Counted from the stretch's first letter, positions 1 to 64,000 are shown. The stretch is DNA of 64,000 nt from Amoebophrya sp. A120 (GCA_905178155.1 CAJINV010000003.1:4029253-4093252); one strand, 5' to 3'. Program-made: numbers and translations. The notes: a model not told the origin generated them from the letters alone.

Positions 1-628
1 AAAACCTTAGGAGAAATGAGCAACGCACCAGCCTAGCACGGGAACAAGGCGAGACGGATGGATCCAATAATAACGCCGCTTTTGGTTCGTGTTGCGCGTT
101 GTGGAATACCAAAACTTATCAGCTCACGGAAACCTACATGGACATGTTTGAGAGGCCTTTTACTGAGCGACTACTCAGACTGATTCGGGGGGGGCTGGCG
201 GTCTGGACATCGGGCCAGGCGGGGAGGCTGGGGGAGGATCTGAGGACTGAGTGGGCGTCCTCCCTGGCTGAACGCACGTCCTCTCCTCTGGTGCGGCGAC
301 TGACACCACGATACTGCTCCGCCGCTCCGCAGCACGGCCCTCGTCGTCGACCATAGTATGATGGCGTATTCTCATCTGAAAGAGGAGGCAGAACACGCAT
401 GGGATCTTGTCGCTAGATTTTTATATGTATGTGGGCACTTGCTCACGTGCTTGCATTATCAGGGACGGCGGGATTGCTCTTACGAGGGTGTAGTGTATCT
501 GATTGGGCCTGGCGTGGCCTTGCCTCCTTCCTAGCGCATGGGAAGAGTTTGCATATCCTGCAGCATAGCGTCCTAAGAGCAATGCCGCAACGCAACGCCA
601 AAAGATGCAGAACAAAGCGAAAACCGAA

Positions 629-878
629 AGTTGTCATGCAGATTTGCAATGACAAGAACATTTGTGATGCGCATCCCTATGAGGGGCATTTCCAGTCGTG
701 TTTTGGAATTTGTAATGCTGTAAACAGGATACGCATCTCGATTTGTGATGCGGCTGTCCCTGCTAACCTGCACTACACTACGGGCTGCAACTTGTCATGC
801 GTGGTGTCCAAAACTCCAGGATCTGTGTTGCAGAGATCCCAACTTAACTATGGTGTGGGGACGTTTTTACTCAGGATA
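629..878. mobile_element. Introner family B, left TIR missing
   Basis: Right end tggtgtggggacgtttttactcaggata matches family B; the interior is the reverse complement of 4415-4698; similarity stops at about 629. Confidence 0.75.
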
Positions 879-3558
879 GCACGCCACGTTGAGAATGCCA
901 AGGTCCGAGAAAAAACTGGCCGCTAGGACGGTGGAGAGGACAATGGTGAAGATCACAGCTGTCCGCGATTTGTCTCCGCTGTTTTTGAATGGCGACAGCA
1001 TGGGGTTCAGCATCAACGGGTACACACCGAGACAAACAACCGACATTCCCGCTCGCGCAATCACGGAGTACCACGCACCCGCTGGAAGGTTGGATAAGAC
1101 CTGACAGTGGCATGGTAAACAACAGAAGATAGAAGTACTATACATACAAGTTGTAGGAAATGAATGTGCGATAAATTTTGTGCGAAGCCAGCCTTTCAAC
1201 TACATGCTAGTAAAAAATCAATGAGCCGCATATTGATACTACAAAAAGAGATTCTACTTCAGGAGCGTCAGCAGTACCGAAAAGATTCTACTTCAGCGCC
1301 AGCAGTAGCACGAGCATCCGAGGAATAAGAGGAAGAGCAAAAAACTTCTTTATTTGTACGTTTCCCTTCACTTCGGAGCCGTAAGTCATGTATGCGAAGG
1401 AGGAGAAGCTGGTGAACAGGGTCCAAAGTATCGTAAAGCTGAGCTGCAGAACTTTCGCGAACTGGGCTGGGCTTCGTTTTTCCATGGTCTCATACATCGG
1501 TAAAATGCAGGGCTGAATCACCATGGCCATACAGATGGCCGAGATGTAGGTGATATTTCCCGACGTGAACCCCAAGAAGCAGACCAGATCCGGGCCACTC
1601 ATTGGTTCCGTCAGGCTGCGAGCAGAATCAGAGCGTACTATGGCACTCGTCTCCTGCAGCAAGGACGCTGGGGGTGTACGACCTGGCACTGCAGCAGCAG
1701 CTGCGGCAGCCGCTGCTGCGGCCGCGCTCGGTTGTGCATGCTGCATGATCTCTTGGTGCGACATCAAGGGTCCGCCCTCCGGAGAAGATGGTATCGCTTT
1801 CTTCACGAAGTAATTGTAGACCACGGAGAAGACGACGAAGCAGTTGCTGAACACCCCGAGGGAGCTGGTGATTGCCAGTCGTTTTTGCGACAAAAAACAC
1901 AGGGGGAGAATCAGCAGCGCGCCGCAGATGACCGGCCAGAGGCGGCTGAGGTCGCTCCAGCCGGTGATAAAGCAGACGGTCGGGACCACCGAGTCCGCGA
2001 TGATGATGAGGTACCCGACCAGGGCCAGCCAGTAGGAAATCCAGATGGCCCCGGCGCAGGACCTTTTCCACGTGCCGCCGGAGAAGAGAAAGTTGCACTG
2101 CTCCAGCAGGTTCTCTATGGAATGCAAATATGTCTGGGTCTGGTTCTGGAGAAATGCAACTTGTGATGCGCATTTCACAACACATAAAAATCACTCATGC
2201 ACAAGCAGCAAAACCAAAAGCTGCCCACTTTCTGTCACCAAAGTGGGGCATTTGTCATGCGGATTTGCCATTGCGGAAGCTTCTCCAAACCTGTGATGCT
2301 AGCGCTTCCATGCCAGACCTTCTGTGTCATGCAAAAGCAGCATGACTCTTCCAGACCCAGACATTTTTGCATTTCATATTCTCCATGTCGTAGACCTGCA
2401 GAGCGTCGGCGCGGCGCACCATCGACATCATCGTGTAGTAGGAGAGGAACAAAATGCCAAAGTTCCACACGGCACCGTTCAGCAGTCCGGCCCCCGCGGT
2501 GGTCCACGGAAGGGACATATGAAATGCAAAAGTGTCTGGGTCTGGAAGAATGCGCGATTTGTCATGCAGCTTTTCCATGACCCATGAGGTCTGGAATGCA
2601 GGACCTAGCATGACAGATTCTGTGCGATCTCTCTCATGCCTATCCTGCGTGAGAAACTCCCTCCCGACTTGGTCAAAACTGGACGACTTTTGGTAGTCAT
2701 GCAACACAGATTTTTGCATGCTTCAGATTTAGCATGACAAGTTGCAATCTTCCAGACCCAGACATTTTTACATTTGATAGGACAGAATCCCGGCGCCAAG
2801 ACCACACAGGACCATGTTCACCGTGAGCCGCTCGAACGAGACTTGTTCGACAGGTTGTTCTATCAAATGCAAATATGTCTGGGTCTGGAAACTTGTAATG
2901 CTGAGTTGGAAATAGTGAATGCTCTGTAATGGATGTACAGCCAAGCATGAGAAATATTTTCGTGCCTAAGTGTTGCGGTTTCCGCATGACAAGCTGCGTT
3001 TTTGCATAAGAAGCAAAGGGGTCTCTGTCTTCTTGGACGCGCATCACACACTCTTCAGTCATGCCAGACAGGCATGACAAACCCTGCATCCTTCCAGACC
3101 CAGACATAGTTGCAATGCATATGTTCGGCGGTTGTACTATTGTGATTTTCAACGAGCGGCCGGTCCGCCTGGTCCGTATCAACTGCAAAAATGTCTGGGT
3201 CTGGAAGGATGCAAACTTGTGATGCGTGTTGCGGATCATACAAAAATCTGCGTTGCGTGACTTGCAAAAGTGCCCATTTCTGGCCATGCTGAGGGGGCAT
3301 TTTTCATGCAGAACAGGCATCACAGAGGGGCTGCACATCCTGTGATGCTAGGTCCTGCATTCCAGACCTCATGGGTCATGGAAAAGCAGCATGACAAATC
3401 GCGCACTCTTCCAGACCCAGACATTTTTGCATTAGATAGTCCGCTGCCGGAGACGAATCGTTGCCGTCATTCTCGCCGATCCGCAAGGTGATCTGTTCCG
3501 CGGTTGGAAGCGTGGCTGTCCCTTCATCAGCCGTCGTCGTGGCCGTGGATTTTGACAT
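879..3558 (-). CDS. Amino acid transporter, AAAP/Aa_trans (SLC36/38-like), multi-exon; 3' end unresolved
   Basis: ATG at 3558 (MSKSTATT). Removing four family-A elements (each plus one TSD) gives ...SPAADQADRPLVE...RLTVNMVLCGLGAGILSLPWTTAGAG...ALQVYDMENLLEQ..., containing the AAAP G-x-G-I-L-S-L-P motif. GT-AG intron 1359-1101 joins KGN|VLSNLP. The frame runs into the broken element at 878 after LGILNVAC. Confidence 0.85.
2116..2378. mobile_element. Introner / non-canonical intron, family A (263 bp)
   Basis: TIR tatggaatgcaaatatgtctgggtctgg / ccagacccagacatttttgcatttcata; TSD ttctc; removal restores VYDMENLLEQ. Confidence 0.92.
2518..2779. mobile_element. Introner family A (262 bp)
   Basis: Same TIR; TSD ggaca; removal restores GAGILSLPW; interior inverted relative to 3177-3438. 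Confidence 0.93.
2861..3121. mobile_element. Introner family A (261 bp)
   Basis: Family-A TIR; TSD tgttc; removal restores TTAEQPVEQ. Confidence 0.9.
3177..3438. mobile_element. Introner family A (262 bp)
   Basis: Family-A TIR; TSD gtccg; removal restores PAADQADRP. Confidence 0.92.
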
Positions 3559-4167
3559 AGTGGCTTTTTCTTCTTGATGTTGGGTACAATACCTATTTCT
3601 TCAAAGGCTTCAACATCAACACGGAAATCGATTTGCAGGGTTTTGCTTTTGCTTCGCACAGCATGATGTTCCGTAATATCCTAGATGCAAATATGAATCC
3701 TTTTGCATCATGAGTTAGTGCTTTTCTCTCGTCGGCCTCCTTATCATCTGGGTGGAAAAAGATGGAGGTACGGACACTCCCGCAATTTTTTCCTTTGTGC
3801 AACTTCTTGTGCGCCACGTTTTCGTTTTGTAGTGCTGCACCGACGGGGTGCAGCACGGTAGATCATGCTTGAACAGCCTACCACGTCGGTTCCTGCCGTT
3901 GTTGTGTCGCTGCAGGTTTCCCCATTCGTACGCGAAAAAAAAAAGCACAGTTTTGTTCTTAAAATTGTAGTGAAGTCCAGCTAGACTAGGAGCAGTAGGT
4001 TCTTCGACGCTGTCGCAGTTTCGCCTGCTTAAAGACATGTAGTGAAATACTATTAGCTTTGTTCGCTGCGTTCCGTACAACGCACGGAAGTTAGTGGAGT
4101 TATTCCTTTGTTTGTGTCGAGTAATGTTCACGGCCAAGGCCATTTCCATCATTTTTTCGATCTACTT

Positions 4168-7100
4168 CTACAGTAGATTATTTGTTTTTATTTCCTTCGT
4201 GCTGTCGTGCACGCGGCGTCGGAGCTTATCGAGGAACCGGCCCACTTTCTGGTCCAGATCCTCGATCGGGAGAAAGAAGTCCATGTATTTGAGGCTTCCC
4301 TGGGGATCCACCACGGCGTTGGTGTCGCTGGAGTTGCGCAGGTCGACGAGCGGCAGCTCGAGGTAGTCGTAGCCGACGCTGAGCGTCTTCGCGAACTCGG
4401 AATAGTAGCCGTGGTATCCTAGAGAAAAACGTCCCCACACCAGAGTCAAGATGAGGATTTTGCAACACAAACCTTGATTTGAAGTTTTGGGAGCCCCGCA
4501 TGACAAATTGCAGGCTGTATTGTAATGCAGTTTAGCAAGGGATGTCGCATTACAAATCCATCTGCATATCCTGTTTACAGCATTACAAGTTCCAAAACAC
4601 GATCGGGAATGCCTATCATGGGGATGCGCATTACAAATGCACTTGTGCTTGCAGATCTGCATGACAACTCTGGGGTGGGGATGTTTTTACACAGGATACG
4701 TGGTTGGTGGTGGTCAGCGCCGTGTCGTTGCAGTGCATCAGTGGGTTTGAATTGCAAAAGTATCGTACTCGTGTAAATGCATTACAAATTTCCTCAGCAT
4801 GAGAAATAAAATTTGTAATGCTAATTTGCCCTAAGAACAGGATTTGTAATGCATTATTGCAATACGAGTACGATACTTTTGCACAGGATACCGGGGAGTA
4901 CTTGAGCGCCCGGCGCTGAAGCAAGACCCGGTCGAACGCGTGCGAGCCTTCGTCGCCCGAAATCCCGAAGTGAATCTTCTCCTCCTTGGGGTTCTGGATC
5001 TGGTCCAAGTACGGCTCCAACGTTTGCCACATGTAGGGCTTCACGCCCTGGCACGTCTGCTGGAAGTTGATCTCCAGAAGCATCGCGTCCGGCTATCAAA
5101 TGCAAAAATGTCTGGGTCTGGAAGGATTCGAATTTGTGATGCGAAGTCTACATCAAGATAAAATCTGTCATGCATGGCTAGCAAAAAGCCCCATTTCTTG
5201 TTTCCGAGAAGGAGGATTTGTCATGCGGATTAGGCATTGGAATAAGTGCTCAAAATCTGTGATGCTAGAGCTTGCATGCCAGACGATCTGGGTCAGGCAA
5301 AAACTGCATGACAGATCTCGCATTCTTCCAGACCCAGACATTTTTGCAATCCATACCGGCTGCATCCACACGAGGTTCGTCACGTCCGCCCCGTGCCGCG
5401 CGATCACCAGGACGGCCCGCTGCATCACCCGCACCTGCTCGCACTATCCTGTGCAAAAGTATCGTACTACAGTAATCATAGTCATGCATTACAAATCTCC
5501 TTCTTAACCTCAATCCGCATTACAAATTCCACTTTTCATGCTGAGGGGATTTGTCATGCGATTTATACTAGTACGATGCTTTTGCATTTCATACGCACGG
5601 CGTTAGGTCAATCATCCGCAGAACATGGAGCGAAAGCTTCAGTTTCCGAGGTGGAGCAGGAGGATTATTTCTGGTACTGTCGTCGTGGTCTACTTTTAAA
5701 TCCTCTTCCGTGTAGTTGTCGTCCAGATCTTCATCCTCGCCGCCCAGGCACTCGTTCACGTTGGCGGAATGCTTCAGCGAGAGTTTTTTCTCGAAGTAGG
5801 ACACGATACCCTCCAAGTTCGTCCACTGGCGCTGCCCGGCGACACGACCGTGCCGTAGAATCAAGATACACCGGCGACCGCCGAACTCGCCCGGGAGGGT
5901 CCGCTTGTTCCATCGCGAGTGTAGTCCCCGTGGTGCGTGGTCGGGCTGCTTGTTAAAAAAGGTATCAGCCGGAGTTGTATGTTCCAGAGCTCCTCCTGTT
6001 GGACGAGTAGTGTCAGGTCTTGGAATTTTACACATGTCCCACACTCGCGCGCGTAGGAGGTGTGCGCTTTTCGTACTACATGACAAACCGTCTCGCGCCT
6101 TCTGCACCACCCAGTCAACGCGGTGGCGGCTGTAAAAGCCGGTCAATATCAAAAGAAGAAACTGCTTCACTGTAAGGATTTTGCAAGTTTTGCATTGCAA
6201 GTTCGCTACACATTACAAAGAAAACTTGCCATGCGAGGATCCTAAGGGAAAACACCGCTAAAAGTCACTTGTCTTGCATGTGTAGCAAGACAAACACTTT
6301 AGTGATGCTTTTTCTGCATTACAGGTTTACAGTGAAACAGTTTTTCTTTTTTCTTGCGATAGTCAAGACAGCAAAGGTAATGGAGCGCAGGTTGCTGACG
6401 GATTCGTGCCACGTCGCGATCTCGACGGGTTCGTCGGCCTCGTTGCCGAAGAGAAACCTGGTAGTCGCCATTTTTCTCTGTACATAGGCCTCGACATGCT
6501 CGGCGTAGCAGTTTGCAACTTCAGCAGGGAGCAGTAGATCATGCGTGGCTGCTTTAGTTTGCGAGTTGCGCAACTCTTCATTTTGCCCAGCAGCTTCTTG
6601 GTGCTGGATAATTCCACGACTTTCAATATCAGGCGCAGGTTTGGTGCAACGCTTTCTGATAGAGGCAGCGATCTGATGAATCTTGCGCGAGGTGGGTAGT
6701 GAATTACTAGGAGTTCTAGCCGATGACTGATCGGATGACGATGACTCTGGATCGGGTTCCGTTTCTTGTCCAACCGATCCGGCGCTGCTTTTTTGTGCTG
6801 CAACCGACGGCTCCTTTATCGGTATGCGTCGGTCTAGAAACCGAAATGCGGCCGTGCGCCAGGGACCTCCGCACATGCCGCCAAAGACCTCTTCGTTGCA
6901 CCCATGGGTGCCGGAGTACCCCACCCTGCAGTCCGCGTCTACCACTTTCGGGAACCGCGCAATGTCAAACTGTTTTTCGGATTCCTCCTCCAGCTCCAGC
7001 TCCGCGTCGGTGGACCAATACATAACGCCGAAGGACAAGGACATGGTTTTGCGCGTGCAAAAGCAGAAGTTCCCGTCCTGGATCCCGAAGTACGCCGTGT

Positions 7101-9324
7101 GGTACTGCAGCCGACACACCCCCGCGCAAGACTCCAGCATGTTCAAAGGGAGCCGGCCGACCGAGATCTCGAACGCGCGCTCCAAAGTGTCGTCGGAGAA
7201 GCAGCCCATGTATTCAAAACGCGCCTCCCCGGGCGCGAGGGTGTCGTCCGAGGCTGGCGACGAGTCCGCTTCTGGCTCCTCAGTGCCGCCGCGCCGAGAT
7301 GAAATTGCATTTGCAAGACTCTCATCGTCAACATTATCTACTTCCGAAGGAGGCCCCTTTGCCGCGAAGCGTATCAGCTGGTACCAAATTGCATTTCGAA
7401 GTTCGACCGCGGGCGCAACCCCGGTCTTCTTGGCCCTCTGCCGGGCGGGAGACCACCTGTGGCACTGCGCGTCCTCTCCGCCATTGCAGAACTCCGCCCC
7501 GGTGAAGTAGGGATGTTGTTCTGGTTCACCGTGGTCTTGGTTATTCAGGCGCGGAAAAATGATGGACTGCAAAACCACGTCTAGGAGGAGATTGTTGTGC
7601 GGCAACGTGTCCCTCCAGTCGTGCCAGAACTTCGTGCCCATGATGAAGACCTTCAAGTTTTCCTTCTTGACCAGGTGCAATAGCCAGGAGTTCGGGGAGA
7701 GGAGCTCAAACAGCCAGAAGGCCCAGCGGGTGAAGTGCGAGATGTTGCGCAGCTCGCCAATCATGATGTACAGCTTCTTGTCAACTTTGTGCAGGTACCA
7801 CTGCGGGTCAATGTCTTGCATCTTATCCACGATCACCACACGCCCGGGGTTGTCGCGGCTGCGCGCGAGAAAATGGTACACGATGTCGTGCATAATCGGA
7901 CGGTGCTTTGTCACCAGCTTCTTCTTCTTCTTTGTCGCTGCAGAATAAACGGTCGTCTGCACTGCGGTGGCGTCAGCGGTCGTAGTTGAAGGCGGTTCGG
8001 TTCCCGGCGTTTCGGTCTCACTGGATAATTCGTCTGTTGCTTCGTCGTCATCCTCCTCCACGACAACCGGCGTGCCACGAGGATCTCGCACCATACGATG
8101 CACAAAGTTTCCGGAGAAGCCATAACGATGCTGCATCAACTGCCAGCCGCGCATATGCGCTGCGTAGGTTTGTTGGTTCTGCTCCTCATCTGTTTCTAGG
8201 GAGCGGATAGCCATGCTGTGCTGTTCTTCGAGTAATTGGTGCAGCAAGGGTTTCGATTTATCTTGATTCGCATGATCTTCACCGAGAAGCTGTTGTGCGG
8301 ATGTCAATGCAGCAGGCTGAGTCTCTTTCTCCATTTCCTCGCTGAAGCAGTGGTCCCAGAGTCCCGCAGTGAAACTTTCGAACAGGGAGGCGGTGCGTGT
8401 GGGGTCCTTTCGCGCGTCCTTGTGCTCGCACTTCACGAACCGCTCCGCGATCTGGCGGCGCAGCGTCATCACCGAGGTTTGCTTGTTATGAACGTTTCGA
8501 ATGGGCACGATTTTGTTGAGAATTTCGTCTTCGGTCTCTGACATGTATTCTAGACTCCAGGAGTTGAAGCCCCCATGGCTCCAGAGGTTCTTCAGGCCAC
8601 CGTGTCGTACGAGCAAATCAAACGGTGTCCGGGTCGCGGTCGTGCCGGCGCCTCGCGCTGCTAGCATCGGGGCTCGTTGATACATCTTCGTCTTGGTGGC
8701 ATGTTGTTCGGGGCTCGGGCTCGCATTCGGGCTCAACAGTCCCTCCGCGGACGCTGGTACAACTACGTGCTCGCGCGAAGCGGGAGAGACTTCGGTGGAC
8801 ACTCCAAATATATCTCGTTCCAGTTCTGCCCGGACTGCTTGACTTGCTTGGGAACGCGTTGAAACGTCGCTCGGGGATAATCCAGGGACCTGTTGCTGAG
8901 TGGTTCTTGCGGCAGCCGCGCCCACTTGTTCTTCGGATCCTGGGTCGGGGGCTGCTGAAACGGGTGGGGACGCGGACGACCCACCAGTGCTGGCGACCCC
9001 ACATGGCGCGAGCAGCCATAGGTGCATGAAGTCCAGCGCCACCTTGCGGCTCACGAAGGAGTTCCGGAAGAAGAATGTGTCGCTGCAGTTCAGTCTCAGG
9101 CTGCCCAGGTCCAATCGCAGGCGGCCGCTCTGGCCGTGCAGTTGCGCCTTGAGAAATTCCTGGTCCATGTTGACCTGCGTGTCGGTTCTTGTCACTCGCT
9201 GCTCCACCATCTGGTCCTCGTCCGCCTGGGGCTCCACTTGCTTGTGGTGCTCCACTTGCGCCTGACTCCGCAGAACCAGAAGCAGGGTGAGCTGCCATTT
9301 CTTCATCGACAGGAGGAAGATCAT
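4168..9324 (-). CDS. Large secretory-pathway glycosyltransferase, GT61/DUF563-like, with an internal WSC domain; five introners
   Basis: Hydrophobic N-terminus. WSC motif YMGCFSD...CAGVC...YFGIQDGNFCFC at about 7050-7220. After removing the elements the C-terminus reads MIDLTPCEQVRVMQRAVLVIARHGADVTNLVWMQPDAMLLEI, matching the GT61 EQ..M......HGA..TN..(F/W)M.P...LLEI signature. Stop at 4168. Confidence 0.8.
4415..4698. mobile_element. Introner family B (284 bp)
   Basis: TIR tatcctagagaaaaacgtccccacaccagagt / actctggggtggggatgtttttacacaggata; TSD cgtgg; removal restores TTNHGYYSEF. Confidence 0.92.
4746..4890. mobile_element. Introner family C (145 bp), decayed end and TSD
   Basis: TIR core tgcaaaagtatcgtactcgt / acgagtacgatacttttgca; left end is ttt rather than tat; flanks gtggg vs ccggg. 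Confidence 0.8.
5094..5355. mobile_element. Introner family A (262 bp)
   Basis: Family-A TIR; TSD ccggc; removal restores VWMQPDAMLLEI. Confidence 0.93.
5445..5593. mobile_element. Introner family C (149 bp)
   Basis: tatcctgtgcaaaagtatcgtacta ... tagtacgatgcttttgcatttcata; TSD cgcac; removal restores LTPCEQVRVMQ. Confidence 0.9.
6147..6361. mobile_element. Introner family D (215 bp)
   Basis: Imperfect TIR tatcaaaagaagaaactgcttcactgtaa / ttacagtgaaacagtttttcttttttcttgcgata; TSD gtcaa; removal restores ITFAVLTGFYSR. Confidence 0.85.
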
Positions 9325-10289
9325 CCATGATTATTTCAAGCTGCAATGTGCGGGCGAAACAAGCCGGGCTAAATTACAAGATACAGGTTCAGGTCCACAG
9401 GATCTGGAACGATCGTAATGGGGCAAAAGCCGTTTATTTGTGATTGTGGGTCTTAGGCTTGTTGTTGATTTCAACAAACACAAAGCAGAAAAACATAAGG
9501 GTGACCCTACATGGAAATGGAAAACAAAAAGGGGAAACCAAAAAAAAAACGAAAATAAAATGCCAAAAAGAGAAGAAAGAGCGGACAAAACCAAAAAATT
9601 ACCTAACACTTCGGTTTGCATTTGCATATCAACATTTCAAAACGATCTTGTACTTTTGACAAAGAACAAGTCCACGCCACGTGTTCGTTTTGAAGTTTTC
9701 CTTCCTCCATTGCCGTGTATCTTTTCGTAGCTTTTTCGAAGTTTCTTCTTCTTTCCAAACCTTTGTACAGTCATGTCCGTCTTGACCGCCCAGTCAAAGT
9801 CCTGCGCTGCGGCCGGCAAACGATAATTCCGCGGTGCCTTAATACTGGATTCCCAGGGCCAGCACAAGGCATTTTCATTCCAGCCTAACGCAGTACTTGC
9901 AGGCGTAGTCGAAAATTCTCAGTAATTGTAATAGTAAACTCAAAGTATTCAGTGTGTGCGTGGCCGAGCGAAAAAGCGCCACAGCTGCATATCATTGAAA
10001 ATGCAACACGCTGCTTCCACGTTGGCGGCAAGCGCTGCATTTTCCTGTCAATTGAAATACTTGGATAATTAAGTGTGATCGAAGTGTTACCTTGTGAGTG
10101 AAGTGTGACTGTGAGTGTGCCTTTTCGAAGAATGCATGAGCAAGGGCAAAAATTGTGAAACAGAAACAAAGCGCCGATCTCCGAGGACGGATGGAAGAGT
10201 CGCGAGTCCGTAGTCTTGTTTCGCCCAACAGCGAGTAAGAGACGGCTCCTGGTCCTGCTCGACTTCGAGCGTTCTTGTGATCGTTCTTC

Positions 10290-13200
10290 TCACTCCCCGA
10301 CGACTAAAGGCTTGAGCTTCTGCGCGAGGACGTCTTTCTTTTCGCGAAGCTCCTGGATCTGTGCCTCGATGGTCTGCATGCGGGACTGGAACTCCTCGCT
10401 GTATTGCCAAAGAATCACCGACTGTTGCTTGTTGATGTCGATTTTCTTCTCGGCGTTGTCGATCAGAATGTTCATCAGGCGGCGCTTTACCTTTGCCTCC
10501 AACACTTGGCGGAAGAGCTCGAGACGCTTACCGGCCTTCAGGATGTTCTTCTTGACCTGCAGCCACTCCTTCGCACTGGTGGGCTCTGGTATGGGTTGCT
10601 TGGAGACGTCGAAATTTTGTCTCACCTTGGTGATCACCTTGCCCCCCTCGCACGCCGTGAGCAGCGAGTCCAGGAGGAGTTCATGCAGCACAGCGATGCC
10701 GCCGTGCTCCACGTCTTCGGTCTTGTTGTCCTCCTCCGACTCTCCCGCCTTTTGCAGGCTGTTCTTCCGTACCTCCTCGTCGAGCTGCCGGTCGATGTTG
10801 CGGATCTCGCTGTGCGACAAAAATTCGGGCATCTGCAGACTCTCGAGCATTTCTTGGTTCTTGTTCTGCCCGGGCCGCTTCAGCTTCTTCTCGAGCCCCT
10901 GCTTGAAGCGGCTCAGACTCGTTTTGCTGTTCGTCATCGTCTTGCTCGCCTCCTCTTCCTCCGCCTCCGTCTTCTTCAGCGCGCCGACCACCTTGATCTT
11001 CTGGCCTGCCTCGCTGCTGGTCGGCGACCCTCCGCTGGGCGCGAGCACGATGTGCGGGTAGTACTCGTGGTATTTGCTCATGCCGATCTTTTTTTCCACG
11101 TCCTGCCGGATGTTTTTGGTGTTCGCGGCGCAGGCGTGCTCCATGCTGAGCTCCACGATCCCCCGCTTAAGATTTTCGTCCGCGATTTTTGCCGCGAGCC
11201 GTGCGAGTTCGGGGCGCTCGTAGAACCGCGCCCGTACATCCGCGTCTCCGGCCTCGCCAATACCGATTTCCAGTGCAGCCTCGTGATGGTCATGAGCTTG
11301 TTGTTCTGAGGGTGGGAAGCACACGCGGCAAAGTTCCTGCACGAGATCGGGATCCGTTTCCTGCCGTAGTGCGTCGGGGAGAACTATTTGATTCGCCGGC
11401 CCTTCCGGATGGTCGTGGTCACTTTTGTGGCCGCCACCGCCCCCGCTTTCCGCTCCCCCCGGCCCACCGAAGTCGGAAGTGGCGCCGCCTCCACCACCCC
11501 CACCTCCCGCGCCTTCGCCGTGCGCGGTCGTGCCACCCCCCGCGGGAGAGCCGGTACTACTGTGGTGGTGTGCGGCATAGACACTACGACCGGTTGTCGA
11601 CAAGCCGTCGAGCAGCAGCAGATGTCGGAGCATCTGCCACTTTTGCCAGAAGTGATCCCCCGTCGGCTCCATCACGGTGCTTTCATCCTGTTTACCCTTG
11701 CCCCGACCGAACAGCTTCACCACCGAAAGCAGCACCTTGTTCGAGGTGAGCGCGTTTTCGCAAAGCAGCGCCGCGTTGCGGAAGATGCCGTACACCTGCT
11801 TCTCCTCGCGGTGCACTTTCCAGGAGTACACCATCACGGCCAGAAATTGCTTACTCAGGATGAAGAAAAACGTCGACTGAAAAACCCAGAACAACACGTA
11901 CGTGAAGGTGTATTTCGCATCTGGTCGTTCGTTTTATTTTTCTTTTTGTTTTTCTTTTTGTGTACTACTAGTACTACTAGTACTAACTGGAGCGAAAGGA
12001 GAGAACGAATTTCTTCCTACTTGCTGTTGCTGCGCCTCCATGCTCATTGGTGTGCAAACGCGAGGGCTGTTGACGTGATGAAAGTGGGAAAAGGTCATTG
12101 ACCGCCGCAGCGAAAATGAAAATATAAAGAAAGTGCGGCAAAAATAAAAAAAGCACGTGGATACTATACCCAAAAGATCCTGCAAAGCAAAGACGTCGCC
12201 CATCATGAAGCGAAACAGGGACAGCACGGCTCGAAACGGGCTGGCAAACGACTCCAGGATGGTGCCGAACTGAAGGTGGAAGAGAATGGCGAAGCCCAGA
12301 AGCAGCATCAAGAGGACCAACGTGAATTTCGCCACTTGGTCGATGCAGCGCGCGAGGGCTTTCACCAGAGTGCCGATCATGCCCGTGCTGGACCGGTAGG
12401 AGATCTGGCAGGGAATCTCGAGCCCGTTGATGTAGTGCTCAAACCAGATTTTTGCCGCGAACGGGTCGCCGTTGGCCGCCGCTTCCTTGCGGGCGCGGTC
12501 GTATCAAATGTAAAAATGTCTGGGTCTGGAAGATTTTGACACTTGTCATGCACGTTTTGCATGAGCCATGATGTCTGTGATGCATACCCTAGCAATACAG
12601 ATTTTTTGAGGGCTTCTTGATGCCTATTCCGCATGACAAATGCCTTCTCAGCGTAGCAAAACGAGCACTCCCTTTGCTACTTCTGCAATACAGATTTTTT
12701 TGGAATCCAAATGCAGCATCACAATTTGCATTCTTCCAGACCCAGACATTTTTACATTTGATAGGTCGAGCAGCACCACCATGAGCACGTCGTTGATGTG
12801 GGTCACAATCCATCCGGGACGAACGCCGGCCGTCTCGGCAGCCCCGATGCCGCCGATGCGCGGGAAGGACTGGGTGCCTACCACCGGCTTCTCGATGCTG
12901 TCGTCCCAGATATAGTCGATTTCCTCCACCGGGTTCTCGTCCTGCTTGTAGTTCACGATAGCGGTGATTTCCCCGAAGTACTTGAGGATGCGCAAGGCCA
13001 GCAAGAAGGAGTTGATCGCGCTCCACGCCACGAACGTGCCCCACTGGCTCGCGGCTTCGGCAAACAGGTTCAACGTCTGCTGGTCTTTCCACTCGACGAC
13101 TGGGAAAATGTGTGGGAATTCAAAAATTATAGGCTTATTCAGGAATGCGAGCGATGCAGCGCCAGTGGCAAGATGAGACGGAGTGGGACGAGATTGCTCT

Positions 13201-16200
13201 GTTTTCATTCATGATCCCTGTTGTACTAATGAATTGGCGCAACTTCTACCGTGTGAATAAGGCGATGAATCGCCAGAACCAAAAGGACAATAAAGTATAA
13301 TTTTCCGTACTGCTCTCCCGGGACACGCGGTCCGCCCGTTGCTCGGCGGGTTTGTTGAGAATTTTCTCGTGTATTGGCGAGTGGACAAACTGCATCCAGG
13401 ACACAATCACCGCTATGTTGGCAATCGCGGAAATCGCGCTGACGTACTGGTAGCTGTCCTCCTGGAAAAAGTCGATCAGAAACCCGTAGAAGGGGCGGCC
13501 GAGCTCCTCCGAGATTTCTTTTTGCAGGAGCAGCTCCGTTATGGATTGTAAAAATGTCTGGGTCTGGAAGATTGCCAGGTTTGTCATGCACATTTTGCAT
13601 GACTCCTGATGCCTGTGATGCATGCCCTGGCATCACAGATTTTGTGAGGGCTTCCTGATGCCTATACCGCATGACAAATGCTCTTTCCGTGTAGCAAAAC
13701 TTGGCCTCTCTTTGCTGCCCATGCAATACAGATTTTTTTAGAATCCGAAATTAGCATGACAAGTTGCATTCTTCCGGACCCAGACATTTTTACATTTGAT
13801 ATCCGTGATCATGACGCCGAACGTGACCCAGATCACCAGAACCACGTATCCTGGGTAAAAACGTACCCACACCAGAGTCAAGATGGAAAATCTGCTAGAC
13901 AAATCGGCCAACTTTGCTTGTTTCGCATGACAAATTTGGACGCGTAGTGTAGTGCTGTTTGAGCTAGTTCAGCAGCATTACAGATCTAGTCTCTCATGCT
14001 GATTGGAGCATGACAAATTTCAAAACACCCTTAGAAAATGCTTCTCATGGGGCTCCGCATGACAAACATTTTAAGCATGCAGATTTGCATGACAACTATG
14101 GTGTGGGTACGTTTTTACTCAGGATACCACGTAGAGAAGCATCAACACGAAATTGACGTTCCTGTCGCTCAGCAGCGCCTCGGTGGTCCCCCCCGAAAAA
14201 AGGTGCGCGACGGGGAAGGAGGTGCTGGACAGGTGGGTGTCGATCTTGCCGCTGGCCTGCAAGGAAAAGACCGCGGTGTTGTAGGAGAACAGGTCGTAGT
14301 TTGCGTTGTACAACACCCAATCGAAGGAAAACTTTCGCGACTGCGTGGAAAACAGCCCGTCGTCCTGCAGCATGCGCAGCACGCGCTCGGCCTCGAGGCG
14401 GGTCTTGCCCAGTCCCACCACGTAGCCCTGGGTGGGGAGCTGCCGCTTCGGGTCTGTGGTGTCGAGGTCGTCGGTGCTCTTCGCGAGAACGTACTGCGTA
14501 CCCGTGTCCGCGCCGGTCACATTGTGGACGCCCATCCCCATCACCGTAGTCACGCCGTTCACGGACGCCGTCGCGGTGCCCGCGGAGGCCCCCGCGAGAC
14601 TGGGCGAGAGGAAGTCCACACAGCCGTCGAGCTCGGTTTCGTCCGAGTCGAACACATAGGGGTAACCCTGCTGCCACCGCACCGCCGGGTTCGGCTTGTA
14701 GCACGAGGGCTCGATGATCAGGCGGACGAAGTTGTCGGTGGTGAAAGACCCCAGATTCCACTGGCGCAGGCGGGGGGTGAACTCGTGCAGCGCGATGCTA
14801 TGGGAGTGTCAGAATCGAAATCGACAAAATCGAAAAACTTGTAATGCGTAAAATGTAGGGCGCGCGTGGCCTGTGTTGGGGAGCAGGCAAATGAGACCGA
14901 TTGCAAGCCTGTTTAGAGGAGGGCGATGTGCTGCCAGAGCAGCAGGACAGGAGCAGTCTTCTTTGCCCAAACAGCATGACAAACTGGATTTTTGTGCTCC
15001 CAAAATTTGTCATGCGCCACTTGAAAACTGAGGCTTCAACTGGTATCGATTTTGTGCATCACAAATTTTTCGACTTCGTCAATTTCGATTCTGACACTTC
15101 CATAGATGCTCGTGTTGGCGTACAGCGTACCCGCCACCTCGGACCGCTGTTCGTCGAGCGTCACGTCGAAAAAGTACCCGAGGGACATCACATTCTCCTG
15201 TCGCAGTGCGTCCACCACGGTCTGTTCGGCCAAGCCCGGCGTCCTCTTCAACGTCGCCCCCGCCGCGGATTCCAAAGAGGCGGGCGTGAAGTACTGGTGG
15301 GGATTATCATTTGTAAAAACGTCGCCACACCAGAGTCAAGATGGGAAATCTGCTAGACAAATCAGCCAGCTTTGGTCGTTTGGCATGACAAGTTTGCCCT
15401 CGTAGTGTAATCCTCTTTGGGTAGTTCAGCAGCATCACAGATCTAGTACATAATGCTGATTATCATTATAGCATCACAAATTCCAAAACACAAATGCCTC
15501 TCGTGACGCTACGCATGACAAACTTTTTATTTTTGGTATGCAGATTTGCATGACAACTGTGGGGTGGGGACGTTTTTACTCAGAATAGAGGTCCTCTAAA
15601 TTGTAGCCGACGCGCTGTCCGTTGTACAAGGCCCAGTTCTTGTGCTCCCGGGTCCGCGGGTGGCGGGCGTTCGACGTGGCCAGAATGTCGTGCGAGATTT
15701 CGCCACCCGCGTTGTCGTCGTTGAATGCGCTCTCCGCACGGCAGGACGACAGAGGACTGCCCTCGTTGGAGGACGTCACGCAGTGGTACATGTTGTCGAT
15801 GATGGCGGCCTTGGCCCAGTGCTCCACGTCGGCCATGGTGCGCACCCCGGAGCTCGCGAACGTGCGCTTCATGCTGGCCTCCACGGTTTCGTCGGGCTGG
15901 GTGTACCACTGCGCGCGCTCGAGGTCCGTCATGGTGGACAGCCGGTAGGCGAACGCGTCCGTGATGCGGCAGATGCGCGTGATGGCGATGAAAAACAGGG
16001 TAAACAGCGACGTGATCGCGAGGCAGTGCATGCTGCCGGGGTAGATTTCCGCCTTCTTTTGCGCGCGCAGCTTGCCGATCAGCTCGAAATTGAGCTTCTT
16101 GCTACCGCTGGTGGAGGCGTTCAGGGTCGCCATCATCTTCAACCGCTCGAAGAACTGCAGGTACTGGCCAATGTAGGCCACGGCATTCTTGAAAAAAATC

Positions 16201-19200
16201 TTCAGCGAGTCGATCTCCCCGTGCAGCTCGATCTCCTCGTTCAGAAACTTCACCTGCTTGTTGTACGAGGAGACGATGATCGACAGAAACATGTTGATCA
16301 AGACCAGCGCAAAGATCGCCATGAAAATCACAAACCACGCGATTGCGATCACGGGGGTCTGAGCGGAACCTGGCGATTGTACTTATCAAAAAATGCGGCA
16401 AGTTGTTGTAGAGAAAGCCAAAGCCCCGACAGCAAGTTCACACCAAGCAGCATTTTTCTCAAGAGAACCGCGCAATCAGTTTTTATTTCTACACGCTTTC
16501 GTCAAACAAGTGCCACCTCAAACGCAAACTCACCAAGTTACTCATATACGAAAAGTCACGTACTTCTGAGCTCCTTGAAGTCAAAGTCTCCCATGGTCAT
16601 GCGAAGGCAGGTGAGGAAGGCCTTGTACCAGGTGGAGAACATTTCGACGCTGCCGCCGAACTGCAGGTACCCCGATAGGGCAAAGCCGCAGAACAATAAC
16701 AGAAACAGAAAGAAGAAACAGGCCAGGCTGGCTTGTCCCTGCCCCAGGGATTGCAGCACCAGGCCCAAGTTCGGGCTCACCGCTGACATCAAGGTGAGCA
16801 GGCGGAGGAAGAGAAAGCATATGTTCACGGAGGCGACGCCGGCCACCGCCTCCGCGCGCTCCGAGAGAAACTGCAGCGACTTGATCTGCTTGATCCACTC
16901 ATCGGTGATCACGCGGTTGTCCTCCAAGTGCGCCAGGGGGAGGGTCAACGCCGCAAAGTCGTGGGACAGCACCAGGACCAGGTAGAAAATGATGGTGATC
17001 GCCGTGAAGCCGAGGGAGATGATCGCGAGCCAGGAAAGCGGCTTTTTCAGGTACTTCACCGGCCCGTCCGCGAAGTTGCTGTACTCGTCAATCACGAAGA
17101 AGCCGAACAGGACGAGCACGACGAGCTCGAGAAAGAGGCGGAAGTAGGTGATCGCGCGGTTGGCGTACAGGTTGAGCGTGAAGGGGACCGCGCTGAAGCT
17201 GGCCCGGACCAGCCCATTCGCCTGCATCTCGAACGCGAACGCGAGGTGGAGGAACATGTCCACGTTGCCGTTGAAGAAGGTCACCTCGGCGAGCAGGCTG
17301 GAGAACTTCACCTGGTCGAAGTAGTTCTGCTGTTTCATCTCCAACACCAAATTCTGGGCCCGTTGGAAGGAGAACTCGGGGTGCAGGTACTCGATGAAGG
17401 CCCCGGCGTTGGCGTAGCCGTCGTTCTCGGTGTACGGGGTCTTCCGGGTCGGCGCGAACACGGCCGTGTCTTCCACGGTGAGGTCGCTGTTGGTCACCGA
17501 GCCCGTGGGCTCCACTTTCACCATCTTGTAGCTCGACGAGAACCGGTCGTTCGAGAAGGGTTGCAGTTTCGATCGCTTCAGCGAAAACCGGACGAACAGC
17601 ATCTGGTTGAACTCCTGCAAACGCCGGTGCTGGTTTTCCCCCGTCTTCTTGCTGAGCAGCTCGGGGCAAAAAGAGGCGATGCCCTGCAGACCGGCGTGGA
17701 AGTCGTTCATGTATGCTGGCGTGTCCTCCGGGACCGCGCAGGCCAGGGACAGGTCGTCCACCCGCTTGTCAAATTTCCAGTCGTACTGCGGAAAGTCCAC
17801 CAGCGTGTCCCCCGTGCACAGGTCGTTTTCGTACGCGGTGCCGCCGGTTGCGGTCCGGTTCTCGCAAGCCTCGCAGCAGCCCGCGCCCGGCGTCCCCGTT
17901 GTCCCCATCCACAGATTGCAGTTCTGCCGCCCTCTGTGCAAAAACGGGTGGCAGGCCTGATGTGGACGAGACCAGAGATTTGTTCACTAACGGTTACAAT
18001 CAATGGATGGATTGGCATGTCATTGATGAATTGTACACAATGAGTACTACAGGGGTGGTCGTATGAACCAGAAGCAGAACAACCAGAGGAAAAGCAAGAG
18101 GTCGGGCGAAAATAAATGTGGCTTTTTGGATATAAGACCGGAGTGGCACTACAACAACCAACCTCGGGTCATTGTCTTTGTCATGAGTGCGACGACGTAA
18201 ACTAAAACAATGAAAGTATACTCGATACGTCGTCGGTGATCGAGGGTCCCTGGCCCATAAGGCAGCGGCTGTGCTTGGTGCAAAAGGTCGGATCTCCGTT
18301 CATCACCGATATGCCCTGGTACACGGCGGGCGTGAACACGCGGCGCAGCCAGATGTACACATCGTCCGCGGTGCGTATGTCGTCGAAGTATCGCTCGGGC
18401 CCGATGCTCCATGGCGTGTGGATGAAGCGCGGCACCAGGGTATTACAGTGAAAAGTGCCCCCATCCCCAAAGTCGCAAACATTTGTGATGCGAAGTTTCC
18501 AAATGAAAACTTTTTGTTATGCATGAAAGAAGTACGAATCTTTCTGATGCAGAGTCTGGGTGTGTATCGTATCGCTTGCATGAAAAGCGCCACTCTGGCT
18601 GGGGTCTTTTGCAATACACATTTTTGCTATTCACGATTGGAAATCTGTGATGCTGATAGATGCAAGAGGGCGAATGTTTCATTTGGAAAGTGTAAGCATG
18701 ATCAAGAATTTGTTCTTGACAAGCATCCCGATCTGAATTGACTAAATTGAAATCACGATGTAAATCACGATGCTACGATGATGATTCAAAATGAGGTCTC
18801 ATGCAAATCACGACGTTCATGAGAAGGAACAAAAATGGAGTTCACTCTAATCCCGCACTGTATACTAGTGACGATCAACGATTGTTGATCTGATATTTTT
18901 CATAAATTTAGGGTGATTAGAACAAATTTGAACTTTCATGTTTTACCCCCTTGACTGAGAACTCAAAATTTGTGTGTTGTCTGGAACGCTAAATTTTTCC
19001 CCACAGGCTGTGACGATAGTCACCATAGATTGATTGCGACTTAGAAACACTGAATCCCACCTAGATTCTGCTTGACATGCAAGATGGCCAGTGTTCACAC
19101 CGCCCGCGTTTCTTCGTCGTTGATTGTCTTCACACCGTGAAAATTCGGTTGACATTCTAACGGCACAGCCTTGAGCGCTGACACCAAGACACGACCAGTG

Positions 19201-22200
19201 CCAACACGACAACAACTACCAAGCCTGGTCCCCCCGCAACACGACAACACCTACCAAGCCAGGACCAGAACCAAACCACCAACCACACCAAGACCCGCAG
19301 GAAGGTACTAAAAGCACGAAGAAAAATAAAGAAAATTTTGAATTTTTGGTAGTGTTTTTGAATAGAATTTTTGTTTGAATTTGAACTAAAAATTTAGGCA
19401 AAATAACCCCCAGCCACCGAGTTCAAATCAACCAACAGTGGTGATTTGCTGCCGTGATATCAATTGCTGATACACGGTCAGAGGCTGTTTGAAAGTAAAA
19501 GAGAATTTGTAATCATACACCTACACAGGTGCAAGAGAGACAAAGCGACCAAAGGTGCGCGCTACGAAGCCCGTAACCTTTGCCGAAGCATCGAGCGAGG
19601 AACAAGACAGGTGCTAAAAGTGTACTTATTTTCGGTCTGTTTTCTAAAATCATTGGAAATTTTGAATGCGAGCACACATGGCAAGAGCACAAAAATCGCA
19701 TGTTAATCCTCCCCAACAAAAACTATTACAGTTTTGGGCGGCGGATTTAACGCACCGAGCAGCAGGCCGGTACAAGAGCAAGGACCCGACAGCAGGCCAC
19801 GAAAAAGGTACTGAATTACATCGGTTTTTGAAAATAGAAGTCTAAACGTAATTCTGATTTTGTCTGTAATTGCATCGTGAATTCAACAAGATGATCGCAT
19901 TTGAAATGCTGAATACCATCTGAATTCGATTGCAAATTTCTTGTACAGGTAGCCGCCTACGCGTGTACCGAGTACAACAGACGACACAACCGCGACGCGC
20001 GTGCTCATCGTGAAAAGATGGGGGCGCCGGGTGATGACCATCGTCCGAGCACTTCCGGCACCGTCGGAATGCTGTACGACGCGGAACACGAGGGAGAAAC
20101 TGGAAAGGACTTCCAGACGTTCAAGGGTAGCGTGATCGCTCAGGCGTTCTCGTTGAACATCGGTCCCCAGTTCAAAGAGGACTTAGAAGGAAAAGTCTGC
20201 ATGGACAAGTGGGATGAGGTCGATCAGTTAGCCTGCGACCAGTGGGTTGCTGACGGCAAACACGAAAACGACTTCTGGCCCACCTACACAACCGAAGTGC
20301 GCTCAGCTTACGCGAAGTTGTATGGTACAGTATTCAAATCCTTAACCGGAAAGGCCCGAGCCAAAGCTCAGGACATTCAGGAAGAGCCCGGGGCTGACGC
20401 GTGTGTAGTCTGGTTGATGCTTCAGATCAAGGAAAAGGCTAACCCGCAGACCGCCGGTGCCCGCCGCATGTTGATCAAGGAATATTTCAACAGCAAGCAG
20501 GGTGAAGATGAAACCGTGGAAGAACATATTGACAAACTGAAGAACTTCTGGAATTTCAAACTGGGCGCTAAAGTTACGGCCGAAGAGTTACGCTATCACT
20601 GTATCTTCGGGAACATGCGCGAGGAATTCGATGAGTGCAACAAGCGTGCCTTGGCTAATGGATTCAGTTTCGAAGAAACCAAGAATCATATGGTCGAGGA
20701 AGAACGCGCTCTGTCTAGCAACGGAGAGACCACGAAGCACAAAGCTAATCTGGTCCGCAACAAGAATTCTCGCAACCAGCATGGCCCGCGCCCGGATCAC
20801 GTTCAGAAGAACCGTGAGAAGCAGATGTTCTCCAATATGTTGAAGAAAGAGATGCCGAGTCTGATCCAGCAAGCCGCTGCGAATCTGATCGCGCAAAATC
20901 CGAACTTGACCCAGAATCACACTGCTGGTAGCAATGACGACAGTCATGCGGCCAATTACGCAGGAGATTCCAAGTGGTGTTCGAATTGCAATTCGGAATC
21001 CCACAACACCAAGGATTGCTGGTACAAAAACGGCAATAAGGTCAATAACAAGTCTTCCAATAAGAATTCCGGTAAGGGTAACAACACGAATACTGTTCGC
21101 AAGGGCAACGACAAGCCGAAGGGTGGAGGTAAGAAAGGAAAAGGAAAGAAGGGTAGGAAATACTGAGTCTTAGATGGTGTTTCGAAGAAAAGTAGCTTGT
21201 TACACAAACTACAAAAAGTAAGAAAACTATTCTTACGGCTGACGAAAACTCGATGTTATAATACAAATTATTCGCGATGTTTTTCAACTAAATTTTTAAC
21301 AAAAATACCCCCCCAAAAGAACCCCCCACAAAAAGAACAACCACCTGGTGATGAACCACCAGTGACTACAAGTCATTTTGAAGAAGATGAATGTGTGTTC
21401 GACAGCAAGCTTGACATCTTCAATCCAGATTCTTCATCATTAATCGATATGGATGATTTATTCTCGAATCTCGATAAGAATGAAGATGAAATTTGTACCA
21501 ATGATGCAGCTGGTCCAACGAGACAGCTGAAAGGAAAACGAAAAAGAGCAGAGCTGGAGCTTGCTGAGCAATTTGCAACCCCAGAGATGGCAAATATGAC
21601 ACAACAAGTCCAGGCTCTTGAGTCGACCGATCGCGAAATCCGTAAGATTTTATTTCCTCGATCTCATGTTTCGGATGCGTCCAAAGCCGAACGAGTTGAA
21701 AAATGCAATCTGTCACAAGATGCAGTATTTTCAATCGTAGCAAAAGAAAGCGAGCAAAATCATTCGCCCGAGTACACAGCAAGAAAGCTAGCACACCTCT
21801 ACAGCGTTCGCGAATCAGCATTGAGGAAGGTGCGCGAGGCGAACGATGCTCATCGGAATAAAAAGGACGAGCAGCACCGAAATCATGAAACAGCTTTTAA
21901 TTGTGTCGATGATGCAATTTGCGACAGTGGCGCAACAAGTCACATGTCGGGCCGACCAGAGATTTTCGAATCTTGGGACGACAGTAATCCAGTGCGAATA
22001 ACTGTAGCAGACGGAAAAGAGTTGGATGGCCCTGGATATTTTGGCACATTGAAACCAAACGCACTTGGTTGCAAGCGTGCAATATTCCATCCATTCCTTC
22101 CACAGACCCTCCTCAGTGTCGAGCAACTGAAGAAAGAAGGCTATAGAGTTGTTTTCGACGAAGGGGGCAACTACTTGCAAAGTAGGAAGACAGGAAAGAG

Positions 22201-25200
22201 AATTTTTCTTCACAAAGGGATCGGAACCAAGCTGCCGGCCGTGGCACTTGGGTTCAACGAAGATCCAGGTGAAAAGGGTTTGTTGTGCGAAGAGATCGAG
22301 ACAGAGTCCACTATGATGACAAAGGCTGAGAAAATGCTTCTTGATCATCAGCGTGCTGGACATCGTAGTCTACCAGGAATAGTAGTCCGATGTCCTGCCT
22401 GCGATCTCGCGAAAAGCAAAGGCGCGCAACATGCAAAAGCGAAGAAAGAATGCTACAAAGTTGAAAAATTCAATGACCAAGTTGATTTTGACTTCACTGG
22501 ACCGTGGGAACCTGACTACTGGTCGCAAAGATGGGTGCTAAATGCCATCGATCAAGCAACCAGCTGGCCTCGTTCTTTCATCTGCAAGAGCAAAGCAGAA
22601 GCAGGCGCAAAGCTGCAGGTCTGGATAAATGAAGAGGGACCACCGAAAAGAGTGAGATCCGACAATGCCAAAGAGTTCAAGGAACCAGGTAGCACTTGGA
22701 AAAAGACAGCACAGAAACAGTCCCCGCCGATTCATACTGACTACTCAGCTCCATACGAACCACAAGAAAATGGAAAAGTTGAAAGATACAATCAAACTCA
22801 CCAGAACGGAGTGAGGGCAATGATGGTCGGAGTCGATAAGCGTATGTGGAGTTATGCAGCACGCACTTTCTCCCACATATTCGCCCGAACCCCTACAGCC
22901 AAAGGAGGCGAGTCGCCATTTGAAAAACGCTTCAAAAGAAAACCTTCCATCAAGTATTTCCGACGTTTCGGATGCTTGGTATACGCGAAGGATCACTCAC
23001 AGAAGTCGAAGCTTGAAGACCGGTTTACCCGTGGAATCTTTCTAGGCTACGCCCAAGAAAATTCTACATACCTGGTAGGCATGTGGTCCGCAGATGGTCG
23101 ATGTAAGAAAAGCTCCAAAATCCGCTTCGGAGTCCACGAGGTGAAGTGTTGTAAGTTTGATGAATCAGTGCTGGTCAGCAAGATAGATGATCTGAAGCCG
23201 GACGCTGACAAGTTGTTAATTGATTTTCCGAATCCGGCGCGTCTGGGTGATAGTTCGCAGCTCGTAGAGCCGAATGTGCCCGCTGTAGATCATGATCAAA
23301 GCAGTCGTGGTCAGGACGCTCCGAGGACCGATCGTTCGAAAGATGAAGAAGATGCGGACAAACGCAGTTCGAAGGAAAAAGAAACCGTCGAAAACGACGA
23401 GGGCAAGAGTTTCGAAGGGGGTGAGCAACCTGAGGAAGGGGGCGAGGAAAATCAAAACCCTAATCAGGATTGGCTCGATTTGTTTTCAGAGGAGGCGCCT
23501 GAAAAATCCCCGAAGCAGAAAAAGAAAGCTGAGAATGGAAATCGAAAAAGAAAGTCTAATACAGTTGATGCTGATGAAAAAGAGAACGAGACACAAGAAG
23601 CGCCTAGGATCCTCGTTGAAGGACCTACACGAAAGAAACTTCGCAAGAAGGGCCGAGGGCATGACAAGAAAAAGCGCAAAGAACGCAACGACAAAGGCCA
23701 AAGTCGTGGCCCTCGAGCAAAGAAAAGGCAGAAAGTCAATCTTGTGTCGTCATCTGACCTTTTGAAAGATCTACCGATGGAATTTGAAAAAGAAGCAGAA
23801 GCTATATTCCAGATTCGTCATGAATTAGAGGAGGACGAAACTCCTTACCTCTTTGGCTTGCAGCACACTTGGGCCAAGTGTCTGGAAAGTCCTGACGCAA
23901 TCAAATGGATCGAGTCAGATACGAAAGAACGCCTAGCGCTAGAAGAAGCAAATACGTGGAGGCATGCAACCGCAGAAGACATCAAAGAGATGGGTGATAA
24001 GTTAGAGATTATCCCGACGGTATGCATCTACACGAAGAAGAGAGACGGACGCTACAAGTGTCGTCTCGTAGCACTAGGAAACAGGCAAAAGCTATCTCTT
24101 CAAGGAGAAATATACAGCCCAACTGTGAGCCATGCCGCTAACAGGTATTTACTTGTTGAAGCAGCAGCACGCGGATGGAAAGTTAGACAGTTCGATATTT
24201 CAAATGCGTTTGTGCGTGCAGCTCTAGGTGACGAGATCGTGTTATGTCGCCTGCCCAAGCACAACAGCTGGAGCAAGAACAAAGAAAAAGGCGATGTTGT
24301 CAGGCTGTTAAAGTCGTTATACGGTCTGAAGATCAGCCCACGCCGCTGGTATGACGAATATTCCGGCAGACTCAAGAAGTTAGGCTGGGTTGTATCCGAA
24401 CACGAACCAGGTTTGTTCAAGAAGTTTGCAAAAGACAAACAGGGAAAAGAGCAAGAGCTCTGGCTAGCAGTTTACGTAGATGACAACATTATCTCAGGCG
24501 AAGATGATGACCTTGTCGCTGCAGAAATGAATGCAATTTTAGCAGAGTTCCCAGGAAAAGAAATTCTCGCAGAATATGACAAGGAAGGCAATGAGATCCG
24601 CGACCTTCTCGGCGCAAAGTTGACCTTCAACGCGAAAAAGAGAGTCATGAAAATCACTTGCGAAGACGCAATTGATAAGCTGCTTGAGAAATTTCACATG
24701 AAGGACTGCCGCGCAGTAGTTTCCCCATGTTTACCAAATTCCCACGCAGACTTGGACTCGCCGTCGAATTCCACATTTCCGATAAGATCGCTAGTAGGCG
24801 GAATGTTGTATATCAGTTGCGTTGCCCGGCCTGATATCGCATTCGCAGTACAAAGAGTAGCGACGCAGGTAGCTAGTCCAACCGACCAAACGGTAAAAGA
24901 TGCTAAGCGTATTCTGGCGTATTTGAAAGGAACCAAATCGCAAGGATTGGAATACAGCAAGCAGCAAGAGAAAAAGTTCAAAGAAATCTACACAAAAGCC
25001 GCAGAGCTAGAAAACAAGGAATACAGAGACACTATTGCTTTCTGCGATGCAGATTTTGCAGGATGTTCTGTAAGTTTTCGATCCACGTCAGGAACAATCC
25101 TATATCGACGCGGAGTTCCCATCTGTTGGAAGTCGAAACGTCAATCGATTCGAGCTACGTCAACAATGGAAGCCGAGTATTGCGCGATGTATGACTGTGT

Positions 25201-26247
25201 AAGGATGACTATGGACCAAGGATATTTGAACTGGTTTTCAGAACAAGAGTCAGGATCTCTACCGTTGATCTTCAACGACAACAAGTCCGCGCTTGCGTTG
25301 AGTCAGACAACCGTAGCCACGAAAAGATCCAAGCACATGAGTCTTCGACTACACCTAGTACGAGACTACGTAAAAGACTTGTGCTATGTAAACACAGATA
25401 TCAATCTAGCGGATGGATTGACAAAACCACTTCCAGGAGAGAAGTATATCCAAATCTTCAAAGCTCCCGCAAGAAAAGCTAATGAAGTATTTGCGAAAGC
25501 TCATTTTGTCGATTTCAATAATCTCTAGGATTTATTGATTCGAATTTCACACGAATTCATCACATCTAAGATTTCTCGAGATGATTTCATGTTCATTCGG
25601 AAGGGGGAATGTAAGCATGATCAAGAGTTTGTTCTTGACAAGCATCCCGATCTGAATTGACTAAATTGAAATCACGATGTAAATCACGATGCTACGATGA
25701 TGATTCAAAATGAGGTCTCATGCAAATCACGAAGTTCATGAGAAGGAACAAAAATGAAGTTCACTCTAATCCCGCACTGTATACTAGTGACGATCAACGA
25801 TTGTTGATCTGATATTTTTCATAAATTTAGGGCGATTAGAACAAATTTGAACTTTCATGTTTTACCCCCTTGACTGAGAACTCAAAATTTGTGTGTTGTC
25901 TGGAACGCTAAATTTTTCCCCACAGGCTGTGACGATAGTCACCATAGATTGATTGCGACTTAGAAACACTGAATCCCACCTAGATTCTGCTTGACATGCA
26001 AGATGGCCAGTGTTCACACCGCCCGCGTTTCTTCGTCGTTGATTGTCTTCACACCGTGAAAATTCGGTTGACAGAAAGGTTTGCAATACAAATGCGTCCA
26101 AGTTCGGGGGTGAGGGCATTTTTCACTTTGATACAGGGACTGATAGATCTCGTTGGACGTGGAGACACTGGTCTGCAAAATGTTGAACAACGAGAAGCAG
26201 AAGGCAAAGACCAGATACAAGGTCGTTGTCAGCAGCACGTCGGCCAT
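10290..26247 (-). CDS. Polycystin-2/TRPP-like cation channel with two tandem channel domains; 6 introners and 4 GT-AG introns
   Basis: Spliced frame is continuous: NEIYQSL|VPRFIHTPW...FDDIRTADDVYIWL (TOP domain), pore 1 FSTWYKAFLTCLRMTMGDFDF...LINMFLSIIVSSY, second TOP MADVEHWAK, pore 2 FASPFRAVLSLFRFMMGD...SKQFLAVMVYSW, then a coiled-coil tail. GT-AG introns 18228-17957, 16563-16370, 13310-13100 and 12169-11921, all phase-compatible. An upstream exon is possible. Confidence 0.85.
12502..12763. mobile_element. Introner family A (262 bp)
   Basis: Family-A TIR; TSD ggtcg; removal restores VLLDRARKE. Confidence 0.92.
13540..13801. mobile_element. Introner family A (262 bp)
   Basis: Family-A TIR; TSD tccgt; removal restores GVMITELLLQ; interior similar to 12502-12763. 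Confidence 0.92.
13847..14126. mobile_element. Introner family B (280 bp)
   Basis: TIR tatcctgggtaaaaacgtacccacacca / tggtgtgggtacgtttttactcaggata; TSD ccacg; removal restores LLYVVLVIWV. Confidence 0.93.
14799..15104. mobile_element. Introner family F (306 bp)
   Basis: TIR tatgggagtgtcagaatcgaaatcgac... / ...gtcaatttcgattctgacacttccata; TSD gatgc; removal restores ANTSIALHEF. Confidence 0.92.
15305..15587. mobile_element. Introner family B (283 bp), diverged TSD
   Basis: Family-B ends; flanks gggat vs gaggt; removal of the element plus 5 bp restores YNLED(L/P)HQYF. Confidence 0.85.
18691..19154 (+). repeat. 5' LTR
   Basis: tgtaagcatg...ggttgaca; I count 4 substitutions against the 3' LTR. 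Confidence 0.96.
20018..21166 (+). CDS. gag: Copia Gag
   Basis: 382 aa; zinc knuckle CSNCNSESHNTKDC; basic tail. Confidence 0.92.
   Translation: MGAPGDDHRPSTSGTVGMLYDAEHEGETGKDFQTFKGSVIAQAFSLNIGPQFKEDLEGKVCMDKWDEVDQLACDQWVADGKHENDFWPTYTTEVRSAYAKLYGTVFKSLTGKARAKAQDIQEEPGADACVVWLMLQIKEKANPQTAGARRMLIKEYFNSKQGEDETVEEHIDKLKNFWNFKLGAKVTAEELRYHCIFGNMREEFDECNKRALANGFSFEETKNHMVEEERALSSNGETTKHKANLVRNKNSRNQHGPRPDHVQKNREKQMFSNMLKKEMPSLIQQAAANLIAQNPNLTQNHTAGSNDDSHAANYAGDSKWCSNCNSESHNTKDCWYKNGNKVNNKSSNKNSGKGNNTNTVRKGNDKPKGGGKKGKGKKGRKY
21167..25528 (+). CDS. pol: Copia Pol (protease, integrase, RT, RNase H), in frame after the gag TGA
   Basis: CDSGATSHM; HQRAGH..CPAC; DFTGP..RSDNAKEF..PQENGKVER; YVDD; FCDADFAG..STMEAEY..DNKSA. 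Confidence 0.95.
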   Translation, partial: VLDGVSKKSSLLHKLQKVRKLFLRLTKTRCYNTNYSRCFSTKFLTKIPPQKNPPQKEQPPGDEPPVTTSHFEEDECVFDSKLDIFNPDSSSLIDMDDLFSNLDKNEDEICTNDAAGPTRQLKGKRKRAELELAEQFATPEMANMTQQVQALESTDREIRKILFPRSHVSDASKAERVEKCNLSQDAVFSIVAKESEQNHSPEYTARKLAHLYSVRESALRKVREANDAHRNKKDEQHRNHETAFNCVDDAICDSGATSHMSGRPEIFESWDDSNPVRITVADGKELDGPGYFGTLKPNALGCKRAIFHPFLPQTLLSVEQLKKEGYRVVFDEGGNYLQSRKTGKRIFLHKGIGTKLPAVALGFNEDPGEKGLLCEEIETESTMMTKAEKMLLDHQRAGHRSLPGIVVRCPACDLAKSKGAQHAKAKKECYKVEKFNDQVDFDFTGPWEPDYWSQRWVLNAIDQATSWPRSFICKSKAEAGAKLQVWINEEGPPKRVRSDNAKEFKEPGSTWKKTAQKQSPPIHTDYSAPYEPQENGKVERYNQTHQNGVRAMMVGVDKRMWSYAARTFSHIFARTPTAKGGESPFEKRFKRKPSIKYFRRFGCLVYAKDHSQKSKLEDRFTRGIFLGYAQENSTYLVGMWSADGRCKKSSKIRFGVHEVKCCKFDESVLVSKIDDLKPDADKLLIDFPNPARLGDSSQLVEPNVPAVDHDQSSRGQDAPRTDRSKDEEDADKRSSKEKETVENDEGKSFEGGEQPEEGGEENQNPNQDWLDLFSEEAPEKSPKQKKKAENGNRKRKSNTVDADEKENETQEAPRILVEGPTRKKLRKKGRGHDKKKRKERNDKGQSRGPRAKKRQKVNLVSSSDLLKDLPMEFEKEAEAIFQIRHELEEDETPYLFGLQHTWAKCLESPDAIKWIESDTKERLALEEANTWRHATAEDIKEMGDKLEIIPTVCIYTKKRDGRYKCRLVALGNRQKLSLQGEIYSPTVSHAANRYLLVEAAARGWKVRQFDISNAFVRAALGDEIVLCRLPKHNSWSKNKEKGDVVRLLKSLYGLKISPRRWYDEYSGRLKKLGWVVSEHEPGLFKKFAKDKQGKEQELWLAVYVDDNIISGEDDDLVAAEMNAILAEFPGKEILAEYDKEGNEIRDLLGAKLTFNAKKRVMKITCEDAIDKLLEKFHMKDCRAVVSPCLPNSHADLDSPSNSTFPIRSLVGGMLYISCVARPDIAFAVQRVATQVASPTDQTVKDAKRILAYLKGTKSQGLEYSKQQEKKFKEIYTKAAELENKEYRDTIAFCDADFAGCSVSFRSTSGTILYRRGVPICWKSKRQSIRATSTMEAEYCAMYDCVRMTMDQGYLNWFSEQESGSLPLIFNDNKSALALSQTTVATKRSKHMSLRLHLVRDYVKDLCYVNTDINLADGLTKPLPGEKYIQIFKAPARKANEVFAKAHFVDFNNL
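25599..25609 (+). other. Polypurine tract
   Basis: ggaagggggaa directly before the 3' LTR. Confidence 0.9.
25610..26073 (+). repeat. 3' LTR
   Basis: 464-bp direct repeat of 18691-19154. Confidence 0.96.
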
Positions 26248-27067
26248 CCTGGTGCCGATGCCGCGCTCGCGGCCCCGCCTCGCAGAGCGGGTGGACGGCT
26301 TTTGCGCTTGCTAGACCTGGTCTTGCAGCGGCAAGCCAGCGAGGACGAGACGAAGCACACTGTCGTCGCTACATGATTGCCTTGTTGTCGTTGTTCATCA
26401 GGTTCCGATCTCGTAGCCGGGCTGCACTTTCTGCTGCGAAGTTTGAGGAGATACTGATAGATGAGATAGACGTCGAGATGCTTTATTGTTCATCATCTTC
26501 ATTGAGATATTTTTTTACATATACCAAGATGCTTGTGCTTGTCGTTATGCGTCGTCAAAAACCTCCCTCGTTTCTTACAGCCATCGCTCCCGCTCCGTGA
26601 ACCTGACTCGAACTCTGTGTACATAGCCAGAGAGAGATACTAAAATCCTCGGAAAACTGCATGACAGGCTGGAAACACGAATGCGCAAGGTTGTAGAGCG
26701 AAAGAATGACTTTCACGTTCCGACACGCAAAAGCTTTAGCCTGCGAAAGTTACATTCGCTAGCATTCCACCTTCATCAACTGCCGAATGTTTAGTACGCA
26801 TGAAAAAGTGTGAGTTGAAGAACTACGACTACGAGCTTAATCTTCGATAGCCACGATGTAGCGCCACAAAGAAACATAAGTAGAGTCTTTCTATATGAAT
26901 CTAGAAGCGGACACATAAAGTGCGTTGATTTTCCATGGTTTCGTCGTTTCGTTTCTCACCTATCTATGCATGTGAAAGAAGTTAGAGTTACGTTGTTCGC
27001 GATGTTACATCAACAAAGACCACAACTTCCATCTATGGTCCATCTGTTCTTTACTTTTATCGAATCA

Positions 27068-30000
27068 TCATGTGAAGGCGGTGACAATTTCGTGCTCACT
27101 GGCACCACCGACTAAGACACACCGCGAAAGCCCCTGCGTAATGGTGTCCACGAGACGGAAGTAGGGAAGACTCGAAGCGGATCCGCGAAACTCAGGGAAG
27201 TTCATGAGAACCAAGGAGGACTCGGCAGAGTGCTCCCGAATGACCTTGTTTAGGCGTTCCGCTAGATCGAGACCCCCGTCCGACCGGCCCAACGTGCCCC
27301 GCGACTGCCACCGCGTCAGCTTTGGTGTCGGTTTAGATTCTGACGTCGTGGTTGGAGCTTCCTTTTCCTTACTCGTCGTTGTGAAGAGGTTATTTTCATC
27401 CTTGGAATTTGTCGACGTGGTCGAGTTATTGATTGTATCTGCTGAAGTGGCCGCGAGAACTTCCTGTATCTCAATTTGTTCTAGCGTCGTAGCCGCACGG
27501 ATCGCAGCGCTGACGGGAACGAGGTGAACGCTACTGTCCACGGGCGCTGGCGGGCCTCCCGGGCTGAGTTTCGATGCTTGCCGACTCCCAGCTGCAGACT
27601 CAATAAAAGACGCGGCATCTTCGTCATCTTGCAAAGATTCTGCGTTGAAGAGAAAGCTGGCCGAGTTGTGCACGAGCGGGTTTTTCCGTACGAGGCCCAT
27701 TTTTTCAGTGGGCACCAGCTCGGCTGCATCTACTGCCTTTACTTCCAACATCCCAGAACGCGATGCAAACGGAGCATCATCAAGAAGATCTTCACGTCCT
27801 TCCTGCTCGTTGTTACCGCCTGCTCCTACGACCGGAATACTAGTTGTGTGCAACGGAACAACGTGGACCTCGAGCTTTAACCGCAGATCGGCGCAGTATG
27901 TTTCCAGGTCTTGTCGCATTTTGTCAGCACTTGTCCTCCTGCTTGCGGCAGAACAATCCTCGGTCTCTACTTGCGTTGTACCTTCGCCGTTATTTCCCGC
28001 GAGTCTGGACTGCAGGTCTTCGTTATCCAGAGCGACCGTGAAGAGCCGGGCGCCCTTGGTTTTCGCCCACACGGGATTTTGCCGCAGAAGATGTGGCAAG
28101 AGGAGAATGATGCCCCCGTCCCCCAGGACCCACCACACATCGATGTAACCGCGCATCGGCTTACTCGCAGGGTGCTGCTGCTGCGCAGTGCCGACGCTCG
28201 GGCGTGGCTTCTTCGCAACTCCACTGACTAGTTGGTGGTGGCCGTGGCTGCTGTGGTGGTGTCCGACGAGGTGCTCGATGCTGGGCCAGTGCGCCCCGGG
28301 GCCGAGCTTCGTTACGAGAAGCAGCTTGTCGAACGCCTTCGCGCCCTCGAGCGCCTGCAAGAGGCGGTAGCGTGTCCGGTGCGCACGGTTCACCTTCGTC
28401 TTCTTCCAGAGCTGCTGGAGCATGCGCACGCGCGGGTCGTGACTGGCCCGGTCCTGCACCACCGTGGACATGTCGTCTTCGTCCCACTGATCCTTGGGGG
28501 GAAACGCCATCAGCACGCAGTTGGGCTGCAGCGGCCCGATGCCGGCGGATTGCATCAAGTCTAGGGTGCTAGCCGCCCGGTCGGCGGTGTAAACCCAGTG
28601 CACGAAGCCCACCAGCCCGTGGCTTTTCATCAGCTTCTGCATCTTCAACTTTCGATCGTACAAGACGTGTCGATACTTCTCGATGCTCCCTTTATTGCTC
28701 CTTGTCGTGCCGTTCGTCGGCCTAGTTCTTCTCGCGGCAGTAACAACTTCGTCGTCCTTGGTGGTTGCTGCCAGAGCGGTAGGAGATGAGTTAGCGCCGC
28801 CTCGTGCAGCAATTGTAGCGGGCGTCGTGGTAAATATGCTTCGGCTACTGACAGACTCATTGTTTTTGCTTCGGCTCCGACTTCGGGGAGAGGACCGAGA
28901 TTTCATCTTGAGGTCCATCACGGCACTGGAAAGGAGGGCAAAGCCACGAGACGCTGAGGGCGAGGCAGGCAGGGGGAGCTGAGGATCTTCTGCATCGTCT
29001 ACTTCGTGATCTTGTACAACTCCGCTGGTCTGTCGCGCCGGCGTGCCCGAAGCCAGCAGGGCGGCAGGTGAGGGGAGCGTTGAGGTTGGGGAGCGCCGCG
29101 CCACCGAGAATTCGCCACTCTTGGCCCGCTCAATGTCGATCATGTGGGAAGAAAGCGCGCGTGAGCCGGCATCAGTTGGATCGGAGTCGTGGTTTCTTCT
29201 GCCGCCGCTCGTCTCTGTCTGGTCTACTTTTGTACTAAAGTCGATGTGTTTTTCTTCCATGTAGCGCTGTAGTTCTCGCTTCAAGAATCCAGTTTCGCCA
29301 AACAACGAGTCGCCGTGGCTGGAGCACAAGACGGCTACCTCCATCAGACCTGATCTGTGAGAAATTTGCTCGGCAAAGGCGAGCAATTCTGGATTTTCGA
29401 CTTGCAGAAAATTTTCCTCGTCATGATGCGACTTCTTTGCAATTGCATCTCCGTCAGTACGGCTACTCCCAGATGAATGATCCGCAACAACATAGCTGGT
29501 GTGGGACATCATGACCTCATGATCCGTCGTTTTCTCTACTACAACTACTTTGGACGATGATCTTTGCTCAACTACAGGCACAGCATCTTCTGCGGTCGTG
29601 GCGTGTCTGTTTGCACGTTCACGGAGCTCATCTGCTATCTGCACTTCTGCTTCTACTGCACCGACCGCAAGCCCAGCCTCGGCTCCGAGAGTTGTTGTAG
29701 CGGGAAACAAAATTCCAATGCTCTCGTCGTCCATGTCGCCTGAAATGTTTGATGCGTGGCCGGACACGTTACGCTCAAGCGCCAGACGGCTTCCTCGACG
29801 ACTGGAGGGGGGCTGCTGGTCGCGCTGGTGTTTCATCTTTGCGGCACGTTTGGACGGGGTTGTCGCACTGTTCAACATTATGCCGTGCTGGGTACCTTCG
29901 CGAGGAACTACACGAAGGTGCCGCAAGGCGTCCGCGTTGTCCGGCAGTTGCACGTCCAGAATGTCTACTTCGGGCGAGGTGAGGACCAAAATCTGCGGCC

Positions 30001-32128
30001 TCCAGTTCTTCGTGTGGACTTCGTCATCCATGTGCAACAAGAGGTAGCGCACGAGCTGAAACTTCATCCCCTGGAAGCCGTCGCCCCAGTGGACGTTTGC
30101 GGAGTGGTAGGCCGCGTAGACGTGGATGAGCAGGCAGAAGGCGAGAGCGATGATCGCTGTGTACCAGGACATGGCAAACATCAGAAACACGCACAAAAAC
30201 GCGCCCAGGAGCGACACATTGCGGTGGTAGTAGCGAAATTTGGGCCGCCAGTTGGGGTCGCGCGCGTAGCTCAGGATCGCGCACGACAGGTTCACGCACA
30301 CGTAGCACATCAGAAAAAACATCGTCAGGACGGAAGCCACCACGTTCAACTCCCCGACGCCGATAGCGGCGGCGCACAAGGTTCCACAACACGCCAAGGC
30401 TGCGTACGGCTCTCCCGCCGGAGCGGGGGTTGGTGGAGCTGCTGACGGCCCAGCAGAACCATTGATGCGCGACGATGGTAGAGCAAGTGCGGCTTTATTT
30501 CTGGCAGCGGGGGGCGACCGTGAGGAAGCTGCAGGTCTCGGTTTCGACTTCGTTTGATGTTCCTGCGGTGGCGTTGCACCATTTGCAGAGGGCGGCTCTT
30601 GAAGTCCTTCTTCTTCTGCTTGAGCTTGTTCCGGTACTTTTCCAACAAAAATGGTCCCCGTCTCGTTCTTGTGTTTGCTGGCGGGGCGTTCGTGGTCCGC
30701 CCCTTTGGTGCTTCTACGCACGGCTGGTCGGCACCAGGCTAAAAAGCATATTTTCCGGAGCAGGTTGACCAAGCCTGGTGGTAACAACAGCGTGACGACA
30801 CTCGACCACTTCTGTCGGAGGGTTTCATCATTCCAGAAAAAGAAGCGACGCACCGCTACCTCTTTTCCGCTCTTTGTGGCTACAGGCGCACGTCTCGGCG
30901 CAAAGAACCGGAGCGCGGGTAAGGTTCCGTCCGAGGCGATGGCTGCTAGTAGTCGCGTTCCGGAGACAAGAGAGCTCAAGCCGGCACCGAGCGTCGAGGC
31001 CATAACGCCATATACCACGCACTCGCGCGCCGGCCATGTGGCCGTGGCCGCAAAAAACTTGTCGTCCAGCAGGGTTTGCCGCGGCGCCGCGCCAGCATAC
31101 AAAATCGCGAAGCTTACATAAATAAAGGCGGTCAGAAGGTAGGCGATGAAGGTCCCGACGGGAATGTCGCGACTGGGATTGTGCAGGTCCGCGGACCGGT
31201 TGCTCCCTGCTTCGAAGCCAGTCACCGCGGGAAACCAGATGGCCAGCAGAGAAACGAAAGAGTGTTCGCGGTGTGTGCCGTCCTGCGGAAATGCGTACTG
31301 GGGAGCATCCAGCGCCGGAGGCCAATTTCTGTCAAACAGCAGGCTTGCATCGTGGAAACTGCCACTCCACTGCAGGGACTTCTCACTTCCTGTTTGTGTT
31401 TCTGCAGCAGTTGATGTTGAGTTTGTTGACCTGGTGGAATCACTTCCAGGAGCTTTCGCAATTCCGTGGTGGTTCGCACCAGCGTCGTGCTGTAGATCGA
31501 TGGTGTACTCCGCCGAGGTGGCACAGCAGGAGGCATGTGGGCCCTGGAAGAGGCCCAGATACATCGTGACGATGGCAAAGAGCGTGATCACCATGAACAC
31601 CGTCCCGGTTCGGGCCACGATGTTGATCCCAAGCCCTACGGCGGTCACGGCGAACGCCAGGACCAGCAAACCGGTGAGACGGATGTTTGCGAGACTGCCG
31701 ACCGGCCCGCCGAGCTGGTACTCGGGCTGCGCGACTTCCCAAGCCTCGACCGTTCCCAGGAAGTACATCGCCGCCCCGATGCTGTTGGCCAAGAAAAAGC
31801 ACAGTCCCACGGCCGCCCCGATGGCCGGACCCATGGAGCGCGAAATTAGGAAGTACGCGCCGCCGCCCTGAATCTTTCCGTTGGTCGCCACAGCTGCCAA
31901 AGAGGACGCCGTTATGCCCGTGACCAACAACGAGAAAACCACCATCAAGGTGCCCATCCAGGTGCCCGCCTTGCCCATCAACCAGGGCAACCGTAGAAAC
32001 AGAATTACACCCAAGATGTTGCTTACGCAGGGAAAAATGACACCGAGGTACAGGCCCTGCTTGTTGTTGCGACTTGGCTTTATTGCGGGAGCCGCGTCGC
32101 CTGTTTGGCTTTGGCTTTGGATGGCCAT
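27068..32128 (-). CDS. SLC12 cation-chloride cotransporter (KCC-like), intronless, with long low-complexity insertions
   Basis: NILGVILFLRLPW, ATNGKIQGGGAYFLISRSMGP, FPAVTGFEAGSNRSADL, PNWRPKFRYYH, HTKNWRPQIL, IDVWW..DGG. First ATG at 32128; frame open to 32236. Confidence 0.93.
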   Translation of the reverse strand: MAIQSQSQTGDAAPAIKPSRNNKQGLYLGVIFPCVSNILGVILFLRLPWLMGKAGTWMGTLMVVFSLLVTGITASSLAAVATNGKIQGGGAYFLISRSMGPAIGAAVGLCFFLANSIGAAMYFLGTVEAWEVAQPEYQLGGPVGSLANIRLTGLLVLAFAVTAVGLGINIVARTGTVFMVITLFAIVTMYLGLFQGPHASCCATSAEYTIDLQHDAGANHHGIAKAPGSDSTRSTNSTSTAAETQTGSEKSLQWSGSFHDASLLFDRNWPPALDAPQYAFPQDGTHREHSFVSLLAIWFPAVTGFEAGSNRSADLHNPSRDIPVGTFIAYLLTAFIYVSFAILYAGAAPRQTLLDDKFFAATATWPARECVVYGVMASTLGAGLSSLVSGTRLLAAIASDGTLPALRFFAPRRAPVATKSGKEVAVRRFFFWNDETLRQKWSSVVTLLLPPGLVNLLRKICFLAWCRPAVRRSTKGADHERPASKHKNETGTIFVGKVPEQAQAEEEGLQEPPSANGATPPQEHQTKSKPRPAASSRSPPAARNKAALALPSSRINGSAGPSAAPPTPAPAGEPYAALACCGTLCAAAIGVGELNVVASVLTMFFLMCYVCVNLSCAILSYARDPNWRPKFRYYHRNVSLLGAFLCVFLMFAMSWYTAIIALAFCLLIHVYAAYHSANVHWGDGFQGMKFQLVRYLLLHMDDEVHTKNWRPQILVLTSPEVDILDVQLPDNADALRHLRVVPREGTQHGIMLNSATTPSKRAAKMKHQRDQQPPSSRRGSRLALERNVSGHASNISGDMDDESIGILFPATTTLGAEAGLAVGAVEAEVQIADELRERANRHATTAEDAVPVVEQRSSSKVVVVEKTTDHEVMMSHTSYVVADHSSGSSRTDGDAIAKKSHHDEENFLQVENPELLAFAEQISHRSGLMEVAVLCSSHGDSLFGETGFLKRELQRYMEEKHIDFSTKVDQTETSGGRRNHDSDPTDAGSRALSSHMIDIERAKSGEFSVARRSPTSTLPSPAALLASGTPARQTSGVVQDHEVDDAEDPQLPLPASPSASRGFALLSSAVMDLKMKSRSSPRSRSRSKNNESVSSRSIFTTTPATIAARGGANSSPTALAATTKDDEVVTAARRTRPTNGTTRSNKGSIEKYRHVLYDRKLKMQKLMKSHGLVGFVHWVYTADRAASTLDLMQSAGIGPLQPNCVLMAFPPKDQWDEDDMSTVVQDRASHDPRVRMLQQLWKKTKVNRAHRTRYRLLQALEGAKAFDKLLLVTKLGPGAHWPSIEHLVGHHHSSHGHHQLVSGVAKKPRPSVGTAQQQHPASKPMRGYIDVWWVLGDGGIILLLPHLLRQNPVWAKTKGARLFTVALDNEDLQSRLAGNNGEGTTQVETEDCSAASRRTSADKMRQDLETYCADLRLKLEVHVVPLHTTSIPVVGAGGNNEQEGREDLLDDAPFASRSGMLEVKAVDAAELVPTEKMGLVRKNPLVHNSASFLFNAESLQDDEDAASFIESAAGSRQASKLSPGGPPAPVDSSVHLVPVSAAIRAATTLEQIEIQEVLAATSADTINNSTTSTNSKDENNLFTTTSKEKEAPTTTSESKPTPKLTRWQSRGTLGRSDGGLDLAERLNKVIREHSAESSLVLMNFPEFRGSASSLPYFRLVDTITQGLSRCVLVGGASEHEIVTAFT

Positions 32129-32861
32129 CGTGGTCGCTGGTGCAGCTGGGGGCAGCTTTTCAATTCGTCCTGGTGCTGCTCCTTGCTCAAAACAAGTGTG
32201 CTCAGTAGTCTTGTGTTGGAAGTAGAGGAACTTCAAAGATGAAACGCTCGGTTGCGGAACTCGACAAAGAAAACGATGACTGTTGCACCCTTATTTGGTG
32301 TTGACCAGCAGACACAAGGTAAAGTTGTTCGCATCGCAAAGAGGAAGAAAAAAGTGTGGGCGTTTCCAGGTAAGCAAAAAGAAAAAACCAAAACATAAAT
32401 GAGCTGATCAAGGCACGGTTAGGATCGTTGTGGCGACGCGGCGCGCACGGGCGCAAGAAATGGAAAAGCAACGGGATGCTACCTCTCGTGTCTCTCCCTC
32501 TCTCTAGTATGTGTGTATGGAGCCTTTGAAAAAACCAGGGGCTTCAGCGCTGTTCAACAGTCGTCCGTGTGAACAAAACCAGAACGACAAAGTCAGCCAA
32601 GTAGTAGCGTCAAGAGTCAACGTGCCTGCTTCTTTGACGCTTGACGTCATTTTTGGCATTCCAATAAATTTTCTACTTTCTAGTTTTTCATGTGTCCGGA
32701 TATTCTTTGGTGTTCTTTTTTGCGTTGTCGATGTGGATGTTGTCGCCGTTCTTTTCATTCTCTGTCCCCATATGCCACTTGTTTGCTACGAATAGGCACC
32801 AAGTGCAAAGCGAAAATGTAAATAGTCACGTCCCAATTCCACATTGTCCAATGTATCTCCC

Positions 32862-34112
32862 TATCCTGTGCAAAAGTATCGTACTCGTATAAATCCGCTA
32901 CTGGCATGAATATAACTTCTCACCAACTTCCCAACAACTTATGATCAACTTCTTCCCAACCTTTTCACCAACTTCCCAGCTGTTGAGAAGTTGGCGTAGA
33001 CCGCTTGCCGCGGTTGTTCCGACGCTTGACGCAGAGTTGAAATCCACGCGAAGCTCCTGACAGGCTTCCGGCTAGGACGTCTCAGAAGGAATATCCCGGG
33101 CCTCGATTCGTGGCCGCACGTAAAAAGCACGCCGACGCCGCATTTTGCGGCAAGCGCGGCGCGTTACATCAATTAATGCACAAAGCAATAACTCACTTCT
33201 CAACAACATCTCTACGCACTTCATCTTACCAGCTTCGCGACGAACATTCCGGCGCATTCTGCGGCAAGCTTTGAGCTTTTGGAGGCGTCATGCTAATTCT
33301 TGCATGACGCCTCCAAAAGCTTAAAGCTTGCTGCGAAGTGCGTCGGGAAGTTCGTCGCGAAGCTGTTGAGAAGTGCGTGGAGAAGTTGTTGAGAAGTGAG
33401 CTATTGATTTGCGCATTACTTGATGTAGGGCGCACGCAAACTCGCGTTTTTTTGTGAAAACAAATAAAACGCAGACAATATATCAATTGATTAGCTGAGT
33501 AATTGGCTGCTCAGCTAATCAATTAATTAATCAGCGCCAGGCGAGAATGGCCGGCGTTCAAAGCTTGCCCGCCCAAGCCGCGCGCAGCTCCACATCGCCG
33601 AGGGAAGCTGTCTTCCGCTTCCGGCGATTCTTTCTTTGATGGCTGCACGCAGGACAGATGCGCGCGCGCAGAAATCACGGTCGCGCGGCCTGCCGCCTCT
33701 TGTATACGGCTTTGCGCGTGGTACCGTCGTGCTAACTGATGAAACTGCACTGCAGATAAACGGACAGAACAAGACTGCGGTCTTCTTTCCATTTATCTGC
33801 AGCGCTGTTCCTTCCAGCTCTTGCAGCTGCAGTGGCAACTGCAAGCAGCGAGCACGATATAACTCGCAGCGACGGAGTGACGCGACGCGTCGCTTGGTCG
33901 AGGCGAGAACGACGCCAGCATGTCGCGGCGCGACGCCACTTCTCACCGAAGTTGGTGCGGAAGTCGGTGAGAAGTGGCGCGCGCCACTTCTCACCGACTT
34001 CCGCACCAACTTCGCAACCAACTTCGCAACCGACTTCTCACCGACTTGTCCGTCAGATTCTGCATAGAAATTTTAGCGGATTTATACGAGTACGATACTT
34101 TTGCACAGGATA
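32862..34112. mobile_element. Intergenic non-autonomous TIR element (1251 bp) with family-C ends
   Basis: Perfect 39-bp TIR tatcctgtgcaaaagtatcgtactcgtataaatccgcta; TSD ctccc; no recognisable transposase; internal caacttc repeats and palindromes. Confidence 0.92.
33165..33427. repeat. About 263-bp foldback palindrome
   Basis: Arms tacatcaattaatgcacaaagcaataactcacttctcaacaac...gcttttggaggcgtcatgc pair with the reverse complement ending gatgta; loop near 33294-33301. Confidence 0.85.
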
Positions 34113-34823
34113 CTCCCTGTAGTCACAACTCGACGTCGCAGAGTAGAAGAAAAACAATTCAAGTTGTTCTTCATCCAACTACGGGCAGCTGTTGACCTCT
34201 GCGTCTGAGCATCTTCATGATTCGCGGCTAGCTCTGAGCAGTAATTGCATAAAGTTGAACTTCATGTGTTTGTTAAAACTCTGATGTTGAGTTCGTGCTA
34301 CAGGTTCTGTAAGAAACAGAATGATCTATAATTGCGCTGTACATGTGACGAAGCCCCCGCTCTTGCTCTTTAGCCTCCCTCTCCGTCAAATAAATCGTAC
34401 ACAAAACTCCTCGTCCTGTACTGCGAATAGGCTTTGTTTTTTCGGTAAGCTTTTTGTCAAAACAGGAAAATAGGGCTTTGTTCGAAAGGAAAACAGATCC
34501 AGGTCGTAAATCAATGTAAGTAGTACCGCCTCAAAATTTGTCAGTGATGTATAGAAAACAAAATCATACAGGGTACACAAAGCGTCGTACAATCGTTTTT
34601 TTATAGTGAGTCTATGATGAAAATGAAATTGAAAACAACAGGCCGATAAACAGCGCAACATTTTTTGGGTTGTACTGGCTCTACATACACATAGTATGTT
34701 TAGTCTGCAAAATAAACTACTTATATGCTTGTCGTGATTTTTTCAGACGTATGCGACAGCACGTTGTTCCAAAAGCACGCTGGCGCGCCGTTTTCAACCG
34801 ATATTAAATCGATCGTTGTCTGT

Positions 34824-35420
34824 TTACACGACCAGCAGCTCGTCATCAGAGCAGTCGGAAAAGTCGTCTTCGTCGACATCCAGGAATTCCGGGTATTCGT
34901 GTCCGCCGATGTGCTCGTCGGACCCGGCCTGGACGTAAGTGACGTGGGCGGGGGCAGGCTGGGCAACCTGAAAGGCACCACCGACCACAACGCGAGACTT
35001 GTTGTAGTGGACACCCCAGATCGGGGGGTTCCAGCAGCACGCCGCGTAGCAGCCCATGCAGGAGCAGGGCCAGAAACCGATCCCAAAAAGCGGAATCCAC
35101 GCAAAGATGGCCGCCACACTGCACCCCTCGTAACTGGTCAGAACGCAGGCTGGGCAGCACAGGGAAGCGCAGCAGGTGGGGGCGACGCGCTTATCGCAGC
35201 CAAACTGTCCAATCGGGTTCTTGTCGTCACGGCAGGCGACCGGGGGCATCGGAGCGTCCTTAACAACGGTCACCGGAGCAGGGGCCGGTTGTGCTGGCTG
35301 CTGCACATAAACCGGTTGCGGTTGCGGCGGGGCACCACCCTGAACAGTGACATTCACATGGCCCGGGTGCGGCTGCGGCACCGGCTGCGGTTGATGTTGA
35401 ACATAGACTTGTTGTGCCAT
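34824..35420 (-). CDS. Pro/Gln-rich N-terminus plus Cys-rich hydrophobic protein (PLAC8/CYSTM-reminiscent), copy 1
   Basis: 198-aa ORF; CCASLCCPAC motif, hydrophobic segment, acidic tail. The family resemblance is tentative. Confidence 0.75.
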   Translation of the reverse strand: MAQQVYVQHQPQPVPQPHPGHVNVTVQGGAPPQPQPVYVQQPAQPAPAPVTVVKDAPMPPVACRDDKNPIGQFGCDKRVAPTCCASLCCPACVLTSYEGCSVAAIFAWIPLFGIGFWPCSCMGCYAACCWNPPIWGVHYNKSRVVVGGAFQVAQPAPAHVTYVQAGSDEHIGGHEYPEFLDVDEDDFSDCSDDELLVV

Positions 35421-36643
35421 TTTCGACTGATTTATTTGTTGCAGAAAGAACTACCAAAAGTGTAGTAAAACTAGTACGAGATTCTGAAGCAGTAGCGGGT
35501 TGGTAAAACACTTTTTTACCTACTAGCTAGTTGCGGCGTCGACAAATTCAACAGGAGAACTCACTGTTTTGATATTCATCAACTACGGATCATCATCACG
35601 GAAGAAAAACAGAAAATGGATTCAGGATAGAGAAATGGTATTTCCAGATCAAGATCTTTGCGAACCGACTCCACAAAATCTAGAACAAAATCAGCTTCTT
35701 CAGATCAGATTCTACATGCATGATCCATTTCTGATTCTGGCAAAGGATCTAGTACTTAGCCTGGCATTTTTTTCTTTGGATCTTCGATCTTAATTCATCT
35801 GGGTCTCAGATGATGAGGTCGTTGTTGAGCGACCTGTTCCTGGATCTGGAATGTGATCATTTGCCCTCACATATTCTACGCGTGACCTCCCAAAAACATT
35901 GAGAATGCTCAGCAGTTCATCGAGATCGCCCATTAAACATGTTGTTTGTGGGCATTCGCATTCGGTTGCCAAACACAACCGCAACAAATTCAAGTTGTTC
36001 TTCATCCAACTACGGACAGCTGTTGACCTTTGCGTCTGAGCATCTTCATGATTCGCGGCTAGCTCTGAGCAGTAATTGCATGAAGTTAAACTTCATGTGT
36101 TTAATTAAAACTCTGTTGAGTTCGTGCTACAGGTTCTGTATAGAAACAGAATGATCTATAATTTCGCTGTACATGTGACGAAGCCCCCGCTCTTGCTCTT
36201 GAGCCTCCCTCTCCGTCAAATAAATCGTACACAAAACTCTCCGTCCTGTACTGCGAATAGGCTTTGTTTTTTTGGTAAGCTTTTTGTCAAAACAGGAAGA
36301 TAAGGCTTTCTTCAAAAGGAAAACAGATCCAGGTAAACCAGTGTAAATAGTACCGCCTCAAAATTAGTCAGTGATGTATGGAAAACAAAATCATACAGGG
36401 TGGTACAATCGTTTTATAGTGAGTCTATGATGAAAATGAAAACAACAGGCCGATAAACCAAAACCGCACAACATTTTTTGGGTTGTACTTGCTCTACATA
36501 CACATAGTATGTTTAGTCTGCAAAATAAACTACTTATATGCTTGTCGTGATTTTTTCACACGTATGCGACAGCACGTTCTTCCAAAAGCACGCCGGCGCA
36601 CCGTCCTCTTCAACCGATATTAAATGAATCGATCGTTGTCCCT

Positions 36644-37240
36644 TCACACGACCAGCAGCTCGTCATCAGAGCAGTCGGAAAAGTCGTCTTCGTCGACATC
36701 CAGGAATTCCGGGTATTCGTGTCCGCCGATGTGCTCGTCGGACCCGGCCTGGACGTAAGTGACGTGGGCGGGGGCAGGCTGGGCAACCTGCATGGCACCA
36801 CCGACCACAACGCGAGACTTGTTGTAGTGGACGCCCCAGATCGGGGGGTTCCAGCAGCACGCCGCGTAGCAGCCCATGCAGGAGCAGGGCCAGAAACCGA
36901 TCCCAAAAAGCGGAATCCACGCAAAGATGGCCGCCACACTGCACCCCTCGTAACTGGTCAGAACGCAGGCTGGGCAGCACAGGGAAGCGCAGCAGGTGGG
37001 GGCGACGCGCTTATCGCAGCCAAACTGTCCAATCGGGTTCTTGTCGTCACGGCAGGCGACCGGGGGCATCGGAGCGTCCTTAACAACGGTCACCGGAGCA
37101 GGGGCCGGTTGTGCTGGCTGCTGCACATAAACCGGTTGCGGTTGCGGCGGGGCACCACCCTGAACAGTGACATTCACATGGCCCGGGTGCGGCTGCGGCA
37201 CCGGCTGCGGTTGATGTTGAACATAGACTTGTTGTGCCAT
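36644..37240 (-). CDS. Same protein, copy 2
   Basis: 198 aa; differs from copy 1 at one residue (GGAFQ vs GGAMQ). Confidence 0.75.
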   Translation of the reverse strand: MAQQVYVQHQPQPVPQPHPGHVNVTVQGGAPPQPQPVYVQQPAQPAPAPVTVVKDAPMPPVACRDDKNPIGQFGCDKRVAPTCCASLCCPACVLTSYEGCSVAAIFAWIPLFGIGFWPCSCMGCYAACCWNPPIWGVHYNKSRVVVGGAMQVAQPAPAHVTYVQAGSDEHIGGHEYPEFLDVDEDDFSDCSDDELLVV

Positions 37241-38329
37241 TTTCGACTGATTTATTTGTTGCAGAAAGAACTACCAAAAGTGTAGTAAAACTAGTACGAG
37301 ATTCTGAAGCAGTAGCGGGTTGGTAAAACACTTTTTTACCTACTAGCTAGTTGCGGCGTCGACAAATTCAACAGGAGAACTCACTGTTTTGATATTCATC
37401 AACTACGGATCATCATCACGGAAGAAAAACAGAAAATGGATTCAGGATAGAGAAATGGTATTTCCAGATCAAGATCTTTGCGAACCGACTCCACAAAATC
37501 TAGAACAAAATCAGCTTCTTCAGATCAGATTCTACATGCATGATCCATTTCTGATTCTGGCAAAGGATCTAGTACTTGGCCTGGCATTTTTTTTCGCTGG
37601 ATCTTCGATCTTAATTCATCAGGGTCTCAGATGATGAGGTCGCTGTTGCGCGACCTGTTCCTGGATCAGGAATGTGATCATTTGCCCTCACATATTCTAC
37701 GCGTGACCTCCCAAAAACATTGAGAATGCTCAGCAGTTCATCGACATCCCCCACGAAACATGTTGTTTGTGGGCATTCGCATTCGGTATCGGTTGCTACT
37801 TAAACACAACCGCAATACACCATACACACGCACAGCGCAAATGTTGGGTGTCTATGTGCTCCACAACTGACTCCAAACTTTTAGTTTGTTCTCGGAAGTT
37901 GGAGTTCTGCGATAGCAATTTGACGTTCGTTATGGTCAATCAAGTCGAAGTCCTTGGCTGGCTGCATAATACCATATCGGTGACGGTTGATGCAGCAGAA
38001 CAAACAACTTGATCTGATGGGCATTTTTTTACAGGAGGGTCTAAATTAATACTATCTGGTTGGTAGCAGGTGCCAGTGTTGGAACGGCAACACTTTTGGG
38101 CATTTTTTACAAAAGGGTTCAATGCTAAAGAACAATCGAAAAAGTATTATAGTTTTGAGCAAGACATTTACAGGTCTGTCAAGAAACAAAGAATCTAGAG
38201 TTGATATGCGATCTTGAATTCTAACTCAGAAAACAAAGCGAAGTCTCCTGCTCCACCTACTGTAGCAGGTCCAATCATACAGTGAGTACAGCTCGAATCT
38301 AAAGATCGTTGATCCCGTGGTAGTACCTA

Positions 38330-41300
38330 TCAGATTGCACCCTTTTGGTTCTCCTTAAATTCGGAAATCTTTTCCTTTGCGGCGGCAACTACTTCCTTCC
38401 CGTATTTCTTTACTGGCAGTTCGGAGTAAGCTAGCACATCTTCCGCAGCCCCAAGGAAACTCTTCAGTGGTAGGTCTGTCTCGGAATGACGTGTAACGAT
38501 TCCCTCGTTCTGTGATTTAATCGCCTGCAGCATCTCGCTTCTCTCGTCCATCTCTACAAGCGAAGATTCTTTTTTACTCGTCAACGAAGCTGAAGCTGAT
38601 GCCGCGTCGTGGCGGTTAGTGGTCTCAGAGGGCTTGTTAATATCTCCGTCGGGACGACGCTGAGACTCCACCGTGGACTGCGATTTTATTTGAGAGACTT
38701 CTTGCACAGCAGATGCAGATCGGGCAGCTGGGTCCGCCATCTTGGGAGCGGCGGTGGGTGGCTCCTGCGGCTCTGGTATCTTCGCAGAAGATGTGGAAAA
38801 CAGTTGCAGGAAGGAGACGAACATTTTACCGAGTGGTCCTAGACTGCCGTCCTTCTTCGGATCATGCCTTCGCAGGAGCCGTCGTTTATTTTGTGTCCGC
38901 GGCGGAGGGGGCTCCTCCGGCGCGATTTGGACATTCGGATCGTGCGCAGCCTCTTGCAGATGATCTGGAGGTCGTGCGGCACCAGGTGAAAAACTTGGTT
39001 CGAGCTGGGCCACCGCTTGCGGATCCCCACGAGCAGACTGGTCACTGGAGGTAGCACTTGCACCAGCCTGCGCGCGACGACCGGTTTCATCCGCTTCATT
39101 GGCACCTTGAGCCGGCTGTTCTGGTAGTTGCAACGCTCCCGTTTCCGAAAACGCACTCGACGAAGCGATCGCCTTCTCGTTTTTTGTCTTTTCGTCGTCT
39201 TCGCCTTCATCGTCGTCCTCCCCGTCTTCCTCGTCCTCATCAGCTTCGTCTTCATCATTCTCCTCGTCGCTGTCGCCTTCGCCGCCCTTGTCCTCGTCTT
39301 TATCTTGTTCACCTTTATTACCCGCTCCTGCGTCTTCTTTTGCCCCTGCCTGTGGTGAAATTTCAATTTGATTTTGATTTTTTCCGAGAATCAGTTGTTG
39401 ATGAGAAAAACTAATGCAACAGCAAGGCAGGAGCAGCTAAAAGCGTGACCTCCTTCTCGTCGGGCGCTTCAGCTTTTGGTTTCGGTGGTGCCGTGGCTGC
39501 AGGCGGTCCGTTTTCATCGACTGGAGCCGGTGCTGCCTCCTTGGACTTTGGGGCAAGGGAACCTTCTTCGTCGTCCCCAGCATTGTTCTCCGAATCGTTA
39601 CCGTCGGCAGCCCCCTTGCTAGGCTCCGCTTTCTTTTCAGGTTCTTGCTCCTCTTCTCCCGCCTCTTGTTCTTCCCCACCTGCGGTAGCTCCCCCGGTTT
39701 CGACGTCGGCGGGAGTTGCACTTGCAGCGAGTTTCGTGGCGTACGGTGACCAGGTACTACCGGACGAGCCTTTCGTCTGTTCTCCGTTTATTTCCTTCTG
39801 CTCGTTGTCAAAGGCGTAGGTATCGACATCGGCGTAAGGAGCCCATCGGTCTTTCTGGCCATCGAGCGCGTCGGCAGCTTCTTTGCTCAATCCGCCCGCA
39901 GCGGCAGCGGTAGTCCCAGTTTTCTTCTGGTTGCTTTTGTTCTCGCCACCTTCTTCCTCTCCGCTTTCGCTCCCCTCTTCGCTACTGCTGGCCTCGTCGT
40001 CATCGGTGCTGCTCTCCTCCTCTTCACCTTCGCCGCCCTCGCCTGGCGCATGGCGGCGTTTCCTTTTGCGCGATATCGATTTTCCGTCAGTGATGTCCCC
40101 GGTATCCGCGTCTTCGTCCCCTCCTCCTTCTCCGCCTCCTTCGGCCTTTGCCTTGCCTTTTGCCTTTGCTTTTTTCTTTGCTTTTGTCTTCGACTTAGGC
40201 TTTTTCTTCGCCTCCGTCTTTGCCTTTGCTTTGGGTCCTGTATCAGTCGAGCCCTCGTCGTCCGCTTCGGGTTCGGGTGCCGATTTATTTTCATCCGGTT
40301 CGGGAGCTGCGGGTGCAGGAGCAGGAGGTGGTCTTTCGGGATCTGGCGAAGTTTCCGCTCCGGTGCCACTGAATTCCACTGGTGCCGGCCCTGGTGTAGT
40401 TACTGCGGCCTGTTCCACTTTGGGCGCAATCTTCTTCACTTGCGCTTGCGGCGTCTCGTCCTGCTCCTCGCCTTTCTTGAGGCTTTTGCGCACCTGCCGC
40501 CACTCCTGCGGCGTGCGACGTCGCGTCCGCCACTCGCCGGTGGGCACCTTTTTGTCCTTGTTGTAATTGTACTTCAGTTCGGAGGGGTCGAACAGCCCCT
40601 TGGTCTCGAAGTCATTCAGCATCGCCCGGGAGTACCGCTGCATGTTGGTATCCATGCTGTGCAGCTGTTGCGGCAGCGGCCCGTCGATAAGCTTCCGTGT
40701 GCTCTCCAGGCCCCAATTGTACGCGCGCGTGCTGTCCTGAAGCTTGTCCATCACTTTCAACGCCATTCCCGTCTCATACTGCGCGTCCCCGAGCTCAGTT
40801 AGAAAATTTCCAAGCCTGTTGGATAGATTTGGAAGAAGAGGTTTTTTTTTGCAACCGCAACCGGTTCTATTTTTGGTGAATGTCATCTTTGCTTGCGCAT
40901 GTTAGTTGCACGACTATAGCTCAGATGAGATTAGTCTACCTGCTCTAGAGAAAAAAATACATTTGAACGAGGTGGGCACCAGGTCGCAACTACAAACGAA
41001 AGCAGGAGTAGATGAAAGAAAATTACTTTTCGCGCATTTTATGCAGTGAGCCGTCCTGTCCCGTGACTCCCATTTTTTGCAGGTTTTGCTGAAAGAAGCT
41101 TTGCTTCCCGCTGTCGAGCAGGCAGTGTTGCCCCCAGTGCCTGGGCAGGATTCCGCACTCGAAGCACCGCGCGTTGCGCAGGCAGAGGTGGATCCGGTCC
41201 AGCTTCGCGCCCAGAAAGTTCACCACCATGGCCGTGTTGTCCACGCGGATGTATTGGTCCGCGCTTTTCCGGTAGTTTTCTCGACTCTTGTCGCTGAACA

Positions 41301-43590
41301 GGTGCACGTAGGCCTCCCGAGCCTTGTTCATCTGCAGGTGCAAAAAGTCCTGCACCGTCTCGGCGCCGGGTTTGTCGAGCGGTGCCCGCCGGCGTTTGCG
41401 CAGCCGCTCCACGTAGGGGGCGTCCAGCAGAATCGCCTTGTCCTGCAGGTTGGCTTCCTTCGCCACCTTGAATGCCTTTTGTGCCTTCTCGAACGCCTTC
41501 TGTACTCGTGCATCGCGATCGTCGCGTACCTGCCGGGCTTGCGCCTCCATTGCCTTCGCGTTCGCGCCAGCTGTCCCGTCGCCCAGGGAACTGGCAGCCA
41601 CGATCGCAGCGGATTGCGAAAACTCGGCGGGGTCCAGCCCCAAAGCCGCGTAGTACTCGAGCGGGTCCGTTTGAAACTGCTGCATTGTTCTCGTCGCGCC
41701 CCCACCCGATGCTTCTTCGCTCGTTTCAATACCATCCGGGTCGCGGCGGTCCTCGTAGGCCTCTTCCGGTACCTCGATGCAGCTGTTGCCGCCGCGCAGC
41801 GATTCCAGGTACTTGTCCCCGCCCAGGTCCACCTGTTTTTCCAGTGCCGAAAATGCGTAGAAGTGGTGTTTCGCCGCCTCGAAGATGCGGTCCACCGTGT
41901 CCGGCCAGTCGCGGTTGCGGGCGTCCACGCCTTTCCCGGCCAGCTGACCGGAGATCGGGGTGCCCTGGGCGGCCGGCGAAAAAGCGCCGTTGATATCGTC
42001 GCTCGCGAGAACCAGTCGCCCGCCGCGGCACGCGAGCGTCCCGCTGGTGCGCATGGTGGCGCCAAAGGGCAGCCCAACCATCAACGAATCGCAACGGAGA
42101 TCGCGGTTTTCCGCAACGCCGTTTTGCACCAGCAACAGCTCGCCGTCCGCCCAGGGGCCCTGCAGCGCCAGCGCCCTTCTCTCGTTGTCGGCGAGCGTCG
42201 CCTCCGAGTCCGCGTCTTCGTGAGCCTCTACTTGTTCGCGCATCCCGCCGAGGTGTCCTGCTTTGAGAACCTCGGTGAGTTTGGGGTCTTTCAGGAAAGT
42301 CTTCAGATATGCACCAACGTCCTGAAACTTGTAACCGCCGTTCTTCTTGCTCGTCCGCAAAAGGTCCTGCGCGTCACCACTGAGGTTTACTTTCTCGGCT
42401 GATATTTTCGCCCCACCTCCATCAATTTTCGCAGCGCGGTCCGCCGCTTCCGTCGAGGAGAGTTGGGCCGCCTTGGTGAGCAACTTTTCTAAAGCTGCCC
42501 TCCGCGTATCGACCAGCGTCTGGAACTGTTTCTCTACCCGGGTCTCGGGATCCGCGAGCACGATGCGCCCCGCATTGGGATCGAGAACGAGGGTGAGAAA
42601 GAAGGCATCACTCGCCGCCCCGGCCGCTTTGTGGTACGGGTCGACCGCTCCGGACACATCGCCGAGGGCCTTCCACGCCGCCATTTTGGGGGTGCGTTCC
42701 TCGTCCAGAGCGGACCACTCGAATTTGTACACGCCCGGGCCACAGCTGCCCGAGGAGTACTTCTGGCGCATGAAGCCGTACACTTGGTTCACGCGCTCCT
42801 CCACACTGCGCAGCACCCCCGCTTGGTTGATCTCGCCGCGGAGGTAGCGATCGGGGACGTCGTCCAGGCTCAGCAACCGCCATATGGGACTCTCAAGCGT
42901 TACACTCTCAACTGTTACATGAATTTGTCATGCTAAAGCACCATCATCATCCACACGATCAAGCTGCTTCGCATGAAAACGCATGAAAAAAATGAAAAAT
43001 CCCTGTTTCCACGGCTGAGGACCGGCAGGTAGTGGGCGCAGGCGTTTGAGACGAAAAAAAAAACTCAGCCGATTTTGAAAAAATGGCCAGCGTCCTGATA
43101 CTATAAAACGCATGAAAAAAATGAAAAATACCTGTTTCCACGGCTGAGGTCCGGCAGGTAGTGGGCGCAGGCGCTCGACACAAAAAAAAAAAACTCAGCC
43201 GATTTTGAAAAAATGGCCGATTTTGAAAAAAAAAACTTAGCCGATTTAATTTGCGAAGGGCTAAACGGCATGAAGATCTGTGCCAAATTTGTAATGCGAG
43301 AGGCGCCAGCTACCTTCTTGCACTTTTCCTATTCTTTTTCTTGCATCACAAATTCATGTAGCAGTTGAGAATGTAACGTTTGAGAACGCCATACGCCACA
43401 TGTCCTCCCCGCCCTCCGCCACCGCGCGCAGGATCGCGTCTCGCGTTTCGGCTTGCCTCTGGAAGGTCCGCAGAAACGGAAAGGTGGCATGTGCCACGGG
43501 ATATATTTCTTGCACAAGAAGTAGACGCAGGACCGCGAGCACGCGAAAAAACACCGACGTCAACATCGCCAACCGAAAGGTCGTGGACAT
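38330..43590 (-). CDS. Large probably secreted protein with a degenerate J-domain-like segment and acidic low-complexity tail
   Basis: Signal-like N-terminus from ATG 43590; removal of the family-G element gives EDMWRLLSLDD; phase-compatible GT-AG introns 41026-40816 (MREK|LGNF) and 39449-39350 (EKE|AGAK); stop 38330. Confidence 0.7.
42883..43393. mobile_element. Introner family G (511 bp) with an internal tandem duplication
   Basis: About 51-bp TIR tatgggactctcaagcgttacactctcaactgttacatgaatttgtcatgc; TSD cgcca. Confidence 0.92.
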
Positions 43591-44905
43591 GTCTTCGTTC
43601 AGGGTTGTGCTTGTGCAGCTGCTTCGGTGCTTATCAGACCAGGGTTAGCGTTGCCGCCTCCAGACTGAGTGCTAACATAGTAGTTCTAAGTAAGTGATTC
43701 ACCCCCACGCTGGGCGTCATGTCCTAATTTGAAGATAAGCAGATCATGATCAATAAAAAAGGTTTTTTTGTTCTGTTTTTTACCTATAATTCTTCCTGGT
43801 GGATCCTCATGCTATACGCAACGAGAACGACCATACTAGAACTAGCCACCACGACATCAATTCCCGAAGAATATTTTTCATCTTTGACCGGACTTCTGGG
43901 TGGGGCCAATCTACGAACATCAAGAAAGTCCGTTCATACTTTGTCAATCTAGCGGTAACACATTTTGCTAATTTGCTCTCTCATCTCTTTCTCTCCTCAG
44001 CTGCTCATTTCAGTTACTTGTCGAGAACGCTCCAGGGCACCGGCTCAGATTGATTAATTTTCCTCGAAACACACGAAAATCTTTGCGACGACAAGAAGAA
44101 CATACGAGGAATTCGGCAAGATATCGTGCGGGTCGACCCTGCAACAAATTTTTATTTGTGATTAGTTTTTTTCGTTTTGCACCCGTGACTACTAAACACG
44201 AATCACCTTCAACATTTGGTCGTAGTCCTTATCCAGTGGCGAGTTTCTGCAAAAATTACAGTAGCATGGCTCAGACGGAGCGATGAGGATGACCGACGAA
44301 ATGTAGATGATTCTTATGTGAAGAGTATGTCTGTGCTCGAAGAAAATAGATATAGAGAAGGAGAGCGGATGCTGATCATAGGTGATCAGAAAAGCAAACT
44401 GTATGGACTTCATGCTGTAGAAAATGCAAAAGCAGAAGTGCTCGTAGAGCTAGAGAAGCCACAGTGGGTACGGGAGCTAATGGCCTCCTGCCATCTAATA
44501 TCGTCCCCTTGTTGTCTTTTTTTATGTCATCATGTATGCATTAAACCTTCGTTAATTTTGTTGATGAATCCTAGCTGTAGTTTCTGTGTGATAGATTGGA
44601 AATATTGAATCAAGATCGCCATCTTTTTTAACATATTTGTAAGCGCCAAGGACATTGCAACACCGCAATTGCAAACGTACTAGTAAATCAACAGCGCGGA
44701 ACGACAACTCATCTGCAAAGAAAGGAGTAAAACAGTAGTTCACGACCATTTTGTGAGATTCCGTCGGTGCTGCTGTTCCTCTTCCTTCTCGTTCGCGATC
44801 ACTACCTTCAAGAGAAATGTGGATAAGGATATCGAATGATAATGAAGGAAGTCGTTCTCGTCGTTCTTACTTGCACAACATCAAAAATCGTGCTCGTGCA
44901 CCACC

Positions 44906-45477
44906 TTAGCAGCAGCACGTCCGCGACGGTTTTTCCGACTTCGTCGATCCCCGATCCCCCGAAGAGGTTGCGGTCGCTCTGGCAGAATTCGACGGGCGCG
45001 ACGCGCGTCCACTGTCCACCACAACCGCGCTGTCCGCCTGCCCTTCCGCGTGTGTCGCGGCCGCCTTCTTCTTCGCCGCGTACCGAGAGCCTCCGACCGT
45101 CGGCGGCAAATCCTTGATCTCGTACGTGGTGTGAGTGGGGGGCCCGCCCCCGGCGGTCGAATTCATCGCGTACGCACTGGGAATCAACTTGTTGATCCCG
45201 CCCGGAACCGCCCCCGGTACCTGAATGGAATTGATATTTTGATTTTGAGCACTATTATAATAATTGTGGTTGCTGTCACTGTCTCGGTGACATATAGCAA
45301 ACTCACTAGTAATGTTGGAACTAGCATCAATTCAATAGCAATATTACCTCCAATGGAATTCAGTGGACATTTGTATGTAAAAGTGCAAATAGAAGTGGGT
45401 ACCTGCATTTGAGCCGGCTTCGGAGAAGTGGGAAGGTCCGAGTGCAGCTCGTAGTTCGATGGCGGAGGCAATGGCAT
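44906..45477 (-). CDS. Small disordered protein ending RTCCC (probable lipid anchor), 2 exons
   Basis: MPLPPPS..AQMQ| GT-AG intron 45402-45221 |VPGAVPGGINKLIPSAYA...RTCCC*. Confidence 0.65.
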
Positions 45478-46622
45478 TTTGTTTGTCGTGGGGGTGTTTC
45501 TCACGACAAGCGAGACGGACTTTTGTAACGTAGGCGAGAAAGTTGACGCGCGGAGTTTTAGTTCGGAACAAGCGCAATTATGGTGAGTGAGTTTCGCTTT
45601 GTAGTGTGCGGTTCGAGGATTCTAGTACATGCAGTTGTCTTTTCAATCAGCGAACTTCTACTTATTGTTATTCAACAAGGTAGAGAGACGAGAGAAAAGG
45701 TGGGGCAATGCTTGAGCTGAGTTGATAGTTTTACAGGAGAAACCGTCTTGCGCTAGAACAAGACAGAGGGACGAACGTTTTTCCAAATGCTTGGTTTGTG
45801 TCTGGGAAGACACCACTACACGATGCAAATTGGCACGAGCACACTGACCGATATGCTTCTGTGTTGCACGACCGACTACATACACAACCGGCAGTTGTAG
45901 TTGCGGTTGCACTGTAGATGTACGAGGAGAGTGGACGTTATCAAGACAGAGCACGAGGGTACTACCACGATGGACCGATAGGTCTTCTCCAGGCATGAAG
46001 ACGATGACAAATTTTGCCAGGCATGACGAACGAAGAAGTACGTAGAGGTGGTGCACTATTTTTGGTAGCTTTTCATAGCAACCATAGTCTTGACGCTGGA
46101 CGGTTGTATCAGTCATTCGGTTGGTCGAAGTCGCAAGGCAGGACACGACCACCAACAACTTGAAAATACGAAGCACGAGATGTTTTAGTTTTTGGTTTCT
46201 AGGTAGTAGAAGCACGTCGCACGGCAGGAGCTCACTGAGAAACTGCCACCAGCATTTGCAATTATCAATGTGCAGCATGTGCAGTCACTGTGTTAAAAAA
46301 ACAGCGGCTCTACAACTTATCAAGCATGTGGAGCGTGAGCGTGGTGTGCATCTACGTGCTGTTACAAAATTAAGGAGGCCAAAAGCAAGGAAACTTTTTA
46401 CTCACATGTTTGAGCTTGCCAGCCGAAATTTTCGCTGTTGCAAGATGTCGATGATGATTGTTCAAAAGGTACTACACGCAAAAATAGACATGTTTAAGTA
46501 ATTGTATCATGGATAAGTATGCAATAAGTTTTGTAGTAAACTAACATCACAATCACAGAACAAGAAGCTGTTCGTAGTGCATGTGTTCGTCGTGCTGGTG
46601 CATCATGAAAACACAATTTCTT

Positions 46623-47249
46623 TTAGCATCCTCCGCAAAACAAGCAGCAATCGCGCTTCTTCGGTGCCGGGTTGCTGTTGGATTTGCGGGCACTCGGTGG
46701 GCGCACCATGGGATCCATGCCTGACATAGGCTGCTGGGATGGGGGCCTGCTTCCCATTTGGCTCGTGTTCGCAGCGGAGAACCGTCCGGCGGAGGAATTC
46801 GCACTCTTCAGATAGGATGGTAGATCCTGTTGAACAATGCTGCCCTGGGACAGAGCAGAGGGTACCTGAATTTGTTTTTGAGCATGACCAACTTCAACAA
46901 ATTTGAAATTCACGTGTAACTATATCGTTTATCATTTTGATGCCGTGGGCAAAAAACAGGAGGTGCGTTGGAACAAATGGAGTTTTCGTCAATCCAGGAC
47001 TAGGGTTAGATTTCCTACAAGAAAAAACTTTACATCAGCAGGTGCTAGATGTACCGCGTAGTTGTCCATAGCCATGTAGGACACGGGCGCCGAGTGTAGG
47101 CTGTAAGCAGACACCGGATTGATCGGTTGGCCCTTGTTGCTGACCCGCTGCTGCTTCCCCTTGCTGCTGCTGCGCCCATCCTTGCCCTTGCCCTTGCTGC
47201 TGCTACGAGCCTTGCCACTCTGGCGCTGCTGTTGCTGCGGGGCGGACAT
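46623..47249 (-). CDS. Small basic disordered protein ending DCCLFCGGC, 2 exons
   Basis: MSAPQQQQ..DNYA| GT-AG intron 47054-46866 |VPSALSQG...KKRDCCLFCGGC*. Confidence 0.65.
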
Positions 47250-48614
47250 TGTCGTGAGTGTGTGTGCGTTCAACGTTCAACGTCCAAGCAGATGAACTGT
47301 CAAGAATTGTTTCTCAGACGAGGAGTTCGGTTCTGCAAAATAACTTCAATAATTATGCGTCTATAAAATCAGTGCTAGCTTCTATCGTTATGGAAGAGCT
47401 AGAAATTTGCTTAATTGTTAAGGCGGGAAATTCAAAGTATGAAATAGGAAAACTGTTGAGAATTAGATGAGCTGAGATGTTCGCGTTTCTGCATCATCTG
47501 CTGATATATTTTTCTGTATGTCTCTAAAGCACGACGAGGAAAACCGATATCAATGTTGTTTCTCGCTTGTAATCACCGAACGTAGGGGGCAAGAACTATG
47601 CAAAACCGAAGTTTACTAGACAACTCATTCTTACCGATTGATGGTATCGCACGAAAATACGCATAGCCGTAAAGATGTGACCATGTTGATAACGACCGAG
47701 CAGGTATTGACGAAGTTAGAAGAAATGGTAATCGGCAGACACACGTAAAACAACAATACGACTATCGAGGACACCGAATCGGTACTGCTTGGCTCCTCAT
47801 CTCAAACCGAAATTTCGTCGCTTGAGTGAAAGTTGCTACGTACGAAATGGAACCGATCATGTATTGGTGGAATAAGAAGACTTGCACCCCGACAGTATCT
47901 GTATCATTTTGCCACTGCTGGCACGACAACGTCCGAACAACAACAGGAGGAACAGGAACTACTAGCGTTTTTCAATCATCAATTCTTTCAAAATCAAAAT
48001 TCGCGCGCATACGCTGCAACGGTTGCGAGGCCTTCCAACAACAACGATTTATCCATTGACTTTCCTGTCTCTCTTGAAACCTGGTCATCGAATGCACTTG
48101 AAACATCTTTTATTTTCGATGATCCCCAAGGACCATGGCGAGTTCTTGTAAGCAAAGAATGGAGTGCGAAGACATATAGTTCATCGGTATAATTGAAAGA
48201 ACTGAGATGCCCGACCCCGATGCTATGGTTGATGCATACATAGCTGCCATAGGTTTTCGTTTTCTTGGTTTCTTGATAGCCGGCTTTGGCTGCTGCATTT
48301 TGAAACATCGTGCTAGCAAAATTTGAATCAACATTCATCGATAAGAAACGCATCTCCTACTACCAAGCATGCGTAGCAGGCAGCAAAAACAGTTCAAAAA
48401 GCTCATCGGTGGCATTCATTCGGACAATATGATAAGCTCAAAGTCAAAAGTGGAAACGGGATGAAACGGAAACGGAAACGCACATAATCGAAGAGCATGA
48501 CTCTGACAGTGTCAATTCAACAAGTAGCTTTCAGACCGTAAGCAAAATCAAAGTTAAGTTTTTTTTTTGCGGATTCAAACATTATACAGTTGCATCAATC
48601 TTCATTTTGTTCAT

Positions 48615-50694
48615 CTAGAATGCTGCACCAGCCGGTCGAGCGATGGTGGTGAATTCTGGCTCGGGCATCGGTTCCTCTTGCATGAGCGGCTGCTGCTCCG
48701 CGAAATCATAGAATCCGCCATACTCGTCGGGCTCCTTCAACAACAGACGGTACAATAGGCCAGCGATAAAGATGGAAAACAGGGATAAAACCTGCAGTTC
48801 GGTTGTTTATAAATCATTTCCATTTGAAGACGTTTCAAAGTATGCCGTGACTTTTCGCAGAAACTTCGGGCGGTATGTTATTACGATGCAATTGCCAAGA
48901 AGGCAAACTAGAAGGACAAGCATGAAAAAAAAGGCCAGTTGTGAGAACAAATTTCAGTACCCCGACGTCTGCGTAGAAGAAGCGATCTGCGAAGAAGGGC
49001 TGGGGTACCAATAGAACGTACCAAGCGAACAGAATGAAGAGAATGCTCAAAGCAATTGGGGTCCAGGCGGGGCGATTGGTCAAGGTGCGCTTGATCCAAT
49101 CTTCTCGGTGACCAAAAACAACGTACCCCGTATCAAGCACCAAGAAGGTGACCAAGACCAAGCCCACAAGCGCATTGGCGTATTCGTGTCCAAACTCGGA
49201 TATCGCCTTGAGCGGTTCCTCGGTGAATGCCGGGATGCCACCCGTGGGGGGTGGTGCGCCGGTGGCCGTCCCCGTCGGAGCGGTTACCACCGTCACGACG
49301 AAAAACGCCAAAATCGCGACACTCGGCGTTAAGCGAAGCAAGGCGTACTTGGCAAAACGCAGTAGCTCGCGAGATTCGACCAGGTTTTCTATCGTTTCAG
49401 GCCGGTACGAAAAATCGTACAGCGAGATCGCAAAGTTGATGACGGAGTACAGGATCTGCAACGAGAACGATACCAACTGCACCAACGCGATCCACCACAG
49501 ATCGAAGTTCATCTGTCAAAATGGTTTTTCTTTAGTCGAAGGGCATGAGTACTTGCGGAAAAAGTGTAACAAGGTCAGTAGGAGTAGGGGAAGAAATGAA
49601 AATCGCCTATACTTAAACTTCTATTTCTATTACCAGCCTGCAGGCGTTCGTCGTTCTAAAGACAAAACAGACGAGCGCGGCGAAGGTGACGAACAGAATC
49701 TGCGTGAAGACCGTCAAAAACTTCATGCCGTGGCCATACCACTGCGCCGGACCGCCCTTTTCTGCAATGCTGTTGTGATAACGCGACCACCGGGTGTGCA
49801 AGAGGACGTCAAACCCGGCGCCAAATGTCACGAGCAGCTGATAGACAAACCGGCCTTCCGGGGAGCAGGAGGACGTCACCTCCTGAGTCGACAAAATCGT
49901 CACGACGGCAGTAAGTAAGTCGACCAGTAGAGCTGTTGGGAAGTTTTTCGTGTTGGTTTGCTTCACGATCTTCATCAACGCTCAACAAGGAGATCCAATC
50001 AGTCCTCAGGGAAAATCTAAATTTTATTGAGTACGGGAACTTAACAAGCCACAGAAAGAGCTCCCCGCCTCACCGCTCTGCTCATACGTTCACAAAAACA
50101 ATGAATTTGCATTTCTACGGATCAACATTCGTAATCGTATGTACCAAATCCCACGAGAGAGGGCTTCCAGCTCCTCAACGGGCGGGAGTAGGCCATCGTG
50201 TCGTGGGTGTACATGGAAGTCGAGGCCGAAGACATCGCGAACGTCAAAGGGCCACCAAACACTTGGTCCACCGACGGCGCCCGGTTCCACATTTCCGTTG
50301 ACCGGGCCTTGAAGTCGGGAATCATGTAACCGAACCGCCCGAAGGAGTGCGAATTTGAAGAAAAATTGCGCGAAGATGTTGAGTTCGAGTGGCCGTTGCT
50401 AGTGTTCTGCGCCACTGACGCGCTGGAACTACCGCTGCCGCTCTCGCCATGATCCCCGTTGTTATTTCTTGCTGCCCTCGAAGGAGTAAACACATCGTAC
50501 CAGGCTGCATGTCGCATCGTTGGTGTTTGGTCCGCACGATGATCCGGATTCGTGAACTCGTTCACCTCGTCGCTACTTCCGCTGCGTCCGTTCGTACCAT
50601 TGCTCTCGTCTAGCACGTCGTGCTGCACCACGTTCACTGTCTGGCCGCTCAAGTCGAGTCTTGGAGATTGGGCTTTGTCGTTAGGTAGTACCAT
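48615..50694 (-). CDS. Multipass membrane protein of unknown family, about 4 exons
   Basis: ORFs 50122-50784, 49613-49978 and 48835-49512 plus a last exon VLSLFSIFIAGLLYRLL...AGAAF*. Plausible GT-AG joins; the last donor was not located. Many hydrophobic segments. Confidence 0.6.
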
Positions 50695-52346
50695 CTTAGT
50701 TCTTGTCTGTCGATAATGAGCAAGCTGCCGCTCGTGCGGCCTTTCTTGTTTCCGCACTGCTAGAAGAAGTAGGAAATAGAACAAAGTTGATGGATATCTA
50801 TTGAAGATTGATGTTGCGAATTGAACGCCGGTAGTCTTGTTACTTCTTTCTCAATACTGCAATTGGAAACGTCCACCTGCTGTGTGGTAATCGAAAACGA
50901 TCATCCATCCCATCTTTTTGGATTGGAATCACCTCTCGGCGACATCCCTCGGCCTCGTTGTCATTGCATCGCTTCACACTCGAACAGAAACACGACACTC
51001 ATGTCGGGAACGCAGCGAGCACTCGAATGTTTCTTTTTGTTTTCGATTTGCGAAAAAAAACGACAGCTTACGGAAGAGTAACATTAAGATACAACACACA
51101 TACGACCGGCAATATCAAGACGATTGTTGGAGACGCGACGCGTTCCGTGTGACCACGCTCCCGCTGCCGCGGTACTGGTATTGTCCTGTTTGACATAACA
51201 TTACTTTGATATCGCAACAAGAATAGATCCGAAGACTTCATTCCTTCAATCTGCTTCAACAGACACGATAGGTTCGGGTGCTGCTACATAAGGGAAAATT
51301 GCGAGGCATCACATCTTCATGAGCAGAAGCAAATTCAAGAGCCTTATTAACTTTGGTACATTCTGGAACATAGACATACATAGAAGTGTCTAGATATCAA
51401 CAGGCGCTACTAGTCGTGGTGTACAAAACAGAAAGATGTGGCAATCGAAGAGAGAAATCTGAAAGTCGCTGAAATGCTGAGATTTTTCGAGTATGAAGGT
51501 AATAGATACTCACAAACACACAGGGTGACGCTTCACAGCCTTTGCAAAAAAGCACCAGAAGTTGTAGATAGACGGAGCTACAACAGAAAATTTATGTTAA
51601 CTGTTGCGCTCAGTGTCTACCAAGGCCACCAATCACAATCGGGGCCCAGCTTTTTGAGTTTGAAGAGAGAAGTGCAAGAAGGCATAGATTTCAAGAGATC
51701 GCCTGTTTTTGGTTGTTACTTGCTACAGAAAAAACCAATTACCACCTGATGGAGTACGACATTGTAAACTTGAGACGAAGTAGGAGGTTTTCCAGACGGC
51801 ATTTAAAATCGGTAACAGTAAGGGAGTCACTAGTTAGTATGAGAGGAAAGCGTAAGCGGCCGGGTTTAAAGGGAAGGAAGTAGCTTTAGTACGGCACATC
51901 GATCTCCGTTTACTGACCTCCGCCCCGAAGTCAGTGGTTGATTTCCTCGTGATGGTGATTGCGATATTTACGAAATTGATATAGCGGTCGTGTCGCCAGC
52001 TCAGTGAGTAGCTTCCTTGAGTACGTCGAAAATGTTTTCGGATACAACAGAAGATGAACGAAGACATAAATCATAATGCAAAATTGCAGAAACGTTGACG
52101 CTCCGATTTTTCGATGCCTACGAAATTGAATGCCAAGTCCTGACAACATCGAAGCAACTAGCGAGACCTGCTCGCTCGTATAATTGGATTTGGATATCTT
52201 GTCTTGACAGCACAGAAATACGCCGCCTGGTTGATAATGACAGATACTAGTACAAGTAGTAAGGTGCAACTTTTATTTAATTTCCTACTTGCGAGAGTTG
52301 TTACCCTGTTTTCTTCCGATCGAGAATCATTCCATCGATACCTTCG

Positions 52347-55300
52347 CTATGCTTCACCGCCTATCGGAGTAGCGCCCTCTTCTGGGGTTTCCATCCGCGG
52401 TTCTTCTCGTCCAGCAGCTAGCAGGTCGTACGGTTCGTCGCCTGGCGGCCGACGAATCAGTGGGATGTCCCCGGAGGGTTCGTTGTGGTGGTTGTTCTGC
52501 TCAAAGATTGACGATCCGTTCAGTGATACTTCTGCTCCGACCTGCGAAAGAGCTCCAGGAACAGCAGCGGAAGCTTCTGCACGACCTTGTAGAGCGCAAC
52601 TTTCTGGTGGCTTGTTTATTTTGGTATCAACTTTCGGCGGTGTAAATACCGTCTCCTTGCGCTGATACTTCGTGGCCCGTCCCGCACTTCCCATCATGTT
52701 GCGCCGAAATTTTCCATCGCTGTGATGCTCGTTGAGCAGCCGCGGTGTGTCGGCGGCGATGTCTTTGTTCAGATGTTGGTTCTCGCCAGAAATCCGTGCT
52801 TGCGGCAGCACCGGCTGGAACAACGGGTTCTCGTTTTCCTTGTTGCCGAAGCTGTTTGACCGGCCGCGTTCCGCGGTTGCAGGTGGTGGCTTATTGATTG
52901 CGCCGGAGGAGGTGCGCACCTTGTTGATGCTGCCTAGCTGCTCCTGAGCACGGTGGCTGAGAGGAGCACCAAAGTTGGTGCGTGGCGTCCTGTCGCTTCG
53001 CCGGCTAGCACCACTCAATCGGCTCGGATCGAAGACGCGTTTCGCTTGCGGTTCCCCTGCTCCTGTGGGCTCCGGCGGTTTGTTCCTCTCGAAACTGGTA
53101 TTGGTGGTATGATTTTTGGGGCCGCGGGGCAGACGAGAATTGAGTGTGGTGCCGAACGCAGGCCTGGCTCTGGGCGGGTCTAGTACCCCGCTAGCGTTTC
53201 CGAGCACCAGACCTCCTGTTGTACCAGATGACGAGGAGTTCGAGTTACTTGAGGAGGACCCACCACCAGCCGCGACAGCAACTTCTTGTAGTTCCTGCGC
53301 CACAGCAGAACTACCACTGGCACTGTCACCTTGCTGTTGAAGTTGCTCACTTGCCGCTCCTTCTAAAGGACTGGGATCGTGACTGGAGGTTCCACCTCTG
53401 CTTCTTGAGCGGACCACCGTCCTGCGCGCCACGCCCGGGACGCCTGCTTCGCCGCTCCCCTTGCGTGGTGGCAGCGAGTCGTCTCGCCGGGTACTGTCCT
53501 CCGCTCCAGCCGAGGTCAGGCGCTTCGGCAGCTGGTAGAGTCGCGTGTCCCGGGGTTCCGTCAGGGGTGGTTTTTGCACGACGGGGAGGTTGCTGCGGTA
53601 CTGCGGAACTGGCCGAGCGCGAAACTGCAACTGCTTCCGGTGCCTCTCCAACTCCGCGCGCTCCGCGTCTGCCCGCGCCCGAAGCTCCTCGGCCTTCTGC
53701 TCGGCCCGCTCTGCCATGCGTTCCTTCTTTTCCCGCTCATAGTCCTCCCGCTTCACTGCTTGTCGGTCGCTGTGCAATTTGACTTCCATTGGAAGCGTGC
53801 GCCTCCGATTCTGCTCCACATGATTGATCGTAGGCGGTCTGCAGTTTTATTAGAGTGGTTGGCTGGACGAGAATAAATCACAATGTAAACAATCTTCTAC
53901 GATCTCTACGAAAGTCAAAGATGTGATACTGAAAACATGTTGACGGATCGTCTTTTAGTTTTACGGTAATTTCAACATCAAGGAGCGATACTTGGGATGC
54001 AAGACAGAGTCCGGGACCGGGCGCGCTTTGAAGGGTTGCGGGCTGTCGTCCATGTGACTGCGGCGGCGCGGCGTCGAGCTCCGGCGTCTCTGACTCTCTT
54101 CGAGCCCCTTGAACGGGACCGGATCCGTGATGGGACGGGGCTCAATTGCTGGCGCAAGCCACTTCGATCGCAGCTCCTCGTACTGGATGGGTTTTGCCTT
54201 GAATTTGGTGTCAAACTTTTGCGGCTCCGGCTTCCGAGAGAAGTTGCTGGTACTGAGGCGAAATTCCTGCACCTTGTCCACAACGGAAGTTCGCCTTTGC
54301 TCCGTGCTGCTTAAGTCCGGCCTCCACGGTTCGGAGAAATCAGGCACTGGGTTTGCCTGATGATGAGAATTTTTGTCGAAAAGCTTCTTCAAGAAGAGCC
54401 TGTGCCTGAGCCTGATCACATATCAGTGTCGGTCATGAAAATTACGTACAAGAACGAAAGTGTGACATCAGCTACGTACTCGTTTAAAAACTACGTGCAA
54501 CAGCGTCCAGTTTGGGTAAAAGGTACCTTGTATGGCTCGGTGACGTTGCGCTTTGCCTTGTCTTCCTGTTCCTTTTTGACGAGAAACCTCTTCAGGGTGT
54601 GGGTATCGTCGTTGGTTGAGAGTCGAAACGGTTTCGGTTTTGTCGGCGAAACTTTTGGCTTTTCGGGCGGCTGCGACGGCTCATACCTAGAAGAAATTGG
54701 CTCAGGGAGGAATACTGTCTCACTTTCGCTTTCTTCGCACGGTGGTGCAGCTATTGCGGGATTAATATTTCATTCGTCATTGGCATTCATGTTCATGATA
54801 GCAGCTTTCGATAGTGATAGAAGAGGCACATCAAGCACAACAAAGACGTAGGTACGTGGTCTGTGGCAAATTGCGGGCTCGAAAAGCAGCTTCGGGAGCA
54901 GTGGAATCTACAGAGGACGCGGCTGAATGCACTCCCGAGGTGCGTCTGGTTTGCTCCGTCAGCTTGAAAGGCTCAGGCTCCGTCACTGGTCGTCGCTCGA
55001 CGGAGCGATTCACAAATTGATTGCTGTAGTCGGCGACCGGACGAGCAACAAACGGAACATACAAGTCGCGCTCCCGCTCTTCCAGGATGGCTTGCTTCAC
55101 TTCTTCGAACTTCGCGTGGTGTTTCTGAGCACGGTGTTCTGTCGCCAGTCGCGGCTCTTGTACCTCGGTGAGCTCAAATTCCGCCGGCCGCACTTCGAAT
55201 TTCACACGATCAAAATCGGGCATCGGCATTGCCTTGAATTTCGGACCTGTGCCACCCGCATCCTCCGCCTCGTTTCTGTTTGCGCTCTCGCCCCGGGCTT

Positions 55301-57630
55301 TGGAACCTTACAGGGATGCAAATGAAAGTTAAAGTTTTGCTTTTATTGCTTGTCGACGAGGGATACCCATACACTTACTTGAATATTTTTCAACACATTG
55401 CTATAATAAGTATCGACTGCACTTAACGCGTCGCAAAACTGTCAGTACCTAGAGAAAGCCGCGGAGATACAGGTTTTGTGGCAACAAAGCTTCTGCGCCG
55501 TGGAGGAAGTTGTTCTGGCTCGAAGGTGGTTTGCGGCAGAGGCAGTGCACGGAACTTTCCTTTGGACGGGTCCGGAGAGGCGCTCCGTCGTGGCGTGTTT
55601 TGACGGCTGCTCAGGCGAAATGGTTTTGGCTCTGTATTCGGTCGTCGATCGACACTGTGCCGCATCCCGAGGTCTGCATAATGACCGATATCACGAGCCT
55701 TGAACCCGTTGGCTAGAGCGATTTCTTCTTCCTGCTTCCGCTGCAAGTCTTCTCGCAACTTGTCGATCTTTTCGCGGTGCCGCTCCCCCCGCTGGTCCGT
55801 TTTCAGGGAGAAGGGATCCGGCTGTACCACATCGCGTTTCGGGGTCTGCACGCGCGAGGGAAAGCTGATTTGGTAGGTAGATGGGGGCGGCGGGCGCGCT
55901 TTGAACTTGTACGCCTGCTCGGTGTTGGAGCTGGACGCTGTCGCTGACGAGGAGGACCTTGTGCCACCACCGGTGCTTCTCGTTGATGCCGTCGCAACGC
56001 GGGGCACCAGCTTCGATGAACCCCCGTGCGAAATTTTCGGCGCTGAAGCAGAGGACGGCCCTTGGTGCGGAGGGGGGTTCACGTGTTTGCCGGATGATTT
56101 TCTGACTGTTTGCCCGCCTTGCTTGCTGTGGTCGTAGTCGACGGACGCATTCAGACGCAAAACGTCGCGTGATGAATTCAAATGTTGTGGCACGTAGTTC
56201 TTGGCCCTCTTGGCCAATTTTGCAACACCGGAAGGAGCGCTCTGCCGGCAGACTTGCGAAGATTGGACAGGAGCTCCGGGGCCCCCCGCCCGTGCGGCAT
56301 CGTCCTTCGCATGAGATCTTGCGGTGGCCTCAACAAATGGCAACTCGTCATCGAGGGGACTTGAGTAGACCAGGTTCGTCTGTCCGGCAGTAGCTGCGGT
56401 GTCGCGATGCTGAGGCAGCTGCGCCGACGTTTTGCCATTGTATTTCGGGGAGGAAGTAGAAGTGTCACGATCAAGCGCACCAGGATTCTTCGTAGAGGAA
56501 CCAGACGAGGAATCGCTGCTGCCACCAATGGTTTTTTCGAGACACATCCTCGTCGTAGCCGTGGACGCGCTCGGAAATAACGGAGCGCCAGCGGAAAAAG
56601 TAGAAGCTGCAGATGCGGGCCCTGGAGCTGCACCTCCTGGAGCCGCTGGTCCTATTGCATCTTTTGCCGCCGCTGTCGAACCTGCTTGCACCACAGGCCG
56701 TCGATCTGCAGCAGCAAGCGAGTTCGTTCCTTCTCCGTTGTGCGGTCGTGTGATTCCGGTCGTGGCCGCACCCTTCGAGGAGGTAGCAACAGAGACTGAC
56801 GGCGCGGAGTCTCGCGAGGCTCGATGCTGATCCTTTACCTTGCGGACTTTGCTCCACATGGACTTCACGCGTTCACTAAGGGCAATAGCGGAGTCCTTCC
56901 TGGCGTCCTCGTGGCAGGCTGCCGCGTCCTGCATCTCGACGTCCGGCGAACTACTTTTATGCGAGATCGTCGTAAACGCCTGGTGGTTTTCGTCGCTTCC
57001 ATCCGAATTCATTCGAAAGACCACGGGTCCTTTCGCACCACGCGACGACGTTTCGGCGTCGAAGCCTGTGTTTGCAGCCGCGGCCGACGACGAGGGGAAA
57101 GACGGATGTTGAAGGGCCGACGAGTGCTGAGTAGTACGTGCGCCCCCCGCCGCCTTGAGTCGTTCTTGACTGTTTATCCGGTGAATCATCTGACTCACCT
57201 TCCCAACACCGACTCCCTCAGGTCCTCGCTCCTGTTTCACGGGATGCGGCGTGCCACGCACCTTTTTTTTCTCGCCTGAATTACTAGCGGAGAACGCCCT
57301 CCTGCTGGGGGAGCTGTCAGGCGTGCTACGAATCGAGACGCGCCGCGGTGGCGGTTTGTGGTCTGCGCGAGAGTCGGAGGAAAGTGTCATCCGGGCCGCA
57401 ATCTTCAGCGCGCCACCGCTAGTACCCGCTTCCAAGCCCTGCGACAGCTCTTCGCCGTCGGGCTTTCTTTCTGATGAAGCTCCCAGTAGCTGCGCTGGTG
57501 CAGGGGAGTAGAATTCGTGCTGGGCGGAACCAAAAGTACTTTTGTACGATTTACTTCCCCGATCATTTGGCGTGTGCATGGCTAGCCCCGGCGAGCAACC
57601 CGGTGTTGCTCCTTGGGGGGACGAAGCCAT
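52347..57630 (-). CDS. TPX2-like microtubule-associated protein, multi-exon
   Basis: Repeated FKARP/FRARP and T.P.PF.L motifs across ORFs 55423-57753, 54831-55229, 53961-54419 and 52347-53819; ELERHRKQLQFRARPVP..PLTEP resembles the TPX2 C-terminal domain. Intron boundaries not mapped. Confidence 0.75.
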
Positions 57631-58571
57631 TTGAGTCGCGCAAGAAGAAGGCTCGCGTTCGTGGTCCTCTGCGGTCGCGTACAACCTTAATCTGTGCACG
57701 TTAGACCCCTTTTTTTGTGCCGAGTTCAGTATATTGTATTCTTTTTTTAGCAAAAAACAGTCAAACTCAAACTCTTCCTAAATCCTGCTTCGTCCACAAA
57801 GCGAAAACAATGAGAACAGACGAAAAAGAACGCAGAAGATCTAGTCAGCGCTTTTGTTCCAATCGATATTGCAGGTCTTCTTGCTTCTTACTCTTAGTCT
57901 AAATTTACGGAAGCCACTGCACATTCGATTGCGACAAGCGAAACAACATCAAACTTCTGGCTACTTCTAGTACTACACATTCTCAAGCACATCTGACACT
58001 CTCGAGGTCTACTTGTGGTTTCGAGATTATTCGAATGTTAACGACGAGAGGAAGATTGAACAACGGGCTGCAATGCAGCATACGTGATGACAATGCTGAT
58101 ACTTTGTAATCTTTTGGGGCGAGCACGAGCGAGGGTCATGCTTGAGCTGGCGGTATTTCTACGTGTGTACTTGCATCTAGAAATACACGGATTTCGGATT
58201 CCACAAAAATTCGCTCAACATAGGTGTTTTTTTACAAAAATTGCGAATCTTCTCCTCGAGCTTCGCGACAACATGTTGTATGGCTATGGGTTCTATTCAA
58301 AATGGCAGAGTCAGACACTACAAAAGGAAATCTTTTTGATTTCATTTCGTCTTCTGATCATAGTAACTGATAGATTGTACAGAATTGAACATAAAATCCA
58401 ATTGTCAAATTGCAGAATGCTTTTTGCTGATATGCGTATCAAGTAGTTACAAACATGTACAGATTCACAGCGCGCTGCGCGAGGAGACTGCGACTGCCAA
58501 CATGATGTCTGAGACGAAGAGAATCCGTTTCCGATTCGTAGCAGAGTAACGCAATGACGAGACGCCCCTAC

Positions 58572-61500
58572 TTACAGGGCATTGAGCAGCGCCACCACAC
58601 CTTCCGCGTCGTAACTCTTCGCGATCTGCAGGAGATCCCGGTTTTCTTTGTCGCTCTGCCGAAGCAACGACTCACGATACGCGCCATTCTCGTGCTCCAG
58701 TAAAATTTTGCAAACAGCCGTGCGATTGTACTGCGCTCCGAACATGATCGCCGACTTATCTTCCGTTGTACGCGCATTCAGCAACTCCCACGCACTGAGT
58801 GAACGGGTGTCGGAAGCGGGCCCTTCTACTTCCGACGGCTCGACATTGTCCGGTGTAGGTCGGAGCTCGACTGCTGGAGGTGCTTGTAGTTGTTCTCTAT
58901 GTTGGTCGCAACAGCTGAGCATTAGCCGCACGATGATTTCGAGGCCGTGTCGCGAGGCCAGCATGAAAGGGGTTTCGTTACCGCTGAACTCGTTTTTGGC
59001 CCGGATGAGTTGCGCCGCGTATTTTCCCCCTTGGTACTCTTTCAAAAGCCACTTGATAAACCCGATGTGGTTCCGCCGCACGCCTAGCATGAAGGCCGTC
59101 ATGCCCTTGAGGTCTTTGTGGTCAAACAGCCGCGAGACCAGATCCAGGTCGTCACTACTTTTCGGTGTACGACTCATCGGAAGTAGCGAGTTCTTGCGCA
59201 ACGGGACGGCATCGGCTTCACTCTTGTGCGGAATCCGACTCAACCCGCCGGTCACAGGTGCGGGCGGGGGATCGTGATTGTCGTGGAATTGGCTGCTTTG
59301 TATGTTGCCCTTTTCTCCTTGACTCGAACCCGCTGAAGCGTTTGCGTTGGGTTTCGATGGTGATGGCAAGTTATTGACGCCATCTTTGCAGCTTTTAGAA
59401 GTTCCGGCGGTAGAGGAGGAAGGAGTGGATGTTGATCCGGCACAAGCACTTTCTTCCGATCTAGATGAGGGCCGCTTGTTGGTGCGTGCTGCTGCTCCGT
59501 CATCATTTTTGTTCTTCTCTTCACAGCGAAGTTCATCTTCACCGTTGAGGATTTTTACTGTTGTCAGCGTTGCTGGCGGAAAAGATGAAGCGGCCTCGGC
59601 TTCTTGTGCGGGGTCCCCGACAACGCCAACGGAGGGCTTGCTCACCAGAGACAGAGTCGCTGAGTCCTTGCTGCCGACGACGGAGGAAGCGCCGGAACGA
59701 CGGAGGACCACGGCATCGTGCGTCAGCCGCTCTGTGTCGGTCGACAAAAACGCAACGCGCTCGCTTAGCAGTGCTTTTTCCCGGGCTACTGGATGCGTCG
59801 TCGCCGGAACAACAGCCAGGGGGAGGTTGTTTGCGGACAACTCTTCCACAGGCAACTGGACGACACCGGTTTCCACGTCGGCCAGCGAACGCGAGCTCGA
59901 TCCCACCCACTGTCGTGCCACGCCGGTGGCGATGTAAGCATCCTCATCCGAGGGAACAGTTCCACCTGACCCCGTTCTCGCAGTTCCCGTCTTCCACCAG
60001 AATTCGTTGTCGCGTTCGCCACGGCGGCGCGAACTCGGGGAAAACACAATATCGGAAGTTCCTTGGTTGCTGGAGAAAGCCCTCGGCTTTTCGCTATCAT
60101 GCGCGCAGCAGTCCGCTTCCTTTGTTGCTGCAGCTGGAGCGGTTGGAGTTTTTAATACTTCTGGTGCGCCGCGGCCGCGAGGGGACACAGCAGCAGCTTG
60201 CTCAACTCCTCGTTGTGGTGCAGACGAGGTGGACGTCGTCGCTGCAGATGTCGACGAGAACGCTAGATCATTATTGCCCTTAGTAGGCACCACAACTGAC
60301 GTCGAAACACAAGACGAGGATGAAGCTGCACCGGATGAAGCTGCAGCAGTGTCCACTTGGTCGCTCCGCTCCGATGACATCGCAATATTCGCTTGCTCGT
60401 CCTGGATTTTCTTCTGCAGCCGTTTCCTTGCTTCCAGAGCTTCGTATTTGCTGAGCAACATCTTCGAGAGTAGCAGAACGGAGTCCAGGTAAAAAACCAC
60501 GTCTTGGAATATGGTCCGCTTGGTGATGGCGTCCAGTTCTCGCCACCGCAAGAAGCGAGGGTCTTCCAGAATCGCCTGAATCTGCGCGGTTTTCCACGCC
60601 AGGGGCCCGTGCCCGCGAAGACACCCCTGCAAAAGGTTAATGCCGACGCGGCCCCAGTACCGGAAAATGCGGTAGAAACTTTGGTTCAACTCGGTCTCGG
60701 ACATGTGAAACACGACTTCCCGTGCCTCTTCGACGGTAGACGCGTCCTGCAGCGCGTTGTAAACGTTCGGAATGTGTAACGTGCGAACGAGGACGGATAC
60801 CACCGGAGGAGAGGAGGAAGGGGAGTTTTCCGCGCGGTGTTCTGAAGGCTCGTCATGCGGTTCCATCTCCGCTTCCTGACTGGTCGACTTCCTGCTGCGC
60901 AGCTCTTCGAGTGGCAAAAGTTCGGCGTCAAGAAGCGTTTCGCCGAAGCGATCGGAATCGGGATCGTTATTGGCGAGAAAGCAGAGCGTCGCCGGGACAT
61001 TGCGGCCTTCTCGGTCACTCAGGGACGCGGCAACCAGGCGCCGAGCATCCGCCACACAGATGAAGTCGTCTGCTGCAAAATCGCCTGAAGAAGATGGGCC
61101 GTTGTTTTCTTGTGTGCCGTTACGTGGTTTACTACGTCCCTCCTCCTGGTCGGAGCCATATTCGTCCTGTGTTGCATCCGAACCTGAAAGGATTTCTCGA
61201 AGATTCTGTTCCTGCTCGCCTTCCGCCCGTGTTCTTGTACGTTGCTTTATTTCCGCTTTATCAGTCACAACTGCTAGAGGTGGAGCAAAATCCTCTGGTT
61301 TTCGCTCGTGCCCGTCGGAAAAATCTTCAGCGATGCTGGCACCGCGGCGCGTTCGAGAGGAAGTTCTTGACGTAGTACTGCTACAAGCTGAACTGTAGTT
61401 CAGCACCGGAACGACGGCCATTTTGCCGCAATTCGACCCGGTAGTACTCGAACTTGTCGCATCAATGGGGGTTGAGGCAGACGCGGTGCGGTCGCGTGGC

Positions 61501-61658
61501 CTCGCGACCGGAGATCTCGTCGGCGAATCCGTCTCTCCGACCACGATGGGATTCCCATCGCGCCGGCGCTGCTCGTCAAACGCAGATGCGGACTCGTGCA
61601 TGCGGTCGCGCAAATCACCCAGCAAGACCTGCGCATCGGTTGCCGTGGCCTCGCTCAC
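58572..61658 (-). CDS. Protein with C-terminal ankyrin repeats and long low-complexity regions
   Basis: GMTAFMLGVRRNHIGFIKWLL, NETPFMLASRHGLEIIVRLML, DKSAIMFGAQYNRTAVCKILLEH. True start uncertain. Confidence 0.8.
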   Translation of the reverse strand: MSEATATDAQVLLGDLRDRMHESASAFDEQRRRDGNPIVVGETDSPTRSPVARPRDRTASASTPIDATSSSTTGSNCGKMAVVPVLNYSSACSSTTSRTSSRTRRGASIAEDFSDGHERKPEDFAPPLAVVTDKAEIKQRTRTRAEGEQEQNLREILSGSDATQDEYGSDQEEGRSKPRNGTQENNGPSSSGDFAADDFICVADARRLVAASLSDREGRNVPATLCFLANNDPDSDRFGETLLDAELLPLEELRSRKSTSQEAEMEPHDEPSEHRAENSPSSSPPVVSVLVRTLHIPNVYNALQDASTVEEAREVVFHMSETELNQSFYRIFRYWGRVGINLLQGCLRGHGPLAWKTAQIQAILEDPRFLRWRELDAITKRTIFQDVVFYLDSVLLLSKMLLSKYEALEARKRLQKKIQDEQANIAMSSERSDQVDTAAASSGAASSSSCVSTSVVVPTKGNNDLAFSSTSAATTSTSSAPQRGVEQAAAVSPRGRGAPEVLKTPTAPAAATKEADCCAHDSEKPRAFSSNQGTSDIVFSPSSRRRGERDNEFWWKTGTARTGSGGTVPSDEDAYIATGVARQWVGSSSRSLADVETGVVQLPVEELSANNLPLAVVPATTHPVAREKALLSERVAFLSTDTERLTHDAVVLRRSGASSVVGSKDSATLSLVSKPSVGVVGDPAQEAEAASSFPPATLTTVKILNGEDELRCEEKNKNDDGAAARTNKRPSSRSEESACAGSTSTPSSSTAGTSKSCKDGVNNLPSPSKPNANASAGSSQGEKGNIQSSQFHDNHDPPPAPVTGGLSRIPHKSEADAVPLRKNSLLPMSRTPKSSDDLDLVSRLFDHKDLKGMTAFMLGVRRNHIGFIKWLLKEYQGGKYAAQLIRAKNEFSGNETPFMLASRHGLEIIVRLMLSCCDQHREQLQAPPAVELRPTPDNVEPSEVEGPASDTRSLSAWELLNARTTEDKSAIMFGAQYNRTAVCKILLEHENGAYRESLLRQSDKENRDLLQIAKSYDAEGVVALLNAL

Positions 61659-63442
61659 AGTCGGCTCGAGGAGCAGGTCGTTCTGTGTTTTTTAGAGTGA
61701 TCAGGAGATCACGACACGAGAAAATAGAAGTACTTGATGTTCCCCTTTCCAATTAACTTTAACGACAAGGGAAAACTAGCACGTCGGGCTGATGTTTTTT
61801 TAGTAATATGTGACTATCGTCTCAATCAATGTTGGTTCATGATCATGACGCCGTTGCAGCTGCATGAGCATGAGAAGCAAAGAACGATCAAAGAACCTCG
61901 AGTAGCTCAGAGCCGTTGCTCCCAGCTTCAACCGCCGCGGAATTGTTCGTACTGGGAGGCGGCTGCGATTCAGGCGACCGTCTCAGATCCAACGGAACCG
62001 ATATCCGGAGGCAATCACCCGAAGCACGAAACACACTCAACATCTTGCGTTTTGCCACAATTGGGAGTAACAATGCAGAGTGGCAGACAAAATTTCAAAA
62101 CAAAAAGTCAAAACGCCTAAACGTGCATTTTTATTTCCGAGATGTTGAAATTATTAAGATTTAGAATCAAGTTCCTGAACTTTGTAAACGAGGTACGTTC
62201 ATCGCGTTCCTTGAGAAAAACGGAAATGGATGTTGACGCCCACCCTTGTTAGCTTCACGTTGACTTCAAGTCTGAAGTGCATTTAGCTTCCTCACAAGCA
62301 CAACACGAGAAGAGCGTAAAAGAACTCGCGCTTTAGGAGAGGGAAGCCAGTACCTGAAACACCGAGACTGACTGCATTGACATTGAGGCGAGCAAAACAA
62401 TTATACTTTGTCACACGGATGGGGATGTGACGTGTTGCAGGTACCGATAGATTCGGAGACTATTCGCTCTACTAAACAGAAACACGGACAACAGCACAAC
62501 ACGAAAAAATGGACAGAGATGACACAGGCAAAGAATTCATTCTGGACTAAAAACCGAACCAAAGCCAAAGCTTACAATTTATGAACAACGGCACTTCCTA
62601 CGGATGATACTTTGAAGCCCGTCCGAAGACGCGCCAATGCGGCTACCCAAGCTTTGTCTTTCACAATCCCACCCGATAGCGATACGGCTGCGCTGCGAAT
62701 GAATGAGAGCCAAATACCTCCTTGATACTAGCGTTGTTCGAAAACAAACTACGTACAGTCGTCTATGTCTCGCTGTCGCTTATTGCGGATTTCGCTTTGA
62801 ACGAGATGTATCGTCCGTGCCTTTGGAAGATTTAGGTTGTTTGAAATATCATCCGCTTTTCAAAGAAAGCCAAATGTACATTACATGACTCCGACTTCGT
62901 CTCGACGGTGCTGCACCGTCCCCTGGCGCAACAATAAATTATAACGGTTTCATCCCCAGTCGTACATCACGTACTCCGTGTGTAGTAGACGATTCCAATG
63001 ATCCTACATGTTCGATTTTTCGTGGTCTTGTTTTTTCTGGGACTCGTTTATTCTGGTCTTTCTCTATCATGGCGATGAACACAATTAGCATAATCTTACA
63101 TTGCTTTACCGCTTTGGCTTTGGCGCTGTGTGAAGATGAAAATTCGCTTTGGCTTTGTCGCAAGGGTGCCATAAAGAACCCTCGATGGAAGATGCGCAGT
63201 AGTACGTACCCGGAAGATGGGTAGTTGGTCGTAGAAGACGATCCCGAGTGTAAGATCATCCAACTGCTTGCTCATTCTTGTCTCCACAAGTCGATAGAAC
63301 CGTTGAGATGAAGTTGAAGGCACCAGAAAGCAGAAGGCCGTTATAATGATGTTCTCCATTGAACGGGAACGTGTCGGCGGCAGCAGGGAAAATGATTTTT
63401 GGTGTGCAACAACCAAGGCACGGGCGACGCTTTCCTCTGGAC

Positions 63443-64000
63443 CTACACATCCCGGTCGCGTTCGGCTGGCCGCCGTTTTGAGGCGGACGACGGTAGATTG
63501 CTTTCGTCCGTTTCGGATTCAATGCGGACGAACTCGGTTCGTGGCGACTTTGGCTCGAAGTTTGTAAGAAGACTGCTCTGGGAAGATACCGTCGGTACCT
63601 GGCTGCGCGTCGACATCGAACCTGTGGACGAGCTGGTGTGGTGGTCGCGCTTTGAAGATGTCGAAGTTATTAGGTGCACGTTTCTTGCGCTAGAGCTAGT
63701 ACCTACTACGCCGGGCATTGAAAGGACGGAAGATACTATTGTAGGCGGATGATCTTTGCTTCCATTATTTCTGAGCAACGCCGAATGCTCGCCCTCAAGC
63801 TGCTTGCTTTCGGGTGAGCGCGGGTTGGGTGGAGCGACGATCTCTTCCGACGTCAACAGCTTCGATTTCTCGTTATTTTCGTCGTCGTCCTCCGGGGTTA
63901 ACGGACCACCTTCACGTCCAGATGTTGTTTGTAGCAGCTTTGCGGTACTCTCGTCAGCAGGAGCTGCTGTTCTTGCCGCGGCTGTTGTGGAGGTTGTGAG
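63443..64000 (-). CDS. Partial Ser-rich hypothetical protein (3' part)
   Basis: Ser-rich ORF 63443-63856 with coding-like composition near the window edge. Confidence 0.35.
   Translation of the reverse strand, partial: LTTSTTAAARTAAPADESTAKLLQTTSGREGGPLTPEDDDENNEKSKLLTSEEIVAPPNPRSPESKQLEGEHSALLRNNGSKDHPPTIVSSVLSMPGVVGTSSSARNVHLITSTSSKRDHHTSSSTGSMSTRSQVPTVSSQSSLLTNFEPKSPRTEFVRIESETDESNLPSSASKRRPAERDRDV

Follow-up and report, generated by a model that had tools for sequence, protein, structure and literature searches.

Introners of Amoebophrya A120 are non-canonical introns whose inverted repeats run from TAT through seven looser bases to AAA; they are flanked by direct repeats of 3-5 nt, average ~240 nt in length and lie in co-oriented genes (PMC7789003). 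The spread and splicing of the tens of thousands of non-canonical introns in Amoebophrya are stated as open questions in the same work, which found no transposase in A120 and argued against mobilisation by a transposase (PMC7789003). The elements described here, from a 64-kb stretch of A120 DNA (the window), share all of these features and match the published introners. Family lengths of 109, 150, 211, 236, 262, 280, 307 and 321 also correspond to A120 families of ~106, 149, 209, 234, 260, 278, 305 and 320 (PMC12130899). However, the direct repeat, variable in PMC7789003, is strictly 5 bp outside TAT...ATA here. Furthermore, the present families share an internal motif, TTGTNATGC, whereas the available text of PMC7789003 lists 1,954 separate families and mentions neither a motif common to their interiors nor a rule of spacing; the accessible part of the literature on these introners yielded no description of the motif.

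IS3EU and GingerRoot transposons resemble the present elements in their TA..TA termini, their TIRs and the absence of a nucleotide-specific target preference, and their integrase-like DDE enzyme would suit the 5-bp stagger seen here (PMC10045372, PMC6839031). However, their target-site duplication (TSD) is usually 6 bp, whereas here it is 5 bp with 0 candidates at 6; GingerRoot spans 3.9-12.9 kb, and the available descriptions of both groups contain no comparable motif (PMC10045372, PMC6839031). A120 introner family 38, labelled Ginger, has TA/TA termini, a 5-bp TSD and a TIR of ~50 bp and likely represents the same system, although it is ~808 bp long and, unlike the short families here, shows homology to the Copia integrase region and LTR elements (PMC12130899). 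Given the Copia element nested at 18691-26073 of the window, such LTR-type homology can also arise by insertion.

Arrays of subterminal transposase sites are common, and those of piggyBac/piggyBat, hAT and Tn7 consist, as here, of short repeated sites in both ends with asymmetric spacing and loose palindromes (PMC11707139). These arrays are family-specific (PMC11707139), in contrast to the one site that runs here through 14 families with different TIR blocks, in elements that are also introns. The sites of the present elements are repeated, conserved and spaced inside both ends, as in subterminal repeats. CACTA TnpA sites and the Sleeping Beauty IR/DR are further subterminal binding arrays. 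RAG/Transib signals combine a conserved end, spacers that differ by about one turn, a 9-bp inner motif, a 5-bp TSD and a short/long pairing rule; they end in CAC, whereas the elements here end in TAT and lack the pairing rule. The non-conventional introns of euglenids, for which a MITE origin has been proposed, likewise have a TIR stem that joins the ends, TSD-like repeats and non-canonical junctions, but their end sequences differ and no shared subterminal motif is described in the available text (PMC11282704). Subterminal binding sites as such are already known in transposons; what is new is one shared, phased site across these families.

Elements of the window and their ends

A finder that was agnostic to both the motif and TAT returns 16 matches with a 5-bp duplication in the window, 14 of which are TAT...ATA elements. 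The elements are listed below, with motif distances in bp from the ends and with a strand where one is assigned.

629..878: family B element, reversed, left TIR missing; 5 exact motifs at 631, 662, 710, 743 and 792; 80.5% identity to 4415-4698 over 257 bp
2116..2378: family A introner, TSD TTCTC; inward motif 45 from the left end; frame open once removed; RNA-like contig piece stops at 2110
2518..2779: family A introner, TSD GGACA; motifs at 41 and 39
2861..3121: family A introner, short-spacer subtype, TSD TGTTC; motifs at 32 and 41
3177..3438: family A introner, TSD GTCCG; motifs at 40 and 41
4415..4698: family B introner, TSD CGTGG; motif 31 from the right end, then 62; missing with one TSD copy in RNA-like contig
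4746..4890: family C introner, left end TTT, TSD 3/5; outward motifs at 33 and 38; missing from RNA-like contig
5094..5355: family A introner, TSD CCGGC; motifs at 40 and 41 (the latter with 1 mismatch)
5445..5593: family C introner, TSD CGCAC, orientation opposite to 4746-4890; outward motifs at 41 and 34; missing from RNA-like contig
6147..6361: family D introner, TSD GTCAA; near-match sites only; RNA-like contig gap of 220 nt = 215 + 5
12502..12763: family A introner, TSD GGTCG; motifs at 41 and 39
13540..13801: family A introner, TSD TCCGT; motifs at 41 and 39
13847..14126: family B introner, TSD CCACG; motif 31 from the right end
14799..15104: family F introner, TSD GATGC; motifs at 40 and 40; RNA-like contig piece stops at 14793
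15305..15587: family B introner, TSD 3/5; motif 31 from the right end
18441..26133: putative family E introner, ~305 bp, TSD CAGGG, split by nested Copia; motifs at 42 and 42
18691..26073, + strand: nested Copia LTR retrotransposon; 464-bp LTRs 99.1% identical; own TSD GAAAG
32862..34112: non-coding 1,251-bp element, perfect TSD CTCCC; perfect 39-bp family-C TIR; outside coding sequence
42883..43393: putative family G introner, 511 bp (relatives 235 bp), TSD CGCCA; motifs at 42 and 42

In the nested Copia, gag (19913-21166) and pol (21167-25528; RVT_2, E=7e-29) share a reading frame and are separated by a TGA. The element at 32862-34112 contains no motif at 0-1 mismatch, and its 2-mismatch sites lie at an offset of 42 from each end; that it looks freshly inserted yet holds such sites only is a point against reading the motif as the binding site of a mover protein.

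For comparison, 656 kb of loci were fetched from one other assembly with the family-A TIR, and 345 elements detected there without using the motif group into 14 families; family-level counts exclude elements >700 bp and 17 singletons. The 5-bp duplication is strict, with 378 TAT candidates against 29, 16 and 0 at 3, 4 and 6 bp, and insertion shows no target preference. Copies found without using the duplication carry a perfect 5-bp repeat in 147/174 cases in family A, 29/41 in C, 34/40 in family 2 and 22/36 in B. Other end types are rejected: TGT with a 5-bp TSD, as expected for a TG..CA integrase substrate (Ginger1/Ginger2, LTR integrase), gave 3 candidates, and CAC, as in Transib/RAG-type CAC..GTG ends, gave 1. 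In the 656 kb and the window together, the families have the features of MITEs, with lengths of 109-322 bp, TIR and TSD, no coding capacity and at most 154 copies.

The proposal that the TIR only has to be self-complementary is not supported. TAT is common to the families, and AAA occupies positions 11-13 in 10 of the 14, being absent in 4; across 690 ends, A occurs at these positions in 89-95%. Several TIRs are related and are kept as sequence rather than merely as a hairpin, and the left and right ends mostly lack covariation at variable positions. TIR positions 11-30 are ~97% conserved within a family and differ between families, a pattern that one enzyme explains poorly and that is a point against a single mover. 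The TIR also contains TGYAA, a half-copy of the site, in 291/308 ends of family A and 77/84 ends of family C.

Within the small part of a genome covered, a search of the 80 longest of 171 ORFs revealed no transposase, and the 656 kb gave no integrase-like match. The preliminary description had suggested a search for long TAT...ATA elements with the motif and a DDE or recombinase ORF; none occurs among 8 long candidates. One TAT...ATA candidate of 4,208 bp, with an ORF of 871 aa, turned out to consist of two family-A copies that flank a host exon and had been paired by chance. The TIR patterns were not found in viral contigs or prokaryote genomes. The idea of one factor is not supported, since no protein was found in this sequence and the family-specific TIR 11-30 permits several cognate transposases.

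A shared motif and its spacing

The window contains 52 exact copies of TTGTNATGC, against 2.31 +/- 1.44 in shuffles (largest 6), in line with the earlier estimate of about 50 against about 2. TAT...ATA elements with 5-bp TSDs (5,846 bp) hold 51 of the 52, and the remaining copy, at 23659, falls within the Copia pol gene; family D has near-matches alone, as described previously. This sharing is real and extends beyond the window. In the other assembly, the motif occurs in 14/14 families and is carried by at least half of the members in each, whereas ~300 scrambled 9-mers average 0.11 families, and the best of them, present in 8 families, is a shifted version of the motif itself. Counting k-mers without reference to the motif likewise recovers it, with GCATGACA in 13/14 families; k-mer counts and a regular expression replaced a two-strand EM, which merged the motif into a palindrome. 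Rather than being equally common outside elements, the motif in that assembly reaches 7.96 per kb inside them against 0.295 per kb outside (~27-fold).

All 19 pairs of end and motif coordinates in the preliminary description were reproduced with their offsets; among them are the exceptional values of 45 and 32, the site at 26091 with its single mismatch and three family B cases at 31 bp. The offset of 32 marks a subtype found at 46/308 family-A ends. In the other assembly, the predicted peaks near 31 and 40-42 bp appear at 31-32 and 39-43 bp over 656 kb, so that a positional peak is present beyond the window, and the internal spacing of 31-34 bp recurs there as 31-33 bp. However, the rule of an inward copy at 39-42 bp whatever the TIR was too narrow, because first sites occupy three rungs in either orientation. 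Their centres lie about 36-37, 45-48 and 56-60 bp from the end, often with a second site 31-33 bp further in. The offsets are bunched with gaps between the bunches, and sites are almost absent at 7-34 bp from the end. A site is centred at 36, 37 or 44-48 in 22/28 family-consensus ends, whereas random placement gives 4.7-5.8, with a largest value of 15 in 20,000.

Some families orient the motif outward, including family C (4746-4890, 5445-5593), whose end-proximal exact copies face outward at 33-41 bp, and the sites of family B nearly all face one way. Inward and outward sites share centres if the motif is read as a loose TG-N5-CA palindrome, the looseness being evident from an A after the site in 229/505 inward and 125/197 outward cases. 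The step between rungs is poorly defined: values of 10-11.5 bp agree with the data to a similar degree, period fitting does not separate 10.5 from 11 bp, and B-DNA and A-RNA pitch are therefore not distinguishable. End pairs of 36/36, 46/46, 56/57, 36/48 and 48/59 all occur, and a 12/23-type pairing rule is rejected, as symmetric and asymmetric spacer pairs are both common. Around 148 scorable motifs outside elements, a TIR-blind look for upstream TAT shows weak bumps at 32-33 and 42.

Relic, splicing signal or binding site

In 7/7 families tested, motif columns are conserved at 0.85-0.99 against 0.67-0.82 for other internal columns, and the N position is mostly as variable as background. It could be argued that the motif has no function today and was either inherited passively from one ancestral element or produced by biased mutation. 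The TIRs do fall into related groups that share TAT and AAA, so that families are not fully independent samples, and the description of the TIRs as unrelated was overstated, given that B and E share 14/17 TIR positions, and D and the G-like family 13/17. Common ancestry of the element ends is likely. The families do not align end to end, however: once TIR and sites are removed, only 5/91 interior pairs align (z>4) and 86/91 do not. The motif columns are also kept in copies merely 67-79% identical while flanks and N drift, and the offsets are bunched with gaps. The relic explanation is thus largely refuted and highly improbable.

Is the motif a signal for splicing? Splicing was inferred from contig-piece arithmetic, since repeat artefacts from run X5 dominated the joint read table. 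Five elements are absent, with one TSD copy left, from one contig of run X1 (presumed RNA), and one RNA-like contig lacks both family-C copies, which lie in opposite orientations (324 nt observed, as expected); the raw RNA runs X9 and X10, with 89 and 4 partial reads and exons left uncovered, are uninformative. This removal is precise although GT-AG can be drawn for only 3/139 coding-like copies and GC-AG for 1, and U1 was undetected in A25/A120 in the available account (PMC7789003). A factor replacing U1 might therefore read the motif in pre-mRNA, or in DNA during transcription, and measure to the exon junction. The stem base is often mismatched at TIR positions 4-7, so that something must define the junction; in addition, the only window element outside coding sequence has the weakest sites, and within-family conservation alone cannot separate moving from splicing. 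Nevertheless, in asymmetric families, among them B, C and D, the first sites of the two ends do not pair, three different distances occur, and both orientations to the host gene are tolerated, even in one-sided family B: among the coding-like copies (139/305 scored), orientation is unbiased at 33:24 in A, 9:7 in C and 7:9 in B. Family A copies that are non-coding-like carry as many sites as coding-like ones (4.3 in 14 copies vs 4.5 in 57). TIR mismatches in transcript orientation show no G-U bias (153 G-U vs 145 A-C, p=0.69). Rare changes at first-site cores amount to 2.3-3.5% while the paired copies of a TSD differ by 4.0% (2-4% per site), a similarity that indicates no clear protection of resident copies. 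Redundancy among sites might mask selection on single sites in this comparison. Because elements insert and are spliced in either orientation, without G-U bias and with approximately neutral motif decay, a double-stranded-DNA site that serves transposition is favoured, and a splicing signal is distinctly unlikely. The earlier choice of a mobilisation or splicing system thus tips toward mobilisation.

By a slight balance of probability, we propose that these elements are non-autonomous transposon-like introns and that TTGTNATGC is the double-stranded-DNA binding site of their mover, probably an integrase-like DDE transposase or its partner. Such a mover would bind the end, recognising TAT and, in some families, the half-copy of the site at positions 8-12, and would bind the inner sites on the same helix face as the end. 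With both ends brought together, it would cut the element out and integrate it with a stagger of 5 bp, and spacers would mostly tolerate length changes of about one turn at a time. The mover may be one enzyme or a clade of enzymes that have a binding domain in common. The motif would play no part in splicing, which would depend on the long TIR stem that either orientation can form.

Alternatively, a host DNA-binding or chromatin protein may bend or phase the ends as a cofactor shared by family-specific transposases, each reading its own TIR 11-30. This explanation covers both the shared phased site and the family-specific TIR block, accommodates the signs of double-stranded DNA equally well and agrees with an outside density (0.295 per kb) above the window chance level of 0.036 per kb. 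However, 68/150 of the outside sites in the other assembly are clustered, several being plainly missed or decayed elements, and the single site in 58 kb outside the window elements does not resemble a general host site. The TGYAA half-copy in the A and C TIRs is expected if the end-binding enzyme itself reads the site, and a host cofactor would need several transposases, of which the searches found none; we regard it as unlikely. More ambitiously, all TAT...ATA families could form one system in which a single DNA-binding protein reads the motif in helical steps, moves the elements and marks them co-transcriptionally for excision free of U1 and GT-AG, a scheme that we consider improbable.

Implications for Amoebophrya introners

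The shared, constrained and phased site, the strict ends and a duplication held at exactly 5 bp are together an argument for regarding many introner families as one transposon system. The nested Copia suggests that the published LTR or non-LTR labels of some A120 families may stem from nested retroelements. TTGTNATGC offers a DNA bait for the mover protein, a signature by which autonomous copies and introns decayed with age could be recognised, and a target for mutation that would separate moving from splicing.

Phased motif in the window and in a second assembly

The nine-letter motif TTGTNATGC, which includes one free base (N), occurs 52 times on both strands of the window, compared with 2.31 ± 1.44 (maximum 6) in 100 dinucleotide shuffles, in keeping with the preliminary description of about 50 exact copies against about 2 by chance; all 19 of its paired end and motif positions were exact on recheck. 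A motif-blind finder that used only flanking direct repeats and terminal complementarity returned 16 matches at a duplication of 5 bp, 14 of which are TAT...ATA elements, and four further elements, each with an indel or with decay of an end or of the duplication (4746-4890, 6147-6361, 15305-15587 and 629-878), were added by hand or from contig comparison. The resulting 5,846 bp of element DNA contains 51 of the 52 motifs. The distribution is patchy, with 10 elements in 629-6361 and five in 12502-15587, and neither motif nor element was found in the gene-filled stretches 6362-12501 and 43394-64000. The family-G copy at 42883-43393 measures 511 bp, compared with 235 bp in its relatives, due to an internal insertion with tandem duplication.

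Searching metagenome contigs for the family-A terminal inverted repeat (TIR) yielded 142 loci of one other assembly (127 non-redundant, 656,091 bp), which have element families in common with the window (best matches 75-90% identity) and no host region. TAT ends with a 5-bp target-site duplication (TSD) gave 378 candidates in the loci, duplications of 3, 4 and 6 bp gave 29, 16 and 0, and none of six alternative end triplets exceeded three when combined with a 5-bp duplication. Removal of conflicts left 345 elements, of which a few long examples are spurious pairings. At their 690 ends, 305 of the 348 inward-pointing exact motifs within 60 bp begin at 31-32 or 39-43 and one begins before 31, and the peaks near 31 and 40-42 anticipated from the window are thus present in another assembly. 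Because family A was the search query, the positional test was rerun on 380 non-A ends, where inward motifs lie at 31-32 (37) and 41-43 (32) and outward motifs at 33-34 (23), 42 (19) and 45-46 (20). The motif is far from equally common outside elements: the element-like DNA of the loci (148,170 bp) carries 1,180 copies and the remaining 507,921 bp carry 150, of which 68 are clustered. Isolated motifs in AT-rich non-coding DNA outside masked elements (for example, L026 near 4349 and L012 near 4553), at eight times the window chance rate, may survive from old introns whose TIRs have been lost.

Treating the site as a loose TG-N5-CA palindrome places the two orientations on common centres: 6, which in some families falls within the TIR, then 36-37, 45-48, 56-57 and 66-69, and sites at 7-34 are nearly absent. 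The step between these preferred distances is 10-11.5 bp and no sharper, and sites are most often 31-33 bp apart, with 35-36 and 46 bp also forming peaks. A site at 36, 37 or 44-48, positions chosen partly from the preliminary prediction and widened after the data were seen, is carried by 22 of 28 consensus ends, compared with 4.7-5.8 under random placement (maximum 15 in 20,000 draws); the first sites of the other six lie at 39, 50, 56, 57, 59 and 60. Family A sites start 32 bp from the end at 46 ends, 33-38 at 3, 39-41 at 180 and 42-46 at 19, and the 32 class may reflect one inherited deletion. No rule pairing long with short spacers was found. The proposal of an inward copy at 39-42 whatever the TIR therefore holds as a peak (39-43 at the 690 ends) but not universally, given the centres at 36-37, 45-48 and 56-60 in either orientation. 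The 4-bp halves flanking the free base are reminiscent of the Sox-Oct composite element of animals, a likeness that is probably coincidental but hints at a two-module binding domain.

Shared ancestry and constraint across families

Together with 17 window elements, the loci provide 362 sequences, of which 345 group into 14 multi-copy families and 17 are singletons. The exact motif is present in at least half of the members in all 14 families (about 300 scrambled 9-mers average 0.11 families), and a motif-blind count returned GCATGACA as the commonest cross-family internal 8-mer (13 of 14 families). Stripped of TIRs and sites, the family interiors align at z>4 in 5 of 91 pairwise comparisons. 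The TIRs of families 2, B, 5, E and 9 mostly have 10-14 of 17 positions in common (E versus 9, only 9), and those of D, G-like and 13 have 12-14. The motif is accordingly shared as first described, but the families are not fully unrelated in their TIRs; judged from these similarities, the element ends probably share ancestry, and the related TIR groups bring the number of independent tests nearer to 5-7 than to 14. Conservation of motif columns is 0.85-0.99 in all seven aligned families, whose members have a mean pairwise identity of 0.67-0.79; the remaining internal columns reach 0.67-0.82 (p ≤5e-7 in every family) and the N position 0.60-0.87. Simple ancestry, the explanation initially set against a common system, is thus likely for the ends, but constraint on the motif above the internal background shows that passive inheritance is not a sufficient explanation.

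Elements as introns and the level at which the motif acts

In the window, elements interrupt minus-strand reading frames, and when each element is taken out together with a single copy of its duplication, stop-free runs of 363 and 190 codons result, each spanning four elements. Contigs of the sequencing run X1, whose RNA status is predicted only, also skip other introns, and X5 contigs run into elements. One X1 contig spans window 4409 to 5594 with 324 nt, the exact length minus four elements and four duplication copies; a 220-nt gap in an X1 contig equals a 215-bp element plus 5; and a second contig is compatible with loss of the elements at 12502, 13540 and 13847, requiring two further introns, for which one of six candidate pairs keeps the frame. 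Among 305 elements of the loci with sufficient flank, 139 scored as coding, and precise removal was better than keeping both duplication copies in 132 of these; GT-AG can be drawn for three and GC-AG for one. Target sites show coding base composition only. The insertion phase of the coding-like cases is uneven, with the duplication starting at codon position 3, 2 and 1 in 66, 41 and 32 of 139 (p=0.001), possibly through the scoring itself. The elements match the Amoebophrya A120 introners in the available parts of PMC7789003 in size, in their co-oriented genes and in their ends, which read TAT, seven looser bases and AAA, so that Amoebophrya is the probable host.

We judge it marginally probable that the phased motif is a binding site on DNA for a mobilising protein. 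A splicing role, the other side of the initial question of mobilisation or splicing, is quite improbable. Orientation to the gene is unbiased in coding-like cases of the loci (A 33:24, C 9:7, family 2 10:5, D 3:8, B 7:9; none significant), and family B sites, nearly all one-way, occur in both gene orientations, so that B pre-mRNAs carry the motif or its complement. Stems of 19-39 in-register pairs form in both orientations for six of seven folded elements (the seventh is out of register), and TIR mismatches are 153 G-U and 145 A-C. Contrary to the idea that the TIR only has to be self-complementary, the two TIRs of a copy do not, for the most part, agree at variable positions any better than shuffled pairs do, except at A positions 10 and 14, B positions 19, 28 and 30, and in mixed family D. 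TSD pairs differ at 61 of 1,515 positions (4.0%), and rare changes affect first-site cores at 58 of 2,472 positions (2.3%) with a perfect TSD and 17 of 490 (3.5%) in others (p=0.16), TIR positions 11-30 at 2.7-2.9% and other interior at 7.3%. Since nearest-neighbour copies are 85-90% identical, these rates indicate that most divergence predates insertion and that the motif was kept along still-spreading lines; resident motifs show no clear sign of protection after landing. The orientation, mismatch and decay tests, each indirect, lean to a DNA-level role. Such a role would also suit a host cofactor of several transposases, an unlikely reading that gains from the family-specific TIR block, which one enzyme does not explain. 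The phased motif is common to 14 of 14 families, but the claim of a single trans-acting factor is not supported, as the family-specific TIR block would allow several cognate transposases. The phased motif would be the candidate site that a mobilising protein binds.

Relation to known systems and nested elements

Introners and MITEs are established classes of element, and subterminal transposase sites are likewise familiar. Termini of the TA..TA type point to the IS3EU/GingerRoot neighbourhood (available parts of PMC10045372 and PMC6839031), but those elements usually have a 6-bp duplication, compared with 5 bp here, and the present elements are therefore not filed under them. Among 50 of the 58 A120 family rows of PMC12130899, just two have a named superfamily, family 38 (Ginger; TA/TA ends, 5-bp TSD and Copia-integrase-region homology) and family 65 (Mutator), and these rows make no mention of an internal motif. 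Against the favoured reading, the 80 longest ORFs among 171 contained no detected transposase, the 656,091 bp of loci gave no integrase-like match, and no transposase is reported for A120 in the available parts of PMC7789003. A C5 cytosine DNA methylase match at L012:2624-6079 is split over two adjacent ORFs. Two long features lie in the window:

32862-34112: 1,251-bp element that has a perfect family-C TIR and short repeats of its own; its interior holds large palindromes (33159-33433) and a perfect 34-bp hairpin (33947-34014)
18691-26073: complete, young Copia retrotransposon (LTR identity 99.1%, TSD GAAAG) nested in an introner, 4 bp inward of the right-end motif

The 1,251-bp element also counts against the favoured reading, having perfect ends but only two-mismatch sites, although these lie at offset 42 on both ends and no other such site occurs in the first 80 bp; its interior has no match in the 656 kb of loci. 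A tandem duplication of about 1.8 kb with a small cysteine-rich minus-strand gene was seen by eye at about 34150-37780. The Copia gag and pol lie in one frame with a single TGA between them (21164-21169), which suggests stop-codon readthrough.

Searches with several spellings of the motif and the topic found no published report, including in the available parts of PMC10045372, PMC6839031, PMC11707139, PMC11282704, PMC12005148 and PMC9860276; the figures and family table of PMC7789003 could still show an internal logo. The motif is a real, replicated cis-code in a known introner system, and it is apparently new to the literature as far as these sources extend. The nested Copia insertion leaves both introner end sites intact, and such nesting may explain the Copia reverse transcriptase and integrase domain matches of A120 family 3 (3,852 copies; PMC12130899 file 8, in its available part). 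If the 7.7-kb Copia-filled intron is still spliced, introners would be safe landing sites.
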